Source of the DNA: an uncultured candidate division Zixibacteria bacterium
GTDB lineage: Bacteria; Zixibacteria; MSB-5A5; GN15; FEB-12
Direction of reading: 5' to 3'
Assembly (NCBI GenBank): GCA_963735035.1
Contig: CAVTJJ010000004.1
Coordinates: forward strand, 928,001 to 992,000
Length of the DNA stretch: 64,000 nucleotides
Position 1 is the first letter of the stretch. Each line of letters begins with the position of its first letter. The position numbers and the translations under genes were made by a program. A model generated the notes under the pieces. That model had not been told where the DNA came from. It did not search any database and saw only the letters and a program-made list of their open reading frames with translations. Shown piece after piece: positions 1-64,000 of this stretch.

Positions 1-1269
1 GGGCAGGGCAATAACGCCTGGTATGTGCTCGATAACCTCTACTGCTATTGGATAAGCGGCAATATCTGTCCGTATGAACAGGAGGATGTGACCATTCACA
101 TCGAGCCGCAGCGAACCCCAAGTATAACTTACTACGGCCGCACGCAGGATGACAGTGCGGGGGACAACGACGGTCTGGCGGAAGCCGGTGAAACCATTGG
201 TATGGCCGTTACAATAACAAACACGGGCGAGATCGCGACAAATGCCACGGGCCTTTTGTCAACTACCGATCCCTACCTCTCAATTACGACCGCGACAGCG
301 CCTTTCAACCCTTCTTTCGGCTGGGGCGAAATGAGCACCTCGACTACCCCCTTCGCGATTGGCATAAATAGCTCCTGCCCCAATCCCCATATTGCTCTGC
401 TCAATTTGCAGGTAACCGACACGACCGAGTATTCGATGACCCAAACCCTTCCGATGTTCATCGGTACCAAACCGGGCTGGTCTGATGATCTGGAGATCGA
501 CCAGGGGTACTGGGATCACCATTCCATCCGGATGTCGTACTCGGATGAATGGCATTTGGAAACGAGCCGCACACACAGTGGAAGCACCAGTTTGAAGTTC
601 GGTGGAGTGGGATTGGCCAACTATTCCAACGCCTCCGACGGCGGTCTGGTGACGCCTCCTTTTCTCCTGGCGGCCGGGTCAAAGCTGAAGTTCTGGCACT
701 GGATGAGGGCCGAGAACGATGCCGGGACGGCGGCCTGGGATGGAGGCATTGTCATGATTTCGAACGGCGATGGGAACTGGACTCAGATTTTCCCCGAGGG
801 AGGATATCCGTACACAATTCTCCGGAACGCCGAGAGCCCGTTTGAATTCGGTACCCCATGTTATTCCGGCAGTTTCGACTGGTCCGAGGCCGTTTTCGAC
901 CTTTCGGCCTACTCCGGTGTGGTGCAGATCATGTTTAGGTTTGGAGCCGACGGATATGTCAATTTCGAGGGCTGGTATGTGGATGACATTTGGGTCGGTA
1001 CGGGAACCTGTTGCCAGAGTCGGGTAGGAGATGCCAACGGCTTGGGCGGCGACGAGCCGACTATCGGCGACATCAGCGTCATGATAGACGCCAAATTCAT
1101 TACGGGAACATGTGACGGCATCGTCACTTGTCTGTCTGAAGCTGACATGAATCAATCCGGTGGCTCTGATCCGGTGTGCGATGACATCACAATCGGCGAC
1201 ATATCAATTCTGATCGATTACCTGTTCATTACCGGGTCGGCTGGTGTGACGCTTCCGAACTGTTTGTAA
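1..1269 (+). CDS. 5'-truncated secreted protein: Ig-like region, immune-inhibitor-A/MAM-like jelly-roll domain, C-terminal dockerin-like domain (possibly a peptidase)
   Basis: Frame is open from base 1 (GGG CAG GGC AAT...), so the start lies outside the window. Motifs FWHWM..E...WDGG and FRFG.D.....EGWYVDD; C-terminal CC..RVGDANG...EPTIGDIS.MID / EADMNQSG...ITIGDIS.LIDYLF duplication. Confidence 0.75.
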   Translation, partial: GQGNNAWYVLDNLYCYWISGNICPYEQEDVTIHIEPQRTPSITYYGRTQDDSAGDNDGLAEAGETIGMAVTITNTGEIATNATGLLSTTDPYLSITTATAPFNPSFGWGEMSTSTTPFAIGINSSCPNPHIALLNLQVTDTTEYSMTQTLPMFIGTKPGWSDDLEIDQGYWDHHSIRMSYSDEWHLETSRTHSGSTSLKFGGVGLANYSNASDGGLVTPPFLLAAGSKLKFWHWMRAENDAGTAAWDGGIVMISNGDGNWTQIFPEGGYPYTILRNAESPFEFGTPCYSGSFDWSEAVFDLSAYSGVVQIMFRFGADGYVNFEGWYVDDIWVGTGTCCQSRVGDANGLGGDEPTIGDISVMIDAKFITGTCDGIVTCLSEADMNQSGGSDPVCDDITIGDISILIDYLFITGSAGVTLPNCL

Positions 1270-1293
1270 ACGATAACGAGCTTGATTATGCTG

Positions 1294-1327
1294 AACGGCT
1301 GCTCTGACCGGGGCGGCCGTTTCCTTT
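1294..1327 (+). terminator. Probable intrinsic terminator
   Basis: AACGGCTGCTC / GGGCGGCCGTT stem (with G-U pairs) followed by TCCTTT, about 25 nt after the stop codon. Confidence 0.55.
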
Positions 1328-1487
1328 AGCGTGAATTTATGCTCTTCGGCGGGCTATCTGGCGGTCAAGCACAACTCTTGCTATGTCGTTGCAATTCCGG
1401 GGTCGATGCACTATCATTGGCCGATGGGGCGCGGCGTGGTGTTTATAATCGGCATGTGGAAGTAACCTGGGTATTGAGACGGTTGAT

Positions 1488-4400
1488 ATGATTCCGGAGT
1501 CAAGTCGATACGAATTCCGACAGCGCCTGTCCGAAAACCCCCATACCCAGTCCTGGCTGGCTCTACGCCGTGATACTGGAAGCCTTTGCTTCGTGAAATG
1601 TGCTTCAGATTCGGGAGACCTGCCGGTTGAGGAAAAGCGGGAGATGTTGCGTCGGTCGTTTCGGCTTCAGACGCGGATTCGAACCTGCTCCATATACACC
1701 GCCAATTCACTCTCCACCGATCATGGAAATGTGTTCGTCGAGTACCCGTATCTGGCAGCCGATCGTTTGTGTGAAGTAAGCGTATCGATGCTGTTGGAAC
1801 CGTCGAGAGAGCTCCTCGTTCGACTCGCCGTCGTTATTGACTACCTCCATCTGTTGGACGTGGTGCATTGCGATCTGAAGCTGGAGAATTTCCGTCTGCT
1901 AAAGCATGCCCGGGGAGAGCGTCTGATCTTGATGGATCTCGACAACCTCCAGGAATCCGGAGAGCCGTCCCGGCATCGCGTATTCGGCAGTATCGACTGT
2001 ATTCCGCCGGAGATTCTCAACAACGACCGTATTTGCGGCGGCTCTGACTTATTCTCCATGGGACGATCAATTCAAGCCGGAGGTGCAAGTAAAGCATCTG
2101 ATCTCGAGCCCGGAAGGTCGGCGGACGTCACCTCTGAGCGCCTGCATAATCTGATTGATAGGTTGACCCAGGCCTCTCCTGCCGCCCGACCCGAAATGCT
2201 CCTGCGAGGGCTTCACTTCGCGAATTTGATCAATGACGACCAATATCAACACGGTCTAAAGACAACACTGGCCATGTTGCTGCTGACAAATTACCGCGCC
2301 CTCCGCGCCAACGGGAGGTTCAGCAAAGCCGATTTGCAGCGCGACTTGTTCCAAGCCTCGAGACTCTATTCGCTGCCCCACGATCTGTGTGAGTGTCTCC
2401 AGCAGACTCTTCTCACCGGTACAATGATCGCCTTCGAAACCGTGAAAGAAATTCTGACCGCGTCAAAGTGCGAACGGTGTGGAGAATTCTGGTATCTGGC
2501 CATCCCAGACGAGACGCTTCTGAGAATATTTTCAAGATTTCCTGACGAATCCGAGTCCGTGGAAGAGGCGGTCTGCCGGGCGGATAGCCGAGATTCTGAG
2601 AGTAGTAAAGACACTGACTCCTCAGAAATGTTTCCGACAGGGAAAGGGTTGCGGAGCTACCTCATCCGAAAGAATCGGGTGACTTCGGAGCTTGAAGCCG
2701 GGAGGTCAATTCCCCTGTCCGAGTTCCGTGGGTTGGCCGGACTGGCGGTGGCCCTGCATCGCCCATTGGAGGCGTCTGAGCACATTCAGCACGCTATCGA
2801 AGTCGCCGTCCCCAGTTCTGACGAACAACTGGAGCTTTATGCCTTCTACGCCCGAGAGCTTTGGGCTGCCAATAAGGAAGAGGCTGCTTCGGCGGCCAAC
2901 GACAAAGGATTGGAACTTGCCCGGAGCTGTTCTCGAAAGGCTGCGGAACTTGACTTCAGAAAACAGCAGGCATGGAGAATAGGTCACGCGGGTAATATTG
3001 CTGAATCGGTTCGGCTCCTGGCACAAATAGCAGTGGAAGCTGAGGAGCTCCATCTGCACGAATTCCAGGCAAGGGTATTGGGTGATCTAGCCGCGATGTG
3101 GCGATCAGGCGGTCATCTGGATGAAGCGGCAGCAACTTACGACAAATGTTTTCGATTGGCCGACGCTCGTCAATACGGCCCGCACTTGACGGGTACTTTG
3201 TGTGGGGCGGCCTCACTCTGTTTCGAGACTGCGAAGTATAGAAGGGCGATCTCATACGCCAAGACAGCTCTCAAGTATATCGACCGCCGTCAGCAAAGCC
3301 ATTTTCTATCTTATATATGTGATTACATGATCGCAAGTCACACGCGTCTGGCAGAGTATGACAAAGCTGATTATTGGTCCGGCCGAAGTCTTGGGCTTAT
3401 CCATGCCGCGGCTCGAGATGACGGGTACGCGATACATTATTCTTTGGTGGGGTGGTCCAAGATGGTTCGCGGTGATCTGGCCGATGCCGAACTGGCCTTA
3501 CAGAGGGTCCTTGAAATAAGTCCGGCAGGGCGGGCCTACTCCATTGAATGTCACAGCCTGCGCAATCTATGCGAAATTGCCTTCTATCGAGCTGAGCTAA
3601 ATGAGCTTGAGCGGTTGAATGATCTAACTCGTAAAGCTCTGAAGGCATACCCCGATGTCGTCCTTTCTTTGGAACTGGATATGATCATCGGTCTAAAGGA
3701 TTTCTACTACGATCAAAAGTGCGACCTCGACTACCTAGGCCGGTTGGTGATTTCACTCGATGAAGGCGGGTGCCGGTACTACGCCGCCATGCTTCTCTAC
3801 ATTGTGTTGATCGAATCCGATCGACCCTGGCGAGAAGAGAATCGCCTTCTTGTTCAGAAGGTGATGGCTCATGTCCCGTCGGACGAGACTCCATTGTTTC
3901 GCGCTCTCCACAATACAGTCGAGCCTTATATTGCAGATGTCGCTTCAGTCCCGGATATGATTGCGGCGTTGAGAAACGCCTATCGTTATTTCGAATCGGC
4001 TGGTCAGTGGTTTCTGGCTATGATCACTTGTGTCGGGATTGCCCGGCTGCACTATGACGATCGTCAACCCCGTCTCGGAGCGCGTTTCACCCGCCAGGCT
4101 ATTTCACTTGCCGAACGTTTGGGTAACCGAAGATTTGTCCAACTGCTCAGTGATTTGCTCAAGGAAAAGGCGAGTTTGGTCCATGAGCGGCGGGTTCTGG
4201 TGCAGTCTTTTGACGGTATCGCGGAAATTCTCTCCAATATCTCACAGGAAATCGATCCCTTGCCCCGCCTCTTGAAATTCGCCGTAGATGCGGTCGAGGC
4301 GGAGCGCGGAGTTCTTCTAGTATGCAGTCATGATAGTGATGATCTCCGGGTCCGTTGTTTCGTAGGTTGCGAGGCCGAAGACCTTCAGGACGTAGTCAGC

Positions 4401-5654
4401 TTTAGCCGAAATATCCCCAAGATGGCGCTGTCTTCGATGTCCCCAGTGTTCGTTTCGGATGCCCTGGCCGACGACGCCACGAAGAAATACAAGAGTATTG
4501 TAGCGCATAACATTCGTTCGGTCATCTGCGTTCCGATAGCGGTAGAAGGTCGTGCCCGCGGCGTCATCTACCTTGATCATCACACCATTCCGGCCCTGTT
4601 TGACGAGGAAGATCTCACGTTTGTGGGCGCTTTGTCGAAGTTCGCGTCGTTGATATTCGATACCTACGCCAAATACCGTTCGTCAAAGAACCTTACCGAG
4701 TATCTTGAAAAGGGACTTAATGATATCGGGGTCGGAATCAGTTTTGTTACTCGAAGTGAGACGCTGAGACGTCTTCTCGGGCCGCTGCCGCAGATTGCCG
4801 CTTCTGATACGTCCGTACTGGTCCGGGGTGAGAGCGGAACCGGCAAAGAGATTATCTGTCGAATGATTCACTCCTCGAGTGCTCGAAAAGACGGACCGTT
4901 CATCAAACTCAACTGTGCTGCCATCGCTCCCACCCTGGTAGAAAGCGAGTTGTTTGGAGTGGCTGATCGGACCGCTACGGGTGTGGCCGCCCGCAAGGGA
5001 AAATTCGAAGCGGCTGACGGCGGAACTTTATTTCTGGACGAAGTCGGCGATATGCCCCTGGCTGTTCAGGCCAAAGTGCTCCGCGTCCTCGAATACCAGG
5101 AGTTCGAACCGGTAGGGAGCAATACGACTATTTCGACTGACGTGCGTTTCATTTATGCCACGAATAAAGATCTGGCCGAGATGGTTGCCCAAAAGAAATT
5201 TCGAGCCGATCTCTACTATCGAATCAATGGCGTCGAAATTGCGATTCCCCCCCTCAGAGAGCGGCCGGAAGATGTCGAGGTGCTCTGTGATCATTTCATT
5301 GCTTTGTTTAGCCAGACGACACACAAACCGATCAGCCTCTCAGGTAGAGCCCTCTCTGTCCTCGAATCTTACCCGTGGCCGGGTAACGTGCGCGAACTTA
5401 GAAATGTCATTGAACGCCTATCGCTGCTTTGTCCTGGGAAAACCATTCAAATGGGCGATTTGCCTTCAGAGATTGTCAATTTGTCCGTCGCCGATGAGCC
5501 GACCAGCCTCGCCGCCGAAGCCGCCGAAAGGGCCCAAATGCTTCGAGCCCTCACAAAGCATAATTGGAACAAATCGGCTGCGGCCCGGTCGATGGGGATG
5601 CCGCTCAGCACATTCTGCCGAAAAATGCGGAAGTACGGCCTTCGCCGTCCCTGA
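1488..5654 (+). CDS. Multidomain enhancer-binding-protein-like regulator: Ser/Thr kinase-like domain, TPR-like helical region, GAF, sigma54-type AAA+, Fis HTH
   Basis: HCDLKLEN catalytic loop; GAF (AERG...SVICVPI..EG..RGVIYLD); Walker A GESGTGKE; NCAA, ESELFG, GGTLFLDEV, FRADLYYR, WPGNVREL; C-terminal WNKSAAARSMG HTH. Confidence 0.9.
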   Translation: MIPESSRYEFRQRLSENPHTQSWLALRRDTGSLCFVKCASDSGDLPVEEKREMLRRSFRLQTRIRTCSIYTANSLSTDHGNVFVEYPYLAADRLCEVSVSMLLEPSRELLVRLAVVIDYLHLLDVVHCDLKLENFRLLKHARGERLILMDLDNLQESGEPSRHRVFGSIDCIPPEILNNDRICGGSDLFSMGRSIQAGGASKASDLEPGRSADVTSERLHNLIDRLTQASPAARPEMLLRGLHFANLINDDQYQHGLKTTLAMLLLTNYRALRANGRFSKADLQRDLFQASRLYSLPHDLCECLQQTLLTGTMIAFETVKEILTASKCERCGEFWYLAIPDETLLRIFSRFPDESESVEEAVCRADSRDSESSKDTDSSEMFPTGKGLRSYLIRKNRVTSELEAGRSIPLSEFRGLAGLAVALHRPLEASEHIQHAIEVAVPSSDEQLELYAFYARELWAANKEEAASAANDKGLELARSCSRKAAELDFRKQQAWRIGHAGNIAESVRLLAQIAVEAEELHLHEFQARVLGDLAAMWRSGGHLDEAAATYDKCFRLADARQYGPHLTGTLCGAASLCFETAKYRRAISYAKTALKYIDRRQQSHFLSYICDYMIASHTRLAEYDKADYWSGRSLGLIHAAARDDGYAIHYSLVGWSKMVRGDLADAELALQRVLEISPAGRAYSIECHSLRNLCEIAFYRAELNELERLNDLTRKALKAYPDVVLSLELDMIIGLKDFYYDQKCDLDYLGRLVISLDEGGCRYYAAMLLYIVLIESDRPWREENRLLVQKVMAHVPSDETPLFRALHNTVEPYIADVASVPDMIAALRNAYRYFESAGQWFLAMITCVGIARLHYDDRQPRLGARFTRQAISLAERLGNRRFVQLLSDLLKEKASLVHERRVLVQSFDGIAEILSNISQEIDPLPRLLKFAVDAVEAERGVLLVCSHDSDDLRVRCFVGCEAEDLQDVVSFSRNIPKMALSSMSPVFVSDALADDATKKYKSIVAHNIRSVICVPIAVEGRARGVIYLDHHTIPALFDEEDLTFVGALSKFASLIFDTYAKYRSSKNLTEYLEKGLNDIGVGISFVTRSETLRRLLGPLPQIAASDTSVLVRGESGTGKEIICRMIHSSSARKDGPFIKLNCAAIAPTLVESELFGVADRTATGVAARKGKFEAADGGTLFLDEVGDMPLAVQAKVLRVLEYQEFEPVGSNTTISTDVRFIYATNKDLAEMVAQKKFRADLYYRINGVEIAIPPLRERPEDVEVLCDHFIALFSQTTHKPISLSGRALSVLESYPWPGNVRELRNVIERLSLLCPGKTIQMGDLPSEIVNLSVADEPTSLAAEAAERAQMLRALTKHNWNKSAAARSMGMPLSTFCRKMRKYGLRRP

Positions 5655-5844
5655 CCCCGCCCTCAATTCTTGCCACTCTGCCGCATTCTTGCCAAACATG
5701 ACACCAGGCCCCGCTTGGCTTTGAAGCGTGATATTGCGGAAGCGGCAAGAAGAGTGGTAAACCACCCCGTTACGTCATCCGTTGAAGGTCGCATAAGCTG
5801 CTGGCGATGAGATAGTTGTATCTTGATCGCGATCCTAATTCGTC

Positions 5845-5860
5845 CGGCACGTAAGTTGTT
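5845..5860 (+). promoter_or_regulatory. Possible sigma54 (-24/-12) promoter
   Basis: CGGCACG-TAAG-TTGT versus consensus TGGCACG-N4-TTGC. Spacing is correct but -12 reads GT instead of GC; it sits directly downstream of the activator gene. Confidence 0.3.
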
Positions 5861-5872
5861 TTGCCCCTTGGC

Positions 5873-6172
5873 ATGACACGAGTAAACAGAACCAGTCCAC
5901 AGAAGACGACGAAAGTAGAGAGTGATTCTCAATTCTCCCTACGTCGCACCGCCTGGCTTTCGGTGATCGCGTTTGTCCTGGTTGCAGCCATGGCAGCGCC
6001 GCATTCGATTAGGGCCGATGGAGGCAATAGTGGCCTGCCCACAAATTACGAGGACTCGCTACTTGTAAGGCGGGATTCCACGGGGATACCCGATACCACC
6101 CTGGTGTATCCGGTCAGTAGCTCGCAAACGGCTCCGTCGCTTCTCTGGGAGTTGTGGGGATTGTTGTTCTAA
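5873..6172 (+). CDS. Small hypothetical exported protein
   Basis: ATG at 5873 (exact start uncertain). Hydrophobic signal-like stretch RRTAWLSVIAFVLVAAMAAPHSIRA, polar spacer, hydrophobic tail SLLWELWGLLF. Confidence 0.55.
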   Translation: MTRVNRTSPQKTTKVESDSQFSLRRTAWLSVIAFVLVAAMAAPHSIRADGGNSGLPTNYEDSLLVRRDSTGIPDTTLVYPVSSSQTAPSLLWELWGLLF

Positions 6173-6192
6173 CGGGGTGAAACTTGAAAGAA

Positions 6193-6210
6193 GCATGACC
6201 TTTGTCATGC
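6193..6210. promoter_or_regulatory. Perfect inverted repeat, candidate operator
   Basis: GCATGAC-CTTT-GTCATGC, 19 nt upstream of the HTH gene start, with no U-tract. Confidence 0.45.
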
Positions 6211-6229
6211 GGGGGAGGGGGAGGGGATA

Positions 6230-6838
6230 ATGTCAACACGAACACTGAAAATCCTGAGCCTGCTGTTCCGGCAGCGCTCCTTCACTCGGGAGGAGATCAC
6301 GAAGGCCTACGGGATTCGCGAAGAGGCAGTCGACCGGTACGTTGAGCGCCTGACCGAAGCCGGAATCCCAATCAGTTTTGACCAATCAACGGGGCGCTAT
6401 CGGCTGACCGACCTAAACGGCGCCGACCATGACCCTATGAGTCCGTTCGATGTATTCGTGTTGCGTCTGGCCGTGCGATTGCTCAAAGCTCGGCTCAAAG
6501 GACAGTACAAGCCAACCGTACAGAACATCGAGGCGCATCTCGATAGCCTGTCCTCCCGCACCCTGCCGGTCAAGATCGATAGTCTTCTTGACTCCATAGA
6601 GCGATCCTCCGACGCCTCCCACCTGCTTCAGGATCTGAATTGCTGTCTGATTCTTGAGGCCATTCGGCTGGGTAGGGAAATCCAGGTCGTCCAGTCGGAT
6701 CAATCGGGGCTGACTCGGGAGACCGTAGTCGTGAAAGCAAGTCTCGAATTTGGTGACGAGTGGGTGTTGCGCGATCTGGGAGGAGCCTGCACGGAAGAGA
6801 TACCGATTTCAACCGTCACGGATATTCGATTAGTCTAG
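6230..6838 (+). CDS. HTH_11-type regulator with a degenerate WYL-like domain (YafY/PafB-like, no WCX tail)
   Basis: N-terminal TREEITKAYGIREEAVDRYVERLTEAGIPI...GRYRL winged HTH; C-terminal EAIRLGREIQV...EWVL...IPISTVTDIRLV resembles WYL; G-rich RBS. Confidence 0.65.
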   Translation: MSTRTLKILSLLFRQRSFTREEITKAYGIREEAVDRYVERLTEAGIPISFDQSTGRYRLTDLNGADHDPMSPFDVFVLRLAVRLLKARLKGQYKPTVQNIEAHLDSLSSRTLPVKIDSLLDSIERSSDASHLLQDLNCCLILEAIRLGREIQVVQSDQSGLTRETVVVKASLEFGDEWVLRDLGGACTEEIPISTVTDIRLV

Positions 6839-6958
6839 GCGAAATTGTCTGTTCGGTTCGAAGCCGGATGCCCGGGGCTCGAGGGGGGATGCCCGGTCAT
6901 CCGGTTTCAATAGTTGTGATCACGCAAGTCCGCCAGGACAAATCCTTGCACGTTTTGA

Positions 6959-6986
6959 TTGACAGGACCGTCGATCATGTTATCTT
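6959..6986 (+). promoter_or_regulatory. Sigma70-type promoter
   Basis: TTGACA-16 nt-TATCTT with an extended TG, 60 nt before the ATG at 7047. Confidence 0.55.
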
Positions 6987-7046
6987 GAATGAAGCATCAG
7001 GAGAACCGTGCCAGGAGGGCGTGTTTTGTTTTGAAAGGTAACGGCG

Positions 7047-9065
7047 ATGTTCCAAAGAGTCTGTTCAAGATTGTCGTCCAATTTCCGTTGGGGAGTGAGT
7101 CTCGTACTCGCGGCGCTACTTATTAGCGGTTCGGTTCGGGCGGCGGGAGAAGACCCGCCGGCGACTGCTCCCACCGGTCCTGAAGGCTGCGCCTGTATCG
7201 GCACGGTCGGCAACGTTAACTGTGACTATAAAGACGAGGTCACGGTGGCCGACTTGGCGCTGCTGATCGACCATATCTTCATAAACGGAACCCGGCTGCC
7301 CAATCCGGCTGAAGCCAATATCAACGGCGACCCTGCCGGTGAGATCACCCTGGGGGACGTCTACATGCTAATAGACCATCTCTTCATTTCAAGGGTGCCG
7401 CTGCCGGACTGTCCTAAACCGTACAACAACCCGCCGGACACGCGATTTATCGGCTTCTCAGAATACTTGCCGTTTGTCAACAGTGTCGGGCCGGGAAACT
7501 GGGCCACGGGTGTGCGCCTGAACTGGGCGGCGAACGATCTGGTCGACCACGCCTATGACGATCCCTCGTTTGCCTTCGAATACCGTCTTTACGGACCCTA
7601 TACTGATTCGGTCTACGATCAGATAATACATTCATTTCAATTCATAGTGTTCAGGTCGTACGACGGTCAAATGCTCAAGACGAGACAGTACCCATTAAGT
7701 ATGTACATCACTTGTGACACGACCTGGCTTCCGGGCGGTATTCGCCAGATAGATTGCGATACAGTTCTCGTAGATACTATTGATGGCACAACTTCCTTCG
7801 GCTTTTTCGACACCTTGTTGGATGTTGAAGATCCGAGTTTCCTGGCCAATCCAGAGTTTAATCGCCTGGTTCCGATGCCTAGGATGGGTGACAACGCCTG
7901 GACTTACGCCATGGGGGACACGCTCTACAATCTTTTCGCCGATCACCCGTCCGATACGACTGTCAGGGCCAATTTCATCGCCTGGGTGCGGGCGAGAGAC
8001 CCGGAGGATTCGACCGTATACGATCCTACGCCGGCGTTCAAGAGAGCGCAGGTGATTGAACCCAAATTCGAGCGCGATGTGGCTGTTATTGATTTTGGCT
8101 CACCGGCATATGAGAATACCGCCAAATACAGCTGCCAACTTGCTTATTGGGCAGGTGCAATACCCCTATGGGCGGCACATGCCGGTCTAACGTCAGATAT
8201 CCAGTTCGACAAGGCCTTTGATATAAGAGATTACGGAAGTTTCATGCAATCTTTGTATGAGAGCGCGGAAACCAAGTTACTTGCTTTTGCTCTAAAGCAC
8301 AAAGTAGTCATCATCATCCAAGATGCAGCCATGTCCGGCGCCTGGAGTTACGGAGGCGTCCGACAACTGGTCTTGTATCAAGCCATCGACGTTGGTACGA
8401 ACGTTTGGGTGGCGGCCAGAGTACCGCTCGGCAGGCACGAGTCTGACAGACCTCCCGCAACCGACACTGCCACGTGGGCTTATCAATACTACTTTGGGGT
8501 CCAACAAGTCGCGTTCCCGGGTTGGGGTTCCTTTCTCTATAGCGCTTCGCATTGCGGGCTACCGCGCACTGAACACTTTATTGGGGCCAACTCCCTTGAT
8601 ACTTTGCGCTGGCCAAACCTGTCAATTGACACCGCCCTTCTTCGGACTCAATACAAGTGGGCTGGATGCGTGCCGTCAGAGGCTTGCTATACTGATCCTG
8701 AGTGCAATCCTAACAACTGTTTTCCATTCTTTCCATTCGCTGATTCTGCTTTTGCTTTCCTCGGCGCCCTGCCGCAGGTTGGATGGATGGTGCGGACCTA
8801 TGACTCCGAATGCATGTACACCTTCAAGTCGCTCTATGGCGCGGTACATCCAATTGATCCCCAACTGAGTTATGATGGTCGCCCGGTTATGGTCCGGATG
8901 GACCGGGGGAGTTTCCGGACAGTACACTCGCTCTTTACTCCGTTGGCCCTGGAAGCAACGTCAGGGCAGCAGTTGGTGGATTCAATCCTGAGCTGGCTCT
9001 ATGAGAAATGGCTGCCCGGCAATAGCGGTCCAAAGGTCAAGACCGCGGTTGAGGGGAGGGAGTAG
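7047..9065 (+). CDS. Secreted protein with an N-terminal dockerin-like domain
   Basis: Signal peptide (...LLISGSVRA) followed by CACIGTVGNVNCD..DEVTVADLALLIDHIF / EANINGD..GEITLGDVYMLIDHLF; the remainder is unassigned. Confidence 0.75.
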   Translation: MFQRVCSRLSSNFRWGVSLVLAALLISGSVRAAGEDPPATAPTGPEGCACIGTVGNVNCDYKDEVTVADLALLIDHIFINGTRLPNPAEANINGDPAGEITLGDVYMLIDHLFISRVPLPDCPKPYNNPPDTRFIGFSEYLPFVNSVGPGNWATGVRLNWAANDLVDHAYDDPSFAFEYRLYGPYTDSVYDQIIHSFQFIVFRSYDGQMLKTRQYPLSMYITCDTTWLPGGIRQIDCDTVLVDTIDGTTSFGFFDTLLDVEDPSFLANPEFNRLVPMPRMGDNAWTYAMGDTLYNLFADHPSDTTVRANFIAWVRARDPEDSTVYDPTPAFKRAQVIEPKFERDVAVIDFGSPAYENTAKYSCQLAYWAGAIPLWAAHAGLTSDIQFDKAFDIRDYGSFMQSLYESAETKLLAFALKHKVVIIIQDAAMSGAWSYGGVRQLVLYQAIDVGTNVWVAARVPLGRHESDRPPATDTATWAYQYYFGVQQVAFPGWGSFLYSASHCGLPRTEHFIGANSLDTLRWPNLSIDTALLRTQYKWAGCVPSEACYTDPECNPNNCFPFFPFADSAFAFLGALPQVGWMVRTYDSECMYTFKSLYGAVHPIDPQLSYDGRPVMVRMDRGSFRTVHSLFTPLALEATSGQQLVDSILSWLYEKWLPGNSGPKVKTAVEGRE

Positions 9066-9067
9066 TG

Positions 9068-11491
9068 ATGAAGCGACTGATCAACTTAGCGATGACGGCC
9101 GCTTTGATAGCGGTGGTGTCGGGGTCAAGTGTAGCCCGAACGAATTTCGAGCGCGAAAAGAGTATTAGTCAGGCGGCCACTCCTTATCCGGCCTGGTGTA
9201 GCGTGAATCACGATATAGGCAAGATCGGATTTACCATCAGCAACGACGGCACGTTGGGCAATCTGAATTACGGAGAATGGACTGTCGACTGCTTCACTGG
9301 AAAGCCGCTTCTTCAGGGCGAGTACCCAATAGGCAGTAATAACATGTATTTCTGGGGCGGGGCTCTCTGGATCGGCGCTGTTGTGGGAACCGATACTCTG
9401 GTCTCTACCGGCGCCGATGGCTGGGCCGTAAGAGGCAGTGAGCTCAATCCCGATTTCTATGAATACGGTGGGGGGATGCAATACCGCTCCACGATCGACC
9501 CAGATAAGCCTACTTTTGAAGGAGCGATATCCGAGCAGGATTACATCGCTGTCTATCGCGACACCTGCAAGTCTTGTCAAGGGGGCGAAATAGATGAAAT
9601 AGAACATCGCGCTCACATCCCGATTAACATTGAAGTCACCCAGCGTTCTTTCGCCTGGAGCTACCCGGTCGCCGAAGACTTCATCCTTATAGATTATTCG
9701 ATCAAGAACATTGGGAATAGACCCCTGGAAGATCTGTACATCGGCTTGTTAATGGATCTGGATATTCATGACCTGTTCAACCAAGGAAATGGTGCTCTAG
9801 ATGATATTTCCGGACTCTGGTCTGGAACATATTCAGCGTCCAACGGATCAGGATGTCAGACTTCGCTTGATGTCGAGATGCCCTGGAGCGCCGACAACGA
9901 CGGTGATCTTAATCAGCAGACTCCCGTGTGGAACACGGTGCCTCATGTCTCCGGGATTCGACTGCTCGACATGGGAGGAAACGCCCCTCAGACCACTTTC
10001 AACTGGTGGGTATCAAACAATAATAGCCCTCAATACGACTGGGGGCCGATGCGGCGAGTCAACCCCCGTGATTTCAGTACTGGTGGTATGGGAAGTCCAT
10101 CCGGCGACAATAACAAGTACTACCTCCTCAGCAATGGTGACCGTGACTACGATCAATACAGAACGGCCACAATTCCGGCGGACGATTCGATCTGGTTGCC
10201 GCCCCCGGTTGATGGGGCACAATTATGGTCTACAGGTCAGGACACGAGGTATCTGGTTTCCAGCGGCTCAATCAATCTGGAGCCGGGGCAGTCCGTGCCG
10301 CTGACTCTGGCTTTCGTGTGCGGCGAGAACCTGCACTCCAGCGGCGCCAATTTCCTTAATCTGCCGTACAATCCCGACGCCTACTTCGCGGGCCTCAATT
10401 TCAGCGATTTCATTTCCAACGGCGTTTGGGCCGGATGGGTATATGATAATCCCGGTATTGATACCGATAGCGATGGCTACGCCGGCCAGTATCAGCTATG
10501 TGGCGACGATACGCTCTGGTACAAGGGTGACGGTGTCCCCGATTGGCGCGCCGCGTCAAGGCCTATGGCTCCGGTTACCTGGGTTGAGCCGCGAGATCAG
10601 GCACTGTATGTTCGCTGGAACGGCTTCCAAAGTGAAAATCAACTTGATTGGGCCAGCCGCCAGACGAACTTCGAAGGGTACCGGTTGTATTTGTCCACCA
10701 CCGGGGTTGCCGGGAGTTTTGCGGCCATTGGCTCCTATGACATAGAAGACTATTACCGCTACTATTGGGATTTCGACCGTTCGAACTGGACCCGCTCTCT
10801 GGGACGCTTGACTCTGGAGGAGTCGCGATGTCACTATGCTCCTTCCGGCTGCACCGATCAGTCGTGGTATCCACTGGATTTCACGAGACAGGCGCCGTAT
10901 GTCATGCCCGGTTTTCCCGATTCACTGTTCTACTTCGAGCCCGTTATGACCAACTCGTCCATATTTGGTTTGGAGACGCCTTTTCTCAAGAGGTTCCCCA
11001 ACGCCCCTTGTCCAGGCTACGGAAGTCCTTCCGATGTTCCGTCGGATTCGACGGACGTATATCTTACCGAGGATGGCTTCTTCAAGTACTATGAATACGA
11101 AATGCTCCTCGAAGACCTCATTGTCGGACAGCCGTATTGGGTATCGGTAACGACGTTTGATTTTGGTTCGATGGCGGCCGGAGCCGCACCGGCTGAATCC
11201 CCGATCCTTGGAAACTCCTTGAAGCGATGGCCGGCCGGTGATTGCTGCAATGGTACGGTCGGCAATGTCAACTGTGACGCTGGGGAAGAGATTGGGATAG
11301 GCGATGTGTCAGTGCTGATCGATTTTCTGTTCATCACTGGCGAACCCCTTTGTTGTTTGCAGGAGGCTGATGTCAATCGGTCGGGGGGAGCAACTCCTAT
11401 CGCGAGCGACATTTCGCTATCCGACATTTATGTGCTCATCGATTATCTGTTCGTAACCGGACCGTCGCTCGGACTGCCCAGTTGCCAATAG
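9068..11491 (+). CDS. Secreted protein with an FN3-like region and C-terminal dockerin-like domain
   Basis: Translationally coupled to the upstream gene (TAGTGATG); signal peptide; VRWNG...FEGYRLY...YWVSVTTFD FN3-like pattern; CCNGTVGNVNCD...IGIGDVSVLID / EADVNRSG...ISLSDIYVLIDYLF. Confidence 0.8.
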   Translation: MKRLINLAMTAALIAVVSGSSVARTNFEREKSISQAATPYPAWCSVNHDIGKIGFTISNDGTLGNLNYGEWTVDCFTGKPLLQGEYPIGSNNMYFWGGALWIGAVVGTDTLVSTGADGWAVRGSELNPDFYEYGGGMQYRSTIDPDKPTFEGAISEQDYIAVYRDTCKSCQGGEIDEIEHRAHIPINIEVTQRSFAWSYPVAEDFILIDYSIKNIGNRPLEDLYIGLLMDLDIHDLFNQGNGALDDISGLWSGTYSASNGSGCQTSLDVEMPWSADNDGDLNQQTPVWNTVPHVSGIRLLDMGGNAPQTTFNWWVSNNNSPQYDWGPMRRVNPRDFSTGGMGSPSGDNNKYYLLSNGDRDYDQYRTATIPADDSIWLPPPVDGAQLWSTGQDTRYLVSSGSINLEPGQSVPLTLAFVCGENLHSSGANFLNLPYNPDAYFAGLNFSDFISNGVWAGWVYDNPGIDTDSDGYAGQYQLCGDDTLWYKGDGVPDWRAASRPMAPVTWVEPRDQALYVRWNGFQSENQLDWASRQTNFEGYRLYLSTTGVAGSFAAIGSYDIEDYYRYYWDFDRSNWTRSLGRLTLEESRCHYAPSGCTDQSWYPLDFTRQAPYVMPGFPDSLFYFEPVMTNSSIFGLETPFLKRFPNAPCPGYGSPSDVPSDSTDVYLTEDGFFKYYEYEMLLEDLIVGQPYWVSVTTFDFGSMAAGAAPAESPILGNSLKRWPAGDCCNGTVGNVNCDAGEEIGIGDVSVLIDFLFITGEPLCCLQEADVNRSGGATPIASDISLSDIYVLIDYLFVTGPSLGLPSCQ

Positions 11492-11713
11492 CGGAGTATG
11501 TCGAGCAGTCAGAACGCCCGGAAAGACAATAAGTTACAAATCAGTCCCTCTATTTTGGCACTTGACCTCGCGGCAAGATGGGCCCTCAGTCCGTTTGTCG
11601 GGGGGCGTGCTTCCCAGACGCACATGTCTCTAATCATCTGGTAGTGGGTCAGTTTGAAATAGTCATGCACACACTATGCTTGACAGTTTAAGGATAGATG
11701 TTACCTTGAAGGC

Positions 11714-11977
11714 ATGAAGAAGATCGAGCACAGCAAAAAGAAACGTGACGTGAATCAGTTGGGCGCGGCCATTGTGAACGCCGCCACAAACGATACGCCC
11801 GAAGAAATTTCCCCCGTCGATCCTACTAAGAACCCCGAAGCAGTCAAATGGGGTCAGCTTGGCGGAGCCAAAGGCGGCAAGGCCAGAGCCGCCGCACTTT
11901 CTCCCCGTAGACGCAAAGAAATCGCCCGCAAGGCCGCACAGGCCCGTTGGCAGAAGCAAGCCGATTCCGGCGAATAG
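11714..11977 (+). CDS. Small basic IS-associated protein (DVNQL...GGKARA...EIARKAA family, often labelled histone-H1-like or RNA-binding)
   Basis: 87 aa, Lys/Arg/Ala-rich, GQLGGAKGGKARAAALSPRRRKEIARKAAQARW; preceded by TTGACA-16-TACCTT. Confidence 0.75.
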   Translation: MKKIEHSKKKRDVNQLGAAIVNAATNDTPEEISPVDPTKNPEAVKWGQLGGAKGGKARAAALSPRRRKEIARKAAQARWQKQADSGE

Positions 11978-12089
11978 CCCCGCTCTTTCCGAGTACATCG
12001 TAGAAAGCAGACTCAAGAAATCTGCATATTTTCTAATAAACTGACCGATTATGCTTGACAGCCTAAGTACAATAGGTTATATTAGAACT

Positions 12090-12950
12090 ATGAATAAGCT
12101 GACACGCGAAGAAAGAACCAGAGTGATCGCCGCCCTCGTAGAGGGCAATTCGATCCGCTCTACCGTCCGCATGACCGGAGTCGCTAAGAATACGATAGTC
12201 AAGCTCTTGGCCGAGATTGGTACAGTCTGTGCCGAGTACCATGACCAGACCGTCCGTAACCTGACCTGCAAGAAGGTCCAGTGTGACGAAATATGGTCAT
12301 TCTGCTATGCCAAGCAGAAGAATCTACCCGAAGATAAGCAGGGAGTATTGGGGTTTGGTGACGTGTGGACGTGGACGGCTATCGACCCGGACAGCAAGCT
12401 AATGATTTCATGGTTAATCGGCTGGCGTGACGCCGAATGGGCTACCCGGTTTATGAAAGACGTAGCTTCTCGGCTTGCCAATCGCGTACAGTTGACCACC
12501 GACGGCCACAACGCCTATCTGTCGGCTGTAGATGAAGCCTTTGGTTGCCAAATTGACTACGCTATGCTTGTGAAGTTGTACGGCAAAGAGGGCGGTGAAG
12601 GCCGCTACAGCCCGGCCAAATGTGTCGGAGCTCGTAAGGACAAAGTGACGGGCAAGCCGGACGAACGGCACATATCCACGTCATTCGTGGAGCGTCAAAA
12701 CCTGACCATGCGCATGAGTATGCGGCGATTTACTCGGTTAACCAATGCTTTCTCAAAGAAGATTGAGAACTTGGAGCATTCCGTTGCGCTCCACTTTATG
12801 CACTACAACTTCTGCCGGATACATCAGTCCTTGAGGATGTCCCCCGCTATGGCGGCAGGAGTCACGAAGAAGCTGTGGAATATCGAAGACCTTGTTAAGC
12901 TTCTGGAAGACCGGGAGACCGCTTCCTTAAAAGGAAGTCCGATAGTCTGA
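12090..12950 (+). CDS. IS1-family DDE transposase with N-terminal HTH
   Basis: MNKL...EGNSIRSTVRMTGV HTH; CDEIWSF, TTDG, VERQNLTMR...RRFTRLTNAFSKK motifs; ATG at 12090 follows TTGACA-17-TATATT. Confidence 0.9.
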   Translation: MNKLTREERTRVIAALVEGNSIRSTVRMTGVAKNTIVKLLAEIGTVCAEYHDQTVRNLTCKKVQCDEIWSFCYAKQKNLPEDKQGVLGFGDVWTWTAIDPDSKLMISWLIGWRDAEWATRFMKDVASRLANRVQLTTDGHNAYLSAVDEAFGCQIDYAMLVKLYGKEGGEGRYSPAKCVGARKDKVTGKPDERHISTSFVERQNLTMRMSMRRFTRLTNAFSKKIENLEHSVALHFMHYNFCRIHQSLRMSPAMAAGVTKKLWNIEDLVKLLEDRETASLKGSPIV

Positions 12951-13623
12951 CGAACACGTTTACATTCGGAAGAAGTTCATCTAACTCCTGCTTATTAAGG
13001 CAAAGGGAATGATAATGCCCATGAAGGCCAGAATTACCTAAGGCTGAGTTTGCATGGCATACATCCATGCGATAGCCATATTCTGTAGTTGGCCTAGCAA
13101 AAGTTGATATGAAGAATCTGGGGGGGATCACATCGGGGAACTCGCCCTCTGAGAGTCTACTCGTTCTTTCCAAGCCTTGACCGCCAGTCGCAATTCCTCG
13201 TATCGTTAGGTTTTCGTCTACTGCCAATCGCTTGAGGAGGGCAAGCACATATTCATCACTTTTCCCCCGTCCTAACTTCTTCTGTCGTTGGACAAACCGT
13301 ATTGCATCTCCAAACTCCATATTCGCGGATGGCCTCACCGATTTCCCGCGCAATCTACTTTTGAGTTCTCTGATTACGGAAAACTGATAGCTGACTCCGA
13401 ACAGCAGGCCAATGATTATTAATCCCTGAAACCCACTATGCGGCATAATATACCCCAGCAGGTCGCGAAATATCTGTGGTCCGATGTCCTTGTAGTCCAC
13501 CAACCAAAGCAGCGTCCAAATAACGCTGGGGATAAGGCTTGTAAGGAACCTCGTTATCTGCACGTTGGCTTGAATCCCGTAACTGGATTTTCCATGCCCC
13601 CAATATATGCTTACCCCCCTCAA
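12895..13623 (-). CDS. Hypothetical membrane protein, IS passenger (start uncertain)
   Basis: 242-codon ORF with two hydrophobic segments, convergent with and overlapping the transposase end; visibly more AT-rich than the host genes. Confidence 0.55.
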   Translation of the reverse strand: MRGVSIYWGHGKSSYGIQANVQITRFLTSLIPSVIWTLLWLVDYKDIGPQIFRDLLGYIMPHSGFQGLIIIGLLFGVSYQFSVIRELKSRLRGKSVRPSANMEFGDAIRFVQRQKKLGRGKSDEYVLALLKRLAVDENLTIRGIATGGQGLERTSRLSEGEFPDVIPPRFFISTFARPTTEYGYRMDVCHANSALGNSGLHGHYHSLCLNKQELDELLPNVNVFVRLSDFLLRKRSPGLPEA

Positions 13624-14063
13624 GCATCAATCTGCAATTTCGGACGCTATTGTAGCTCATTCCCGCCCCCTTTTTGAAACTGACCCACTACCAATCATCT
13701 AATTGGCTTGACGAAATTGGTTTTTATTCGTTTCTTTGATATTGAGAAGGACTGAACAATCGCCCCGTTCGATTGTGGCTCCATTCGAGATAGGTCGAAC
13801 CGGCGCTTGGGCTACTTCGCTTTATTGTACACACTAACGAATCACGGCACCGTACAAGTTGCAAATTGATAAGTACGATAGGTTGAACTATCGACAAAAT
13901 GGAATTCAGGCTTTGTCTGACATCAAGAGAGGAGGCGTATCTACCGATTGTGTCTGGTCGACTGTCCGCAACCTGGATCTGATCGGCGCGGCGGGATCTT
14001 TCCGAGCCGTCAGAGGCAGGCGCGCGGAAAACGAGAAGATTTACTCGAAAGGAAATTGGACTA

Positions 14064-17000
14064 ATGAAGCGACTTCTTGTACTGACATCGCTGTCGGCTC
14101 TGTTGCTATTGATGTTGTCCGCCGCGGCAGCCGCTCGTAGCAGCACCAGGGCTGACCTTGAAGACTCCAAACGATCGGCCGATATCGGCCAGTTTAATCT
14201 TGCCGGGTCTCGTCCCTTGATGGGAAAAGAAGAACCGATGTCGTCTAACCACGTCCCGGCTCAAGCCGGTCGAGTGGTCAAACGGCCGGTGGGTAGCTCC
14301 CAGTCTCCCGAGGCCGGCATTGGAGTAGGTGTGAGCGTGGCGCTCACTTTTGACGACGGACAATACGGATTTCCGATCGGCCGCCATGTCAGCCATTACT
14401 GGAATGGCGAGGTAGGCGAGACGGTTCAAGCCGGTGTGCACTTTGCCTATGAACTGTGCTCCGACACCGTGCCCGGCAATGCAATAGCTTCCCCGATCAT
14501 TTCCGGATACAACGTTTACGACGCGACCGTCACCTCAGGCAACTGGCCTCGCGGCCAGGATTTGGGCTGCGGTCTGCAATCGGCCGATACAGCGGGAGCC
14601 GGGAAGTGGGTCAATCTCGACGTTCTGGGGAACCAGAATGCCGTCATGACCGCAACAACTTCCTTCTTCCGCCCCCTCCGGCCGGCGGGCGACAATATGT
14701 TATTCTTTCAGGGGGCTCAGTTCAACTGCACTTACGATCCCCGGACTTCCCTGAACACTACTTTCATTGACTCGACCGTAGCTACCGGTTACCGGGCCAA
14801 CTTCTCCAATCCGGGCGTAGGTAACTACAGCGTCCAGCCCGAGGTTGCCACGCAGTTCAACGGCTCTACTACGATTACGCACGTGCTGATCGGTGAAAGC
14901 GAAACCGTGGCCGGTCCAGCGGGTAACGACTCTTACGTTACCGCTGCGGAGTATCGTATTTTCCAGTACTACCGTAAGACGGGTAATACGTCTGGGGGAA
15001 GCTGGGGCACCGGCAAGATCATTGATAGCGTTATGGATGTGTACGGCACCAACGGGGTCACCCTGGCAACGTCACCCAATTCCGGTAAAGTGTGCGTCTC
15101 ATACTCCAACCCGGGATATTGGGGGTGTCGTCTTGACGGCGATAATGGACAGTACGATACCGATGTCTTTTACCGTGAATCTCTTGACTACGGTCTGACT
15201 TGGAATCCGAAAGTAAACATTACGACGTACCAGAACGCGATCGCAGGCGATCCCAAGCACTACAAGGCCTGGGTCGAATCACCGGCGCTGTACGATGCCA
15301 ACGACGATCTTCATATTATTTGGACCGGCACCCGGACCTCGGCCGATCCTTATTTCGACGGCTACAACTGGAACGATTTCGACACCGATATCTACCACTG
15401 GGCCCGTTCGTCGAATGAAATTGTCAAGTTGGCGAAGGGCACTTACCTGAATGATGACATGCTGACCGGTTCCATCAACACTCTTCATTGCGGTTTTGGC
15501 GGCGTCATGTCAGGGTACATTGCCTTTATCTGGTTGTCGGAATGCGATGGCAAGCTGTATTGCGTCTGGAATCAGATGCACGAGCTGGCCAATCATGGCG
15601 ATTACACTACGACACCTTCTCTCCTCGAGGATTGTGCCTACACCGGCAGTACGCGCAGCAATGCCAACTGGGAGATTATGATGTCGGTCGCTCGCATAAA
15701 TTCTAGTTCGTTGTGGGATGCCGCCCGCCACGTTTCTGGAGCCGGAGCCGGAACTCATACTCCGAATTGCGGTCTGGCGGGTGATCCGCTGGCCGTCGGT
15801 GGCCAGTGTGGTAACGAATTCAAGCCTTCGGTCGAAAAGTATGGCTTGGATGAGACCGGTCTGGGTTTGACCTGGCCGGCCGCCTCGAAGGTTGACTTGA
15901 CCCCCGCGGGTCAGCCGGCCTACACCGGCGACTTCTACTTGAATATGGAGTACATGGACGATCAGTTCCCCGGATATTTTGTACAGGACCTGAACGGACG
16001 AAACGATGTCGGAACACTCAACTCCGAAAAGTGGGTCCGGTTGGCCTGTGTGAACCCGGTGGAAGCCTCTCAGATCAACATTTCTCCGAAGAGGCTGGAA
16101 TGGCCGCTGTGGGTGGCGCTTAATGCCAGCAATAACCTGACCATCACGGTTGTCAATGAGGGAAACGTCACGCTCAACGTTACCGAAATTGGGACCGCCG
16201 GCGGAAGCTGGCTGGACGTGAGTCAGCATCCCACCACAGGCAGCCCGTTCCAGGTTCCTGCGGGTGTTAACAACACCGCCAGCTTTGATGTGGTTGTCAA
16301 TGCGACTGGTATATCTCAAACCCAGTGGCTTGATGGCCAGGTCTGGCTGAAGTCGGATGCCGCCAACAATGACTCAATGGTGGTGCCGATTCATATTCTG
16401 GCCGCCGACAATGTCGAAGCGGTTCGCTGGGATACTGTAATGACCCACGCCAACATGTTTGACGAATTCTACGAGCCCACCGGCGAATGTATCGCTCTTG
16501 CGGTCGGTAACCTGGGCGAAGTCGGCTATGGTGCTTTCAGTCAAGGCAGTGTAAATCTTGACTACGCTGAGTCAGGCTTGGAATGTGGCACTCGCGCGCG
16601 TGACAAGCAGTACCTTATGAGTGGGACGGCCTTTACTCTTCTGGCGACCAATTCCTCGGGAGCCGGCGCCGAATTGACGACGGCATTCAACGATCCGAAT
16701 CAGGCAGACGAGGCCGGGTTCGATCCGACATCCGCCAAGGGTTCCATCGGCGGCGGTCTGGCCGTCACCGGTGACTATGACTCTACCTACACCGGTCGGT
16801 TTGTAAACAAGGATACGACTATCGCCATGGAGCGGACTGTGTACGGTCCTCGGTTGACACCGTCCAATTCAGTTATCAATTTCATGGTTGTGTATACCAA
16901 GGTGTATTCGGCCGATGGCTTAGGCCACAATCACCTGACGGTTGGAAACGCCTGCGACTTCGACGTTCCGGCCGATAGCCCGCCGAACAACAACTCGGCG

Positions 17001-17774
17001 GTCTCGACAACCGGTGGATTCGTGTACTTTCAGGGTACCGACACTACCGGAGGTACACCCTGCCAGACGAACTTGAACCGCTTCGCGACCGAAGCGTTTG
17101 GCGGCGGTTACACATCGGCCGAGTTGACCGGCAGCCCGTGCGCCAATAACACGACATTCTACGGCTCCAATTCGCTGTATCAGTTGATAATGGAGGACAC
17201 CACTCATCTCCGGAATGGTACTCCGCTGGTGCCGAGTCAGCCGAACCCGCTGGTCTGGTGGGCCGAAACCGGTATCGGCGGTACTAACGCTTCCGCACTC
17301 CAGGACACTGACCTGGCGTTGATCACGACCTACGTTCGGGATTATAACCTGGGCGCATCCGATACCCTGCACTACTGGACAATCCTGTCCACCGTGCGCA
17401 ATGGCACACTGGCCAATCTGGAGAGCCAGGTTGCCTACGCCAAGAGCTGGTATATGGGCACGGTTCGTGATTGTTTTGGCCCACCGCCTTGCTGCACGGA
17501 AAGAGTCGGCAACGCTAACGGTACTGGCGGCGAGACTCCGACGATCGGTGACATCAGCGTGATGATCGATGCCAAGTTCATCACGGGTGCCTGTATCGGC
17601 TCCGGTGCGGGCGCCAACATCGTTTGTCTAGGTGAAGCTGACATGAACCTGTCCGGTGGTCAACACCCGACCTGTGGATCCATTACGATCGGTGACATTT
17701 CGCTGTTGATCGACTGTCTGTTCATTACAGGCGAGCCGCCGTTCGTTCGCAGCACCTGTATGTCAATAGACTAA
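14064..17774 (+). CDS. Large secreted/surface protein, paralog 1 (Asp-box propeller-like region, Ig-like domain, dockerin-like tail)
   Basis: RBS GAAAGGA; signal peptide; Asp-box RESLDYGLTW; ITVVNEGNVTLNV...WL Ig/BACON-like pattern; C-terminal dockerin-like duplication. Confidence 0.85.
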   Translation: MKRLLVLTSLSALLLLMLSAAAAARSSTRADLEDSKRSADIGQFNLAGSRPLMGKEEPMSSNHVPAQAGRVVKRPVGSSQSPEAGIGVGVSVALTFDDGQYGFPIGRHVSHYWNGEVGETVQAGVHFAYELCSDTVPGNAIASPIISGYNVYDATVTSGNWPRGQDLGCGLQSADTAGAGKWVNLDVLGNQNAVMTATTSFFRPLRPAGDNMLFFQGAQFNCTYDPRTSLNTTFIDSTVATGYRANFSNPGVGNYSVQPEVATQFNGSTTITHVLIGESETVAGPAGNDSYVTAAEYRIFQYYRKTGNTSGGSWGTGKIIDSVMDVYGTNGVTLATSPNSGKVCVSYSNPGYWGCRLDGDNGQYDTDVFYRESLDYGLTWNPKVNITTYQNAIAGDPKHYKAWVESPALYDANDDLHIIWTGTRTSADPYFDGYNWNDFDTDIYHWARSSNEIVKLAKGTYLNDDMLTGSINTLHCGFGGVMSGYIAFIWLSECDGKLYCVWNQMHELANHGDYTTTPSLLEDCAYTGSTRSNANWEIMMSVARINSSSLWDAARHVSGAGAGTHTPNCGLAGDPLAVGGQCGNEFKPSVEKYGLDETGLGLTWPAASKVDLTPAGQPAYTGDFYLNMEYMDDQFPGYFVQDLNGRNDVGTLNSEKWVRLACVNPVEASQINISPKRLEWPLWVALNASNNLTITVVNEGNVTLNVTEIGTAGGSWLDVSQHPTTGSPFQVPAGVNNTASFDVVVNATGISQTQWLDGQVWLKSDAANNDSMVVPIHILAADNVEAVRWDTVMTHANMFDEFYEPTGECIALAVGNLGEVGYGAFSQGSVNLDYAESGLECGTRARDKQYLMSGTAFTLLATNSSGAGAELTTAFNDPNQADEAGFDPTSAKGSIGGGLAVTGDYDSTYTGRFVNKDTTIAMERTVYGPRLTPSNSVINFMVVYTKVYSADGLGHNHLTVGNACDFDVPADSPPNNNSAVSTTGGFVYFQGTDTTGGTPCQTNLNRFATEAFGGGYTSAELTGSPCANNTTFYGSNSLYQLIMEDTTHLRNGTPLVPSQPNPLVWWAETGIGGTNASALQDTDLALITTYVRDYNLGASDTLHYWTILSTVRNGTLANLESQVAYAKSWYMGTVRDCFGPPPCCTERVGNANGTGGETPTIGDISVMIDAKFITGACIGSGAGANIVCLGEADMNLSGGQHPTCGSITIGDISLLIDCLFITGEPPFVRSTCMSID

Positions 17775-17832
17775 GCATGTCTCTTGACTGAAGTTGAGCT
17801 GGCGAAATCGCTGATTTCGCCGGCCATGAATA

Positions 17833-17867
17833 AGCGGCCATCCCACATAGGGATGGCCGCTCTTTTT
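17833..17867 (+). terminator. Intrinsic terminator after paralog 1
   Basis: AGCGGCCATCCC-ACATA-GGGATGGCCGCT-CTTTTT. Confidence 0.85.
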
Positions 17868-17999
17868 GTGATAGCCGGCCATAAGCGGTCACTGCAATTT
17901 GGTTTTGTCGGTATTCTGGCTCTTCAACCAGAGACTTTTTCCACACGGTACGAACCCTCGCAGTGAGCGAAATTCCATCCCCCGGGGTAGATTAAGTGC

Positions 18000-18028
18000 T
18001 TGACAAACAGGCTCTTAGATGCCATTAT
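18000..18028 (+). promoter_or_regulatory. Sigma70-type promoter for paralog 2
   Basis: TTGACA-17 nt-CATTAT with an extended TG; conserved in the second copy at 22393. Confidence 0.65.
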
Positions 18029-18033
18029 TACAT

Positions 18034-18335
18034 AGTAGGTTCTCAATTGTTATGACACCTTCGCACTGCTTCGGAAGGACCTCGGAAGAGGTTAGGCCGG
18101 TCCTTGTCCATCTTTGCCTTGCCACCCTGTCTTCAGGGATCCACGGCTGACTAATTCATATATCGGACTAATATGCTGAGTCTTGCGACCCGCCGTCGCG
18201 AGGCCGGCTTTAGAATGCTGGAATACTGCTTTATTGGACACGCCAGCCATTGACGCTCCGTCGGCTAACGCCTCGGAAGAAAATTGGTGGGTCTTAATGA
18301 TAGTTGGACGAGTGAACCATTTATCGAGGAGGTAA
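18034..18335 (+). ncRNA. Candidate structured 5'-leader RNA, copy 1 (no family recognised)
   Basis: Near-identical to 22427-22729; several hairpins plus a long-range helix 18044-18052/18298-18306 that is preserved by compensatory changes in copy 2. Confidence 0.55.
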
Positions 18336-18471
18336 TCCACACGAGGAGAGTAACGACTGCGCGGGACAGGCAGACACCTCGGAGTTGCCGCGTGGGAAGA
18401 TCAACTGGGGTAGGTTTCAGTGTCCAAGACACTGAAGCTGGAATAGGCTAATCTCTTGAAAGGAAACTAGC

Positions 18472-21400
18472 ATGACGAGAAAAGCACTAATTACGTTGTG
18501 CGTAGCAGTGCTGTTGACCGGGTTGCTGACTTTGTCGGCGTGGGCGGCCACGAATACTAAGGTCGACATTGCTGACGGCAAGCAGCTCGACAAGATTAAC
18601 AGCTTCAATGTTGGTCCATATCCGATGGAAGACCGTGCGGCCTTCGAAGAAGATGTGGCATTGCAAAGCACGGCTTCTTCTTCTGGCGCCCTCCGCGTAC
18701 CGGTCGGTTCGGCCGCTTCGCCGAACGTTGGCACCGGTGTGGGCGTCAGCATCGACCTGACCTGGCATGACGCGCAGTGGACTCGTGGCCAAGGTCGCCA
18801 GATCGCTCACTGGTGGAACGGCGCTACCGATGAAACCGCCGAAGTGAGCGTTCATTTTGCTTACATGACTATGCCGGATAGCCTCGAAACCACCGCCCCG
18901 TATACCAACACCGGCTACAACGTGTATGACGCCACGGTGACGTCGGGTAACTGGCCGCGCGGCCAGGATATCGGCTGCGATCTGCAGTCGGCTGACACGA
19001 TCGGACAGGCTGTCGCCGCAAGCATGGATATGACGTATAACGGTCGCGCCGTCATTGCTTCACAGGGCCAACATTTCCGCACCAAAGCCTCCGGTGCCGG
19101 TGCCGGCACACGTCTGAGCAGTAACTTCATCTACTATCAGGGTTCCGAATTCAACTGCACTTACGATCCGCGTTCGAATTTGAACGTTACCTGGATTGAT
19201 TCTACTGTCTACCGGCCGTTGTTCCTGGATCAGACCGCCGGGAGTTATTCGCGTGAGCCTCAGGTCAAGACACAGTGGGATGGCACCAATACGGTTGTGC
19301 ACCTGCTGTTGGGCGAGAATACTGCCGGTGTCACCCTGACCGGTGATGCCTACGCCGATGATCTCTCTTCATACAAGACCTGGAGTTACTTCCGCAAGGT
19401 CGGCAATACGTCCGCCGGTACCTGGAGTTCAGGCCAGATAATTGACTCGATCTGGTTCTCATGGACAGAACTTGCCGCTGCGGCATACCCGAATACAGGT
19501 GTGGCGGTGGTTTATGTCAACCCGTCGTACTACGGGTGTCTGCTTAACAACGGCGCCGATTTGGATGTCTGGGCTCGTGAGTCGTTCAACCGTGGTGTGA
19601 CCTGGCAGCCGGCCTATAGTGTTACCAACTACACCAACGCTATCGCCGGAGACCCGAATCACTTTACTTGCTGGTTGGAAGCCGGTTGTATGTTCGACAG
19701 TGAGGGTGACCTTCATGTTTACTGGACGGCCAAGCCGACCTCGGCCGATCCGTATTTCGACGGCTTTAACTGGAGTGATTTCGACGAGAACCTGTATCAC
19801 TGGGAAAAGACCAACGATGGCGCTGTCCCGGGTATTGGCGATGCCGTCAAGGTTGCCAATGGCAACTTCATGAACGACGACATGCTGACCGGTTCGATGA
19901 ACACCTTCCATTGTGGTTTTGGCGGCAGTAACGCTGGTTACCTCGCCTTCTCTACGATGGGTGAGTGCGATGGCAAGTTGTATATGGTCTGGTCGCAGAT
20001 TCACGAGCGTGCCAACCGGATGGCTTGGCGCAACGCTGCGACGCAGCCGGCTCCGGGCGTCCTGGACGACTGCTCCTACACGGGCAATCGGTATGCCATG
20101 GCCAACTGGGAGATCTTGATGTCGGTGGCTCAGCTCGGTTCTTCCACTCTGTGGGACGCCGCGCGTAACATCACCAACACCTATACTCCGAACTGCGGTT
20201 TGGCGGGCGATCCCGATGCCCAGGGGCCATGCGGTTCCGAATGGAAACCGTCAATTGAGCGTCAGGCCCTCGATGAGACCGGTCTGACTCTGACCTGGCC
20301 GGTCGCGGCCGCAGTCGACATGTCCCCGACGCACGACTATGCTGCTGGTCATTACTTGAACATGGAATATATGGACGACCAGTACCCAGGCCCGACCAAC
20401 TGGAGCGATCGCACCAATCCTCCTTCCACTCTGAACTCTGAGAAGTGGGTTCGTCTGGCCTGCGTGGAGCCGGTTGAGGCTTCGCAGATTAACGTAATTC
20501 CTAAATCAGTAGCGTGGCCGCAGTGGGTGGAGCTTGGCACGACCAAGAACTTTACCATTACGGTCGTGAACGACGGTAACGTGACTTTGAACGTTACTGA
20601 GATCGGCACGGCGGGCGGTTCCTGGCTGGGTGTGTCACAGCATCCGACAATCGGCAGCCCGTTCGCGGTAACGGCCGGTGTGGTTCGCACCCGGACGTTC
20701 GACTTGATTGCCAATGCCACCGCGCTGTCTTCGACCCAGTGGCTGGACGGCGAGATCTGGTTGAAGTCTGATGCCGCCAACAGCGATTCAATTTCGGTCG
20801 CGATTCACCTCCTGGCTGCGGCCAATGTCGAGGCCACGAAGTGGGATACGGTTACGACCCATGCCTATATGTTCGACGCGTTCTTTGAGCCGGCAGGCGC
20901 CTGCGTAGCTCTGGGCGTTGGTAACGACGGTGACCTCGGATGGGGTGCCGGAACCAGCGGAAGTATCAATCTTGATTATCGGGAATCCAATCTCGAGTGC
21001 GGAACCCGCCAGCGCGACGCCATGTATTTGGCGAGCGGCTCGGCCTTTACCTTGATGGCAACCAGTTCGACTGGTACCGGCGCGGAATTGACTCAGGTCA
21101 CAAACGACGCCAACCAGGCGGACGAAACCGGTTTCGACCCGACCCCGGAAAAGACCATGACCGGCGGTCTGGCGGCGAGCGGCAAGTACGACTCGACTTA
21201 CACGGGTAAGTTCGTGAACCGTGACACGACCATCGCTTTTGAGCGGGTAGTGTACGGTCCGCGTTCTGCCACTCCGGCAACTTCCACCATCAATTTCGTG
21301 ATTGTCCACACCTGGGTCTATTCGGCTGACGGTGCGGCCCACAATCACGTCACCATTGGTGATGTTCGTGACTGGGACGTCCCGGCCGACAGCGTTCCGC

Positions 21401-22185
21401 TGAACACGACCGGTGTTTCCAGTGCTGGTTTCGTTTACGTACAGGGTACTGACACGGTTCTTCACACTGCGTGTCAGACGAACTTGAACCGGTTTGCCAC
21501 TGAGGCTTTTGGTGGCGGTTACACCAAGGCTCAGTTCAATGCCGACCCGTGCGCGAACGATTCCACCGGCTATTTTGGTTTCAGCGCAGCCGACCAGTTG
21601 ATCATGGTCGACACGACGCATTATCGCAATGGCACGCCTCTCGTCCCGGTCCAGCCGGATCCGTCTCGTTGGTGGGATGTGACGAAGGTGCCGGGCCTGA
21701 ACGCCGATGCTTCGACTCAGGATCAGGCCGTCTGGTTGACCTACAAGCAGGATTACAACTTGTTGGCCAGCGACACGCTGCACTATTGGACCGTTATGAC
21801 TACGGTTCGCAATGGTTCGTTGTCTGATCTGGAAGCTCAGGTTGCGTATGCCAAGAACTGGTACAAGGAAATTCGAGGCTGCGTACCCATAAATCCGGCC
21901 TGCTGTATAGGGAAGGTCGGCAACGCCAACGGTACAGGCGGCGAGACTCCGACGATCGGTGACATCAGCGTGATGATCGATGCCAAGTTCATCACGGGTG
22001 CCTGTATTCCTTCGGGTCCGGGTGCCAACATCGTTTGTCTAGGTGAAGCTGACATGAACCTGTCCGGTGGACTTCACCCGACCTGTGGATCCATTACGAT
22101 CGGTGACATTTCGCTGTTGATCGACTGTCTGTTCATTACAGGCGAGCCGCCGTTCGTTCGCAGCAACTGTATGTCGGTGGACTAG
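18472..22185 (+). CDS. Large secreted/surface protein, paralog 2
   Basis: RBS GAAAGGA; signal peptide; Asp-box-like RESFNRGVTW; same architecture as paralogs 1 and 3. Confidence 0.85.
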   Translation: MTRKALITLCVAVLLTGLLTLSAWAATNTKVDIADGKQLDKINSFNVGPYPMEDRAAFEEDVALQSTASSSGALRVPVGSAASPNVGTGVGVSIDLTWHDAQWTRGQGRQIAHWWNGATDETAEVSVHFAYMTMPDSLETTAPYTNTGYNVYDATVTSGNWPRGQDIGCDLQSADTIGQAVAASMDMTYNGRAVIASQGQHFRTKASGAGAGTRLSSNFIYYQGSEFNCTYDPRSNLNVTWIDSTVYRPLFLDQTAGSYSREPQVKTQWDGTNTVVHLLLGENTAGVTLTGDAYADDLSSYKTWSYFRKVGNTSAGTWSSGQIIDSIWFSWTELAAAAYPNTGVAVVYVNPSYYGCLLNNGADLDVWARESFNRGVTWQPAYSVTNYTNAIAGDPNHFTCWLEAGCMFDSEGDLHVYWTAKPTSADPYFDGFNWSDFDENLYHWEKTNDGAVPGIGDAVKVANGNFMNDDMLTGSMNTFHCGFGGSNAGYLAFSTMGECDGKLYMVWSQIHERANRMAWRNAATQPAPGVLDDCSYTGNRYAMANWEILMSVAQLGSSTLWDAARNITNTYTPNCGLAGDPDAQGPCGSEWKPSIERQALDETGLTLTWPVAAAVDMSPTHDYAAGHYLNMEYMDDQYPGPTNWSDRTNPPSTLNSEKWVRLACVEPVEASQINVIPKSVAWPQWVELGTTKNFTITVVNDGNVTLNVTEIGTAGGSWLGVSQHPTIGSPFAVTAGVVRTRTFDLIANATALSSTQWLDGEIWLKSDAANSDSISVAIHLLAAANVEATKWDTVTTHAYMFDAFFEPAGACVALGVGNDGDLGWGAGTSGSINLDYRESNLECGTRQRDAMYLASGSAFTLMATSSTGTGAELTQVTNDANQADETGFDPTPEKTMTGGLAASGKYDSTYTGKFVNRDTTIAFERVVYGPRSATPATSTINFVIVHTWVYSADGAAHNHVTIGDVRDWDVPADSVPLNTTGVSSAGFVYVQGTDTVLHTACQTNLNRFATEAFGGGYTKAQFNADPCANDSTGYFGFSAADQLIMVDTTHYRNGTPLVPVQPDPSRWWDVTKVPGLNADASTQDQAVWLTYKQDYNLLASDTLHYWTVMTTVRNGSLSDLEAQVAYAKNWYKEIRGCVPINPACCIGKVGNANGTGGETPTIGDISVMIDAKFITGACIPSGPGANIVCLGEADMNLSGGLHPTCGSITIGDISLLIDCLFITGEPPFVRSNCMSVD

Positions 22186-22226
22186 AATCGACCTCGCAAA
22201 GTCTTTGACTTTGTAGGGTGTGAATA

Positions 22227-22261
22227 AGCGGCCATCCCACATAGGGATGGCCGCTCTTTTT
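22227..22261 (+). terminator. Intrinsic terminator after paralog 2
   Basis: Same hairpin and U-tract as 17833-17867. Confidence 0.85.
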
Positions 22262-22392
22262 GTGCCAACCGGTACGGAGCGCTATCTGAAATCAGGTTCC
22301 GTCGGTATTCCAGTACTTCACACAGAAATATTTTCCACACGGTTCGAACCCGCGTGGCGAGCGGAATTCCAGCCTCTGGATAGATTAAGTGC

Positions 22393-22421
22393 TTGACAAA
22401 CAGGCCGGTAGATGCCATTCT
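22393..22421 (+). promoter_or_regulatory. Sigma70-type promoter for paralog 3
   Basis: TTGACA-17 nt-CATTCT with an extended TG; the spacer differs from copy 1 while the boxes are kept. Confidence 0.65.
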
Positions 22422-22426
22422 TAAGC

Positions 22427-22729
22427 AGTAGGTTCTCGATTGTTTTGACACCTTTGCGCTGCTTCAGAAGGACCTCAGAAGAGGTTAGGCCGGTCCCTGT
22501 CCATCTTTGCCTTGCCACCCTGTCTTCAGGGATCCACGGCTGACTAATTCATATATCGGACTAATATGCTGAGTCTTGCGACCCGCCGTCGCGAGGCCGG
22601 CTTTAGAATGCTGGAATACTGCTTTATTGGACACGCCAGCCATCGACCCTCCGTCGGCTAGTGCCACCGGAAGAAAAATTGGTGCGTCTTAAGGACAGTT
22701 GGACGAGTGAACCTTTAGCGAGGAGGTAA
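22427..22729 (+). ncRNA. Candidate structured 5'-leader RNA, copy 2
   Basis: Near-identical to 18034-18335; long-range helix 22437-22445/22693-22701. Confidence 0.55.
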
Positions 22730-22865
22730 TTCACGCCCTTAGAGTAACATGACTCGTGATGCCAGGTGTTAATTTGCAGGCATCCGTGAGGTATTCAAAA
22801 GGAGAATAGGTTCTCGCGTCTGGAGTGCGGGGACTAAAATCAGCTAATCTTGAAAGGAAACGAGC

Positions 22866-25800
22866 ATGACGAGGAAAGCACTACTTACGTTGTGCGTAGC
22901 GGTGCTGTTGTCAGGGTTGCTGACTTTGTCGGCATGGGCGGCCACGAATACTAAGGCCGATATCGCTGACAGCAAGCAGCTCGATATGATTAACAGCTTC
23001 AATGTCGGTCCGTATCCGGTTGAGTATCGGCAAGCCACCACTGAGATGGGCTTGGAGCCCGTCACCCCGGCCTCTGGCGCTATTCGCATGCCGGTCGGTT
23101 CGGCCGCTTCGCCGAACGTCGGCACCGGTGTGGGCGTCAGTATCGATCTGACCTGGGACGATGCCCAGTGGACCTGGGGCAAGGGCCGCCAGATTGCTCA
23201 CTGGTGGAACGGCGCTACCGATGAAACCGCCGAAGTGAGCGTTCACTTTGCTTATCGGGCCAGCCCGGACACTGTCACCGGATATCCGTTTGGAAATACC
23301 GGCTACAACGTGTACGACGCTACCGTGACGTCGGGTAACTGGCCGCGCGGCCAGGACATCGGCTGCGATCTTCAGTCGGCCGATACCCTGGGTACCGGCA
23401 GCAGCCCGAGTATGGACGTGACCTTCAACGGTCGTGCCGTAATTGGCACCCTGGCTACGCATTTCCGCAGCATCGGCACTGACCGTCTGTATGATAACTT
23501 CATTTACTATCAGGGTTCCGAATTCAACTGCACTTACGATCCCCGTTCGAACCTGAACGTTACCTGGGTCGATTCGACTATGTATCGGCCGCTCATGATG
23601 CAGAACGTTGCGGGTACCTACTCGCGCGATCCGATAGTCAAGACTCAGTGGGATGGAACTAATACGATCACTCATTTGCTCCTGGGTGAAAACGTGGCTG
23701 AAGCCACCAATTTGACCGGTGATGCTTACGTAACCGATCTCGGCTACTATACCTGGACTTATTTCCGCAAAGTCGGCAATACGTCCGCCGGTACCTGGAC
23801 CAACGGCCGGATCATCGACTCGATCTGGTTTGTGTGGACGGAACTGGCTGCCGCCCCGTACCCGAATACGGGCGTGGCGGTGGTTTACACCAACCCGACG
23901 TACTATGGCGCGCTGTTGGAAAACGGCGGTGACATGGACGTCTGGGCTCGCGAGTCGTACGACCGTGGTATTAACTGGGCGCCTTCTTACAGCGTTACCA
24001 AGTACACCAACGCCCTGGCCGGTGATCCGAACCACTTTACGGCCTGGTTGGAAGCCGGCTGTATGTTCGACAGTGAAGGCGATCTTCACGTTTACTGGAC
24101 GGCCAAGCCGACCTCGGCTGATCCGTATTTCGATGGCTTCAACTGGAATGATTTCGACGAGAATCTGTATCACTGGGAAAAGACCAACGACGCTGCCGCC
24201 GTGGGCCTGGGCGATGCCGTCAAGGTTGCCAATGGCAACTTCATGAATGACGACATGCTGACCGGTTCGATGAACACCTTCCATTGTGGTTTTGGCGGAA
24301 GTAACGTTGGTTACCTCGGTTACTCCACGATGGGTGAGTGCGATGGCAAGTTGTATCTGGTCTGGTCGCAGATTCACGAGCGTGCCAATCGGTACCCGTG
24401 GCGCGACGCTGCGACGCAACCGGCTCCGGGCGTACTGGACGACTGCTCCTACACGGGCAATCGGTATGCCATGGCTAACTGGGAGATCTTGATGTCGGTG
24501 GCTCAGATCGGTTCTTCCACCCTGTGGGACGCCGCGCGCAACATCACCAACACCTATACTCCGAACTGCGGTTTGGCGGGCGATCCCGATGCCCAGGGAC
24601 TATGCGGTTCCGAATGGAAACCGTCGATCGAGCGTCAGGCTCTTGATGAGACCGGTCTGACTCTGACCTGGCCGGTCGCGGCCGCAGTCGACATGTCCCC
24701 GACGCACGACTATGCTGCTGGTCATTACTTGAACATGGAATATATGGACGACCAGTTCCCAGGTCCGTACGCTTGGGGGACGGGACGTACCAATCCTCCC
24801 GGTACTCAGAACTCTGAGAAGTGGATTCGTCTGGCTTGCGTCGAGCCGGTTGAGGCTTCGCAGATCGACGTAATGCCGGAGAACATCGCGTGGCCGCAGT
24901 GGGTGGAGCTTGGCACGACCAAGAACTTTACCATTACGGTCGTGAACGACGGTAACGTGACTTTGAACGTTACTGAGATCGGCACGGCGGGCGGTTCCTG
25001 GCTGGGTGTGTCACAGCATCCGTCGGTTGGCAGCCCGTTCACGGTGACGGCCGGTGTGGTTCGCACCCGGACGTTCGACTTGATCGCCAATGCCACCGCG
25101 TTGTCTTCGACTCAGTGGCTTGATGGCGAGATCTGGTTGAAGTCTGATGCCGCCAACATCGATTCAATTGCGGTCAAGGTTCACATCCTGGCCGCGGCCA
25201 ATGTTGAGGCCACGAAGTGGGATACGGTTACGACCCACGCCTATATGTTCGATGCGTTCTTTGAACCGGTAGGCGCTTGCGTAGCTCTGGGCGTTGGTAA
25301 CGACGGTGACCTCGGATGGGCCGCCGGAACCAGCGGAAGTATCAACCTTGATTATCGGGAATCCGGTCTCGAGTGCGGTACTCGTCAACGCGACGCGATG
25401 TATTTGTCGAGCGGCTCGACCTTTACCTTGATGGCGACCAGTTCGACTGGAACCGGCGCCGAGTTGACGCAGGTCACGGGCGACGCCAACCAGGCGGACG
25501 AAACCGGTTTCGACCCGACCCCGGAAAAGACCATGACCGGCGGTCTGGCGGCGAGCGGCAAGTACGACTCGACTTACACGGGTAAGTTCGTGAACCGTGA
25601 CACGACCATCGCTTTTGAGCGGGTAGTGTACGGTCCGCGTTCTGCCACTCCGGCAACTTCCACCATCAATTTCGTGATTGTCCACACCTGGGTCTATTCG
25701 GCTGACGGTGCGGCCCACAATCACGTCACCATTGGTGATGTTCGTGACTGGGACGTCCCGGCCGACAGCGTTCCGCTGAACACGACCGGTGTTTCCAGTG

Positions 25801-26561
25801 CTGGTTTCGTTTACGTACAGGGTACTGACACGGTTCTTCACACTGCGTGTCAGACGAACTTGAACCGGTTTGCCACTGAGGCTTTTGGTGGCGGTTACAC
25901 CAAGGCTCAGTTCAATGCCGATCCTTGCGCGAACGATTCCACCGCCTATTTTGGTTTCAGCGCAGCCGACCAGTTGATCATGGTCGACACGACGCATTAT
26001 CGCAATGGCACGCCTCTCGTCCCGTTCCAGCCGGATCCGTCTCGTTGGTGGGATGTGACGAAGGTACCGGGCCTGAACGCTGATGCCTCGACTCAGGATC
26101 AGGCCGTCTGGTTGACCTACAAGCAGGATTACAACTTGTTGGCCAGCGACACGCTGCACTATTGGACCGTTATGACTACGGTTCGCAATGGTTCGTTGTC
26201 TGATCTGGAAGCTCAGGTTGCGTATGCCAAGAACTGGTACAAGGAAATTCGAGGCTGCGTACCCATAAATCCGGCCTGCTGTATAGGGAAGGTCGGCAAC
26301 GCCAACGGTACTGGCGGCGAGACTCCGACGATCGGTGACATCAGCGTGATGATCGATGCCAAGTTCATCAGCGGTGCCTGTATATCTTCGGGTCCGGGTG
26401 CCAACATCGTTTGTCTAGGTGAAGCTGACATGAACCTGTCCGGTGGACTTCACCCGACCTGTGGATCCATTACGATCGGTGACATTTCGCTGTTGATCGA
26501 CTGTCTGTTCATTACAGGCGAGCCGCCGTTCGTTCGCAGCACCTGTATGTCAATAGACTAA
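22866..26561 (+). CDS. Large secreted/surface protein, paralog 3
   Basis: RBS GAAAGGA; signal peptide; Asp-box RESYDRGINW; long stretches identical to paralog 2. Confidence 0.85.
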   Translation: MTRKALLTLCVAVLLSGLLTLSAWAATNTKADIADSKQLDMINSFNVGPYPVEYRQATTEMGLEPVTPASGAIRMPVGSAASPNVGTGVGVSIDLTWDDAQWTWGKGRQIAHWWNGATDETAEVSVHFAYRASPDTVTGYPFGNTGYNVYDATVTSGNWPRGQDIGCDLQSADTLGTGSSPSMDVTFNGRAVIGTLATHFRSIGTDRLYDNFIYYQGSEFNCTYDPRSNLNVTWVDSTMYRPLMMQNVAGTYSRDPIVKTQWDGTNTITHLLLGENVAEATNLTGDAYVTDLGYYTWTYFRKVGNTSAGTWTNGRIIDSIWFVWTELAAAPYPNTGVAVVYTNPTYYGALLENGGDMDVWARESYDRGINWAPSYSVTKYTNALAGDPNHFTAWLEAGCMFDSEGDLHVYWTAKPTSADPYFDGFNWNDFDENLYHWEKTNDAAAVGLGDAVKVANGNFMNDDMLTGSMNTFHCGFGGSNVGYLGYSTMGECDGKLYLVWSQIHERANRYPWRDAATQPAPGVLDDCSYTGNRYAMANWEILMSVAQIGSSTLWDAARNITNTYTPNCGLAGDPDAQGLCGSEWKPSIERQALDETGLTLTWPVAAAVDMSPTHDYAAGHYLNMEYMDDQFPGPYAWGTGRTNPPGTQNSEKWIRLACVEPVEASQIDVMPENIAWPQWVELGTTKNFTITVVNDGNVTLNVTEIGTAGGSWLGVSQHPSVGSPFTVTAGVVRTRTFDLIANATALSSTQWLDGEIWLKSDAANIDSIAVKVHILAAANVEATKWDTVTTHAYMFDAFFEPVGACVALGVGNDGDLGWAAGTSGSINLDYRESGLECGTRQRDAMYLSSGSTFTLMATSSTGTGAELTQVTGDANQADETGFDPTPEKTMTGGLAASGKYDSTYTGKFVNRDTTIAFERVVYGPRSATPATSTINFVIVHTWVYSADGAAHNHVTIGDVRDWDVPADSVPLNTTGVSSAGFVYVQGTDTVLHTACQTNLNRFATEAFGGGYTKAQFNADPCANDSTAYFGFSAADQLIMVDTTHYRNGTPLVPFQPDPSRWWDVTKVPGLNADASTQDQAVWLTYKQDYNLLASDTLHYWTVMTTVRNGSLSDLEAQVAYAKNWYKEIRGCVPINPACCIGKVGNANGTGGETPTIGDISVMIDAKFISGACISSGPGANIVCLGEADMNLSGGLHPTCGSITIGDISLLIDCLFITGEPPFVRSTCMSID

Positions 26562-26619
26562 GCATGTCTCTTGACTGAAGTTGAGCTGGTGAAATCGCTG
26601 ATTTCGCCGGCCATGAATA

Positions 26620-26654
26620 AGCGGCCATCCCAACTGGGATGGCCGCTTTCTTTT
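26620..26654 (+). terminator. Intrinsic terminator after paralog 3
   Basis: AGCGGCCATCCC-AACT-GGGATGGCCGCT-TTCTTTT. Confidence 0.85.
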
Positions 26655-26740
26655 CTTGCAAGCCTCGTGCGGTTTCACAAGAAGGTCTCCCAAATTGGGG
26701 CTTGAGTATCCCCGGTGGGTCTGTTACCTTCCCTGCCCAC

Positions 26741-27646
26741 ATGACCGAGTCCGGAACATATCTAGGTGAAGCGCTGGCCCTGATAACGGCTGTGGTCTGG
26801 GCGCTAGCTGTAGTTTTCTTCAAGAAGAGCGGCGAGCAGGTACATCCGGTCGGTTTGAACGTGTTCAAGAACCTGCTCGCGGCTGTTCTTCTCATTCCGA
26901 CCGCCTGGCTGTTCGGTGAAACGCTGCTTCGTCCGGTACCGGCCAGCGAATATATGCTGCTGCTGCTCAGTGGCGCACTTGGAATAGGCATCTCCGATAC
27001 CCTGTTCTTCATAAGTCTGAACACCCTGGGGGCAGGACTTTCGGCAATTGTCGACTGCCTCTACAGTCCTTTCGTTATCCTGTTTTCGATCATTCTCCTC
27101 GATGAACGGCTGACCCCGTGGCAGATCGTGGGCGTCGTCATGATTCTTTCGGCGGTGCTGTCAATTCTGGTGGAACGGCACGACGCCAACGTTCCCCGTC
27201 GAAGGATATTCCTCGGCATTCTCTGGGGAGCTCTGGCTATGGTGACCACCGCTCTGGGGATCGTGATTATCAAGCCGCTGTTGACCCGATCACCTTTGCT
27301 GTGGGCCACCGAAGTCCGCATGGTCGGAGGGTTGATAGTCCTCGCCCTTGTCCTGGCGGTTCTTCCGTACCGACGCCAGGTGCTCAAGTCGATTCTGTCT
27401 CGACGGAGGTGGCAGTTCACGGTCACCGGATCCCTGCTGGGAGCCTACGTCGCCATGATCCTCTGGTTGGCGGGAATGAAATTCACACAGGCGGCGACCG
27501 CGGCGGCGTTGAACCAGACCAGTAATGTCTTCGTTTTCATATTTGCCGCCCTGGTTCTAAAAGAGAAGATCACCAAAGTTAGAATGATCGCCATTTCGCT
27601 GGGCATAGCCGGAGCCTACCTGGTTACTTTCGGCGGTCCGTTCTGA
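26741..27646 (+). CDS. DMT/EamA-family transporter
   Basis: About 10 hydrophobic helices, GE.LAL.TA..WA start, two EamA halves (L.E.L, LKEKI). Start placed at MTESG, after TTGAGT-17-TACCTT (26702-26730). Confidence 0.88.
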   Translation: MTESGTYLGEALALITAVVWALAVVFFKKSGEQVHPVGLNVFKNLLAAVLLIPTAWLFGETLLRPVPASEYMLLLLSGALGIGISDTLFFISLNTLGAGLSAIVDCLYSPFVILFSIILLDERLTPWQIVGVVMILSAVLSILVERHDANVPRRRIFLGILWGALAMVTTALGIVIIKPLLTRSPLLWATEVRMVGGLIVLALVLAVLPYRRQVLKSILSRRRWQFTVTGSLLGAYVAMILWLAGMKFTQAATAAALNQTSNVFVFIFAALVLKEKITKVRMIAISLGIAGAYLVTFGGPF

Positions 27647-27731
27647 GGCCTGGGACATCCCTGTTGACTTGCCGGCGCGGGCCACGTTTCTTTACCAGGA
27701 TTGTTAATTCAAACCGATAGGATACTGCTAC

Positions 27732-29196
27732 ATGTCAGATGTTGTTCCCGATCCGCTGGCGTCGCCGAGCGAGGGGCTGTGGGGTCAACTCCAATCCATG
27801 AGTCGGCCGTTCTGGATGGTCAACATCATGGAGATGTTGGAACGCCTGGCCTACTACGGCGTCCGAGTCGTCATCCCGATCTACATCGCTCAGGCTGACG
27901 AAATCAACGGTTTGCATTTCTCCCAGGCCGACAAAGGGACCATCTTCTTCTGGTGGGCCATCTTTCAGTCGTTGACGCCGATGCTGTCAGGTGGCTTCGC
28001 CGACCGTTACGGCTATAAACGAACCATTGCGACATCGATCTTCATCAAGATGCTCGGCTACATTTTGATGGCGACTCAGCGCGAGTTCTGGCCGTTCCTG
28101 ATCGGCTGTTGTGTTCTGGCGCTCGGTACCGCAATCTTCAAGCCGGGAGTACAGGGGACCATGTGCCAGTCTCTGACCAAGAAGAACTCATCGGTCGGTT
28201 GGGGCACGTTCTATATGGTGGTAAATATCGGCGGTTTCCTTGGCCCGCCGCTGGCGCATTACCTGTATGGCTTCTCGTGGCCGACAGTATTCTACGGTTG
28301 TGCCGGGATCGTATCGCTCAACTTCCTGATGCTGCTGACCTATAAGGATCCTTCCACAGGTGGCGTCCAGAAGGGCGATCCATTTCATGTCTTTTGGATC
28401 ACACTGAAGGAATTTTTCAATCTCCGCCTGATCATCTTCATTGTCATCATGTCGGGCTTCTGGCTGATGTTCATGCAGCTCTTTGACCTGCTGCCGAATT
28501 TTATCGTCGATTGGGTCAATAGCTCGCGGGTTGTGAGTGACCTTGGGATTCCGGACTGGATGCTCCAGCTCAATTCGCCCCGAGCGCCTCAGATTTCACA
28601 GGAGTGGATGATCAATATCAACTCCGGTCTGATCGTTTGTGCGGTTGTGCTGGTCTCATTCATGGTTTCCCGGATGCGGCGCGTGATGTCGATCTTCATG
28701 GGCATTACGGTGTCTTCGGTCGGTCTGGCGCTGGCGGGGTTCTCGACTTCGGGGTATCTGTGTCTGGGCGGCATCATGTTCTTTTCGATCGGCGAAATGC
28801 TGGCTTCGCCCAAGATGAGTGAGTATCTCGGAGTTATTGCACCGGAAGGGAAGAAGGGGCTGTACATGGGATACGCCAACATCCCCAACGGGATCGGCTG
28901 GGCGCTCGGTTCGATCTATGCCGGTAATGTGTACGAGGAGTTCGGCGAGAAAGCGAGCCTGGCGGTCAAGTATCTGGATGCGAACTATCATATGGCCGGA
29001 GTGGATCGTACCGTCGCGATGAACAAGCTCATGGAAGTGACCGGCCTGAACGCCCAGCAGGCGACCGATCTGCTTGTGGAATACTTATCATCCCTACGAG
29101 CTATGGTATCGTTTCGCGGCAATTGGCATAGCCGCGGCCGTGGGGATATTCTTCTACGCGCGATGGGTGCGCAAGTTCGAAGCGGCCGACGTATAG
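27732..29196 (+). CDS. MFS transporter (POT/peptide-transporter-like) with an apparent +1 frameshift near 29074
   Basis: EMLERLAYYG motif, GGFADRYGYKR, FYMVVNIGG, GEMLASP. The last helix LWNTYHPYELWYRFAAIGIAAAVGIFFYARW...DV* lies in the +1 frame and ends at TAG 29194-29196. Confidence 0.85.
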
Positions 29197-29220
29197 ACAG
29201 TCATTCGAATTAGATGCCGT

Positions 29221-29266
29221 AGAGCCGAGCGTCGCCCGAAAGTGGCGGCGCTCGGTTTCTGTTTCT
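29221..29266 (+). terminator. Hairpin after the MFS gene, probable terminator
   Basis: AGAGCCGAGCGTCGCC-CGAAAGT-GGCGGCGCTCGGTTTCT followed by GTTTCT. Confidence 0.6.
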
Positions 29267-29289
29267 GTGCGGACCCCACCAGATAACTC

Positions 29290-29319
29290 TTGACATTGCA
29301 CCTCCCACCTTGCCATACT
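29290..29319 (+). promoter_or_regulatory. Sigma70-type promoter
   Basis: TTGACA-18 nt-CATACT with an extended TG. Confidence 0.5.
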
Positions 29320-29562
29320 ACCTTTGAAAGCAGTATAGATTATCGCGGGAATGCGACCCTTTGAGGGGAATCGCCTGTGGAAACGCACAAATCCGGGACG
29401 GTACAAAAGACGAGCCTTGCTCTGAGGCCCGGTGTACAACCAATATATGGGAGGTATAATGAAAGATCGCAGCAAGATAGCTTTCGGCAATGCACTGAAA
29501 TGTGTGGGTAACGCGCACGGCAGGCCGATGGTAAACACAATTCTGGAGACGGGAGGTCAGAA

Positions 29563-30621
29563 GTGAGAAGATCCGTTATTGGTGTATTACTCACTTTTGT
29601 ATTCGCGGCGGCAACGACAGTCGCCTCAGGCTACGAAGTTACCAAAGTAATTGAGATCGGTCCGGCTGTGCCTCTCTTGACTGGGGGTGCGCTCAAGTGG
29701 AGCCCCGACGGTACCATGCTGGCGTATTTCGCGAACAACTACCTGATGGTCTCAGACACGCTGGGGAATAGCCGCCAGGTGGTTGGCACAGAAGGACTTA
29801 CTCCCATGCGCGCCGAATGGGCGTCAAACAATGAGTTTGCGGTGAATCTGGCGAATCGTGAGGACACCGACTCGATGCTGTATCGTCTTGTCGTATATGA
29901 CATCGTGAGTGGCTCTCAGAGGTTGGTGCGGGAATGTTGGAGGACACGATGGAGCCTGCTTCCTGGCCACAGCGGCTTTGATGGCCCCTATGTCACGATG
30001 GAGGGTAACGCCTATTATGAGGAAGTCGTGATTTCCGGACTTGAGGAAGGAGAACTCAAGGAGAAGCTCAAGAGCACGGTTGTTAACAAAACCAAGACTC
30101 CTTTGTCATCGGCCAAGGGGATCTCAGAGGTGCTGGCAAGTAATCACCTACAGGTCTGGGGGAAGGATGGCCTTTACTCTGTGAATTGGGCTGGCGCAGA
30201 TTCGACGCAGCTTTCTTCCGAGGACGCTAGCGGTGCGCTCAAGGTTGGTATCACAGCGTCACCAGACCGCACTTGGATCTTCAGACGCGGCCGCCTCATG
30301 AACAGAATTACGCACGATACAATTGATGTTAGACAATTTACAGGAAGTGTGCCGGCGGGCACCGATTTGTGTGGATACAGCCGGATAAGCTTCAATCCGC
30401 GTTCTGAAGAGATTCTCTTTCAGCACTATTGTGAAAGTGGAGATACTCTTGTGATCGACAGGATTGCCACTTTCGATTATTCCAGCAAAGTGTTTGCTTT
30501 GCTTGATACTCTGACAGGCATCGAAGGAGGTACGTCTCCGGTTTATGCACCGGATGGGCGGATGATTTCCTTCTGTGCCCGTGGCAAGGCTTATATCATC
30601 TGGCGTGGGGTGACGCCATGA
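29563..30621 (+). CDS. Secreted TolB-like/PD40 beta-propeller protein
   Basis: RBS GGGAGG and GTG start; signal peptide; WSPDG..LAY and [12 protein letters not shown] repeats. Confidence 0.7.
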
Positions 30622-33041
30622 AACAAATAGCAATATTTGGTGGCATATGTCTACTTATGCTATTCCTTGGCGTGTCTGAATCTCGTGGGGATTTTTCCGG
30701 GCCTTGGGTCATGTTTGATCCGGGACACGGAGGCGATGCTCCAGGGAGCCTCACGCCCATTGACAATTACTTCGAAAAACACATAAATCTCGAAGTGGCC
30801 GACTCTTTGATAGCGTGGCTAGATCGGTTTGGTTGGAAGGATACTTTGCACTATGTCTTCACGAGATACAGCGATTCCACGGTCTCGAATTCCGATAGGG
30901 CGGAGAGGGCGGATGACCTCGATGTTGGCAGGTTCGTTTCAATTCATCACAATTCTGCGGACACATGCCCACCAACTCAACGTACCGAAACGTTGTATTC
31001 AACACTCAGCAACTGTGACAACGGCTCCTATGCCGGTCATGTACGTGACACAAGCGAAACCTTAGCTCTAAAGCTCGGTTATCGTATCAGGGACGATGCC
31101 TTTAGATACCACCTTCATGATCCCACTAATACCGGTGCCGCGCACACTGTTCTCAGCAGGACCTTTATGGAATCGGCGATCACTGAAGCCTCCTATACCT
31201 GTGATGCTGAGGAAGCAGGCAAATTCCATAACAATTATGACCTGCACGTTGACAAAGAAGCCGTCGCAATCTATAATGGTTGGTACAGCACTCACATTGG
31301 GCAAGGCTTGGGAGTTGTTGAGTATGCGTATCTCGATCGCTTACCTATCGACTCCTTGGATTGCGATCAGCACGTGCAGATTACAATAGGAACTAATGGT
31401 GACCCCATTGATTTACGCCCCCCGTACGAAGGGTGCTGGGCTCAGGAAGAGAACATACGCCTCTTTGCATACCCGTTTGTCAAAGACGGATATCAGTACT
31501 ACTTTCATCATTGGGAATGGGTTGATTGGGAGACGCGGGATGTCTATGAGATCGCCAGCTACAATCCGTATGACTTCCTTGTGTTTCCGGATTGGAACAG
31601 CGTGCACTACTATCGTGCCGTATTCACCGGAGGTCGGTTTACAGGTCAGTTTGTCACCCCTTGGATTACTCCCACAGCGATTCAGAACAATAATCCATAT
31701 CTGATTCAGTGGAACATAGGAGAGGGCGTGCTAAACACCTGTTCCCTTTATGTTGATTTCAGTTCCAACGGCGGTTCGTCATGGTCCACAATACTGGGTC
31801 CCGTGCCCTACGACTATGGCTATGCGAGAAGCGCCCAATCCGTTGATGCTGCGAACCCCGAGGATAGGGCCGGAAGATACTTGTGGAATGTCCCTGCGAT
31901 CCAGTCTGACAATTGCTATCTGCGTATTCGGGCGAGTGACTACGTTGATAATCAGACAACATTCCAGTCAAACAAGTTTTCGATTGCGTCCTGCCTGCTG
32001 GCTACCGGCTGGCTTGGATGGACGAAGCTGGCCTCGCCGGCAAGAACTTACACATTTAGCGCAAACCCTGCACCGGGAATCCCTATCACAAGTCGCACGT
32101 TCATTTTTGGTGATGGTACTACTTTGAACTCGACTAGTAACCAGGTGAATCACACCTATGTCCATGGTGGGAGGTTTGAACCGTCCTTAACCATAACCAA
32201 CGGTTGCGGCACGTACACGTGTGAGTCAACGGATCTGCTCTATGTTGATTGTGGATATGTCACCCCGGACGCCGACGGTGACGGAGTTGCAAACGACTGT
32301 GACCGATGTCCCACGGTATCAGACCCCTTGCATCTCGATATCGACAATGATTATGTGGGCGACGTGTGCGACAATTGCCCTGCCTTGAGCAACTGGGATC
32401 AGCTCGACAGCGATGGTGACGGCAAAGGTGATGTCTGCGACAATTGCCCGACGGTTTCTAACAGCAGTCAGACTGATACTGACGGCGATGGTATCGGCGA
32501 CGCATGTGACAACTGTCCATCGGCCTATAATGCCAACCAACTGGATACGGACCATGACGGCAAAGGGAATTTGTGTGACAATTGCCCAACCGTTTACAAT
32601 CCGAACCAACTCGACAGCGACGGTGACGGCATAGGTGATGCCTGCGACAACTGTCCCACCGTGAGCAACGCCAATCAAGCAAACAGCGACGGCGATGCTC
32701 TTGGCAACGCCTGTGACAACTGCCCGCAGGACACGAACGCGAATCAGGCTGATTTCAATAGTGATGGTATCGGTGACGCCTGCTGCTGTGTCGGCAGGGT
32801 AGGCGATGTCAACGGGATTGGAGGAGATGAGCCGACAATAGGTGACGTGCAGCTACTGATAGATGTCCTATTCGTTAGTTATACTTGTGAGGGATTGATA
32901 GGCTGTTTCGCCGAGGCTGATATCAATCAATCCGGCGGTGCCTCACCGTCCTGCGTCGATCTTTCTATATCAGACATATCCGTTCTTATCGATTATGTCC
33001 TTATCACCGGGCCGTCAGCAATCCTGCCGAACTGTCAGTAA
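30618..33041 (+). CDS. Secreted N-acetylmuramoyl-L-alanine amidase (Amidase_3) with Ig/PKD, thrombospondin type-3 repeats and a dockerin-like tail
   Basis: DPGHGG, EKHINL, SIHHN and ITEA Zn/catalytic motifs; FGDG...HTY...G.F...LT PKD; about 8 DxDxDGxGDxCDNCP repeats; dockerin-like duplication; ATGA overlap with the upstream gene. Confidence 0.88.
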
Positions 33042-33253
33042 TCTCCTCTTGAACTCCCAGGGGGCCGGTTCTTCACCAGTCCCCTTCCCGTCGAATTCGG
33101 ACTTAATTAAGCCTGATTTTCTTCACGCTTAGTCAATGAACCCCTCCAAATCCGGCGATTTCTGCCGAAATAGTCCTTATCAGGCAGGCCTTGGCCTGGC
33201 CCGCGTGGCACGAGTGTATCAGCCCGGGTCGGCCCCTGCCGGGATGGCTCAAA

Positions 33254-34597
33254 ATGCGTCTGGACCAAATCATCATAAACCGCCGTCTCGCGACCGAGGA
33301 ACAGGTCTGCGAAGCTCTCGACTATCAAAAAGAGTACGGGGGCCGCCTGGAAACCCACTTGTTTCGGATGGGGTATGTCGACGAACCGGGGCTAGTCGAG
33401 GCTCTTGCCGAGCAGTTCGCTTGCCCGAAAGTGGTCCTCAAAGGTCTGGACGTTCCGCCCGAAGTGCTTCAAATGCTGCCTGCCGAGACCGCGTGGACCC
33501 GGCTGGCGTTGCCGTTTGCTTTTGATTCTTCAACCCAGACGCTCAAAATTGCCTGTGAAAGTTCCCGGCGTACCGGTTTGCAGGAAGACCTGGAAGCGGC
33601 TTGTCCCGGATCGAAAATCGAGCTGCATATCGCCCTGGGCGTGGTCCTGCAGATGGCCCTGGTGAAGTACTACCGGGAAGTCCCCAGGATAGTGGAAAAC
33701 GCACCGACAGATATTCCATCGGCGATGGATGCGGTCTCGGTGCCTATCGAATGGATGGTCTCCTATTCCGCCAAATGCGAAATCCTGGTGTACGAAGAAG
33801 AGGGGAGTGGCGCTCCGGCGATGGGCCCACTGCTGCGCCATCAGGGATTCATCGTTGGCATCGTGCACACGGCGGATGAACTTGCGACAGCGGTGCGAAA
33901 ATCCGAACCGGATGCTATTCTGTTCATCATGCCGGACGGACCGGAGAGTGTGGACAACCTTCTGGCGCAGTTATCCGACCGAGCCATCTCTATTCTGGAA
34001 TTCCCCAGCTATCTGGTAATTGCCTCCGTCGAAGATTCCGAAATTGGCGGACTTCTCCAACTCGGGTTCGAGGAAGTGATCCGCGTCCAGAACGTGCTCG
34101 ACCTGCTGATGATAAAGCTCAAGCGGCTGAAAGAACGCTTGGTCAGTCAGCGCAACCAGCGGCAGGAAATCCTTCAGGCTATGGGCACGCACGGCTCATT
34201 GCAAGACATGCACGTTGTTGATCTGCTTCAGGCCATGGGGACTATCGGCAAGACGGCCCGCATCAGCGTGACCGCTGTCGGCAAGCAGTTGACGATCTAT
34301 CTGGATCGCGGACGAATCATCTACGCCGACTGTGACGACGTTGCCGGACCGGAGGCGGTCTACGGAGCGATTGGCTGGAATCAAGGCGTCTGGAATGTCG
34401 ATCCTATCCAGCCGGAAGAACTACCCGCACCGAACATCTTTATCTCCAGCGAAGGAATCCTGCTTGAAGGGTGCCGTCGCATGGATGAAAAGACGCGCCC
34501 AGACGGTGTTAAATCCCAGGACGATTCCGGAGCCTTGCTCCTATTCGAAGCCCTCGATCGCGCTTCAAATCACGCACCTGACGCACTACCTGAATAG
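33254..34597 (+). CDS. MshEN/T2SSE_N, degenerate receiver and DUF4388 (PATAN-like) domain protein
   Basis: MRLDQII...EALDYQ...GRLETHL...LVEALAEQ; REC-like ILVYEEE...PDAILF; HGSLQDMHVVDLLQ...IYLDRGRIIYA...GPEAVY...W..G...LLEG.R..DE. Confidence 0.8.
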   Translation: MRLDQIIINRRLATEEQVCEALDYQKEYGGRLETHLFRMGYVDEPGLVEALAEQFACPKVVLKGLDVPPEVLQMLPAETAWTRLALPFAFDSSTQTLKIACESSRRTGLQEDLEAACPGSKIELHIALGVVLQMALVKYYREVPRIVENAPTDIPSAMDAVSVPIEWMVSYSAKCEILVYEEEGSGAPAMGPLLRHQGFIVGIVHTADELATAVRKSEPDAILFIMPDGPESVDNLLAQLSDRAISILEFPSYLVIASVEDSEIGGLLQLGFEEVIRVQNVLDLLMIKLKRLKERLVSQRNQRQEILQAMGTHGSLQDMHVVDLLQAMGTIGKTARISVTAVGKQLTIYLDRGRIIYADCDDVAGPEAVYGAIGWNQGVWNVDPIQPEELPAPNIFISSEGILLEGCRRMDEKTRPDGVKSQDDSGALLLFEALDRASNHAPDALPE

Positions 34598-36257
34598 GGG
34601 AGGGTGCTGCCGATGAAAATCGGTAGCCTGCTGGTATTTCCACGCAACCGCCAGCAGAGTGCCTTCGTCGAATAATCTCCCGATAAATGTCAGACTGACT
34701 GGCGAACCCTCGGCATTGAATCCATTCGGCACCACTACACAGGGATGACCGGTCAGATTGGTCAGCAGCAGGTTGTCGCCTTCGAAAGCGGGTGCCAGGT
34801 ACAAATCGACGCTGTCCATAATCTCTCGCCATGTCAGCAATCACCATCGATCTCAGCCGATTGGCCTGGATGTACTCAACCGCCGGAATGAATCGGGCAC
34901 TACGAAATACATTGGGCCATGAATCACGGGTCTGACGAGTCATGAGGCTGTCCCGACCGGTGCGCGTGAGGTCGTCGAACGCGGCGGCCGCTTCCGCCGA
35001 CAGGATTATCGACATAGGGTAGATCGGCAAACTCGGCACTTGTATCTCTATCAGGTTCGCGCCCATCTTTCGAAGGCGATTCAGTGCAAACTGATTTTGC
35101 ACCGTCAGACTGGTGTCGTTATCAAAATCCGACTTGAGATAACCAATGCGGAGCTTCTTGAAGTCTGCTTTGGAATCATAGTTGAAGGGGAGACGCACGG
35201 TTGACGGATCCTGTGGATCGGGTCCGTAAATGGCGTTGAATACCAGCGCACAATCTTCGACGGTTCGGCAGATCGGGCCAAGTTTGTCCATGGACCAGCT
35301 CAGGGCCATCGCTCCGGCACGACTGACTCGGCCGAAAGTCGGACGGAGGCCCGTGACGCCGCAGCGTGTGGACGGTGAGACTATCGATCCCCAGGTTTCC
35401 GAGCCAATGGAGAACGGCAAGAGCCCGGCAGATACCGCCGACGCCGGTCCGGCCGATGAACCGCTCGAGCCTTCTTCCAGATTCCATGGGTTACGCGTCG
35501 TATCACCGTACCAAACATCCCCCCAGGCCAGTTCACCCAGCGACAGCTTGGCTACAAGAACCGCGCCCGCATCCTGCAAGCGGGTAATTACGGCGGCATC
35601 CTTGTCGAATGTCTGATTCTTGTATGGTGTCGATCCCCAGGTGGTAGGGTATCCCTTGACAGCTAATAGGTCCTTCGCTCCATACGGAATCCCGTGGAGC
35701 GGTCCGCGATAGTTGCCGGCCGCAATTTCGCTGTCGGCCTTTGCCGCCTGACGCAAGGCCAGGTCTTCAGTCAGTGTGATTACACAATGAAGCTGGCCGT
35801 CAAACTTCTTGAGACGCTCCAGTGCCAAATTGGTAAGCTGCATCGAGGTCACCTGGCGCGTGCGGATCAATTCAGATAGCTCGCGCACCGTGAAGTAGGC
35901 GAGGTCTCCCAGGTTGGCAGGAAGTTTCACGTCCGGCGCGGGACCGAACTGAACCGGGCGCTGGACCGTATCAAATACGGTTCCAGGTGGAATCGGATCG
36001 AATACCAGGGCGGGCGCAACAGAATTGGCGATGCTTACCTGTCGCATCGAAGTATAGCAAGACAGGTTGTCTTCCAAGTCAGGCAGGAGGGAGTCTCGCT
36101 CGGAAGGGGTCAGTTTGATCCCGATCAGTTTCTCCGCGTCGGCTACGTTTCGATTTTCGATTTTGACGCTGTCGGAATCCGCACCGAGAATTGTTTCTCC
36201 CAATCCGATCACTAATCCGACAGTAACAATTATGCTGAGATTCTTGAGTAGACCCAT
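34586..36257 (-). CDS. Secreted amidase-signature family amidase with an apparent +1 frameshift near 34826
   Basis: GPLHGIPYGAKD, GSSGSSAGPA, GSETWGSIVSP motifs. The conserved-looking end (IMDSVDLYLAP...NLTGHP.VVVP...LFDEG.LLA...YQ.AT.FH..HP) is in another frame and ends at 34586. Confidence 0.88.
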
Positions 36258-36318
36258 TGTACATCCTTTCCCTGATCAGGGGCGTTCGTACGAGCTATTT
36301 GCAAGAGTCCCATTCCCC

Positions 36319-36490
36319 GTCATTGCGAGCGTAGATGGCCCGACGCAAGGCGGGTCATCGTAGTGCGGCAATCTCAAGAACGTGGGCGGCACACTGCCTG
36401 CCCTCGACTTGATCGGGGGCCCCGTGTGTCCCTCACGGAATTGAGATCGCCACGTCTCGCCCGCGAAGCGCGGTCGAGACTCGCGATGAC
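36319..36490. repeat. Palindromic interspersed repeat, GTCATTGCGAG...CTCGCGATGAC family, copy 1
   Basis: Terminal IR plus internal GGCAATCTC/GAGATCGCC; the 50 nt at 36441-36490 match 46371-46420 at 49/50. Confidence 0.8.
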
Positions 36491-36680
36491 AGATACAAGG
36501 GTTTCTTCAACGCCCCGTACTCAGGAAGTATAGCGTGTTCAACGCTTTTGGGCCAGCGTTCACACATCACGAACAGTTCGTAGATAATTGCCTGACCGGT
36601 GAGAGATCCCAGAAAGTCAGACCCAGAGCGGGCTTTTAGTCTGCCCGGGGGGCTTATGGAAGCTTTCTTACGGTGCCCGC

Positions 36681-37373
36681 TCAGCCTTCAGAAATTGTCA
36701 GTCTGAAGCCAACACCGTGAATGGCGGAGATTTCTATACGTGGGTCTTCCTTGAGATACTTGCGCAATTTCGACACGAACACGTCCATGCTGCGGGCGTT
36801 GAAGTAGCTCTCTTCGCCCCAGATTTCACGAAGGGCCAGATTGCGGTCAAGTGTCTTGCCCAGGTGGGTGCACAGCAGCCTGAGTAGTTCGGCTTCCTTG
36901 GGAGTCAACCGCCGATCTTCAGGGCCAAACCGAAGCACGCGCACTACCGAATCAAATGAGTATCGTCCGATGTCGAATTTTGTCCGAGTGTCATCGGCAG
37001 TTGTTCCACCTGATCGGCGCAACACCGCCTGTATCCGCAGCAGGAGTTCCTCGACCGAAAACGGTTTGGTGATGTAATCATCGCAACCGATGCGGAAGCC
37101 TTCGATCTTGTCTTCCTTGAGCGACTTCGCTGTCAGGAATATGAGTGGCATCTCGCGATTCCGCCGTCGTACCTCACGCGCGAACGAGAAGCCGTCCATC
37201 TTGGGCATCATCACGTCCACCAAACAGAGTCGATAATGCTCGCGAGCAAATCTGGCCAACCCGGCCTCACCGTTGGGGCATAGATCGACCTCAAAGCCGT
37301 TCATTTGTAGATGTTCTTGCACGATGAGCCCCAGGTTGGGGTCGTCTTCAAGTAGTAGTACCCGCTGTGTCAA
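36681..37373 (-). CDS. OmpR/PhoB-family response regulator
   Basis: LLEDD, DVMMPKMDG, FLTA, DDYITKPF; winged helix (RSMDVFVSKLRKYL...HGVGF). Confidence 0.95.
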   Translation of the reverse strand: MTQRVLLLEDDPNLGLIVQEHLQMNGFEVDLCPNGEAGLARFAREHYRLCLVDVMMPKMDGFSFAREVRRRNREMPLIFLTAKSLKEDKIEGFRIGCDDYITKPFSVEELLLRIQAVLRRSGGTTADDTRTKFDIGRYSFDSVVRVLRFGPEDRRLTPKEAELLRLLCTHLGKTLDRNLALREIWGEESYFNARSMDVFVSKLRKYLKEDPRIEISAIHGVGFRLTISEG

Positions 37374-39058
37374 GAAATCACCTCGTCAGGTTTGTTTCCA
37401 TTTTCGCAGGATGGAAACCATAAGATCATTCTCGTTCCTTTGCTCGGTTCCGATTCGACACTGATACGACCGTTATGGGCTTTGACCATCAGGGCTACGT
37501 AACTCAGGCCGAGGCCGAAGCCCTTCACTTCGTGGATATTGCCGCGCTGAACCCGATAGTATTTGTCAAAGATTCGACGGCGCTCCTCGGGTTTGAGTCC
37601 GAGTCCGTGATCGGCCACGATGATGCGAATGCCGCCGTCCTGATCCTTGGTTGTCACTTCGATAATCGGCGGTTCCGGAGAATACTTGTTGGCGTTGTCG
37701 AGCAGGTTGAAGATCACGCCGCTCAGGTGAAGTTCATCCGCCGCTGCGACCGGATGGCTACAATTGAGGTCACAACTGATTCGACCACCCCGATGCTCGA
37801 CTTGCAGTCTGACGCTTTCGACAGCATTCTTGATTACGTCGTGAACGTTGACCGGCATCATCTGGAGCGCCCCACGCTGCTCTTCCAGAGCCGCCATTTG
37901 CAGGATCTTCTCCGTCTGATTCCGCATACGTCGGTTCTCGTCATGTATCATGGAAGCGAAACGCTTGACCCGCTGGGAATCGGCTATGACATCGGGGCGA
38001 AGTATCGCTTCGCACGCCAGTGCCACCGTGGATATCGGGGTTTTGAATTCGTGGGTCATGTTGTTGACGAACTCAACCATCTGGCGCGCGGCGCGTCTTT
38101 GTCCGAGGATAGTCTTTACGGCGTACCCGAAACCGGACACTATGACCACCATGAACAGTACGGTGGCTGCGAGCATCGGACCGATCTGTCGAAACAGGAA
38201 TGAGGCCCGATCCGGGAAATACAGTAGAAGTTCATGAGACGCCGACATGAAGTCGTTGGGAAAGAGGCGCGTTCTAAATTCAGTACGCGACAGCTCGGCG
38301 TCCAGCCCTGAACGACTCAACATGCTAAGAACTGGTTCACCTTCGGTTGCGACAGCGTAAACTGGTTCGAGAGTTATCCCGTACTGGCTGAGTGCCTGGT
38401 GGACTACCGAATCGAGCTGGGCCGGCCTTAGCCGGGTTTCTATCGGAACGCGTTCCCCTGTCGCCAGCCTCTCGATGACTCTCTGGATGACATCCACCCG
38501 GCCAGAGTCGTCCGCAGTCTGTCCAAGACCTATGGTTTTCGGCCATGGAAGGCTCGGCATCCGCTCCACGGTCGTATCTGATAATACTTTTATCATTAGC
38601 GTTGCCGGTGCACCTCCGGGGAGAAGGCACTTGCCGCTCGAATCGACAAGCGTCGACTCGTCAAAGCTGAGTGAATCACAGTACGTTCGGAAATTTGAAT
38701 GGGCGCCATCGCTCGTTCCGGGACGGATCACGCCAATGGCAAAATGGTCTGATGAATCCCGTTGGATAGTATCGAACGATACGCCGCCCGAATCACTGCT
38801 GTGCTGTAACGTGAACTCATAGTTGCTGCCGACGACGTGCAGAGTCGCAGTGACAGTCTCGGCCGTTTCAAGACTGCGTGACACTTCGGAGAGAGCCGCT
38901 TGCACGTTTTGGCGGAAGGATTGTTCTTTCAGGGCGAGGGCGCTTCTCAGCAGCGACGCCTGCAGACAGACCAGGCCGCCCAGTGCTACTATCATCACCG
39001 TAATGATGATCCAGACCATTCTTCTCGATAGACCCATAACCGCTTTAGTATACGACAT
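37370..39058 (-). CDS. Membrane sensor histidine kinase
   Basis: Two TM helices around a periplasmic domain; NNMTHEFKTP H-box; NLLDNA.KY, DHGLG, IFDKYYR and GFGLGL boxes. Confidence 0.95.
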   Translation of the reverse strand: MSYTKAVMGLSRRMVWIIITVMIVALGGLVCLQASLLRSALALKEQSFRQNVQAALSEVSRSLETAETVTATLHVVGSNYEFTLQHSSDSGGVSFDTIQRDSSDHFAIGVIRPGTSDGAHSNFRTYCDSLSFDESTLVDSSGKCLLPGGAPATLMIKVLSDTTVERMPSLPWPKTIGLGQTADDSGRVDVIQRVIERLATGERVPIETRLRPAQLDSVVHQALSQYGITLEPVYAVATEGEPVLSMLSRSGLDAELSRTEFRTRLFPNDFMSASHELLLYFPDRASFLFRQIGPMLAATVLFMVVIVSGFGYAVKTILGQRRAARQMVEFVNNMTHEFKTPISTVALACEAILRPDVIADSQRVKRFASMIHDENRRMRNQTEKILQMAALEEQRGALQMMPVNVHDVIKNAVESVRLQVEHRGGRISCDLNCSHPVAAADELHLSGVIFNLLDNANKYSPEPPIIEVTTKDQDGGIRIIVADHGLGLKPEERRRIFDKYYRVQRGNIHEVKGFGLGLSYVALMVKAHNGRISVESEPSKGTRMILWFPSCENGNKPDEVIS

Positions 39059-39081
39059 TGATCATAGTTTCTGCACCCCTT

Positions 39082-39117
39082 TTAACATCTCTTAACAGGC
39101 CCTAACAAACGTTAACT
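39082..39117. promoter_or_regulatory. Four direct repeats with 10-bp period, candidate response-regulator binding site
   Basis: TTAACA (39082), TTAACA (39092), CTAACA (39102), TTAACT (39112), in the divergent intergenic region. Confidence 0.7.
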
Positions 39118-39299
39118 GCCGATCCGGAAACCGGGGAAGTATCAATACCGTAGAAATTTGCAGATGCCAACATCGAAACAGACAGGAGCCATGTCGATGG
39201 CTATTTTGAGACAACGCGGCCTTTCCGCCCAGTCGGACATCTGGTGTACAGTCGATTGCTCGGTTATGGCGCTGAATATCCAGATGCTGGAGAGGTGAC

Positions 39300-40799
39300 G
39301 TGAAGTATTTTACTGCTATTGCCATTGTCATTGTTCTCGCCGTGCTAAGTGCCGGCAACCTTTGCGGCCAATCCTCGAACTTCTTCAATCAGCGCGATGA
39401 TCAGTACCGACTGCTCGGACTCAAGCGAGCCAAGGAGGCCTACGATGTCGCCCTACAGGATTTCGATAGACAGAAAGAGTTGTTCTCGCGACAACTGATT
39501 TCGGCCACCGAACTGGAGCAGGCCAGAAGAGCCTTTTCGGACGCCGAGGTCAACTACCAGCAATCGCTCCTCGCGGTGCTTTTCGAGAAACAGTACATCT
39601 CGGTCAGCAAGGCGGTAAAGTATCAGGCACCGGACGGCCGCAAGCACGTGCGCCTTACCCTGGCCAATACTTCGGGCGGATCCGAGGAATTCGCTCAGCT
39701 CGTGGGAGTCGAGGACGACTTGTTTCGATCCCTTCAGCCGAATATCACACACAACATATACGTTAGCGTCCTCAACGACGAGAACGCGATCATTAGCCAG
39801 CCCTACGAGGCCAAGATTGACGAACTGCGCTTCGGCGAACCGAAGGAACTCGATTTCACTCTCCTGCAGGACCTGGATGCCGTGACGGTGTATCTGATCT
39901 ATGCCAACGGCAGCCAGCGCAGTATGAAGATATTCCTGCAAAAGGATGCGTCGGTCAACCGCGTGATTGTGCAGTCAGAACAGTTTTCTCAGGAGATCGA
40001 TCTTGGCAGGACGGCCACTTACGACCTGAGTCTTGAGTTGTTCAGCGGTTCGGACAACACGTTCTCACTCGAAGCCGTCAATCTTCCCCAATCGGTAAAC
40101 CGGTACTTCGCCGATTCAATCGGAGCGGCCCGACTAAGCCAGGTCAGATTTACCGAGAGCGGTCGTTCCAAGCGGGCGTCGCTGAAAGTGACCTTGCCTG
40201 ATCGCGACGCCGGCAACGTGGTCATGGACAAGGCGATTCCGTTCTACGTGCTGGTGTTCCCGAGTGACAAACAGGAGACGATTACCGCCCACGGTGATCG
40301 GCCCTGGTCCGAACAGGAAGTCGAGGCGCTCAACATCGGGTACGCCAAACTGGAATTGGTGCCGCGAGGCAAGGGACAGATCCTCGTTCGTTCACCCATG
40401 CTGTTCTATTCGATCCTGGCCGATGACTCGGTGTCCATGGCGGTGGATATTGTCAACGAAGGCAGTCGCCGGCTGGACAACACCGAAATGCGCGCCGATG
40501 TGCCTCTGGGTTGGACCAAGCAGGTCTCGCCGACTACCATTCCGAGCATCGAAATCGGCGCCGAGTCACGGGTTACCTTGTCGTTCCGACCGCCGGAAGA
40601 CATAGCGCCCGGCAAGTATGAAGTACGTTTACGCACTACTGCGATGTCCAATAACCAGCCGGTCAACGCCCTCGATAAGACGGTCACCATCGAAATTCGT
40701 CCCGATTCCAATATCTTCGGTACGATTCTCATCATCCTGGGCTTGATCGGCCTGGTGGGCGGCATCGTGGTATATGGAATACGTCTGTCGAAAAGATAA
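39300..40799 (+). CDS. Exported protein with a coiled-coil N-terminus, NEW3-like Ig domains and a C-terminal TM anchor
   Basis: RBS GGAGAGG and GTG start; signal peptide; NEG...L.....VPLGW...P..I..I..G.......PP.D..PG.Y pattern; C-terminal TM plus RLSKR. Confidence 0.75.
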   Translation: MKYFTAIAIVIVLAVLSAGNLCGQSSNFFNQRDDQYRLLGLKRAKEAYDVALQDFDRQKELFSRQLISATELEQARRAFSDAEVNYQQSLLAVLFEKQYISVSKAVKYQAPDGRKHVRLTLANTSGGSEEFAQLVGVEDDLFRSLQPNITHNIYVSVLNDENAIISQPYEAKIDELRFGEPKELDFTLLQDLDAVTVYLIYANGSQRSMKIFLQKDASVNRVIVQSEQFSQEIDLGRTATYDLSLELFSGSDNTFSLEAVNLPQSVNRYFADSIGAARLSQVRFTESGRSKRASLKVTLPDRDAGNVVMDKAIPFYVLVFPSDKQETITAHGDRPWSEQEVEALNIGYAKLELVPRGKGQILVRSPMLFYSILADDSVSMAVDIVNEGSRRLDNTEMRADVPLGWTKQVSPTTIPSIEIGAESRVTLSFRPPEDIAPGKYEVRLRTTAMSNNQPVNALDKTVTIEIRPDSNIFGTILIILGLIGLVGGIVVYGIRLSKR

Positions 40800-40827
40800 C
40801 AATCATTGAACGAGATACGAGGCCAAA

Positions 40828-41607
40828 GTGAATCAGAACCTTACATCTAACGGGCCGCGACTGGAAGCGGTCAACCTGACCAAACGGTACGAGGACGGTG
40901 TGCTGGCCCTCGACCACGTGAACTTCACCGTCATGCCGGGGCAGATTTTCGCCGTGCTCGGCGGCAACGGCGCCGGGAAGACAACCGCGATCAATCTGTT
41001 CCTGAATCTGCTCGAACCGACCGAAGGCGAAGCTCGCATTTGCGGCATCGTCTCGCATCGGGAGCCGCTCCGTGCCAAGGAACTGGTAGCCTACGTTTCG
41101 GAGAATGTGATGCTCTATCCTAATTTCACAGCGTTGCAGAATCTGGATTTCTTCGCCCGCCTCGGCGGCAAGACGAGCTATACGGCCGATGATTATCACC
41201 GCGTGCTCGATCGAGTCGGTCTGGGGCGCGAGGCGCACCGCAAACGGCTCAAAGGCTTCTCGAAGGGGATGCGCCAGAAGTGTGGCATAGCCATCGCCAT
41301 ACTGAAAGACGCTCCGGCCATTCTTCTGGACGAGCCTACGTCCGGACTCGATCCAAAAGCGGGGCATGAATTCCTGACCCTGCTCGATGAACTGCGCGCC
41401 GAAGGGAAGGCGATCTTGATGTCAACCCACGACATATTCCGCGCCCGCGAGATTTCGGATGTGGTAGCCATTATGGACAGCGGCAGAGTTATCATGCAGA
41501 AGAAGGCGGCCGAGCTGGCCGGCCATGATCTCGAAGCCTTGTACATGAAGTACATGGCGGGCGCTAACGGCGGTACCGTTGCGACGGCGGAGGCCGGTCA
41601 TGCTTAA
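40828..41607 (+). CDS. ABC transporter ATP-binding protein (ABC-2/NosF-like)
   Basis: GGNGAGKTT, FSKGMRQK, LLDEPTSGLDP, STH. Confidence 0.95.
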   Translation: MNQNLTSNGPRLEAVNLTKRYEDGVLALDHVNFTVMPGQIFAVLGGNGAGKTTAINLFLNLLEPTEGEARICGIVSHREPLRAKELVAYVSENVMLYPNFTALQNLDFFARLGGKTSYTADDYHRVLDRVGLGREAHRKRLKGFSKGMRQKCGIAIAILKDAPAILLDEPTSGLDPKAGHEFLTLLDELRAEGKAILMSTHDIFRAREISDVVAIMDSGRVIMQKKAAELAGHDLEALYMKYMAGANGGTVATAEAGHA

Positions 41608-43018
41608 GACGCTAATCGAAAAGGAAATTCGTGACCTGATTGGATCGACCAAGTTCGCAATCACGTTTGGCGCCTGCGCGGTCCTGATCATAGGCGCCTT
41701 CTATGCCGGTGGCGCCCGCTACGGTCTCTATCGCCAGCAATATGAAGCGTCCAAGGCTCAGGAGGCGCAACAGATAGGGACCAACACCGACTGGTTAGCA
41801 GTCGGCTCCGCCAAAATCTTCCTGCCGCCCGATCCGCTCGCGACACTTGTCTCAGGCGTCTCAAACGACATCGGCCTCGACGCCGTCGCGACCGGCCGCG
41901 GCGAACCGGATATCCAGGACAGTCGCTACAGTGAAGATCCGATCTATGCCGTGTTCCAGTTCCTTGACCTTGAATTTCTATTCAAAGTCATCTTGTCTCT
42001 GTTCGCCATTCTGCTTGGTTACGACGCCATTAGTGGCGAGAAGGAACAGGGGACGTTGCGACTCACCTTTGCCAACGCAGTACCGCGACATATGTACATC
42101 ATAGGAAAACTGCTGGGCGGGACGATCGTTCTCGGCATCTCGCTCCTGGTGGCTTTCGCAGTCGGGGCCCTGCTCTTTCCGGCCATGGGGGTGCCGATGT
42201 CCGGCGGTGATTGGGGGACACTCGCCCTCGTAATCTTCACGGGGTTCTTGTACTTTGGTGTGTTCCTTACTTTGTCGGTCGCCGTATCGGCTCTGACTCA
42301 GCGCCCCTCCAGTTCCTTCCTGGTACTGCTGGTTGTTTGGATTGCGACGGTACTTATCATTCCGCGCGTGGCCGTAATTACTTCCGGCCGGGCGGTCAAT
42401 GTGCCGTCGGTTGACGAAATCGCGTCGCAAAAGGCTGTCTACTCCAGTCAGTTGAACAACGAGTACTTTGATGCCCTGGGGCGTCTATCGTTTAGCATGC
42501 CTGGAGCCGGTGGGGATCCCACGACGCAGATAACCAAGGCCATGGATTCTCTTACCAACGTCAGCCAGGTCAAGTTGGATGAATTTTCCGGCCGCCTTAA
42601 CGAGCAGCGACATAACGCTCAGGAACAGCAGGTTGGACTGGCGATGTCTCTCGCACGGCTTTCGCCCACCGCGTCTTTGACTACGGCGATCTCTCAGTTG
42701 GCCGGCACTTCGCTGGCGCTCAATGATCGTTTCTATCAGGAAGCATTGGATTACAGTCGCAGTTTCGGAAATTTCAAGCAGGAAAAGACCGGCTTCAACT
42801 CCGGGGTCTCTATGCGTGTAATCAAGGTCGGCGATAGCGCCGGCCAGGAAGATCCCAAGCGAATCGACCCTGCCGAGCTGCCACCATTCGCGTACAGACG
42901 CTGGGGCATATCCCAGGCGTTGGATGGGGCTGCGGTCGACATCGGCCTGCTCGCATTCTTCAACCTGTTATTCTTTGCCGGAGCCTTCGTCGCCTTTTCC
43001 CGCTACGACCTTAGATAA
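41600..43018 (+). CDS. ABC-2 type permease with large extracytoplasmic loops
   Basis: MLKTLIEKE start; YDAISGEKEQGTLRL motif; ends F.RYDLR. Confidence 0.88.
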   Translation: MLKTLIEKEIRDLIGSTKFAITFGACAVLIIGAFYAGGARYGLYRQQYEASKAQEAQQIGTNTDWLAVGSAKIFLPPDPLATLVSGVSNDIGLDAVATGRGEPDIQDSRYSEDPIYAVFQFLDLEFLFKVILSLFAILLGYDAISGEKEQGTLRLTFANAVPRHMYIIGKLLGGTIVLGISLLVAFAVGALLFPAMGVPMSGGDWGTLALVIFTGFLYFGVFLTLSVAVSALTQRPSSSFLVLLVVWIATVLIIPRVAVITSGRAVNVPSVDEIASQKAVYSSQLNNEYFDALGRLSFSMPGAGGDPTTQITKAMDSLTNVSQVKLDEFSGRLNEQRHNAQEQQVGLAMSLARLSPTASLTTAISQLAGTSLALNDRFYQEALDYSRSFGNFKQEKTGFNSGVSMRVIKVGDSAGQEDPKRIDPAELPPFAYRRWGISQALDGAAVDIGLLAFFNLLFFAGAFVAFSRYDLR

Positions 43019-43040
43019 AGTCAGGTGATGGAGAAATAAT

Positions 43041-44468
43041 ATGCTTTCAACATTGATACAAAAAGAACTCAAGGCCATCATTCAGAGTCCCAAGTTCGTC
43101 GGGTCGTTTGCGGTTTGCTCGATACTGATTCTGCTGTCGATCTTTACCGGCATTCGTGAATACAAAGCCGCCGTGAAACAGTATGACGCCGCTTCCACGC
43201 TCGTGGATGAACAACTGCGCCAGGAGAAGTCCTGGGCTCATTTTAGTACGAAGACCTATCGAGCCCCCGATCCGATGCAGGTATTCGTCTCCGGCCTGAG
43301 CTATGATATCGGTCGCTGGTCCAATATCTCTTCCAGGGATGGCGTCAAACTGCTGCACAGCGCTTATTCCGATGACCCAATCTTTGCGGTCTTCCGCATT
43401 ATCGATTTCTCATTTATCGTTATGTTCGTGCTGTCATTGATGGCCATACAGTTCACCTATGATGCGGTCAATGGAGAGCGAGAGTCCGGCACCCTAAAGC
43501 TGGTTTTCTCCAACTCCGTCCCGAGGGCAAAGTATTTGTTTGCCAAGTGTGCCGGTTCCTGGCTTGGCCTGGTTGCGCCGCTGGGAATCCCGGTCTTGAT
43601 CGCCCTCTTGATGGTAATTGGAGCGGGGGTGCCTATGACTTTCGGGCACTGGATGAAAGTCGGCGTTCTGCTCGGACTCTCGCTTCTCCTATTCACGGTC
43701 TTCATATTACTCGGAGTGTTGGTATCTACTATCACACGACGCTCCTCAGTTTCATTTCTGGTGGCGCTCCTGCTCTGGGTAGCGTTTGTGATGATCATTC
43801 CGAGATCGGGCGTCATGGCGGCGGGCGGATTGGTGGATGTGCCCCGCGCGACCGAGATCGAGGCTCAACGTGACGCCTTTGTCAACGAGAAATGGCAGGG
43901 ATACATCGGTACTGTCAATACGCGATGTCCGGTCAAAGGGACACTCGAGCACAACGCCGATAGCCGGGATACGCTCAAGGAGGCGATGGATGCCGAAATT
44001 GAAGCCTATGATACGCAATTGCGAGAAGGATTCCGCCAGCGTAAGATCCAGCAGGAGAGTGTTGCCTGGAGCCTGGCTCGACTGTCGCCCGCATCGGCGT
44101 ACCAGTTGGCGGCCATGTCCCTCGCGGGCACCGATACGGAATCCAAGGCTCGAAACGAAGATGCCATGAATCGCTATCGAAGAGAGCTAAACAAGTACAC
44201 AAGTGACAAACAGGTTGAGACCGGCCAGTCCGGCGGCATCCGCATTTCAGTATCCGTCGACGACAAGGGAGAGGCCAATCTTGCGGTCGACGCCTCTCGT
44301 GCCCGAGACGGACTCAACACGACCGATATGCCTAGATTCAAAGCCCCCGAAGTAAGCCTGGCCGAAGCGATCGGTCCGACCGTTGTAGATTTCGGCATTC
44401 TCGGATTCGACATCTTGTTCATCTTCGCGCTTGCCTTTGTGGCCTTTCTGAAATACGACCTACGATAG
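43041..44468 (+). CDS. ABC-2 type permease, paralog of the preceding gene
   Basis: YDAVNGERESGTLKL motif; ends FLKYDLR. Confidence 0.88.
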   Translation: MLSTLIQKELKAIIQSPKFVGSFAVCSILILLSIFTGIREYKAAVKQYDAASTLVDEQLRQEKSWAHFSTKTYRAPDPMQVFVSGLSYDIGRWSNISSRDGVKLLHSAYSDDPIFAVFRIIDFSFIVMFVLSLMAIQFTYDAVNGERESGTLKLVFSNSVPRAKYLFAKCAGSWLGLVAPLGIPVLIALLMVIGAGVPMTFGHWMKVGVLLGLSLLLFTVFILLGVLVSTITRRSSVSFLVALLLWVAFVMIIPRSGVMAAGGLVDVPRATEIEAQRDAFVNEKWQGYIGTVNTRCPVKGTLEHNADSRDTLKEAMDAEIEAYDTQLREGFRQRKIQQESVAWSLARLSPASAYQLAAMSLAGTDTESKARNEDAMNRYRRELNKYTSDKQVETGQSGGIRISVSVDDKGEANLAVDASRARDGLNTTDMPRFKAPEVSLAEAIGPTVVDFGILGFDILFIFALAFVAFLKYDLR

Positions 44469-44548
44469 TCTGCCCCCAACCGCGCACACCGGCTCGGCTT
44501 TCCAGACTTGGCTGGGCCGGTGTCGCACCCATTCCCCAAATACACCGA

Positions 44549-44577
44549 TTGACGGTGACGCTGTCTACCTGTATATT
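44549..44577 (+). promoter_or_regulatory. Sigma70-type promoter
   Basis: TTGACG-17 nt-TATATT. Confidence 0.6.
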
Positions 44578-44716
44578 GAAATGTGTTTACGTGGCCGGTC
44601 GGTCCGAATTCCACGCAGCCCGCTTCTCTAACTTACTGTAGGTCGTCGCACGGAGCGAAAATTCTGCGCGAGAACTGTGCCGACTCAAAGCGGCGATGAA
44701 CGCGTCAGGAGGACAT

Positions 44717-46033
44717 ATGCGAGTCAGAAATTCCTTGAGGGCGATTGTTATCTTTTGCGCCCTAATCATGTCAACCCCGTCTGTCTTGATTGCCGGCGGC
44801 GGTGAATTTCACCGTGTACCGGCCGGCCCAAAGAACGAGACTGCTATTGCTAAGAATGCCCTTGCCGGATGTGAACTCCTCCGACACTGGGTCGATGATA
44901 CCATTCTTGGTTACAGTTCCTCGTACGAGACCGGCGAGCGCACTGTTACCTATTTCGACCCGGCTGCGTGCGGATCGGGGCCATATCCGTTCAGCATCAC
45001 CGGCTTTTCGTTCACTCTGCTTGACCCTCTGAACATCTACGATTCCAGAACCTACAAATGGCCGGTGCAACTGGCGGTGGTAGTCTACGATATGTATTCG
45101 CCCGCCGACAGTTGCCTCGGGCCGGGTATGGAATTGTATCGCCTTCCGGTCTTGTGCGACTCTGCTTCGTTCGCCTATCCGGCCGTCGGCCAGGTGACAT
45201 TTCCAGCCCCGCTCTGTGTCGACCGTCCGTTCTACATAGGCATCGAATACACGGATACTTTCACTGGTTTATTGCCGTCAGTGATGTTCGATGTCAGCTC
45301 GCACCCCGGGCTTTGTCACATTTACCAGTATTTCATGAACAACTGGTACGGTTGGTATTATTTCTGGCCCGACCCAAACCACATGCCCGGCTTTCCCTTC
45401 TACTGGGTCCAGGGGGAGACGCAAGCGGTAAGCTGTCTTCCCGATGCCGACTTGGATGGCGTCCCTGATTCCGAGGACAACTGCCCGTCGGTTGCTAATC
45501 CCGATCAAGCGGACAACGACGCCGATGGTCTGGGCAATGCCTGTGATAATTGTCCGTCCATTGCAAATCTGGATCAAGTCGATAGCGACTCCGACGGTGT
45601 GGGTGACGCCTGCGACAATTGCCCCTCGGTCACCAATCCGGAACAGCATGATAACGACCATGACGGACTCGGTGATGTGTGTGACCCCGACGACGATAAT
45701 GACGGGGTGCCGGACGCCTCGGACAATTGTCCGATGGTGGCCAATCCAGCGCAGGAGGACGCGAACGCCAACGGTATCGGCGATGCCTGCGAATGTCTGG
45801 GGACTACTGGTAACGCCAACTGTGATCCGGCGGACGACGTGACAATCGGCGATATATCTATGTTGATCGACCACCTATTCATTAGTGGAGTCGATCTATG
45901 TTCGATCCCGGAAGCGGATGTCAACCAGTCGGGTGGTGTTGCGCCGACTTACGATGATATTACTATCGGTGACATCTCGATGTTGATCGATCATTTGTTT
46001 ATGTCGAATATCCCTCTGCCGAATTGCCTGTAG
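44717..46033 (+). CDS. Secreted protein with thrombospondin type-3 repeats and a dockerin-like tail
   Basis: RBS AGGAGG then ATG 44717; signal peptide; DxDxDGxGxACDNCP repeats; [23 protein letters not shown] / EADVNQSG...ITIGDIS.LIDHLF. Confidence 0.85.
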
Positions 46034-46077
46034 CCATGGGTGGTTCACCATTTAGGGTGGGGGACAAGCACCAGTCG

Positions 46078-46280
46078 GTCAGGAGCCCTTAGGCTCCTGA
46101 CAACACAGGACAATATCTCGCGATGTCGGGATGGCAAGCATCCCGACCTGCCAAGCTGTTGAAAAACTGCTCGAATGTTGTTGCGGCAGGTCTTGCGTCG
46201 CCGAAGGCGGCGTGTGACCTGCCGCGTTGCATTATTGCGCGAAGACAACATTGTCAGGAGGCTAAGGCCTCCTGATCTAC
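46078..46280. repeat. Cluster of REP-like hairpins
   Basis: GTCAGGAGCC-CTTA-GGCTCCTGAC; GTCGGGATG-GCAAG-CATCCCGAC; GCGGCAGGTC...GACCTGCCGC; TCAGGAGGC-TAAG-GCCTCCTGA-TCTAC, all between convergent genes. Confidence 0.7.
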
Positions 46281-46291
46281 TCTTCCTAATC

Positions 46292-46420
46292 GTCATTGCG
46301 AGCGGAGATGGCACGCCGCCAGGCGGGACAGCGTAGCGCGGCAATCTCAAGTTGGTTGTGGTAGCGTCATTTGAGATCGCCACGTCTCGCCCGCGAGGCG
46401 CGGTCGAGACTCGCGATGAC
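46292..46420. repeat. GTCATTGCGAG...CTCGCGATGAC repeat, copy 2
   Basis: Same ends and internal IR as 36319-36490, with a shorter central spacer. Confidence 0.8.
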
Positions 46421-46441
46421 GGGATAGCACGGTCGCGCCAG

Positions 46442-46954
46442 TCAGCGCGTCGTTACCTTCGTCTTTCGCACTACCCTACTGCGGTAGCCGGTCTTGCTGT
46501 TCAATTCGAGATAGTTGTAGATGGCTATGTCCTGATCGATGAACGACACGACATTGTTGACTTCGCGGGCCACGACGGCCGCTTTGCGCAGGGTCGAGAT
46601 TTCTTCTTTGATGTTGACTTCGGCCAGAAATTCGGGGCTGCCCGTCTCCATGAAGACAATGGCTACGATGTAGCGGTCGAGATAACGGGCGTCGTGGTAG
46701 ATGTCTTCACTCCGAAGCATCTTCACGGCCTTTTCGGCTATCCGAACGAGCGGCAGGCGGTAGTCGAGGCTGACCTTGAACGTGATCAGGTAATGTCCGG
46801 ACCCAAGGTCTTTGACGCGTTCGTCGCGGGTATATTCAAACAAACCGCGGGCGGCCTGGAGGGCCTCCCGTGGTCCCGCGGCTTCGAGAAACGCGCGGCC
46901 AAAGTTCCGGCAGAACTCGACCACGCCTTCATTGAAATTTACTTTGTAAATCAT
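46442..46954 (-). CDS. Hypothetical protein
   Basis: 170-aa ORF with normal globular composition, co-oriented with the upstream gene; no motif recognised. Confidence 0.6.
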   Translation of the reverse strand: MIYKVNFNEGVVEFCRNFGRAFLEAAGPREALQAARGLFEYTRDERVKDLGSGHYLITFKVSLDYRLPLVRIAEKAVKMLRSEDIYHDARYLDRYIVAIVFMETGSPEFLAEVNIKEEISTLRKAAVVAREVNNVVSFIDQDIAIYNYLELNSKTGYRSRVVRKTKVTTR

Positions 46955-46987
46955 GGCCTATAACGGATTATCGGCGATTGGAGGGGG

Positions 46988-47614
46988 CTACTTGACCGCG
47001 GACGTGTCGCGGTCGCCATGCCAAGACCAATGCCACGGCTCCCAGAAGCCGTCATGGTCGGGTCTTTTCGGCATGGTTTCGTAGAAGCCAAACCGGGAGG
47101 CGTTTAGTTTCAACCAGCGATATATTTTCGACGAGGCAAAAGTTATCTCGCTGGGCGCCAGATCAAGCGCCCGACCGGTATGATGTTCCGAGTATCCCGG
47201 CGGAGCCACCGACAAGAGAACCTCACGAAACGTTTTCCCGGTCGCCATTCGGTCACGGATGATCTTGCGCTGATACGAAAGCGATCGAAACCCCGAATCG
47301 GCGATCAGTTCCACCGAGTCTTTCTTAGCTGCTTCGGCCATTTTTACGAACGCGTCTCGGGTCGACGGCAGCACGGCTATAAGATAGTTATCGAAAGACA
47401 GTGACTTGGGGAGAAGGACCAGGTCACGTTGTCGCGGCAGATCGACCTTGGGGATCGCTTTGCCACACCAGTAGTCGCTGACCGGATAGGTGACCGAATC
47501 GATCTTCACCGAATCCGGGCACGGTTCGGCGAATGCATCAGCTGTAGCGAATACTAACGTAATCGCAATTACGACGGCGATTAGAAGAAGTAAATGTCTG
47601 TCTATCTTGGTCAT
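46988..47614 (-). CDS. Exported M15B (VanY/LdcB-like) zinc carboxypeptidase
   Basis: Signal peptide; SGFRS..YQ, PGYSEHHTG.ALD (SxHxxGxAxD) and EPWHW motifs. Confidence 0.9.
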   Translation of the reverse strand: MTKIDRHLLLLIAVVIAITLVFATADAFAEPCPDSVKIDSVTYPVSDYWCGKAIPKVDLPRQRDLVLLPKSLSFDNYLIAVLPSTRDAFVKMAEAAKKDSVELIADSGFRSLSYQRKIIRDRMATGKTFREVLLSVAPPGYSEHHTGRALDLAPSEITFASSKIYRWLKLNASRFGFYETMPKRPDHDGFWEPWHWSWHGDRDTSAVK

Positions 47615-47720
47615 ATCGTCTCTCGTCGAGAGACGAACGATACTTCGAGTGAAGCCAGTTGTCAGCTATAAAGTAGGATCACTACGAAGCTCGATAATGC
47701 GCTACAGCGAGGCGGTTCGG

Positions 47721-48734
47721 CTAGTTGGCCGCACTGTCACGTACCCAGTATCGAACCTGCAGGTAGTACACGCTGCTATCCATCCTCTGTGTGATTGATG
47801 AGTAGTTGTATAGAATTGGTACCTTCACCGCCAGCGTGTCGGTCTGCTCTCTATTGGCATTCTCAAATATTCGATTGGAATTGAACGGTTCCCGTTCAGG
47901 GAAGATAATCAGCCCCTGATCAGGGCGAAATACGTCAACGCGATCGTCTAACTTCCCGTCAGGAATCTTTTCACCCTGCAGGTTATATTGGTCGAGACCG
48001 AGAATTTTGATGAAGGAGGCTTGCACGATGTTATCAACCTTTTGATAATTCAGGCAGGAGACAGTTCCCTCACTGCCAATGGGGCCTTTGAATATTTTGA
48101 GATCGATGTCTTCGCTCCTATCGAACCATGGAATTCTGTAGCAGTTGCGCCACATCAAATTCCAGGCAGGGTTCGTCGGAAAGTTGTCTTTCGGCGTGGG
48201 CTGGACGATCCGCAACGTGTCGCCTTCCGGGCCGGTGTAACCAATCGTATCGATTACTCCGGTGGGAACACCGGGCGAAGAGTAGCGCGTTATCTCCATG
48301 CTGACCCCAATGCCGTAGCGGCGCCCGTTGTAGAACACCAGAGCCACCGGGCAGTGAGCCGTGTCCTGATCGTAGAGCAACTGCCACTGGTCGCGGGTAA
48401 CTTCTATCGTAAGCACGTCTGATGCGTCGTAAGTGTCGCTGAACCCGGGTCCGATATCCATGTACGTCTTCTTGGCGTCTGGATCCCGATAGTCGGGTTG
48501 CTCTTCCCGTACCTTAACATTGACACAATCATACGGGCCGATCTCTCCTGGATAGGCAAGATCGAAAATCCGGCCGTCAGAATACAGGCCGTCTCGCACA
48601 TACTCTGTCTCCCAATGTCCGGACGGCGGATTACTCTTGGTCAGGTTGTTGTCATCCGAACAACCTAACGAACCCAGAGAACATAACAGAGCAATCCAAG
48701 TGGCAAGTCGCTTCGAAATTGTATGGTAGCCCAT
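47721..48734 (-). CDS. Lipoprotein with a segment resembling part of the T9SS translocon SprA
   Basis: Lipobox LGSLGC after ATG 48734; W.LM..N.Y, LGLD..N......PDG..D and G.IIFP..EPF motifs recalled from SprA-family proteins. Confidence 0.6.
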   Translation of the reverse strand: MGYHTISKRLATWIALLCSLGSLGCSDDNNLTKSNPPSGHWETEYVRDGLYSDGRIFDLAYPGEIGPYDCVNVKVREEQPDYRDPDAKKTYMDIGPGFSDTYDASDVLTIEVTRDQWQLLYDQDTAHCPVALVFYNGRRYGIGVSMEITRYSSPGVPTGVIDTIGYTGPEGDTLRIVQPTPKDNFPTNPAWNLMWRNCYRIPWFDRSEDIDLKIFKGPIGSEGTVSCLNYQKVDNIVQASFIKILGLDQYNLQGEKIPDGKLDDRVDVFRPDQGLIIFPEREPFNSNRIFENANREQTDTLAVKVPILYNYSSITQRMDSSVYYLQVRYWVRDSAAN

Positions 48735-48997
48735 CACCGCCTCGCACAAGAGTATGTAGATTGTCTGGTCTAATATACATGACCGGCTGAATTTCGCCAA
48801 ATTCCTTTGAATCCAGCCTGTTGAAAAGTATGTGGAACGGCAGCGACCGCAGGCCTAAATTGATGTTGCAACCTCTTGCCGCACAATGTGATAAAGTCGT
48901 CAATCGACCCGAATTTTAGTTGCTTTGTCTTGTGACTGGGGCTACTTTTAAGGCTGTGTTAGAATAAGCTAACCTGTTACGATTTAAGGACCTGCGC

Positions 48998-51427
48998 ATG
49001 AATCTGGACCGCCAACGCATTGAGACCGTCTTCCTCGAAGAGGAGATGAAGTCCTCCTACCTCGACTACTCCATGTCGGTCATTACCAACCGCGCTCTGC
49101 CAGATATACGCGACGGCCTCAAGCCGTCGAATCGCCGCATCCTGGTAGCGATGAACGACCTCGGCCTCGCGCCCGGCAAAGCTTTCCGCAAATGCGCCAA
49201 GATCTGCGGCGATACTTCCGGTAACTACCATCCGCACGGCGAACAGGTAGTGTATCCGACCCTCGTCCGCATGGCGCAGGATTTCAACATGCGCTATCCG
49301 TTGGTGGACGGCCAGGGGAACTTCGGTTCGATCGATGGCGACGAAGCCGCCGCCATGCGATACACTGAAGCACGTTTGACACCAATCGCCATGGAGATGT
49401 TGCTCGATCTCGAAAAAGAGACGGTCGACTTCATGGACAACTACGACGGCACTCTGAAAGAGCCGATCGTGCTTCCGGGAAAATTCCCCAATCTGCTGTG
49501 TAATGGAACGACCGGTATCGCAGTCGGTATGGCGACCTCGATTCCGCCGCACAATCTTCGGGAAATCGCGAAGGCGATTATCACCGTAATCGATGATGCC
49601 GAGTGCACCAATGAAGATCTGATCGAACTGGTGCCGGGTCCGGATTTTCCGACCGGCGGTATCATCAACGGCCGCGAAGGTATCCGTCTGGCGTACACTA
49701 CCGGACGGGGGCACGTGCCTGTCCGCGCCAAGGTCCTGATCGAACACATGCGCAACGGGAAAGAAGCCATCATTGTTGCCGAGCTGCCCTTCCAGGTCAA
49801 CAAATCCAACCTGTTGGAAAAAATTGCAGACCTGGTGCGCGACAAGAAGATTGAGGGGATCTCCGATCTCCGTGATGAATCCGACCGCGATGGTATGCGA
49901 ATTGTTATTGAGCTGAAACGTGACATACAGGCTGACATCGTCCTGAACCAGCTCTACGCCCACACTACTATGCAGACAACGTTTGGCGTGATGATGTTGG
50001 GTTTGGACAAAGGCGTGCCGCGCATGATGACGCTAAAGGAGCTGATCCAGGCGTTCATTGATCACCGGCACGAAGTAGTAACGCGTCGCACCCAGTATCT
50101 CTTGCGCAAAGCGGAAGAGCGGGCGCACATCCTCGAAGGATACAAGATTGCGCTGGATAATATCGACGCCGTTATTGAGCTCATCAGGAAATCGAAAGAC
50201 ACCCCAACCGCCCGCGATGGCTTGATGAAGAAGTTCAAGCTGAGCCAGATTCAGGCCGACGCCATTCTCGATATGCGTCTGGCGCGTCTGACCGGGCTGG
50301 AACGGCAGAAGATCGAAGATGAGTATCTCGACCTGATCAAGCGGATTACCGAATACAAGGCCATTCTCGCCTCCAAGGCGCTGCGAATGCAGATCATCAA
50401 GGACGAAATCGCCGAACTCGAAAAGAACTACGGCGATGACCGTCGCACGGAGATTCAGGACACCGCTGAAGAGTTGACGGTCGAGGATTTGATCGCCGAA
50501 GAGGAAATGGTCATTACCATTTCTCATTTAGGTTATGTAAAGCGGCTTTCCGTATCGGCGTATCGACGGCAGGCGCGCGGCGGGCGCGGCGTTATCGGCA
50601 TCGAGACCAAGGAAGAGGATTTCGCCGAACATATCTTTATCGCTTCGACCCACGACTATATCCTGTTCTTCTCCGATCAGGGGCGCTGCTACTGGGTGAA
50701 GGTGCACGAAATCCCGACCGGCGGCCGTCTTACCAAGGGCAAACCGATCGTAAATATGTGCGAGATGCTCAAGGGTGAGCGCGTGGCTGGATTCGTTCGC
50801 GTGCGCGATTTCAGCGCGGACAAGTTCGTTGTTCTGGCGACCCGTCAGGGCATTATCAAGAAGACCTCGCTCGATGCCTTCTCGCATCCGCGCAAGGCGG
50901 GCGTCGCGGCCATGAACATCGGCGACAGCAAAGACGCTCTGATCGGTGCGACCGTCACCGACGGCAACTTCGAGATGGTTCTGGCCACCCGCAAGGGCAT
51001 GGCGATCCGATTCCCGGAAGAGAAAGTTCGTCCCATGGGCCGCGCCGCTTACGGCGTGAAGGGTGTTGACCTGGCCAAGGGTGACTATGTAATAGGCATG
51101 GTCGCAGTACGTCACGACAGCACCCTGCTGGTCGTGACCGAAAACGGCTATGGCAAGCGGACCTCGATCGAGGATTATCGCGTTACCAACCGGGGCGGCA
51201 AGGGTGTGATCAACGTCAAGGAGTCTGAACGCAACGGCGAGGTGGTCGCCATCAAGGAAGTAATAGACAAAGACGAGTTGATTCTGATCACAAGCAATGG
51301 CATCACCAATCGCCAGGCGGTCAGTCAGATCAAGGTCATCGGCCGCAACACCCAGGGTGTTCGCCTGATCCATCTGGACAAGGGTGATTTGGTCACCGAC
51401 GTCGCAGTCGTGATACAGGAAGAATAG
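48998..51427 (+). CDS. gyrA: DNA gyrase subunit A
   Basis: SYLDYSMSVI..RALPD.RDGLKP, YHPHG, AAMRY catalytic Tyr, GyrA box QARGGRG, C-terminal pinwheel repeats. Confidence 0.97.
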   Translation: MNLDRQRIETVFLEEEMKSSYLDYSMSVITNRALPDIRDGLKPSNRRILVAMNDLGLAPGKAFRKCAKICGDTSGNYHPHGEQVVYPTLVRMAQDFNMRYPLVDGQGNFGSIDGDEAAAMRYTEARLTPIAMEMLLDLEKETVDFMDNYDGTLKEPIVLPGKFPNLLCNGTTGIAVGMATSIPPHNLREIAKAIITVIDDAECTNEDLIELVPGPDFPTGGIINGREGIRLAYTTGRGHVPVRAKVLIEHMRNGKEAIIVAELPFQVNKSNLLEKIADLVRDKKIEGISDLRDESDRDGMRIVIELKRDIQADIVLNQLYAHTTMQTTFGVMMLGLDKGVPRMMTLKELIQAFIDHRHEVVTRRTQYLLRKAEERAHILEGYKIALDNIDAVIELIRKSKDTPTARDGLMKKFKLSQIQADAILDMRLARLTGLERQKIEDEYLDLIKRITEYKAILASKALRMQIIKDEIAELEKNYGDDRRTEIQDTAEELTVEDLIAEEEMVITISHLGYVKRLSVSAYRRQARGGRGVIGIETKEEDFAEHIFIASTHDYILFFSDQGRCYWVKVHEIPTGGRLTKGKPIVNMCEMLKGERVAGFVRVRDFSADKFVVLATRQGIIKKTSLDAFSHPRKAGVAAMNIGDSKDALIGATVTDGNFEMVLATRKGMAIRFPEEKVRPMGRAAYGVKGVDLAKGDYVIGMVAVRHDSTLLVVTENGYGKRTSIEDYRVTNRGGKGVINVKESERNGEVVAIKEVIDKDELILITSNGITNRQAVSQIKVIGRNTQGVRLIHLDKGDLVTDVAVVIQEE

Positions 51428-51460
51428 CGGCTCTGGGAGTGTTGAAAATACTCCACGGTT

Positions 51461-51619
51461 GTCATCGCGAGCCCGCCTCGGCGGGCGTGGCGATCTCGTC
51501 CCCGTGTGCCCCTATTCACGGGGCAGACCGGGAGGTCTGCCGCCACAATATTTTGTGATAGAAACTCGCGACGGGTTGCGTCAGATCTTGTCCCCCGCTC
51601 GCCGTCAGCGAGCGGGGGA
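51461..51619. repeat. Half copy of the GTCATYGCGAG repeat plus REP-like hairpins
   Basis: GTCATCGCGAG...CGTGGCGATCTC (51461-51497); GGCAGACC-GGGA-GGTCTGCC; TCCCCCGCTCGC-CGTCA-GCGAGCGGGGGA, between convergent genes. Confidence 0.7.
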
Positions 51620-51642
51620 TGTGACCTGCCGCTTCTTGCTAC

Positions 51643-53946
51643 CTAGAGAGCCACGCGAAGGCCGATCATGGGCAGGATGCCGGCGTCGTAGATCAGACCG
51701 GCTGAAGAATAGACGACAGGGTTGGCGCGGTTGGTGACGTTGACTATCGCCATCAACAACTCTACCCGTCCCATTCGATAACTACTACTGAGATTCACGT
51801 ACGCATTGGTGGAAAACCGGCGGCTGTTTTCCTCCTGCAGGGTCGCGCGATAGTATTCCCATTGGTAAAGCTTGGACTCGTCGGCCGTCCAGTCGGAGTG
51901 CAGCGGCGAGAAAGGATACCCGGACCGGATTTGTACTTCGGCTCCGAAATTCAGCTTGCGCGAGCAGCGGTAGTCGATCTGGGTCTGGAACCGATGGGGC
52001 ACGTCGAGATCATAACGTGATATGATGCCGTGGTCATAGGTGTGGGAAACCGTATAGGCGTAGGAAGCATTCAATCCGAAGCGATCTCCGAACAGACGAT
52101 TCTCCTGCACCGACATGAATATGCCTTGGAACCGCGCGCTCCCTTCGGACTGCACCATGATGAAATCATTGCCCACAGCACTATGTGATGTAGCCACTGC
52201 TCCAAAATCAGGGGAGACTATCGGCAGGTTGCGGAGCGTCTTGCGGAACACCCCGACACCAAGTCCGCGCCATGAGAATTGTACTGTCCGCAGCTCGGTA
52301 GTGATCGGTGTCAGATTCTCCAGGTTGGTGCGCACCATTACCTGATATGATTCAATAATGTTGTCCAGCGGGGCATTGGAGTAGGTTCCCCAGGCGAAAC
52401 TCAGATTCGTTTGCGAGCCCAACGCGTATCCCAGCCTGGTCCGAAAGCCGGTGAAAGCGCCATTACGGAGCGGTGTATAGTTGTCCTGCCGCACACCTAC
52501 TACCAATGTGGCGGCGCCGATCGGTAATTCGCCCGAGAGATATCCGGAGGTACGGCTCAGCCGGGCGCTGCCGGCCCTATCGCCATAGGTCTGGTTGAGG
52601 GCTTTCTGATAAACGAATGGATTGTCGGTACTGGCGAACGGGGGAAGGAAATTCCAGTTGCGCTGTTCGAGCGAGTAATCGCGATGACTATCCTGTTCCG
52701 TTTCCAGTCCCGCCTTGACTACCAAGCGCCCTGGATTGTAGTCAACCCCGGCCTGGGCAAAATCTGTTCGGTAGTCTTCACTTAAGTTTACTCTTATGCC
52801 ACCAATTGAAGCAGCATTTGTCGGTTCGGCCCTGTAGTCGCGATTCCCATAGCGGGTCGCGAGGGCCAGGTGCGTGAAGAATCGAGAATGGCGGTCTTCC
52901 AGACGGATCCCGAACTGATTCTCGTGGCTCGATTGGTACGTATTGACACTGGCAACGTCGGCGATTCTCGACGCGTTATAGCTCAAGAAATCACCGACCT
53001 CGTAATGATCGACCATCAAACGAGTCGTCTTCGACAACTTCAGGCCGAACGAACCGAAAGCGTCCTGAAAATTAGTTGGCGGCAGCGTCGCCCGGTTCGT
53101 GCGGATATCCAACTGGCGGACCAGTCGGTCGAGCAACGACTTCCTGAGAGCGCCCTGCACGTAGAATCGATCAGTCGCCAGCGAGAAAGTACCGGTCGCC
53201 TCGAGTGTCGATAAGGTCAGTTCGCCGCCGGTCGGATGACCGAACAGCTCCGCCGTACTGAACTTTACCGTTGAAGGTAGTTGTTGATCGGCGGTTGTTC
53301 CCATCGGCTGAAATTCCATCTTGTCGACAATCGACGCCGGTACGTACGAAAACATGCCGTAATGCGACGGATCAGTACCGATCGGAAGGCCGTTGAGATA
53401 GTACACGGGACTGGTTCCGTAGACTCTGATCTGTGATGAAAGATTCGAGCCGACCCGGCTCACCTGTGATCCTTTGATAGCTGCAATTGGATTGGTCATC
53501 ACCAGCGACTGCGCCGCCCGAGCCAATACGGCATCGTGCTTCATGGCCGGCTGGGTGGGGCCCGAATACTGCGGGGTGACTCTCATCCCGGAGACTTCAA
53601 CCGCAGTCTCGGATAACGACACCGTTAAGGCGCTCTGTAATTCACTCGCGGCAATGGTCTGCGTCCGGGTATTGTACCCGACCGAGGATACCCGAAGATC
53701 AAGCGATTGATGATTCGTATTGGGAAGAGGCAGATTGAAATGGCCGTTGTTGTCAGTAGCAACACCCGCGACAACTTTCCCCGAGTCCAGAACAATAACC
53801 GTGGCGCCAGGAATTGGCTGACCGTTCTCGGATCGGACCTGTCCGCTTATGCTGACCGAAGCCGACAGACCGGACGCCTGGGTCAGCAGGACCACAAGGG
53901 CCAGAAGGGACAACAACGCGATCCTATGCATTATAGTCATAATCAT
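51643..53946 (-). CDS. TonB-dependent-receptor-like outer membrane protein with an N-terminal carboxypeptidase-regulatory-like domain
   Basis: Signal peptide; ISGQV...G.PIPGATV...T..NG.F...SSVGY; plug-like VYG....YYLNG.PI; amphipathic strands; NVTNR.N and terminal strand IGLRVAL. Confidence 0.8.
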   Translation of the reverse strand: MIMTIMHRIALLSLLALVVLLTQASGLSASVSISGQVRSENGQPIPGATVIVLDSGKVVAGVATDNNGHFNLPLPNTNHQSLDLRVSSVGYNTRTQTIAASELQSALTVSLSETAVEVSGMRVTPQYSGPTQPAMKHDAVLARAAQSLVMTNPIAAIKGSQVSRVGSNLSSQIRVYGTSPVYYLNGLPIGTDPSHYGMFSYVPASIVDKMEFQPMGTTADQQLPSTVKFSTAELFGHPTGGELTLSTLEATGTFSLATDRFYVQGALRKSLLDRLVRQLDIRTNRATLPPTNFQDAFGSFGLKLSKTTRLMVDHYEVGDFLSYNASRIADVASVNTYQSSHENQFGIRLEDRHSRFFTHLALATRYGNRDYRAEPTNAASIGGIRVNLSEDYRTDFAQAGVDYNPGRLVVKAGLETEQDSHRDYSLEQRNWNFLPPFASTDNPFVYQKALNQTYGDRAGSARLSRTSGYLSGELPIGAATLVVGVRQDNYTPLRNGAFTGFRTRLGYALGSQTNLSFAWGTYSNAPLDNIIESYQVMVRTNLENLTPITTELRTVQFSWRGLGVGVFRKTLRNLPIVSPDFGAVATSHSAVGNDFIMVQSEGSARFQGIFMSVQENRLFGDRFGLNASYAYTVSHTYDHGIISRYDLDVPHRFQTQIDYRCSRKLNFGAEVQIRSGYPFSPLHSDWTADESKLYQWEYYRATLQEENSRRFSTNAYVNLSSSYRMGRVELLMAIVNVTNRANPVVYSSAGLIYDAGILPMIGLRVAL

Positions 53947-54230
53947 ATCCTGAGAGGTCTCAGGTCAAAATGTATGCCAGTAAACGGACTTCCAGCGGGT
54001 CCGTGTATCTACGGGTATCATAACAGCTTACGGTGTGCAAGAGTTTCCCACGGGGATGCGCAGGAATGCAGCTTTGTGAAACGAGGCGGCAATTCTGCAA
54101 TCCGGAGCATACCCCTCCTCTTTTCCTGAAGGGGGTGCTGGCAGAGGCCGAGATTTGCACCTATATTGACCGCTTCTTTGGCTCCCCGGATTGGGCCAGG
54201 TTGAATGACAGGAAGCAGGCAAGCAGAAGC

Positions 54231-55181
54231 ATGAATTACAACGGAGAACTGGCCGCTCTTACCACTGCTGTGTGCTGGTCGGTGACCGCGATTTTCTTCG
54301 CCGAGGCTGGGCGGCGCATCGGCTCGTTTCGGGTTAATGCGATCCGGCTGCTCTTTGCGGTCGCAATCTACTCCGTAGTCCTGCTGCTGACTCGCGGCTA
54401 CCTGTTTCCCCCAGACTTGAACCGCATGCAGGTGTTCTACCTGGCGCTCTCCGGGCTGGTGGGACTGGTTATTGGCGACGGTGCCGGGTTCAAGGCGCTA
54501 GTGATGATTGGTCCGCGACTCAGCACGCTACTGGCAGTGACAGCCCCTGTCATGGCCACGGTCATTGCGTGGATATTTCTCGGTGAACGCCTCCAGATTG
54601 TCGATCTGTTTGGGATTGCGGTAACTATCGGTGGGGTGGGATGGGTGGTGGCCGAACGGCGCTACCAGAACCACAACCATTTTCAACTTCACGCCGACCA
54701 TCCCGACTCCGGCACTCTCGGCCGGGGGGTTCTGCTTGCGCTGGTAGCTGCCCTGGGTCAGGCCGCGGGACTGGTCTTGTCCAAACAGGCGATGCTCAAC
54801 TGCGGGTCGCCGCTCGATCCCCTTCCGGCGTCGTTTCTGCGGATGCTTACATCGGCCGTCATGATCTGGCTGTTTGCCGGCCTGCGGGGACGCCTGATCG
54901 ACACGCTCAAGGGATTTCAGCACCGCACCGGGATTCTATGTGCGGTCGGGGGCGCCATATTTGGTCCTTTCCTGGGGGTGTGGATGTCGCTCGTAGCCGT
55001 GGCGCGCATTCCCGCCGGTATTGCCGCGACCCTCAACGCCACGACCCCGGTCTGGATCATTCCGAACGTGATGTACTTCTACAAAGAAAAAATCTCGCTT
55101 CGCGCCGTTGTGGGTGCTATACTGGCCGTGGGTGGCATAGCTATCTTGTTCATGGCCGATGAAATATTTGGAGTATTCTAG
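54231..55181 (+). CDS. DMT/EamA-family transporter
   Basis: MNYNGELAALTTAVCWS start; LSG..GL.IGD, FLGE and KEKIS motifs; distant paralog of 26741-27646. Confidence 0.88.
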   Translation: MNYNGELAALTTAVCWSVTAIFFAEAGRRIGSFRVNAIRLLFAVAIYSVVLLLTRGYLFPPDLNRMQVFYLALSGLVGLVIGDGAGFKALVMIGPRLSTLLAVTAPVMATVIAWIFLGERLQIVDLFGIAVTIGGVGWVVAERRYQNHNHFQLHADHPDSGTLGRGVLLALVAALGQAAGLVLSKQAMLNCGSPLDPLPASFLRMLTSAVMIWLFAGLRGRLIDTLKGFQHRTGILCAVGGAIFGPFLGVWMSLVAVARIPAGIAATLNATTPVWIIPNVMYFYKEKISLRAVVGAILAVGGIAILFMADEIFGVF

Positions 55182-56115
55182 ACTACGCGCTTTTGTGGCC
55201 AGGTATTTCGCCTGTTCCAATCCGGACCGGCGGGTTGGCCGCTTAGGTATATTCGACTCGGATTATATCGATATCTTCCGCTTCTTTGGTCCGGAGGGAA
55301 TGCGACCATCCGATGTACGCGTCTTCTACCTCGACGAACCCTTTCAAATTCAGGACCCGCTCATTCGCGAATTCGCCCTGACTACGGCGCAACAAATGCG
55401 CGCCGAGGGTCGTATCTACGACGGTGGCCCGGTCATGAAACTGGCGTCGTGCACACTCGGGGCCGGTGAACCGCATATCACGGTGCAGCCGTGCGATTAT
55501 TCGTTGCAGGCCGGAACTTGCTTTGCCCTGGACCTGCCAGACGCCCGCTTTGAATCGGTGGGTGGGACGTTACGCGACTACTATCGCCGGGGGTGTATCG
55601 TCCCGACATTCGAGAACAATCCGCTGGCGATTTGCCTGGGCGTGAGCGGCATGCTGATGGTCGAAGAAGGTAGCGAGAGGTTCATCCTGCGGGCCGAAAG
55701 GGCATCGCACCTGGCGTCCCTGGAGGAGTCGAGCGGGCCGTCGGTAGCGGGTGTAGTCGATTACATTACAGGTCACCCAAATCTGGCGGAGTTGATTGTT
55801 GCGGCTATGAGCAACGAAATCCAGGAAGAGCTAGGCCTGCTTCACGGTGAATACGAAATCATCCCCCTGGCCTGGGCCACTGAGCTGTTTCGTGGCGAGC
55901 GACCGCAAATATTCTGTCTGATACGCACATTGCTTGAACGCGACGGAGTGATGGCGCGTCTCAATGCAGTCCCGAAGGAACGTCGCGAATTCGAAAGTGT
56001 CCGCTTCATGCCTTTGTATGGCGGAACCATGCTCGACCAGAAGGACCTTGATACGTTGAACTTCGAAGCGAAGATGAATTTCTATCTGGCCGAAGAGTAT
56101 CTTGGTTTGGGATAA
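55159..56115 (+). CDS. Hypothetical protein with a degenerate Nudix-like fold
   Basis: LGVSG.L....FIL..R......SVAGVVD...AMSNEIQEELGL resembles a Nudix box; overlaps the DMT stop. Confidence 0.55.
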   Translation: MKYLEYSRLRAFVARYFACSNPDRRVGRLGIFDSDYIDIFRFFGPEGMRPSDVRVFYLDEPFQIQDPLIREFALTTAQQMRAEGRIYDGGPVMKLASCTLGAGEPHITVQPCDYSLQAGTCFALDLPDARFESVGGTLRDYYRRGCIVPTFENNPLAICLGVSGMLMVEEGSERFILRAERASHLASLEESSGPSVAGVVDYITGHPNLAELIVAAMSNEIQEELGLLHGEYEIIPLAWATELFRGERPQIFCLIRTLLERDGVMARLNAVPKERREFESVRFMPLYGGTMLDQKDLDTLNFEAKMNFYLAEEYLGLG

Positions 56116-56147
56116 GGTTTTGTTCTGGAATAAGGTTTTGTTTTGAT

Positions 56148-56316
56148 CGGCAGGGCTCAGCCCCTGCCGCTTGGGTGGCTAACTACCGTGCCCGGCAGAT
56201 GTCCACATCTGCCGGCTGACAGAGTGCCTGGTGGCCCACCTGCTTGCAGGTGGGGGATAGACAGAAGCGACGGAAAGAATGTCGAAACCGTCCGAAGCGG
56301 CCTGGTTTCGACCTAC
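56148..56316. repeat. Cluster of four REP-like hairpins
   Basis: CGGCAGGG/CCCTGCCG; CCGGCAGATGT/ACATCTGCCGG; GTGG-CCCACCTGC-TT-GCAGGTGGG; GTCGAAACC/GGTTTCGAC-CTAC. Confidence 0.75.
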
Positions 56317-56340
56317 AAGACAGTGGCACAGAAAGTACAT

Positions 56341-56871
56341 ATGATAGACTCTTGTCAACAACGTCTGATGCGCTTTGAAAAGAAGAGAGATTGGAAGAAC
56401 GCCGCTGCCGCGAACAGAACCTTCATTGCTCAGTATCCTGAAAGCCACTGGTTCCTAACAAAGCAGTCAGAGTACTACTACGAACTCAAGCAGTACGGAA
56501 GAGCACTGAAACACGCGCGGAAGGCGTTGCAGTTGGCCCCCCATTGCCCGCTGGTTCTCTGGGATTATGCTGGAGCCTTGCATATGTTGGATCAGACAGA
56601 GCAGGCCAGGCTTGTTTACAGGAGGCTGCTACGCAGAGGTGTTGAACACATTGCATATGGTCAGTGTGGTGAAGGATATAGATGGGCGGAGAACCTTCTT
56701 TGCGATTGCCTCTACAAGATCGGAACGGGGTACGCTGATGAGGGTAAGACGAGACTGGCAATCCGATACCTGCGCCGTCACCTTGTCTCTAGGAGACCGG
56801 GACTTCGCAGCCTGTTTCCGGCGAAGAATGTGCGTCGGAAGTTGGCTGATCTTGAGAAGAAGACGGAGTAG
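56341..56871 (+). CDS. Tetratricopeptide repeat protein
   Basis: YYELKQYGRALKHARKALQLAP...YAGALHMLDQ...A..VY TPR pattern; start at ATG 56341 (or 56368). Confidence 0.75.
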   Translation: MIDSCQQRLMRFEKKRDWKNAAAANRTFIAQYPESHWFLTKQSEYYYELKQYGRALKHARKALQLAPHCPLVLWDYAGALHMLDQTEQARLVYRRLLRRGVEHIAYGQCGEGYRWAENLLCDCLYKIGTGYADEGKTRLAIRYLRRHLVSRRPGLRSLFPAKNVRRKLADLEKKTE

Positions 56872-56877
56872 TTTCCG

Positions 56878-56946
56878 CCTGCTTGCAGGTGGGGGATAGA
56901 TGCATCATATGAGAATGTAACCACCCACAGCAAGCTGTGGGGTACC
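56878..56946. repeat. Two adjacent repeat units: a 23-bp copy of 56239-56261 and a 36-bp copy of 60392-60427
   Basis: CCTGCTTGCAGGTGGGGGATAGA (56878-56900) and GAGAATGTAACCACCCACAGCAAGCTGTGGGGTACC (56911-56946). Confidence 0.85.
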
Positions 56947-56975
56947 AAGCTATTTGATGAACAAACAGAGAGATT

Positions 56976-57818
56976 ATGAGCGAATCAAAAAGTAACATAA
57001 CATCAATCAAGACAGTCGGGACCTTTATCAAAGTTGGGGCATGTTCGAGTACGCTATGCAACGTCCTCAACCGCGCCTATGAACAGCCTTTGATCAACGA
57101 GGAAAGCGCCGCCATTCCTCTCGCGGGCGGTCTAATGCAGCATGGTTACCAGTGCGGCATGATCTGGGGCTCGACCCTCGCCGCCGGGGCGCAGGCATAT
57201 CGACTTCATGGCGCGGGGCCGAAGGCCGAAACCAGGGCTATTGTCGCGGCCCAAAGGGTGGTGGCATCTTTCCGTACTCTCAATAACTGCATTGACTGCT
57301 TCGATATTACCGAAATGAACGAGACTTCAACTGGATGGCAGTTGACGAAGCACTTTCTGCTAAAAGGCGGCACTATACATTGCTTCAGCATGGCCTCAAA
57401 ATATGCCCCGGTGGTATTCAATGAGATCAACGCCGCGCTCTCCGAGAACCATATCGATACATTCTCCGCGCCCGTGAGTTGTGCGGCGGTGTTGGCTCAG
57501 AAGATGGGCGCGTCCGACATGCACACAGTCATGGCGTCGGGACTTGCGGGCGGTATTGGGTTGAGTGGCGGCGGCTGTGGGGCGTTGGGGGCGGCCTTAT
57601 GGATCACCGGTTTGAACAGCCTCAAGGCGGGCAATAAGAAGATCGATTACAAAGCCCCCGAGAACTTTGCGCTGATCGACAAATTCCTGAAATGCACGAA
57701 CTACGAATTCACGTGCTCCAAGATAGTCGGGCGGAAGTTCGAGAGTGTCGGTGACCACGCCGCTTATGTGTGCAACGGCGGCTGCTCGAAGATCATTGAG
57801 GTGTTAGCGGCGAAGTGA
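56976..57818 (+). CDS. C-GCAxxG-C-C family putative redox protein with a tandem duplicated domain
   Basis: CSST...LAGG....QCGMIWG...C.DI...C and CAAV...LAGGIG.SG..CGALG...CSKI...C. Confidence 0.85.
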   Translation: MSESKSNITSIKTVGTFIKVGACSSTLCNVLNRAYEQPLINEESAAIPLAGGLMQHGYQCGMIWGSTLAAGAQAYRLHGAGPKAETRAIVAAQRVVASFRTLNNCIDCFDITEMNETSTGWQLTKHFLLKGGTIHCFSMASKYAPVVFNEINAALSENHIDTFSAPVSCAAVLAQKMGASDMHTVMASGLAGGIGLSGGGCGALGAALWITGLNSLKAGNKKIDYKAPENFALIDKFLKCTNYEFTCSKIVGRKFESVGDHAAYVCNGGCSKIIEVLAAK

Positions 57819-57881
57819 TGGGAAAGATGATCGGGTAGGTGGCCCACCTAGCCATAAAGAGCAGAAGGCTAAACGTTATAC

Positions 57882-58307
57882 ATGGTTGACGAGCCATACA
57901 CAAATCGACAGCGAGAAGATATTGACGTATTGAAGCGCTCGCAGCGAAGACTCGCGGAAGCAAGTTCGTTGTTGTTGCGTTATGTGCCCACGCTCTTCTG
58001 GCTGTTTCTTAGAACACGAGTGATGCCGCTTCCATCAATTCTTGAACCGTTGCTCAATACGATGCTTTGCAGCTACATAATCTTTGCGCTCGGATTCGGA
58101 CTGATGTTCGTTTTCTTCGTGATGCAGTTAACCATTAGACTGCATAGGTTCTATATCTGGCAGAAATATGGTTCAAATGAGCTTCCGCCGTATCCAGTTG
58201 TCGACCCTGGGTACAGACAGTACTTTCGTTATGTCTTGAGAATCACCGTCGTTGTAGAAGTAATTGTGGACTCGTTCTTCGTTGTGGATCTATTTACCAC
58301 GACGTAG
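57882..58307 (+). CDS. Hypothetical membrane protein
   Basis: 141 aa with 2-3 hydrophobic segments; AT-richer codon usage. Confidence 0.55.
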   Translation: MVDEPYTNRQREDIDVLKRSQRRLAEASSLLLRYVPTLFWLFLRTRVMPLPSILEPLLNTMLCSYIIFALGFGLMFVFFVMQLTIRLHRFYIWQKYGSNELPPYPVVDPGYRQYFRYVLRITVVVEVIVDSFFVVDLFTTT

Positions 58308-58323
58308 ATTACGCGCTGTCACC

Positions 58324-58349
58324 GGGTAGCCCACAGCTCTGCTGTGGGT
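58324..58349. repeat. REP-like hairpin (GTAG-footed CCCAC...GTGGG family)
   Basis: GGGTAG-CCCACAGC-TCT-GCTGTGGGT, an inverted relative of the 36-bp repeat. Confidence 0.75.
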
Positions 58350-58371
58350 AAGATCGCCATGAGGCCGAGCT

Positions 58372-58830
58372 ATGATATTCAACGATTCGCTGTTGGTATT
58401 CGAAAACGAGATTCGTGAAAGAAGCCGCTGGCAGGCGTTTCTAGAAGTTCTCAAAAAGTACACGTTCGATCTGAGACCGATTCATCGATATCGCGGTCGC
58501 GTGACACTGATTGGTGATGTTCTCGGAATCGACATGCACCACGTCCACACCTCGGTCCCGCTCGTAATGAATATCCCTCTGCTGAGCATCGTTGGTCTGG
58601 ACATAGGGTACAACGACGTTCTTACCTCCCTCACGGTCCCCCGGTGGCACTGGCGGCTCGGACCCATTGGTGTGCGTTATGAAGACGAAAACGGAAAGGA
58701 TACCACGATCTACCTATTTGCAGCCTACGATCACGGATGGACTGTGAATCCGAATTGCAGGAATGACGATCTGTTCAAGGCTATGAGTAGCCGTATTATG
58801 GAGTTGAAGGCAAAGAAGAATCAGCCATGA
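58372..58830 (+). CDS. Hypothetical protein
   Basis: 152-aa ORF that looks beta-rich; GAGG RBS. Confidence 0.6.
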   Translation: MIFNDSLLVFENEIRERSRWQAFLEVLKKYTFDLRPIHRYRGRVTLIGDVLGIDMHHVHTSVPLVMNIPLLSIVGLDIGYNDVLTSLTVPRWHWRLGPIGVRYEDENGKDTTIYLFAAYDHGWTVNPNCRNDDLFKAMSSRIMELKAKKNQP

Positions 58831-58859
58831 GCTACCCAGATCGTCTAAGTAGCGTCATC

Positions 58860-58963
58860 GTCGGGTTGCTCGTGTCTCGCTTCGCGAGACCCTCGTGAAC
58901 CCGACCTACATGAACCTACGGCCAGTATGAATGGCAGAACCACCAAGGGGTTCTGCCCTACGA
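58860..58963. repeat. REP-like hairpins ending in CTAC
   Basis: GTCGGGTT...AACCCGAC-CTAC and GGCAGAACC...GGTTCTGCC-CTAC. Confidence 0.65.
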
Positions 58964-59092
58964 ACCTGCGACGATTTGTTTAATCCCACCCGCAAGTAAC
59001 TATGATACTGTTCGTGATTTGAGCCTCTGTTCGGACAAGGTATCGTATCGTGGTCTGAAGACAACGATAGATCCTTAGAACAGGAGGCTCAG

Positions 59093-60151
59093 ATGAGAAG
59101 GTACGAAGTTGGAGCGGAAGTGGGAAGTGCTGTTTTTGTTGGCGTGGATGTTCACAAGCGTCAGTGGTTTGTCACGGTGAGGACGTTAGAAGTGGAACTG
59201 TTCTGTGGCAGCATTAACGGGGATTGGGCGTCTTTGCGGTGTTTGCTGGATCGGTATGATCCTGGGTGTGTGTCCGTGGTTTACGAGGCGGGTTTTTCTG
59301 GTTTTTGGCTGCACGACTGTGTGGTAGCGTGGGGTGGTCAGTGCGTAGTAACGCCGCCGAGCTTGGTGCCGATGGCCTACGGTAATCGGGTGAAGACGGA
59401 CAAGCGGGATAGCCGGAAGCTGGCCTGGTTGCTGTCGTTAGGGTTGTTGAAGAAGGTCTGGGTTCCGGATGAGAGTCAGCGGGGTCACCGAGAGGTCTTA
59501 CGTCGTCGTCGTCAATTGGTTCAAGATCGGGTACGTCTTCAGAGTCGGATCAAATCGGAGTTGGCCTTATATGGTATTTCAGTGTGCAGTGGGACGGGTC
59601 GGTGGACCGGTCCGTTATTAGAGCGTCTGAGACAGGTGTGTTTGGCAGATGTCTGGGCTCAGGCGAGCTACGAGCGGTTGTTGGAGATGTACGATCTGGT
59701 AAGTAACCAGCTGGCGTTGCAGACACGACTGTTGCGGGAGTTGTCACGACTGCCACAGTATCGTGATCGAGTTCGGCTGTTAAGTAGCGTTCCCGGCATA
59801 GGGGTTATTACGGCGATGGCTCTGCTGTTGGAATTGCATGAGGTCGGTCGTTTTGGACGGGCTGAGCAATTGGCGGCTTATGTGGGACTGACACCTTCGC
59901 AGTATTCCAGCGGTGATCATGTCCGGATGGGTCGGATTACCGGCACGGGCAACAGCTATCTTCGGGGCTTGTTAGTGGAATCGTCCTGGATTGCCGTTCG
60001 GAAGGACCCACACTTACAACTGGTCTATAACCGGATCAAGCAACGTGCCGGCGGCAAACGAGCCATAGTGGCGGTAGCTCGACGACTGGTCTTGGCAGTC
60101 AGGCGGGTTCTGCTTGATAACGTTGCCTATGAGCCGTGTGCGGCCGCCTAA
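59093..60151 (+). CDS. IS110-family DEDD recombinase/transposase
   Basis: VGVDVHK, YEAG, KTDKRD (DEDD); SVPGIG..TA, YVGLTP.QYSSG (catalytic Ser), GRIT..GN..LR..L.E, A.VAVAR.L. Confidence 0.96.
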   Translation: MRRYEVGAEVGSAVFVGVDVHKRQWFVTVRTLEVELFCGSINGDWASLRCLLDRYDPGCVSVVYEAGFSGFWLHDCVVAWGGQCVVTPPSLVPMAYGNRVKTDKRDSRKLAWLLSLGLLKKVWVPDESQRGHREVLRRRRQLVQDRVRLQSRIKSELALYGISVCSGTGRWTGPLLERLRQVCLADVWAQASYERLLEMYDLVSNQLALQTRLLRELSRLPQYRDRVRLLSSVPGIGVITAMALLLELHEVGRFGRAEQLAAYVGLTPSQYSSGDHVRMGRITGTGNSYLRGLLVESSWIAVRKDPHLQLVYNRIKQRAGGKRAIVAVARRLVLAVRRVLLDNVAYEPCAAA

Positions 60152-60154
60152 GAT

Positions 60155-60345
60155 AACCAAGGAGTCGGAACCGTACCAAGCTAACGCGAGAACAGCGACC
60201 CACCCGCTGTGGCTCGGGCCAACCGAGACCACGTCCGCAAGTCTGCTGCCTCGCCAGGTCACGAGCGGATACATTGCCTGTGGCGCTGCCAGTCAGCGAC
60301 CACGAATAGCAGACTGGTTCGAGTCCTATGCCTGAACAGAAAGCC
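60155..60345 (+). ncRNA. Candidate bridge/seek RNA in the right non-coding end of the IS110 element
   Basis: About 200 nt of non-coding sequence with several hairpins (ACAGCG/CGCTGT, CTCGG/CCGAG, GTCTGCT/AGCAGAC) and short matches to both target flanks. Confidence 0.5.
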
Positions 60346-60391
60346 CTTGACACAGTACATAGCAGCGGGTGGGCCACCCCACGTCGTTTCA

Positions 60392-60427
60392 GAGAATGTA
60401 ACAACCCACAGCAAGCTGTGGGGTACC
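60392..60427. repeat. 36-bp direct repeat containing a REP-like hairpin
   Basis: GAGAATGTAACAACCCACAGCAAGCTGTGGGGTACC, 35/36 identical to 56911-56946. Confidence 0.88.
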
Positions 60428-60525
60428 CGATCCCTGCAGTCAATTTCTGTCACAAACGCAACCGCCGGGACCTTCAAAGAACCCGGCGGCGTAATTGTGT
60501 ATCGTCCGACTTGAGTGAATAGTCG

Positions 60526-60885
60526 TTACTGATCCAAACCGTCTACATCCGTATCAGGACGTGACCGCTCACTGGCAAACTCGCTGATCTCCTCCGGATC
60601 CTTGTCTTTTAGTTTCCCCTTGAACTTCTTCAACTGCACGATGATCTTCTCGGACGCCCCCGTCATCGCGGTGATCATGTCGTTGGTCTCGGCCTTCGCC
60701 GAAAGCATGTGAGCATGCACCTTCACCCGCAATTCGGCGGTGCGACGGTGCCGTTCGGCGTCGAGCACGTACTCGGCCGAAATTATCCGGTCAAAGAAGC
60801 GAGTCAGGCCGTCCATCTCCTCTTCCGCCTTGGCTCTGATTTCCGGCGTAAGGTCGAAATGACGAGCGGTTACTTTCTTCTGCAT
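60526..60885 (-). CDS. hpf: Ribosome hibernation factor HPF/RaiA (short form)
   Basis: MQKKVTARHFDLTP.IR....L.RFFD.I...AE......L.AKA...DM..A.....K...QL.K.K.K; RBS GAAAGGA; lies downstream of rpoN. Confidence 0.9.
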   Translation of the reverse strand: MQKKVTARHFDLTPEIRAKAEEEMDGLTRFFDRIISAEYVLDAERHRRTAELRVKVHAHMLSAKAETNDMITAMTGASEKIIVQLKKFKGKLKDKDPEEISEFASERSRPDTDVDGLDQ

Positions 60886-60916
60886 ACGTGACTTCCTTTC
60901 TGTGACCTCTATAAAT

Positions 60917-61873
60917 TCAATAAGTAGGATGGTCTTCAAAACAGTGTTCAGCAATAATAAAACGCCTCGTGCGCGTTCGTGATCGTATCACCAGCGAATG
61001 AGTCGTGGCCCCGTCCGGGCGGTAACAAACACCGTTCAGGACATCACCGTCGGTAATTCCGGTGGCAGCGAACATGACATTGTCGCTTCCGGCCAGGTCG
61101 TGGGTCCGGTAAACCCGCGCCAGGTCGGTGTACCCGGCCTGCCGAAGGTGGGAGCGCTCGTTCTCGTCGGTCGGAGCCAAGTGGCATTGTATCTCGCCGC
61201 CCAGGCAGCGCAGGGCCCCGGCCGCCAGCAGTCCGGCCGCCGAACTGCCCGTGCCCATGAGAATATCCACGCCGCTTCCGGGAATGGCCGTGGCGATAGC
61301 CGCCGCGACGTCGCCGTCCGGAATCAGGTGAATCCGCGCGCCGACCCGACGCACCTCGGTTATAAGGCCGGCGTGGCGTTCACGATCGAGTATTACCACG
61401 GTCAAATCCGCTACGGAGTAATGCAAAGCCTCGGCGACCCGGTATAGATTTTCTTCGATACTGCGGTTAATATCGATAGCCTGAGCCGCGGCCGGTCCGA
61501 CCGCCAGCTTATTTAAGTACTGCGATGGGGGGAGATGGAAGCTGCCCCGGGGCGCTATGGTTACTATGGCTAGCGCGTTGGAGCGCCCGAAGGCGACCGA
61601 GCGGGTGCATTCCAGGGCATCCAGGGCCAGATCGTAATCGTTGCCGCCGCCGGCACCGACTATTTCGCCGGTGTAAAGATGGGGCACCGTGCCCGGTTCA
61701 CCCTCACCCAAAGCTATTGATCCTGAGAATTCAATCCAGCCGAACGCCTTGTGCATAGCGTCGATAGCCGCCTGATCGGCTGCGATGGCATCGCCTTTGC
61801 CCATCCATCGGGAGGCGGCCAGCGCCGCGGCTTCCGTGACTCTTACCAATTCGAGGGCGAAATTGCGGTCCAC
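60917..61873 (-). CDS. glpX: Class II fructose-1,6-bisphosphatase-like protein (divergent active site)
   Basis: ELVRVTEAAALAA...G.GD...ADQAA, GEGE, LDR.RH, DGDV, FAATGITDG. Probable GTG start at 61873 (alternative 61903). Confidence 0.85.
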   Translation of the reverse strand: MDRNFALELVRVTEAAALAASRWMGKGDAIAADQAAIDAMHKAFGWIEFSGSIALGEGEPGTVPHLYTGEIVGAGGGNDYDLALDALECTRSVAFGRSNALAIVTIAPRGSFHLPPSQYLNKLAVGPAAAQAIDINRSIEENLYRVAEALHYSVADLTVVILDRERHAGLITEVRRVGARIHLIPDGDVAAAIATAIPGSGVDILMGTGSSAAGLLAAGALRCLGGEIQCHLAPTDENERSHLRQAGYTDLARVYRTHDLAGSDNVMFAATGITDGDVLNGVCYRPDGATTHSLVIRSRTRTRRFIIAEHCFEDHPTY

Positions 61874-61973
61874 CGTGATCTCATCCCGTGACCAAAGGGT
61901 CACTTAATGGCACCGATCTTCAGGCTTTCCGATAGCGGTCGGTGGGGCGGATTTTCGATCCGCCGGTACTGAT

Positions 61974-63371
61974 TTATACAACCGTTTTGCGGAACCGGGC
62001 CGCCTTGATACCCAATTCCTCACGATATTTTGTAACAGTCCGACGAGCCAGCTTGATCCCTTCGTCGTTCAGCAGGCGGTAGATTTCCTGGTCGGAGAGC
62101 GGATTCTCCGAATCTTCCTTTTCGATGATTTCGCTGATCCGCTGTTTCACGGATCGTTTCGACATGTCTTCGCCGTCGGACCGGGATATGCCGGTATTGA
62201 AGAAGTACTTGATCTCGTAGACACCCAGCGGTGTCTGGACATACTTCCCGTTGGCCACGCGGCTGATGGTCGCGACATTCATGCCGACTTTCTGCGCGAT
62301 ATCTTCCATGATGAGCGGCTTCAGGAAGGCTGGGCCCTTATCAAAGAATTCGCTCTGCTCTTCGACGATTGCGTTCATCACGCGAATCATGGTCGTGCGG
62401 CGCTGGTTGAGGGCGTTGAGCAACCAACGCGCCTGCTCGAGCTTGGAGCGAACATATGCTTTGGTATCCTGCGACGTAGTCGAGCCGCGACGAATCAGTT
62501 GCTTGTATCCGGAATTTATCCGTAAGCGCGGCACGTTACGGTCGTTCAGGAAGACTTCGTACTCGTCGCCGACCTTGTCGACCACGAGGTCAGGCGCAAC
62601 CGGCATCGCTCCGGAATCAAACCGACCCTGCGCCGGCGTCGGCGAGAGGCTCTTGATGATCTCCATCGCCTTCTGAGTCCGCTCGAACGGGACATTCATC
62701 ATCCGGGAGATCTGAAGCGTCGACTTGCGTTCGAGTTCCTGAATGTGTTCGTCGACTATTCGGTACGCCAGCGAGTTTGCCATGCCCTTTTCGTTCAATT
62801 GGGCGAGAAGAGATTCGCGCAGGTCGCGGGAGCCGACCCCGATCGGATCAAAAGTTCTTATCTTCTGGAGAACTTCGTTTATCGGCGCTTCATCCATTTC
62901 GAGTTCGGCCGCCATCTCGGCTACCGAAATGGTCAAGTAACCATGGGTGTCGATGTTGCCTATGACGTATTCACCGATCAGGTGTTCTTCCTGAGTCAGC
63001 TTGAGAAAACTCAATTGCTCTAACAGGTGATCGTAAAGTGATTCGACATGGGTCGCCGAGCTTTCGAACGTGGATTCTTCCCCTTCGCGTTGTTCGCGGA
63101 CTTTGTACCCTTCGTCGTCGTCGGAGAGAAACTGATCCCAGTCGACATCTTCCTTTTCGGTTTCCTTGGCTTCCGCCAGATCAACCTCGGTGTCAGTCGT
63201 TTCGGTAGTATCCGGTTCGAGTTCCTCGATCTCCTCCAGCATCGGATTGGTCGACAACTCCATTCGGAGCATCTGTTCCAGCTTGAGAATGGGCGCCTGC
63301 ACCATCTTCAATGACTGGATAAGCTGGGGAGCCAGAGTCTGCTTGAGTCTGAGTTGAAGGCCGAGTTTCAT
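61974..63371 (-). CDS. rpoN: RNA polymerase sigma-54 factor
   Basis: Q.L.PQL.QS...Q region I, NPMLE, LKPL...DIA......ATISR, PLSD, RpoN box ARRTVTKYRE. Confidence 0.98.
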   Translation of the reverse strand: MKLGLQLRLKQTLAPQLIQSLKMVQAPILKLEQMLRMELSTNPMLEEIEELEPDTTETTDTEVDLAEAKETEKEDVDWDQFLSDDDEGYKVREQREGEESTFESSATHVESLYDHLLEQLSFLKLTQEEHLIGEYVIGNIDTHGYLTISVAEMAAELEMDEAPINEVLQKIRTFDPIGVGSRDLRESLLAQLNEKGMANSLAYRIVDEHIQELERKSTLQISRMMNVPFERTQKAMEIIKSLSPTPAQGRFDSGAMPVAPDLVVDKVGDEYEVFLNDRNVPRLRINSGYKQLIRRGSTTSQDTKAYVRSKLEQARWLLNALNQRRTTMIRVMNAIVEEQSEFFDKGPAFLKPLIMEDIAQKVGMNVATISRVANGKYVQTPLGVYEIKYFFNTGISRSDGEDMSKRSVKQRISEIIEKEDSENPLSDQEIYRLLNDEGIKLARRTVTKYREELGIKAARFRKTVV

Positions 63372-63495
63372 GACAATAACCGCTTCCTGAAGCTGTTTTT
63401 ATTCTCCTATCTATCGGTATCGGACCCGAAAAGGAACGGATTGACCGGATGCCGCGAGGTAGTTCATTTATTCAACAGCCGTCTCAAACTTCCTG

Positions 63496-64000
63496 TCAAT
63501 TCAGCCGGAACTTCTCTCCCAGATATATTTTTCGCGCCTCCGGATCATCCGCGAGAAATTCCGACGTCCCTGATTTCAGAATCTTGCCATCGCACATAAT
63601 GTAGGCCCGGTTGCAGATCGATAACGTCTCGCGAACGTTGTGGTCGGTGATCAAAACGCCGAGTCCCCGCTGGACCAGACGCCGGATGATGTTCTGGATG
63701 TCTTCGACCGCGATCGGGTCGATCCCGGCGAACGGTTCATCCAACAGGATGAACTGCGGTTCATTCACCAGGGCCCGGGTGATTTCCACGCGACGACGTT
63801 CGCCGCCGGAGAGCGTATACGCCTTGTGCTTTCTCAAGTGATCGATGTCGAGTTCTTTCAGGAGATATTCGAGTCTGGCGCGACGGTCCTTGCGGCTCAT
63901 CCTGCGGTACTGCAGAATGGCCATGATGTTGTCTTCGACCGTCATTTTGCGAAAGACTGACGCTTCCTGTGCGAGATACCCGATACCCTTTTTGGCGCGG
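63496..64000 (-). CDS. lptB: LPS export ABC ATPase, 5'-truncated by the window end
   Basis: [55 protein letters not shown]; canonical position upstream of rpoN. Confidence 0.96.

Follow-up and report, generated by a model that had tools for sequence, protein, structure and literature searches.

The type I dockerins of clostridial and ruminococcal cellulosomes (PF00404; PDB 4fl4, 2ccl, 4dh2, 3ul4, 5m2o) consist of two loop-helix repeats, with the canonical loop motif D.N.DG.....D and Ca ligands at loop positions 1, 3, 5, 9 and 12. In Clostridium thermocellum, OlpA and OlpC (PDB 3ul4, 4dh2) hold single dockerin proteins through one cohesin that is joined to a surface-anchoring domain, made up in these proteins of SLH modules. 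To our knowledge the job of the common non-cellulosomal dockerins is mostly unknown, and Peer et al. are said to have reported in 2009 that such dockerins are widespread, with partners that are often unknown. In silico precedents are known. For Ca. Stygibacter (Cloacimonadota), which like the organism studied here is an FCB-related diderm, a cellulosome-like complex was proposed in silico, composed of signal-peptide enzymes, including peptidases, with C-terminal dockerins and a cohesin scaffold with a type IX secretion system (T9SS) sorting domain (CTD); four enzyme types are named, together with a single scaffoldin of 3,755 aa that has tandem cohesins and CBMs, all within one genus (PMC8542988). 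The 'planctosome' of the Nemodlikiaceae (Planctomycetes) is portrayed as a small, hypothetical outer-membrane cohesin-dockerin assembly of peptidases (M12B, M14) in a non-cellulolytic diderm, with adaptor proteins, but with a lamin-tail-domain protein rather than a T9SS CTD as anchor (PMC6461901). The T9SS CTD itself (TIGR04183/PF18962), the fold of which is unrelated to that of dockerins, likewise sits as a folded tag at the C-terminus of cargo exported by Sec and determines its placement on the surface. According to PMC11285876, proteins need a CTD to be T9SS cargo, and the Zixibacteria are absent from its list of phyla with a possible T9SS.

The window, by which we mean the whole stretch of 64,000 nucleotides of Zixibacteria DNA that was analysed, had initially been annotated as encoding eight Cys-bracketed modules in eight ORFs, and all eight were located (Table 1). 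Compared with the last copy, the others show 46-54% identity, and 15 columns of the alignment are invariant. By eye, signal-peptide-like starts are apparent in all seven complete ORFs, in agreement with that annotation; the gene of ORF 1 begins upstream of the window (G000:C4:926876), and the frame of ORF 44717 opens at 44696, with the start at 44717 having the better ribosome-binding site. The cargoes had been considered unrelated, which does not hold for the ORFs at 14064, 18472 and 22866, the first being 54-55% identical to the other two, or for those at 30618 and 44696, which have TSP3 repeats in common. Nor does Pfam detect the proposed FN3 domain in any of the eight ORFs, and the suggested Asp-box propeller is reduced to a weak BNR/sialidase-like lead in ORF 14064, which has no Pfam or NCBIfam family. 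The N-terminal part of ORF 14064 matches unnamed clusters at 0.89-0.90 in an Atlas search, with the sialidase/BNR lead at 0.81, and a Vps10-annotated match covers only the C-terminal third of the protein; the propeller assignment thus remains a lead. A dockerin-less paralogue of ORF 7047 (G000:C4:1150084) lies downstream of SusC-like and PorV-family genes. An HMM built from the eight modules matched 79 ORFs in the genome, mostly at E<1e-25, which places the module far beyond chance and, along with the open frames, rules out a chance or artefactual origin.

Table 1. Dockerin-bearing ORFs of the window and their modules
Feature	Coordinates	Strand	Remarks
Secreted C10-family peptidase with InhA/MAM-like domain, 3' part	1..1269	+	Peptidase_C10 E 1.9e-45 (whole ORF)
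Dockerin module of C10 peptidase, C-terminal	1003..1266	+	six Cys including optional inner pair
Secreted protein ORF 7047, no assigned function	7047..9065	+	
Dockerin module of ORF 7047, N-terminal	7188..7415	+	divergent, without middle Cys
Secreted protein ORF 9068	9068..11491	+	family usually with CTD-like tail at end
Dockerin module of ORF 9068, C-terminal	11237..11488	+	replaces the family's CTD-like tail
Secreted protein ORF 14064, 1236 aa	14064..17774	+	first of three tandem paralogues
Dockerin module of ORF 14064, C-terminal	17484..17771	+	
Secreted protein ORF 18472, 1237 aa	18472..22185	+	second tandem paralogue
Dockerin module of ORF 18472, C-terminal	21895..22182	+	
Secreted protein ORF 22866, 1231 aa	22866..26561	+	third tandem paralogue
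Dockerin module of ORF 22866, C-terminal	26271..26558	+	
Secreted Amidase_3 + PKD + TSP3-repeat protein ORF 30618	30618..33041	+	Pfam
Dockerin module of ORF 30618, C-terminal	32778..33038	+	
Secreted TSP3-repeat protein ORF 44717	44717..46033	+	
Dockerin module of ORF 44717, C-terminal	45788..46030	+	copy used for folding (pLDDT 93.4)

By its predicted fold, the module is a divergent type I-like dockerin. The AlphaFold2 model has helices at residues 20-32, 40-43 and 60-72 and shows the loop-helix duplication of type I dockerins, its two halves linked by a helix, and the suggestion of a dockerin-like fold is borne out by two fold searches in which dockerins come out on top. With Foldseek the best 27 ranks precede the first unrelated row and, among the matches listed, are all dockerin chains (TM 0.5-0.7 by query; E 0.08-4.7, none <0.001); with VIA-align, run against 48,161 chains, the best 14 rows are dockerins, led by 4fl4_A (Z 9.7, rmsd 1.8, 65 aligned residues), and the first unrelated row follows at Z 2.5. 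With dockerins recovered in these searches, identification as EF-hand or TSP3 repeats was rejected. A PDB sequence search with the module profile gave nothing significant, the best dockerin having E 1.0, and none of the 51 module members reaches the PF00404 gathering cut-off: ten give weak matches (best E 0.0075), and the first member reaches 13.3 bits where 22.9 would be needed. Other, more canonical dockerins of the genome do exceed the cut-off, in 13 of 14 matches.

The duplicated D.N.DG.....D loop read into the modules stands as a fold but not as a literal motif. The modules resemble cellulosomal type I dockerins in having Asp or Asn at positions 1, 3 and 12 of the loop, symmetric repeats and a terminal placement on secreted proteins. 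At position 5, however, the Asp has mostly been substituted, both loops are lengthened by insertions, of about two and about seven residues, and the form D.N.[ST]G is found in 67 of 67 modules. The final loop Asp and the Thr/Ser preceding it are present in both repeats of 73 of 73 modules, the same motif having served to locate the repeats. A helix face, T-I-G-D-I-S-x-L-I-D, is conserved symmetrically in both halves, which suggests two equivalent binding modes; its I-G stands where the dockerins of C. thermocellum have S-T. Also unlike cellulosomal dockerins, the modules have four to eight or more cysteines in covarying pairs. Counted over 124 modules as both, one, the other or neither residue present, the three pairs give 42/0/0/82, 19/5/2/98 and 107/3/3/11; the cysteines are thus gained and lost pairwise, as expected of disulfides. 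The predicted bridges join the first Cys to the middle one and the second to the last, with two further, optional pairs that nearly exclude each other. VKOR was not found in the genome. According to PMC3821032 the dockerin termini interact in an intramolecular clasp that stabilises the Ca-bound fold, non-covalently by Trp-Pro stacking and with disulfides unmentioned; by elimination, the terminal cysteines probably make this clasp covalent here.

Counting the module across the genome confirmed that it recurs widely: 66 ORFs together contain 67 modules that score over 95 bits, and 62 of these modules lie within 15 aa of the C-terminus. The other five are N-terminal or internal, and the weaker copy in ORF 7047 is N-terminal too. 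None of the 66 ORFs has a CTD, the sorting domain that T9SS cargo would bear itself. In total, 96 ORFs have a dockerin, 66 have a CTD and ten have both, nine of the ten with a cohesin-like or adjacent X domain as well. Another ten ORFs combine a cohesin-like domain and a dockerin without a CTD, so that some pairs may be intramolecular; for about 76 of the 86 dockerin ORFs that lack a CTD, no cohesin was detected within the protein itself. A signal-peptide heuristic was positive in 67 of these 86 dockerin-only ORFs but, being too loose, also in 286 of 693 background ORFs. The cargo comprises dozens of peptidases and adhesin-like proteins in a diderm host, unlike that of cellulosomes; no glycoside hydrolase family was found among the roughly 60 of 96 dockerin ORFs scanned with Pfam, many of them having no family at all. 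Dockerin-fused glycoside hydrolases being part of the definition of cellulosomes (PMC13487519), a cellulosome proper was rejected.

As the initial annotation had stated, there is no cohesin in the window, but many are found elsewhere: a search for cohesin-fold proteins in the genome recovered 28 ORFs with cohesin-like domains, some with a T9SS sorting domain. The best candidate partner of the dockerins is a one-cohesin anchor and not a large scaffold. This protein of 276 aa (G000:C6:415932-416768) consists of a signal peptide, a cohesin and a CTD that scores 43.7 bits with TIGR04183 (cut-off 23). Its cohesin, modelled with a pLDDT of 90.8, shows the nine-stranded cohesin beta-sandwich, and the best 27 Foldseek ranks listed are cohesins (top E 1.2e-5, TM up to 0.72), with collagen-adhesin domains from rank 30 on. 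Against Pfam PF00963 it scores 16 bits (E 0.014), below the cut-off of 24.1, which is passed at three other places in the genome. 3ul4_A is among its top fold matches (E 2.3e-5, at 10-18% sequence identity), and its architecture parallels that of OlpA and OlpC with a CTD in place of SLH modules; binding has been shown for the latter, and is predicted for the candidate anchor. Complex prediction for one of the many possible pairs, the anchor cohesin and a dockerin, yielded scores of 0.27 and 0.21, below the mark of 0.32, with no controls folded, and carries no weight on binding in either direction. The anchor cohesin scores in 139 of 151 genomes of the phylum, all 30 orthologues examined have one cohesin and a CTD with 25 invariant columns, and the anchor was not found in the three genomes with 0-2 dockerins. 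Four further proteins (G000:C4:1510980, C4:139718, C4:143474 and C3:845421) have two cohesin-like matches and a CTD each, and so the at least two cohesins of a scaffoldin; a long tandem cohesin array was not found in the genome. Compared with Ca. Stygibacter, there are here about 90 tagged proteins, a phylum-conserved one-cohesin anchor and a Cys-braced dockerin.

The machinery for displaying CTD proteins is represented by genes of the SprA, PorV and PorU families, all over curated cut-offs, as translocon, shuttle and sortase, with about ten PorV-family genes over the cut-off. The GldM/PorM motor gave no match in the genome in a search that gave none in controls either. Three secretin clusters are present, one with GspE/F, pseudopilin, GspM- and GspC-like genes; across the 151 genomes, Pfam T2SSK gave 31 weak matches, mostly in frames of 500-780 aa, and also matched Gram-positive controls, which makes it uninformative on type II secretion.

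What the module does is indicated by homologous cargo. Where ORF 9068 has its dockerin, a minimum of 14 paralogues have a CTD-like tail, and so do homologues at 28 of 30 loci in other genomes. Two points weigh on the other side: nearly all anchor-bearing genomes retain the CTD-like tail in this family, and the tail matches curated CTD models weakly, in two of four proteins (E 0.006 and 0.0015). Homologues of an M14 peptidase have a terminal dockerin at 16 of 16 loci in 15 anchor-bearing genomes, and among the 14 genomes without the anchor a CTD is their tail in 13; on their tree three tail changes suffice, with G066 and G090 represented by another paralogue. Three C10 or M4 homologues from anchor-less genomes end in IPTL-CTERM, the M4 comparison involving a single anchor-less locus. 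Anchor-less genomes also have about three times more CTDs, with a median of 137.5 candidates (73-225) over 14 genomes, compared with 50 (27-96) over the remaining 137, and a median of 39 versus 95 dockerin candidates; these are first-look pre-filter counts, noisy for dockerins. The anchor-less genomes form about two lineages on an unrooted, single-gene GyrA quick tree, so the correlation of tail and anchor amounts to two or three independent events. Families f9 and f14 lack the anchor, and yet 11-24 Pfam dockerins persist in each of four genomes that were checked, mostly C-terminal and CTD-less, so that the anchor is not strictly required; other cohesin-CTD proteins could serve as partners there. 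Anchor matches in f10-f12, f16 and f19 are weaker (1e-7 to 1e-23, as matches irrespective of architecture), and in f7 the anchor is present yet several genomes have few dockerins. Tail swaps between dockerin and CTD find no mention in the excerpted text on Ca. Stygibacter (PMC8542988). The initial annotation had offered a docking tag or a CTD replacement: the dockerin does occupy the place of CTD and IPTL-CTERM on homologous cargo, and, judged from these sequences, the two alternatives look like one thing.

Since the dockerin stands where relatives carry a sorting tail, it probably ties cargo to a surface-anchored cohesin through predicted binding, and we consider it likely that this disulfide-braced dockerin is a general surface-localisation tag. 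Cargo would enter the periplasm via Sec, where the dockerin would fold with Ca2+ and form two to three disulfides. Its partner would be a cohesin that SprA/PorV export in turn and that PorU-type processing fixes at the surface, the conserved one-cohesin protein being the best candidate; further branches would come from CTD proteins with two to several cohesins and from adaptors that combine cohesin and dockerin. The CTD-less cargo might cross the outer membrane either via SprA, as a passenger of the cohesin, or with the help of a type II-like system. A bolder version, which we regard as doubtful, makes the dockerin a second-order type IX signal: cargo would ride the small cohesin-CTD carrier through SprA, one conserved gene would export and anchor about a hundred proteins, and in most of the phylum a large part of the secretome would have exchanged CTDs for dockerins.

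It seems unlikely that the dockerin fold has been recruited to serve directly as a signal for export or sorting, recognised by a shuttle of the PorV family or by a type II-like machine, with the cohesins incidental. The extreme C-terminal position of most strong modules resembles that of CTDs, CTD and IPTL-CTERM tails are what the module replaces, the PorV-family genes and secretin clusters offer readers, and C-terminal dockerins remain in genomes where no anchor was found; yet the N-terminal and internal modules are incompatible with a C-terminal signal, the symmetric helix face has been retained, and a protein of only cohesin and CTD, missing from the three genomes poorest in dockerins, has no evident job but binding. 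We find it quite improbable that the module is a Ca2+-binding, disulfide-locked cap or self-association domain, stabilising proteins or gluing them to each other or to minerals, with intramolecular cohesin pairing. The longer, braced loops, the nineteen chains with both cohesin-like domain and dockerin (ten without and nine with a CTD) and the widespread non-cellulosomal dockerins mentioned above fit such a role, but most CTD-less dockerin ORFs lack a cohesin in the chain, and a stabiliser is not expected to alternate with CTD or IPTL-CTERM or to vary inversely with CTD number. Docking that is real but periplasmic or vesicle-related, with cohesins not exposed, is very improbable: the CTD-less cargo, a peptidoglycan amidase that could act in the periplasm and the GldM/PorM motor not found, in a search lacking a positive control, would suit it, but CTDs on homologues of the same cargo point to the surface, as do those on the candidate anchors and the presence of SprA and PorU.

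The alternation of dockerin, T9SS CTD and IPTL-CTERM on the same cargo makes the job of this dockerin readable from evolution, and the small cohesin-CTD protein that tracks the tail change provides a specific candidate pair of two short domains. Pfam is blind to this dockerin class, which comprises 1,193 clusters at 50% identity (E<=1e-10) and might become a source of cohesin-dockerin pairs, stabilised by disulfides, for use in designer assemblies. The question is raised of how large CTD-less proteins exit a T9SS-bearing diderm. For the organism, the predicted outcome would be a surface coat of diverse proteases and adhesins that scavenges protein and peptidoglycan, as opposed to a cellulosome, and hints at the way in which a phylum of sediments equips its surface with proteases.

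The predicted fold of the module, the approximately 80-aa duplicated, Cys-bracketed domain on eight ORFs of the window, agrees with its initial annotation as dockerin-like. Foldseek searches with a model built from an alignment of 51 copies (pLDDT 93.4) gave dockerin chains in every row shown to rank 27, with no match at E < 0.001, and VIA-align against 48,161 chains placed 14 dockerin entries on top (Z 9.7, rmsd 1.8, 65 residues), the first unrelated row being at Z 2.5. At Pfam level the module falls outside Dockerin_1: only 10 of the 51 copies match, all weakly, and among its 120 best database relatives 3 are annotated as Dockerin_1. The dockerin calcium loop is a 12-residue pattern with Asp at the fifth position; the loops of the module are longer and usually lack this residue, and T-I-G-D-I-S-x-L-I-D-x-x-F is repeated in both halves. 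Among 124 modules from G000, the host genome, and its relatives (related copies, with counts that are not independent), one optional Cys pair is present in 42 and wholly absent in 82 without exception, while a second pair divides as 19/5/2/98 and the first and middle Cys as 107/3/3/11, which is the pattern expected of disulfides. The Cys bracket is retained throughout the family loci inspected. PMC3821032 describes a terminal clasp in dockerins; the Cys left over at the two termini of the module would make a covalent form of it.

All eight modules reported in the window are present, C-terminal in seven ORFs (named by window start position) and after the signal peptide in ORF 7047. Their cargoes, previously called unrelated, comprise about six independent types, because 14064, 18472 and 22866 are tandem paralogues: a C10 peptidase (ORF 1, with the gene start upstream of the window), an amidase-PKD-TSP3 protein, a TSP3 protein and three families with no Pfam or NCBIfam match. 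The 7047-9068 dockerin pair is immediately preceded by a sigma-54 activator fusion and an HTH gene, which may encode its regulators. Repeated intergenic segments (50-61 nt, 88-98% identity) occur at window 36318-36490 and 46291-46420 (two segments). Split dockerin/cohesin genes and the out-of-frame transporter and amidase appear to be assembly indels or pseudogenes.

In G000 (3.6 Mb, 97% complete), an iterated genome-wide HMM count of the kind originally proposed gave 82 modules in 81 ORFs. Of the 67 modules scoring over 95 bits, 62 stop no more than 15 residues short of the C-terminus, and none is on a chain with a type IX secretion system (T9SS) C-terminal sorting domain (CTD). Canonical dockerins and a third class bring the dockerin ORFs to 96, a few being fragments of frameshifted genes. 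Most members of the third class belong to a cassette that combines a Cys-rich cohesin-like domain, a dockerin, an X domain of ~95 aa and a CTD. Some very small proteins hold little beyond a signal peptide, short segment and dockerin, and might cap cohesin sites or compete for them. Pfam scans of ~60 of the 96 ORFs recovered peptidases (C1, C10, M1, M4, M14, M43, M64, S8, trypsin-like), TSP3, FG-GAP, SBBP propeller, beta-helix, PKD and Fib_succ_major domains. Glycoside hydrolase families were absent from these scans, and on this ground a cellulosome was rejected. The module profile matches 127 of 151 genomes of the phylum, including all 54 others of the G000 family, and 1,193 clusters of a 50%-identity library at E<=1e-10; Dockerin_1 matches 149 of 151, often at least ~39 times each. 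The closest named relatives of the module are in Ca. Zixiibacteriota records (6 of 8 loci).

A genome search for cohesin-fold proteins, also suggested by the initial annotation, found cohesin-like domains in 28 G000 ORFs. CTDs or CTD-like tails occur on 66 ORFs, 12 of which also carry a cohesin-like domain, six without any dockerin. The simplest (hereafter the anchor) is the likely partner of the module; its single domain is predicted to be a cohesin (pLDDT 90.8; ScaC, ScaB and OlpA cohesins top, E ~1e-5). The pair would work in the manner of a cellulosomal dockerin and an OlpA-type anchor. The anchor is single-copy, with 47-74% identity in its 29 best relatives, its one-cohesin-plus-CTD layout recurs in 30 of 30 orthologues examined, and its named homologues are also Zixibacteria. 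With E<=1e-6 as threshold, its profile matches 139 of the 151 genomes, more weakly in families f10-f12, f16 and f19, the layout being known from the 30 orthologues elsewhere. It matches 0/5 genomes of f9, 0/2 of f13 and 0/1 of f17, and only weakly 3/6 of f14; the genomes that lack it include the three in which Pfam dockerins number 0, 0 and 2. Of the T9SS machinery, G000 has SprA, PorU and about ten PorV-family genes above the cut-off; GldM was not found in a search run without a positive control. A lipoprotein-like ORF of the window is similar to one part of the translocon and stands alone.

The suggestion that the module may replace a CTD gains substance from homologous cargo on which the two alternate, namely ORF 9068 and the M14, C10 and M4 peptidases. 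In G000, 9068 has at least 14 full-length paralogues with a CTD-like tail at the C-terminus, the dockerin being confined to the copy in the window; elsewhere, homologous loci have the tail in 28 of 30 (22 by CTD HMM, 6 by eye; a weak match to curated CTD models), a dockerin in one, and one is cut off. For the M14 carboxypeptidase, the tail of the best homologue was compared in 30 chosen genomes, 14 without and 16 with the anchor. It is a dockerin in each of the 15 anchor-bearing genomes that gave a match; in the 14 anchor-less ones it is a CTD in 13 (12 complete, one cut at the CTD start) and a dockerin in one. C10 homologues, several matching only part of the query, have dockerins at 18 of 20 anchor-bearing loci (two cut off); the 10 anchor-less loci comprise three CTDs, two IPTL-CTERMs, one dockerin, one untagged and three cut off. 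For M4, 15 anchor-bearing loci gave 12 dockerins (one by eye), one CTD and two cut off, and the single anchor-less locus an IPTL-CTERM, a tail for which a motif search of G000 found no instance. SprA is present in five anchor-less genomes, whose CTDs number 75, 115, 128, at least 150 and at least 150, compared with 44 in G000. As a first-look proxy (module-profile counts being unlisted for four genomes), the median number of CTD candidates is 137.5 (29-61/Mb) in the 14 anchor-less genomes versus 50 (<=33/Mb) in the other 137; for dockerin candidates the corresponding medians are 39 and 95. A dockerin-less 7047 paralogue lies in one run with a SusC-like TonB-linked protein and a PorV-family gene (G000:C4:1145668-1152420).

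An unrooted quick GyrA tree groups f9, f13 and f14 together (support 93) and places f17 separately, among families that have the anchor, which gives about two contrasts. Three changes of tail account for the M14 tree, in which two genomes (G066, G090) are represented by another paralogue. Families f9 and f14 retain 11-24 dockerins, mostly C-terminal and CTD-less, and carry cohesin-dockerin-CTD proteins as possible alternatives to the anchor; f7 has the anchor and few dockerins.

These observations suggest that the dockerin probably tethers each cargo to the outer surface by binding, in a Ca-dependent manner, to CTD-anchored cohesins there, so that a shared cohesin socket would take over from each cargo's private sorting tail. 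Carriage of CTD-less cargo through SprA on the cohesin would explain how a dockerin stands in for a CTD, and we regard it as possible though unlikely; three secretin clusters are also present in G000, one of them similar to a type II secretion system. That the dockerin, alternating with CTDs, is itself a direct sorting signal is doubtful. In ten G000 ORFs a single chain without CTD holds both cohesin and dockerin, and these proteins may act as adaptors or pair with themselves; it is improbable that the module in general is a stabilising or self-pairing domain. Periplasmic docking is very improbable, the candidate anchor bearing a CTD. A cohesin/dockerin/CTD gene cluster (G000:C4:127972-167801) adjoins very large Ig-repeat proteins (3659- and 1576-aa frames).

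Features of the window, the host genome (G000) and extracted homologous loci (L)
Feature	Location	Strand	Remarks
Kinase-like + TPR + GAF + sigma-54 activator fusion	window 1488-5654	+	1388 aa; Pfam domains
Small HTH protein	window 6230-6838	+	after the fusion
IS1/IS240-like transposase	window 12051-12950	+	single copy in genome; between dockerin genes
MFS transporter	window 27732-29213	+	apparently out of frame near C-terminus (by eye)
Amidase	window 34509-36257	-	apparently out of frame near C-terminus (by eye)
ABC system: two ABC-2 permeases, NEW3-domain membrane protein	window 39300-44468	+	just upstream of dockerin gene 44717
Lipoprotein-like ORF	window 47721-48800	-	SprA-model match, positions 446-589 only, E 4.5e-11
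IS110 element	window 59093-60151	+	near-identical copies in genome: five full, one partial
Anchor	G000:C6:415932-416768		signal peptide, one domain, CTD
Third dockerin class	G000:C4:136502, C4:203441, C4:1077939, C4:1241442		10 ORFs in all: these four and six more
Very small dockerin proteins	G000:C4:1037338-1037811, C3:270814-271374, C4:2585-3142		158-187 aa frames
Split dockerin/cohesin genes	G000:C4:908135/911341, C6:52059/52207, C6:497707/497999, C6:703149/703492
IPTL-CTERM tails on peptidase homologues	L241:3190-3369, L245:1078-1266, L348:2548-2727		families f9 and f14

A full-text literature search, with most subscription papers and all supplements outside its scope, returned no paper pairing Zixibacteria/Zixiibacteri- with dockerin or Zixibacteria with type IX secretion, and a term search of a cellulosome genome survey (PMC11557425) gave no occurrence of "Zixi". 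In-silico cohesin-dockerin precedents in other phyla are described for Ca. Stygibacter (PMC8542988) and as the "planctosome" (PMC6461901). What distinguishes the Zixibacteria system, a new form of probable cohesin-dockerin display outside cellulosomes, is its scale and the alternation of dockerins with T9SS and IPTL-CTERM tails.

What the first reader, a model, noticed from the sequence alone, without database searches (positions are those of the whole stretch)
18000..18335. Duplicated ~290-nt structured leader RNA with compensatory changes upstream of paralogs 2 and 3
Seen: after a TTGACA-17-CATT(A/C)T promoter, 18034-18335 and 22427-22729 are near-identical, then diverge for about 135 nt before the start codon, while total leader length stays about 437 nt. 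A long-range helix closes the element. Copy 1 pairs CAATTGTTA (18044) with TGATAGTTG (18298); copy 2 pairs CGATTGTTT (22437) with GGACAGTTG (22693). The changes A-U to G-U, G-U to G-C and A-U to U-G all keep pairing. The helix is extended by GGTTC/GAACC and GAC-ACC/GGT-NN-GTC. Internal hairpins are ACCTC-RGAA-GAGGT, CCCTG-TCTT-CAGGG, CTTGCGAC/GTCGCGAG and CCGGC/GCTGG. I recognise no riboswitch or housekeeping RNA here. Inference: a novel cis-regulatory or mRNA-stabilising RNA for abundant surface proteins, or a processed ncRNA.
Basis: partly seen in the sequence, partly recalled or inferred. Interest (0 to 1): 0.8.

Follow-up and report, generated by a model that had tools for sequence, protein, structure and literature searches.

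The report
Long leader with decoy ribosome site
The duplicated stretch is the front part of an unusually long untranslated leader that a whole family of large secreted-protein genes carries, and its best-conserved feature is a strong ribosome-binding sequence with no gene behind it, which probably stabilises the message.

Summary
Promoter plus leader occurs twice (18000-18355 and 22393-22748, 91% identical), upstream of tandem paralogs. The near-identity reflects recent tandem duplication or gene conversion. The whole 4.4-kb units are mosaics with 100%-identical coding blocks. The leader segment that is 100% identical between copies (18116-18175) is only 37-53% identical in the one more distant homolog, L054. 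In L054 the proposed closing helix loses 5 of 9 pairs. Only the CTTGCGAC/GTCGCGAG hairpin keeps all pairs with compensation. There is no Rfam match.

The stretch is the promoter-proximal two thirds of a ~440-nt 5' UTR shared by this gene family (29 leaders, several genera). Its features:
- TTGACR at -430..-570 in 23/29.
- An RCUUUAUUGAAC island near -245.
- A strong Shine-Dalgarno-like AAGGAGGU at -126..-169 in 23/29, with a start codon behind it in only 2/25.
- AGAGUAAC, then two covarying hairpins (89.7% paired against 74.3% shuffled), then the true RBS.

I read it as a ribosome-docking, mRNA-stabilising leader of the STAB-SD type. The organism has no detectable RNase J. No RNA data were available, so function is inferred.

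The parts
17833..17869 (+). Intrinsic terminator of paralog 1 (12-bp stem, loop of 5, T-run). It shows that paralog 2 is its own transcription unit.
   Evidence: 90% identical to the copy at 22227-22263
18000..18028 (+). Sigma-70-type promoter, copy 1 (TTGACA-17-CATTAT)
   Evidence: 10 of 12. A TTGACR box lies at -430..-570 in 23 of 29 homologous leaders.
18036..18325 (+). The start is inferred from the promoter; the transcription start is not mapped.
   Evidence: It is 93% identical to copy 2 and 67% identical to L054.
18182..18221 (+). Two adjacent hairpins of the 5' domain (CTTGCGAC/GTCGCGAG and CCGGC/GCTGG). These are the only reader hairpins kept in L054.
   Evidence: 8 of 8 and 4 of 5 pairs kept in L054
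18228..18239 (+). Conserved island GCTTTATTGGAC (family consensus RCUUUAUUGAAC), about 245 nt before the ATG
   Evidence: Invariant core in 9 of 9 sequences; present at -225..-275 in 19 of 29 leaders from several genera; coordinates
18306..18312 (+). Conserved island GGACGAG
   Evidence: 8 of 9 sequences in A2
18326..18338 (+). Shine-Dalgarno-like site GAGGAGGTAATCC, 144 nt before the ATG, with no start codon behind it. Proposed 30S docking site.
18348..18354 (+). Conserved GAGTAAC box
   Evidence: 9 of 9 sequences in A2; also present in other genera
18357..18395 (+). Leader hairpin 1, copy 1
   Evidence: Helix 3 of model R1 has two-sided changes in 7 of 7 pairs and 82% of cells paired.
18413..18439 (+). 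Leader hairpin 2, copy 1
   Evidence: Helix 4 of R1 has two-sided changes in 11 of 11 pairs and 89.4% of cells paired.
18458..18474 (+). True ribosome-binding site GAAAGGAAA and the ATG of paralog 2
22227..22263 (+). Intrinsic terminator of paralog 2
22393..22421 (+). Promoter, copy 2 (TTGACA-17-CATTCT)
   Evidence: not listed by the scanner
22429..22719 (+). 5' domain of the leader, copy 2, with the island at 22621-22632 and GGACGAG at 22701-22707
22720..22868 (+). 3' module, copy 2: SD-like GAGGAGGT 22720-22727, GAGTAAC 22742-22748, hairpin 1 at about 22753-22790, hairpin 2 at 22809-22835, RBS 22852-22860, ATG 22866
13708..14066 (+). Leader of paralog 1, built on the same plan but with diverged sequence: TTGACG 13708, island GCTTTATTGTAC 13819-13830, SD-like GAGGAGGC 13929-13936, CGATTGT 13945-13951, RBS 14047-14055

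Best explanation
The 290-nt stretch is not a free-standing RNA element. It is the promoter-proximal two thirds of a ~440-nt 5' untranslated leader that precedes each member of a family of ~1,200-residue secreted proteins with a dockerin-like C-terminus. The organism is most likely a Zixibacterium.

The two copies are nearly identical because the whole gene-plus-intergenic unit was duplicated in tandem and partly homogenised by gene conversion.

The leader plan is old and shared across genera: promoter, variable 5' hairpins, an AU-rich island RCUUUAUUGAAC, GGACGAG, a very strong Shine-Dalgarno-like site about 140 nt before the ATG, AGAGUAAC, two hairpins, and then a weaker true RBS.

Proposed mechanism (inferred, not shown): a 30S subunit docks on the upstream Shine-Dalgarno-like site without starting translation. 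Together with the flanking hairpins, it shields the mRNA from 5'-end-dependent attack and so raises the yield of these proteins. This is how the STAB-SD stabiliser of Bacillus thuringiensis cry3A works. Here the nuclease that is blocked would have to be RNase E/G or RNase Y, because no RNase J gene was found. The AU-rich island fits the RNase E core motif and may be where the long primary leader is cut.
For: Duplication:
- The units are mosaic, with 100%-identical coding blocks of up to 400 nt.
- 18116-18175 is 100% identical between the copies but 37-53% identical to L054.
- The p3-L054 5' domain is 68% identical, against 62% at third codon positions.

Separate transcription units: strong terminators at 17833 and 22227, and a promoter at 18000.

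Family-wide plan:
- There are seven paralog loci in the genome. Protein homologs occur in 19 of 61 family genomes.
- In 29 leaders, TTGACR lies at -430..-570 in 23. GGAGG lies at -185..-105 in 23, against 5 of 116 other 80-nt leader windows.
- The islands are invariant in 9 of 9 aligned leaders, and the AU-rich island is present in 19 of 29.

The Shine-Dalgarno-like site:
- The 16S 3' end reads GGATCACCTCCTTTCT. Many leaders match its complement over 10-12 nt.
- The predicted duplex with the 16S tail has a median of -15.0 kcal/mol, against -9.8 for the true RBS. It is the stronger of the two in 25 of 29 leaders.
- The organism uses ordinary SD sites 3-9 nt before starts elsewhere in the genome.
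- Only 2 of 25 leaders have ATG, GTG or TTG 4-12 nt behind the site; the chance of this per window is 0.41.
- The site has no consistent intramolecular partner.

Hairpins:
- Covariance model R1 finds the 3' module in 23 of 108 family genomes. All 10 full-length new hits end at an ATG followed by an MT(K/R)K-type (one MINK) signal peptide.
- In 28 leaders, 89.7% of cells pair, against 74.3% in shuffles (0 of 500 shuffles reach this) and 36-55% when the partner is slid. Two-sided changes occur in 23 of 24 pairs.
- The 3' module has a mean z of -1.70.

Precedent: the cry3A leader has a -558 primary and a -129 stable 5' end, with a non-translating SD-like site that binds the 30S subunit (PMC4113751, section 3.2, passages read). 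The RNase E core motif is RN|WUU (PMC5222698, passages read).
Against: - There are no transcript data at all. The transcription start, any processing site, the half-life and even expression are unknown (no RNA run was listed; see Tried and rejected).
- RNase J, the enzyme that STAB-SD blocks, was not found: 24 bits against a cut-off of 400, in a genome 97% complete.
- Predicted accessibility of the SD-like site is not high. Mean unpaired probability is 0.30, against 0.40 for the whole leader.
- 6 of 29 leaders lack GGAGG in the expected window.
- The covariation counts were made on alignments fitted to the model, and related sequences inflate the shuffle test.
- The role proposed for the AU-rich island rests on a 5-nt motif defined in Salmonella.
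- The 5' domain itself shows little sign of selection for structure (mean z -0.56), and it evolves almost as fast as third codon positions.
Confidence: 0.5

Rival explanations
1. Ribosome standby or recruitment site. The strong upstream Shine-Dalgarno-like site loads 30S subunits, which are then handed to the weaker true RBS. It would raise translation rather than, or as well as, mRNA stability.
For: The upstream site is predicted to bind the 16S tail more strongly than the true RBS in 25 of 29 leaders. It has no start codon behind it in 23 of 25. Its distance from the ATG is conserved at -126..-169.
Against: Two stable, conserved hairpins lie between the site and the RBS. The true RBS is not predicted to be sequestered: its mean unpaired probability is 0.47, against 0.40 for the leader. 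A standby site is therefore not obviously needed. Nothing here separates this reading from stabilisation.
Confidence: 0.17
2. The 290-nt 5' domain has no function of its own. It is fast-drifting spacer carried along with a duplicated gene, and only the promoter and the last ~250 nt matter.
For: - The p2-p3 identity of 100% at 18116-18175 falls to 37-53% in L054.
- The 5' domain is 68% identical between p3 and L054, against 62% at third codon positions.
- Mean z is -0.56 in 17 leaders.
- The p4 paralog (86% protein identity) shares only the last ~145 nt with p2.
- No blastn match to the 5' domain was found in 40 relatives.
Against: Leader length is conserved, with TTGACR at -430..-570 in 23 of 29 leaders. 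The 3' third of the domain is conserved in L054: hairpins at 18182-18221, the AU-rich island and GGACGAG are 73-87% identical, and the islands are found in other genera.
Confidence: 0.15
3. One reading: a discrete structured RNA closed by a long-range helix, acting as a riboswitch-like sensor or released as a processed non-coding RNA.
For: All proposed pairs form in both copies. The closing helix appears in the minimum-energy fold of copy 1. There is no known family at this position. One hairpin covaries in L054.
Against: - The closing helix loses 5 of 9 pairs in L054, and two inner hairpins lose 2 of 5 each.
- The helix is absent from the fold of copy 2.
- Energy z-scores are ordinary.
- RNAalifold finds no consensus structure in the 5' domain of 9 leaders.
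- No terminator lies inside the leader.
- No conserved partner sequesters either Shine-Dalgarno site.
Confidence: 0.08
4. The conserved island is a DNA or RNA signal for processive antitermination (ops/RfaH-like or LoaP-like), needed to transcribe 3.7-kb genes.
For: A 12-15-nt island is conserved at a fixed place in a long leader of long genes.
Against: Only one NusG-family gene was found in the genome, so there is no specialised paralog. The genes are monocistronic, each with its own terminator.
Confidence: 0.04
5. The upstream Shine-Dalgarno site drives a short upstream ORF (leader peptide).
For: It is a strong SD-like site. In p3, L054 and one same-genus leader, an ATG follows GAGTAAC.
Against: - Only 2 of 25 leaders have a start codon 4-12 nt behind the site.
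- The ATG after GAGTAAC lies about 20 nt away and is absent from p2 and p4.
- By inspection, the 32-codon frame that starts at 18052 differs between p2 and p3 by four amino-acid-changing substitutions and one silent one. By inspection, it has no start in L054.
Confidence: 0.03

Closest known systems
STAB-SD 5' mRNA stabiliser of the Bacillus thuringiensis cry3A leader (Agaisse and Lereclus 1996; as summarised in PMC4113751, section 3.2)
   Same: - A long primary leader: 558 nt there, about 440 nt here.
- A Shine-Dalgarno-like sequence about 130-145 nt before the start codon.
- The sequence is complementary to the 16S 3' end.
- It does not start translation.
- The gene product is presumably made in large amounts.
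   Different: - A different phylum.
- No RNase J gene is detectable here, so a different nuclease must be blocked.
- The site is embedded in a larger conserved module (GGACGAG, AGAGUAAC, two hairpins) that STAB-SD does not have.
- Its position relative to the stable 5' end is unknown.
- No experiment has been done here.
Long 5' UTRs of S-layer protein genes (Lactobacillus acidophilus and L. crispatus slpA)
   Same: A long untranslated leader before a gene for a secreted surface protein. In slpA the leader forms a stabilising secondary structure and gives long mRNA half-lives (PMC3666127, section 5, passage read).
   Different: There is no sequence relation. The slpA effect is ascribed to a 5' stem-loop, not to a decoy ribosome site. 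That the proteins here form a surface layer or are abundant is not shown.
Ribosome standby sites (for example tisB). This comparison is recalled and was not checked in a paper here.
   Same: 30S binding far upstream of the true RBS in a structured leader.
   Different: Standby sites serve an RBS that is locked in structure and need not be Shine-Dalgarno-like. Here the RBS is not predicted to be locked.
Rfam families
   Same: None reached threshold.
   Different: There were 0 matches at gathering score in the whole window. The four matches at E 0.8-9.6 in 13400-23000 lie elsewhere and are far below their cut-offs.

Membership tests
STAB-SD-type 5' mRNA stabiliser | A Shine-Dalgarno-like sequence in the 5' UTR, far upstream of the start codon and complementary to the 3' end of 16S rRNA | tested here: met
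   The 16S tail was read. The site lies at -126..-169 in 23 of 29 leaders. The median duplex energy is -15.0 kcal/mol, against -9.8 for the true RBS.
STAB-SD-type 5' mRNA stabiliser | The site does not direct translation initiation | tested here: met
   Tested in silico only. A start codon lies 4-12 nt downstream in 2 of 25 leaders, with 0.41 expected per window.
STAB-SD-type 5' mRNA stabiliser | The site lies at the 5' end of the major stable transcript, which derives from a longer primary transcript | not testable with these tools
   No RNA run was listed.
STAB-SD-type 5' mRNA stabiliser | Protection works by blocking the 5'-to-3' exonuclease RNase J1 | tested here: not met
   The best match to TIGR00649 scores 24 bits against a cut-off of 400, in a genome 97% complete. 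RNase Y (711 bits) and RNase E/G (485 bits) are present.
STAB-SD-type 5' mRNA stabiliser | Removing the site shortens mRNA half-life | not testable with these tools
   This needs an experiment.
   This applies to the 5' domain. The closing helix loses 5 of 9 pairs in L054. There is no consensus structure in 9 leaders. Mean z is -0.56. Only three type-A sequences exist, so the test is thin.
   No terminator-like site lies in 18030-18471 on the + strand. Neither SD site has a consistent partner.
Any Rfam family | A score at or above the family's gathering threshold | tested here: not met
ops/RfaH-type antitermination leader | A specialised NusG paralog in the genome | tested here: not met
   One PF02357 match only.
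S-layer gene stabilising 5' UTR | A long 5' UTR before a gene for an abundant secreted surface protein | tested here: inconclusive
   The long leader is inferred from the conserved promoter distance. The protein has a signal-peptide-like N-terminus. Its C-terminal domain recurs in 63 further matches in the genome, and the nearest Atlas cluster carries Dockerin_1 in 32% of members. Abundance and S-layer formation are unknown.

The most novel reading that the evidence does not exclude
A phylum-restricted, roughly 150-250-nt leader RNA family. A 'super' Shine-Dalgarno decoy of up to 12-15 nt complementary to the 16S tail parks a 30S subunit upstream of two conserved hairpins. This would be a STAB-SD-like stabiliser that evolved independently outside the Firmicutes, in a lineage without RNase J. 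It would imply that a parked ribosome can also block RNase E/G or RNase Y. The conserved RCUUUAUUGAAC island would be the dedicated processing site that creates the protected 5' end.
Probability: 0.3. Interest if true: 0.6.

Novelty: new variant of a known kind. Interest (0 to 1): 0.45.

Why it matters
If the reading holds, decoy ribosome-binding sites that stabilise mRNA are not a peculiarity of Bacillus and its RNase J. They would be a more general way to protect long messages, here in an uncultured phylum about whose gene expression almost nothing is known.

The reading also gives a concrete, testable leader module for a large family of secreted dockerin-like proteins: the site, two hairpins and an AU-rich island. 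Such a module could be used to find highly expressed surface proteins in metagenomes.

For the scan itself, this is a caution. Two near-identical copies inside a tandem array cannot show covariation.

Tried and rejected
- Rfam: gathering thresholds on the whole window and permissive E-values on 13400-23000 gave nothing relevant.
- RNA evidence: no RNA holder was listed for 17800-18800.
- blastn of the leader against 40 relatives found only a 51-nt match around the SD-like site in one same-genus genome.
- An exact-pattern scan of genome contigs (GGACGAG..AGGAGGT..GAGTAAC) returned 12 stretches. Only one (L061) is followed by a homolog; the rest look like chance.
- RNAalifold on MAFFT alignments found no consensus structure in the 5' domain of 9 leaders, or between the AU-rich island and the SD-like site in 19 leaders.
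- Predicted accessibility of the island, the SD-like site and the RBS was unremarkable.
- A fixed -35/-10 pairing of the SD-like site with the CGATTGT motif was rejected because their spacing varies.
- I inspected the sequences by eye and rejected a sigma-70 promoter at the TTGAAC of the island, because no -10 box is shared (alignment).
- Extended complementarity of the leader to the 16S strand beyond GGAUC was considered. I left it as unproven, because it needs a 4-nt gap and that rRNA strand is paired in the ribosome. The point about the paired strand is recalled.
- Pfam and NCBIfam gave no family for the protein.
- Leaders not used in the 29-leader counts:
  - G018 and G073c, where the start codon could not be placed.
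  - Loci L028-L030, L032, L034-L037, L041, L045 and L046, where the protein match did not reach the N-terminus.
  - L056 and L059, which have an ambiguous N-terminus or a short flank.
  - L019 and L038 duplicate p2 and p3.
- Literature searches for Zixibacteria with 'Shine-Dalgarno' and with 'UTR' found 0 papers each in the held library. A broader search was uninformative.

Full report
**What is at the coordinates.**
- The window holds three tandem genes of 1,236, 1,237 and 1,231 codons: 14064-17774, 18472-22185 and 22866-26561.
- The products have no Pfam or NCBIfam family.
- Paralogs 1 and 2 each end in a strong intrinsic terminator, at 17833-17861 and 22227-22255 (12-bp stems followed by a T-run).
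- A promoter, TTGACA-17-CATTAT, sits at 18000-18028. The second copy, TTGACA-17-CATTCT, is at 22393-22421.
- The stretch from the promoter onward occurs exactly twice in the 3.6-Mb genome, at 91% identity over 355 nt. A third match, 73% identical, covers only the last 145 nt before the ATG of another paralog, p4.

**Why the two copies are alike.**
- I aligned the whole repeat units, from stop codon to stop codon. They form a mosaic.
- Identity is 90% over the terminator, 66-84% around the promoter and 96-100% in the middle of the leader.
- It falls to 40-68% in the last 135 nt of the leader and to 46-90% in the N-terminal third of the gene.
- The C-terminal half of the gene is mostly 92-100% identical, including 400 nt without a single difference.
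- The first 500 codons are 79% identical, and 65% at third positions, while the 5' domain of the leader is 93% identical.
- This pattern is what tandem duplication followed by patchy gene conversion gives.
- A metagenome contig, L054, provides the deciding control. It carries a homolog of the entire leader at 68% identity. The segment 18116-18175 is 100% identical between the window's two copies but only 37-53% identical to L054. By contrast, 18176-18264 and 18293-18321 are 73-87% identical to L054.
- Overall, the 5' domain of copy 2 is 68% identical to L054, little more than third codon positions of the adjoining gene at 62%.

- All listed pairs form in both copies. Of the three 'compensatory' changes, only one is two-sided.
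- In L054 the following pairs are broken:
  - closing helix: 5 of 9
  - GGTTC/GAACC extension: 2 of 5
  - ACCTC/GAGGT: 2 of 5
  - CCCTG/CAGGG: 2 of 5
- In L054 the following are kept:
  - CTTGCGAC/GTCGCGAG: 8 of 8, with one two-sided and three one-sided changes
  - CCGGC/GCTGG: 4 of 5
  - GAC-ACC/GGT-GTC: 6 of 6, almost without variation
- The closing helix is part of the minimum-energy fold of copy 1 but not of copy 2. The folds are not unusually stable, with z of -1.13 and -1.87.
- Across 17 homologous leaders, the 5' domain has a mean z of -0.56.
- RNAalifold finds no consensus structure there in nine leaders.
- Rfam has no match.

**The wider family.**
- The genome has seven paralog loci, one of them split.
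- Protein homologs occur in 19 of 61 genomes sampled from the same family, often in tandem.
- A public record titled Candidatus Zixiibacteriota carries both the gene and the leader (L061). The window is therefore most likely from that phylum.
- I took the upstream DNA of every homolog whose N-terminus could be placed. That gave 29 leaders: 6 from this genome, 8 from two same-genus genomes, 11 from other genera and 4 from metagenomes. The rows that were dropped are listed under Tried and rejected.
- These leaders share a plan:
  - TTGACR at -430..-570 in 23 of 29.
  - GGAGG at -185..-105 in 23 of 29, against 5 of 116 other 80-nt leader windows.
  - A true RBS, YCGAAAGGAAAC, at -14.
- Nine leaders that align well show further invariant blocks: GCTTTRTTGRA, GGACGAG (8 of 9), AGGAGGT and GAGTAAC.
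- The AU-rich island (consensus RCUUUAUUGAACRCG) is found at -225..-275 in 19 of 29 leaders from several genera.
- Paralog 1 in the window looks unrelated by eye, yet it has the same landmarks.

**The Shine-Dalgarno-like site.**
- The genome's 16S rRNA ends in GGATCACCTCCTTTCT.
- The organism uses ordinary AAGGAGGT sites 3-9 nt before many start codons.
- The leader site reads GAGGAGGTAATCC in the two copies (18326-18338). In other genera it reads up to GAAAGGAGGTGA, 12 contiguous complementary bases.
- Its predicted duplex with the 16S tail has a median of -15.0 kcal/mol. The true RBS gives -9.8, and the best of the other 80-nt leader windows gives -10.6. It is the stronger in 25 of 29 leaders.
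- Only 2 of 25 leaders have ATG, GTG or TTG 4-12 nt behind it, where about 41% would by chance. The binomial P is 3e-4, but related sequences are not independent.
- Its most probable intramolecular partner differs from leader to leader. This fits conservation for a partner in trans.
- Its predicted accessibility is not high, at 0.30 against 0.40 for the whole leader.

- Two hairpins lie between the site and the RBS. Their sequences differ between the copies, but their positions do not.
- I built a covariance model of this 154-position module from nine leaders. It finds the module in 23 of 108 genomes of the family at E <= 0.01.
- Of the 21 places that were neither in the model's training set nor already known, 10 are full-length and end exactly at an ATG followed by an MT(K/R)K-type (one MINK) signal peptide. 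For 8 of these, homology of the downstream gene is confirmed; the other 2 loci end too early.
- The other 11 places are not next to a homolog. Nine are short partial alignments, and I take all 11 as false.
- In a sample of the phylum, hits at E <= 0.001 occur in 5 of 54 genomes of this family and in 1 of 10 of a sister family (that hit is not next to a homolog). There were none in 86 genomes of 17 other families.
- On the 28 leaders that adjoin homologs:
  - 89.7% of cells pair, against 74.3% in shuffles (0 of 500 shuffles reach this).
  - 36-55% of cells pair when the partner is slid.
  - 23 of 24 pairs show two-sided changes.
- The uncleaned set of 40 gives the same picture.
- These alignments are fitted to the model, which favours it.
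- The module has a mean energy z of -1.70.

**Mosaic leaders.**
- Copy 2 and L054 share both halves of the leader: 68% in the 5' domain and 77% in the 3' module.
- The 3' module of copy 1 is 46% identical to that of copy 2. By BLAST it matches paralog p4 best, at 73% over 147 nt.
- The breakpoint lies near the Shine-Dalgarno-like site, so leaders have been recombined between paralogs.

**Mechanism.**
- The closest precedent is STAB-SD of the cry3A leader. There, a -558 primary transcript is trimmed to a stable -129 species. Its 5' end is protected by a 30S subunit bound to a non-translating Shine-Dalgarno-like site, which blocks RNase J1 (PMC4113751, section 3.2, passages read).
- The geometry here is very similar. 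However, no RNase J gene was found (24 bits against a cut-off of 400). RNase Y and RNase E/G are present.
- I therefore propose the same principle acting against a different nuclease: a parked 30S subunit plus hairpins as obstacles to 5'-end-dependent decay. That bound ribosomes hinder RNase E is recalled knowledge, not checked here.
- The island begins R-C-U-U-U, which fits the RNase E core motif RN|WUU (PMC5222698, passages read). It could be the processing site. This rests on five bases and is the weakest link.
- Long stabilising 5' UTRs are also known for S-layer genes of lactobacilli (PMC3666127, section 5, passage read).
- A standby role in translation cannot be separated from stabilisation with these data.
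- An antitermination signal is unlikely, because there is only one NusG-family gene.
- A leader peptide is unlikely.

**Verdict.**
The inference drawn from it, a novel structured RNA shown by compensatory changes, is not carried by the evidence, because the two copies are a recent duplicate pair.
- What is really there is an undescribed, family-wide long leader. Its best-supported parts are a decoy ribosome-binding site and two covarying hairpins.
- Function is inferred. No transcript data could be obtained (see Tried and rejected).
- Searches of the held library for Zixibacteria together with 'Shine-Dalgarno' or 'UTR' found no paper.

Noticed in passing
window 21850-22185 and the same region of the other paralogs; also 11021-11464 and 32778-33038: The last ~95 residues of the paralogs form a domain with two GDIS..ID..FITG-like repeats. 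It recurs in 63 further matches across the genome. The nearest Atlas cluster carries Dockerin_1 in 32% of its members. It looks like a widely used C-terminal anchoring or sorting module.
   Followed up: partly
window 13945-13951; leaders of other paralogs (L011, L040, L049-L052, L022, L023, L033, L055): A CCGATTGT motif sits 56-75 nt before the ATG, between the two leader hairpins, in 11 of 29 leaders. In paralog 1 it lies at -119. It is absent at that place from p2, p3 and p4. Its function is unexplained.
   Followed up: partly
window 30524-30531, before ORF 30618-33041: Another AAGGAGGT lies 86 nt before the start of an 807-codon ORF that also ends in the dockerin-like domain. Decoy ribosome sites may not be limited to the one paralog family.
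   Followed up: no
window 18621-19370 compared with 23010-23760: The N-terminal third of paralogs 2 and 3 is far more diverged (46-90% per 50 nt) than the C-terminal half, which is mostly 92-100% identical. This pattern is expected if an exposed domain diversifies while gene conversion homogenises the rest.
   Followed up: no
window 12051-12950: This ORF of 299 codons has weak DDE transposase matches (IS240 and IS1 families, both below the curated cut-offs). It lies just upstream of the paralog array.
   Followed up: no
G000:C4:908252-911832 (outside the window): A seventh paralog is split into two adjoining frames, covering residues 31-1075 and 1076-1234. It is possibly a frameshifted pseudogene. 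Its leader is short and lacks the long-leader plan.
   Followed up: no
whole genome: GGAGG occurs 4,097 times on both strands. By my rough estimate from base composition, this is about half the number expected, as in genomes that avoid internal Shine-Dalgarno-like sites.
   Followed up: no

Follow-up and report, generated by a model that had tools for sequence, protein, structure and literature searches.

We consider that the cassette-like block of small genes and hairpins in the genome of an uncultured Zixibacteria-type bacterium (3.6 Mb) is probably an ordinary, lineage-specific accessory islet colonised by REPs, in which the two repeats that bracket genes are copies of two REP subfamilies with a little shared flank, rather than att or attC sites. 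Nothing shows a new integron-like system. The islet would have been built up in the convergent, terminator-to-terminator gap that separates an EamA/318-aa gene pair from hpf-glpX-rpoN-lptB, at a position where no operon is interrupted by an insertion. Ordinary REPs of several families, dispersed by six RAYT transposases, would later have filled its spacers, and an IS110-family element would have homed into one REP variant, probably under RNA guidance. We infer that the genes came first and the REPs afterwards, and that the REPs of the block act only as selfish or terminator-like spacers.

Results

An accessory islet in a conserved gene gap

The islet spans positions 56116-60461 (about 4.35 kb) of the window, i.e., of the whole 64-kb stretch of DNA that was analysed, and contains four small genes and one insertion sequence. 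On the left, it is bordered by a conserved gene for a 318-aa protein with no Pfam family (55159..56115, + strand), directly preceded by an EamA gene (54033-55181). On the right, a terminator-like inverted repeat (60462..60489, - strand) just 3' of hpf marks the edge of the inserted block, and hpf itself (60526..60885, - strand), the gene for a ribosome hibernation factor, begins the conserved hpf-glpX-rpoN-lptB flank. Of 80 rpoN loci from Zixibacteria, 13 have the 318-aa gene next to hpf, and in 8 of the 80 the two genes converge across 43-120 nt. These eight gaps hold at most one terminator-like hairpin, comparable to that at 60462-60489, and no REP or repeat-array hairpin. Given that the gap is so short and REP-free in these relatives, the 4.35 kb found here were inserted between two terminators, and the comparison shows an ancestral empty site. 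Other lineages carry different inserts here, namely an LpoB-like gene, PhzF plus HD-domain genes, or a 156-aa ORF; thus, gene gain at the gap is independent of the REPs of this block. Both same-genus genomes are rearranged at the gap (the closest genomes compared are other species, and gain and loss are accordingly seen at the species level). In one of them, G002, a neighbouring 23-kb segment is inverted; one of its break points falls at this very junction, and the same REP families occur near both. Genes are gained and rearranged preferentially at this locus, and to that extent the gene-capture hotspot proposed in the earlier note holds: relatives have either the empty 43-120-nt gap or other inserts.

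Gene calls and profile matches bear out the four small + strand genes and the insertion sequence described in that note, the four genes being mutually unrelated. The first (56341..56871) encodes a 176-aa TPR-repeat protein, with matches to TPR_19 and other profiles; among 150 genomes of the order, nine have a match, at no more than 47% identity, and none of these is in the genus. The second (56976..57818) encodes a 280-aa putative redox protein of the C_GCAxxG_C_C family in its Cys form. Homologues occur in 13 of the 150 genomes, and in 6 of 7 examined loci TGA is aligned to Cys23. The third, a hydrophobic, putative membrane ORF of 141 aa (57882..58307), has relatives in 0 of the 150 genomes and in no other cluster among 5.8 billion. 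The fourth (58372..58830; 152 aa, no assigned function) is likewise found in 0 of the 150 genomes and has three full-length metagenome homologues (79, 69, and 51% identity). The two same-genus genomes yielded none of the four, and none has a paralogue within its own genome, where no gene-plus-REP unit is present twice. With distributions that are patchy or orphan, all four are accessory genes.

REPs of the block belong to genome-wide families

The CCCAC hairpins are ordinary genome-wide REPs of the RAYT type, as had been surmised. The family (CCCAC-stem-GTGGG, stem of at least 6, foot GGTRS) has 154 copies in the genome, where CCCAC..GTGGG pairs number 211; motif frequencies predict about 54, and the same motifs in reversed order give 67. 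A GGT[AG][CGA] foot stands on one side in 116 of the 154 copies (62 on the + and 54 on the - strand, with 38 copies unassigned), and crude gene calls place 132 of the 154 in intergenic junctions. The family thereby shows two hallmarks of RAYT-type REPs, being a short, G+C-rich, multi-copy extragenic palindrome with a one-sided foot. An exact 18-mer of the REP recurs in 16 of 30 relatives (control, zero). More broadly, 799 of the 1520 perfect hairpins in the genome belong to recurring families.

Within the block, full CCCAC hairpins lie at 56235-56254, 56924-56941, 58330-58348, and 60405-60422. The first belongs to a REP at 56230..56261 (+ strand; foot GGTGG, tail GGATAGA), a 32-mer with an identical counterpart at C6:587674-587705. 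The second, CCCACAGCAAGCTGTGGG, and the fourth are on the - strand, each with a 3' foot GTACC, and the third, CCCACAGCTCTGCTGTGGG (58325..58348, + strand), has the foot GGTAG. The hairpin noted earlier at 56876 is indeed a CCCAC repeat copy (56875..56900, + strand), albeit 5'-truncated, footless, and changed in its 5' stem. Together with a - strand REP split by the insertion sequence, the polarity along the block reads + + - + - -. CCCAC REPs occur at five of the six junctions, junction 2 having two; counted strictly, they are present in 3 of 7 junctions, a density that ranks among the 30 highest in 2876 sliding windows. Seven of the 11 recurring hairpins in the whole window fall inside the 4.3-kb block.

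The earlier view that a single hairpin family sits at almost every junction is not borne out as it stands: CCCAC REPs occupy five of six, and junctions 1 and 5 also carry five REPs that had been overlooked and that come from no fewer than four further families. These are CGGCAGGG...CCCTGCCG (56148..56169), CCGGCAGATGTCCACATCTGCCGG of the largest family of the genome (56192..56215), GTCGAAACC...GGTTTCGAC (56279..56318; a 40-nt identical copy at C4:1183930, among others), a 50-nt REP-like repeat of a further family (58860..58909; copies at C3:861213, C4:194884, C4:834819, and elsewhere), and GGCAGAACC...GGTTCTGCC (58933..58957). The supposed partial hairpin at 57833 is no family member: the palindrome at 57833..57853 is short and unique, and its junction, 57816-57881, matches only itself genome-wide and contains no REP.

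RAYT genes, which the note had asked to be located, number six, all elsewhere in the genome (in trans). Against NF047646 (cut-off 80), the six candidates all reach 94-134 bits; they also exceed the PF01797 cut-off, and their translations display H-x-H and Y-I-H-x-N-P-V motifs, so that they are predicted Y1 HUH transposases. Five of the six are flanked by their own REP family: CGGCAGGG...CCCTGCCG is the cognate of the RAYT at C3:433722, CCGGCAGATGTCCACATCTGCCGG flanks that at C4:1466560, and GTCGAAACC...GGTTTCGAC that at C6:22298. None of the six is flanked by CCCAC REPs, the nearest being a CCCAG sister family. GGTGC-CCCAGCGCTTGCGCTGGG, whose foot and loop are identical to those of the CCCACCGC subfamily, flanks the RAYT at C3:165005-165541.

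An IS110-family element inserted at one REP variant

The insertion sequence (58997..60365, + strand; 1369 nt) carries a transposase gene (59093-60151) with the DEDD and Transposase_20 domains of the IS110 family (PF01548, 1.4e-12; PF02371, 2.4e-25; NF033542, 226.7 bits against a cut-off of 140). It splits a - strand REP into a left half, CCCACCCGCAAG (58985..58996), and a right half, CGGGTGGG, with its foot CCACC (60366..60378). All five full copies in the genome interrupt one and the same REP sequence, with CCCACCCGCAAG on one side and CGGGTGGGCCACC on the other; no target duplication was seen, and the five have no cargo in common. The claim that this element targets REPs is thereby confirmed and narrowed to site-specific insertion at one REP variant. 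No unoccupied exact target is left in its own genome; an uninterrupted 20-mer target is present in G002. The element has 214 nt of non-coding sequence on its 3' side versus 96 nt on its 5' side, and CCCACCCGCT and CCGCAAG in the 3' region match the target REP over 10 and 7 nt. No Rfam match was obtained for the non-coding region. Judging from these matches, insertion is probably guided by an RNA from the 3' non-coding region, a putative guide that matches the element's own REP variant only.

Direct repeats and the possibility of REP-mediated recombination

Both direct repeats reported earlier are real. The 23-nt exact repeat extends to 26 nt with one mismatch (56236-56261 and 56875-56900) and brackets exactly one gene, that for the TPR protein; its second copy is truncated within the stem and might represent a recombination joint. 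The 36-nt repeat (56911-56946 and 60392-60427, one mismatch) brackets three genes and the insertion sequence. Each copy consists of a 13-nt non-palindromic flank, REP, and foot, and the flank occurs genome-wide only at these two copies, which are therefore connected through local copying or recombination rather than two independent REP insertions.

These features raise the possibility of REP-mediated recombination at the block. According to this alternative, REPs common to related genomes provided portable homology or favoured illegitimate recombination, and thereby built or reshuffled the islet; flanked genes were gained, lost, duplicated, or inverted, the 26- and 36-nt repeats are the joints, and a dedicated enzyme is unnecessary. 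We regard it as the most likely of the alternatives, but of fairly low probability. Besides the local flank-sharing repeats and the confined 13-nt flank, it draws on the occurrence of the same REP families across the order and near both break points of the G002 inversion, one of which is this junction. It also draws on a low-depth Logan metagenome contig from a relative about 90% alike, in which 58302 is joined to 58860, so that the REP and 152-aa gene are omitted and the right joint coincides with the edge of a REP. Similar REP-dense stretches of small genes at four other loci, with flanks conserved in the genus and the stretches themselves not, coincide with non-conserved genes, an observation that equally suits an ordinary islet; at one of these loci, 2.46 kb of this genome correspond to a site of 274 nt without REPs in G001. 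However, these clusters were selected for their likeness to the block, and a search at the DNA level may miss diverged genes. Moreover, a correlation between REPs and variable genes is expected anyway, because monocistronic accessory genes give REPs more spacer. Repeats of 26-36 nt are also short for RecA-dependent exchange, the empty sites of relatives are REP-free, and the same gap is filled in lineages without these REPs.

Genome-wide, flank sharing of this kind is commonplace: 58 of the 154 CCCAC copies have at least 12 nt of flank in common with another copy, often a distant one, and six other gene-bracketing direct REP pairs equal or exceed the repeats of the block in this respect. The repeats are thus largely what the note said would speak against its own proposal, high-copy sequences with shared flanks, and its suggested count of gene-bracketing repeats gave 12 direct and 22 inverted neighbour pairs, with no excess of direct ones. 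The ordinary-islet interpretation nevertheless has to accommodate the unique 13-nt flank, the one-gene bracket, the high REP density, the Logan joint at a REP edge, and the lack of any RAYT flanked by the CCCAC family.

A second alternative, which we consider very unlikely, holds that 56947-60427 is one integrated element, with the 36-nt repeats as attL and attR and a recombinase that was lost or acts in trans. The direct repeats with their non-palindromic flank and a dip in GC content to 0.47 at 57800-58400 would fit such an element. Against it, the repeat has at its core no more than a REP present in 40 copies, no integrase-type family other than IS110 was found in the 38 of 44 crude ORFs scanned in the 64-kb window, and the IS110 element has ends of its own at 58997 and 60365, with five copies that lack a common cargo. 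Furthermore, in a related population (run X2), the insertion sequence, REP included, and the 152-aa gene each seem to be missing independently, arguing for a piecemeal content of 56947-60427.

Least probable of all, and likewise very unlikely in our view, is the integron-like platform favoured by the earlier note, in which a RAYT (by single-strand cutting and joining at the REP foot) or IS110 in trans would move gene-plus-REP cassettes: the small, unrelated, co-oriented genes with REPs at five of six junctions, the six predicted RAYTs and seemingly active IS110 in the genome, and the direct REP pairs, which we take to have the geometry of IS200/IS605 ends, would suit it, but polarity is mixed, REPs and genes do not pair one to one, one junction is bare, the relatives' empty sites are REP-free, direct orientation is not in excess among gene-bracketing pairs, the IS110 target and matching non-coding sequence are specific to another REP variant, none of the RAYTs is associated with CCCAC REPs, no unit occurs twice, and circles were not seen in weak data. 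The suggested search for excised forms in related metagenome data, weak as they are, yielded the contig without the REP and 152-aa unit, but no circle and no excision joint with REPs at both ends.

Comparison with known systems

Like integron cassette arrays, the islet contains small, unrelated, co-oriented genes with hairpin repeats between them and a content that varies among relatives. The cassette repeats of Vibrio cholerae were themselves initially classed with REP-like repeats before their attC nature was recognised. Unlike in integrons, there is no IntI among the 38 of 44 crude window ORFs scanned and no single-polarity arrangement with one site per cassette; the repeats are spread over the genome rather than limited to one array. 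RYYYAAC...GTTRRRY core pairs (spacing 30-140 nt, both strands) number 0 in 56100-60530, versus 0.7 in shuffles, which, with no integrase among the window ORFs scanned, agrees with the earlier note.

A further parallel comes from neisserial genomes, with their intergenic mosaic elements (dRS3/RS repeats) and the "minimal mobile elements" that lie between genes conserved there. As in those genomes, several small repeat families are mixed in the spacers, a fixed gap between conserved genes holds accessory content that differs by lineage, and an IS110/Piv-type recombinase targets a small repeat. The likeness rests here on species-level relatives, and a role of natural-transformation uptake sequences or of exchange through flanking homology would be hypothetical.

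IS110-family elements that target REPs include ISPpu9, ISPpu10, ISPa11, and IS621 (PMC1525189; PMC11208160; PMC11187229; 10.1101/2025.01.17.633520). Unlike these, the element described here has its long non-coding region 3' of the gene, a putative guide RNA without Rfam match, and every exact genomic target occupied. It shares with them a DEDD transposase with Transposase_20, insertion with no target duplication seen, a single position in a single REP for all copies, and a non-coding sequence that matches the target.

REP/RAYT systems have also been studied in E. coli and P. fluorescens. The REP/BIME and RAYT (TnpA-REP, "REPtron") systems of Proteobacteria resemble the present one in their short extragenic palindromes, which are G+C-rich, carry a conserved foot, and range in copy number from tens to hundreds, in the several families per genome, and in RAYTs flanked by their own inverted REPs (five of six here). 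They differ in their hosts, the present one belonging to an uncultured lineage of Zixibacteria and encoding six RAYTs in a genome of 3.6 Mb. Unlike REPIN-like inverted doublets, gene-free neighbour REP pairs are mostly direct here (13 of the 17 oriented ones). Pseudomonas REPs and RAYTs provide the reference system, and one account of the P. fluorescens group places strain-specific genes in "REP deserts" (PMC3390384). In contrast to that account, the REP-dense stretches of the present genome coincide with genus-variable genes.

Accessory genes in the gap between hpf and its convergent neighbour

The interval 56116-60528 separates two conserved gene groups, with an EamA transporter gene and a gene for a 318-aa protein, both on the + strand, on its left and hpf-glpX-rpoN-lptB, all on the - strand, on its right. 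The block between them carries a TPR gene (56341-56871; 176 aa), a C_GCAxxG_C_C gene (56976-57818; 280 aa), a hydrophobic ORF (57882-58307; 141 aa, putative membrane protein), a further ORF (58372-58830; 152 aa) and the gene of an IS110-family element (58997-60365).

The history of the place was traced through 80 rpoN loci of Candidatus Zixiibacteriota, of which 72 contain hpf, 13 the 318-aa gene and 16 EamA (each locus is truncated at 6 kb or where its contig stops, and these counts are lower bounds on presence). The 318-aa gene and EamA converge on hpf in every locus holding them, and in 8 loci just 43-120 nt, with a terminator-like hairpin at most, separate hpf from the 318-aa gene. EamA > 318-aa gene > < hpf is therefore the ancestral order, and the 4.35-kb block was inserted in the convergent terminator gap. 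Elsewhere the gap is occupied by an ORF of ~145-163 aa without a Pfam family, by a 3.7-kb insert carrying an LpoB-like gene, or by a 2.2-kb insert encoding PhzF and HD-domain proteins. A ptsN identity considered for the ~156-aa gene that follows hpf in six relatives was dropped because that gene has no Pfam match.

Both available genomes of the same genus are rearranged here. One (G001) has different neighbours at both borders of the place; in the other (G002), hpf adjoins the gene found at window position 33191 in the source genome, the 23-kb segment 33191-56115 being inverted relative to G002 (locus L011, 7519-8088). An inverted REP pair at the far end was dropped as the cause of this inversion because no recurring hairpin lies in 26000-35500. 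A first search of genome contigs with the 318-aa protein gave no match, and a metagenome scan returned two short contigs that end within the gene, short of the junction. Three tandem genes of ~1235 aa without a Pfam family lie elsewhere in the window (14064-17771, 18472-22182 and 22866-26558), and in G002 the rearranged junction beyond the 318-aa gene has a 1239-aa relative. The convergent gap at hpf is a clean example of a site which has no insert in some lineages, whereas others have it rearranged or differently filled.

The islet genes are accessory. Among the 150 further genomes compared from the order, the GCAxxG gene has matches in 13 and the TPR gene in 9 (6 of these at E 1e-30 or better), and neither the 141-aa nor the 152-aa ORF is matched in any; none of the four occurs in the two same-genus genomes or has a paralogue within the source genome. 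Metagenomes yielded three full-length homologues of the 152-aa protein, while for the 141-aa ORF there was no homologue among 5.8 billion clusters and none of 198 pattern matches in a metagenome scan was confirmed. PADLOC recognized no known defence protein among the four islet products and the 318-aa flank protein. The product of 56976-57818 is named 'C-GCAxxG-C-C family (seleno)protein' by NCBIfam and has the Cys form in the source genome; in 6 of the 7 homologous loci examined (L022-L027), an in-frame TGA is aligned with Cys23 of G-A-C-S-S-T-L-C, which looks like a selenocysteine/cysteine pair, in agreement with the NCBIfam name.

Less than half of the stretch is found in any sequencing run, X1 (soil) and X2 (freshwater sediment) giving the highest shares, 0.15 and 0.05. 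The X1 contigs match as short identical pieces only, from the left flank (55000-55409) and the IS, and those of X3 and X4 only as conserved glpX-side pieces; parts uncovered by contigs, such as the TPR gene, prove nothing on absence. Among the X2 contigs, which are ~90% alike to the stretch, one joins 58302 to 58860 (depth 2.5, shorter side 51 letters) and so lacks the REP and the 152-aa gene, and another links 58962 and 60384 through 12 other letters, so that the IS and its target REP are missing there; the 152-aa gene is covered by other X2 contigs. These joints hint, with little weight, at piecemeal content in related populations. Three more (56217>60403, 56217>58911 and 58963>58930) connect repeats from multi-copy families and were taken for other loci or assembly joins. 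The contigs contain no circle-type joint, at a coverage too thin for this to count as absence.

REP families, RAYT genes and the IS110-family element

High copy number across the genome, which the earlier note had set against its own reading of the block as a gene-capture hotspot, is what we found for its CCCAC-stem-GTGGG hairpin. The genome (3.61 Mb, 6 contigs, the window spanning 928001-992000 of contig C4) contains 211 CCCAC..GTGGG pairs, against ~54 expected from motif frequencies and 67 in the reversed arrangement; 154 copies have a stem of at least 6, and 116 of these bear a one-sided GGT[AG][CGA] foot. Subfamilies are near-identical within: CCCACAGC(AA/TT)GCTGTGGG has 40 copies in the source genome, against 24 in one same-genus genome and 8 in the other, and is present in 16 of the 30 relatives searched, with zero for a control pattern. 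The hairpin is one REP family among many, as 799 of the 1520 perfect hairpins in the genome (stem at least 8) belong to recurring families.

Six genes for RAYTs (REP-associated tyrosine transposases), which the earlier note had invoked as a possible activity in trans, were located, each above the cut-off of the corresponding model. Five of them have a REP family of their own, in inverted orientation, within tens of bases, and none of the six has CCCAC REPs beside it. The RAYT gene at C3:165005-165541 (C3 and C4 being contigs of the source genome) is flanked by GGTGC-CCCAGCGCTTGCGCTGGG, with the same foot and loop as the CCCACCGC subfamily. Outside the window, at C3:433400-434830, another RAYT gene sits inside an array in which at least 13 REPs alternate between two related types, CGGCAGGG.. 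and CGGCAGGC...

The targeting of REPs by IS110-family elements is established (PMC1525189). The five full copies of the present IS, all identical, are each inserted between CCCACCCGCAAG and CGGGTGGGCCACC; the target REP is CCCACCCGCAAGCGGGTGGG, other REP variants being CCCACAGC and CCCACCTGC. Of the exact 20-mer target, no unoccupied copy is left in the source genome and one exists in G002. The 3' non-coding region of the IS (214 nt) contains CCCACCCGCT and CCGCAAG, both matching the target, a correspondence compatible with a putative RNA guide; the sole match in an Rfam search was at chance level. The end of C3 (988289-989187) and the start of C4 (3370-4900) both contain an IS110 copy and a shared REP whose flanks are identical; the assembly probably breaks or overlaps at the IS.

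Other REP clusters

CCCAC REPs form 18 partly overlapping clusters of at least three copies within 4.5 kb. Four similar-looking ones were picked and searched at the DNA level, at which diverged genes can be missed, against G001 and G002: the flanks match the same-genus genomes and the REP-dense small-gene stretch is unmatched, apart from one partial match. At one locus, a 274-nt REP-free site in G001 corresponds to 2.46 kb in the source genome, comprising 13 hairpins and 2 genes. At another of the four (locus L052), a tRNA-Ser(GCT) gene conserved in the genus (C4:695903-695995) is directly followed by 5 kb of REP-punctuated small genes (PEGA, CZB and others), not found at the DNA level in the same-genus genomes; this run is a second islet in the style of the block beside hpf.

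An islet or a cassette array

We regard it as probable, with some reserve, that the block represents an islet of accessory genes. Its gap would be a permissive one, used repeatedly, and ordinary REPs would have colonised the islet, with the IS110-family element hitting one of them.

That the REPs acted as recombination substrates seems to us rather unlikely. Both direct repeats of the earlier note were borne out, the 36-nt one at 56911-56946 and 60392-60427 (1 mismatch) and the 23-nt one reaching 26 nt with 1 mismatch (56236-56261 and 56875-56900); the REP copy at 56875 has no foot and an altered 5' stem. The two copies of the 36-nt repeat have a 13-nt flank that occurs nowhere else in the genome and therefore go back to a local copying or recombination event. 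Flank sharing is common, which speaks against cassettes: at least 12 nt are shared with another copy in 58 of the 154 REPs, and at least 20 nt in 31, the partner often being distant. Same-sequence direct pairs within 8 kb number 24; a crude ORF lies between the members of 16, and in 6 of these the shared flank equals or exceeds that of the 36-nt repeat.

Still more doubtful is a scheme in which REP-bounded accessory units would enter and leave permissive gaps, either by RAYT-type single-strand cutting and joining on two same-polarity REPs or by exchange between REP copies common to related genomes. If it were true, such events would have left their traces in the flank-sharing repeats of 26 and 36 nt and in the contig without the REP and the 152-aa gene, and REPs would correspond to attC sites in a diffuse form spread over the whole genome.

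The integron-like arrangement itself is not supported. REP density is indeed high, with CCCAC REPs in 3 of the 7 block junctions by strict count, against 111 of 2912 genome-wide (361 of 2912 for any recurring perfect hairpin); three such junctions are reached in only 30 sliding windows out of 2876 and four in only 6, and 7 of the 11 recurring hairpins of the window fall in the block. Nevertheless, REP polarity within the block is mixed (+ + - + - -) and REPs do not stand one to one with genes. Junctions 1 and 5 hold three and two REPs, respectively, of families other than CCCAC, and the hairpin that the earlier note had called partial, at 57833, lies outside the REP family, since junction 3 (57816-57881) has no match elsewhere in the genome. 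Oriented neighbour pairs bracketing genes number 12 direct and 22 inverted genome-wide (binomial p 0.12; 22 more are unoriented). As the earlier note had said, attC cores are absent, and so is an integrase among the 38 of 44 crude window ORFs scanned. A dedicated capture system is highly improbable, and a new gene-capture machine does not hold as a candidate on present evidence.

The present genome extends the themes of REPs with RAYTs and of REP-homing IS110 elements to Zixibacteria, an uncultured phylum, with six RAYTs in 3.6 Mb. In the Pseudomonas fluorescens group, a published comparison places strain-specific genes in 'REP deserts' (PMC3390384), whereas here the opposite is seen, dense REPs accompanying small genes that vary within the genus. 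This association is a modest, testable lead as to whether dense REPs follow gene turnover or contribute to it.
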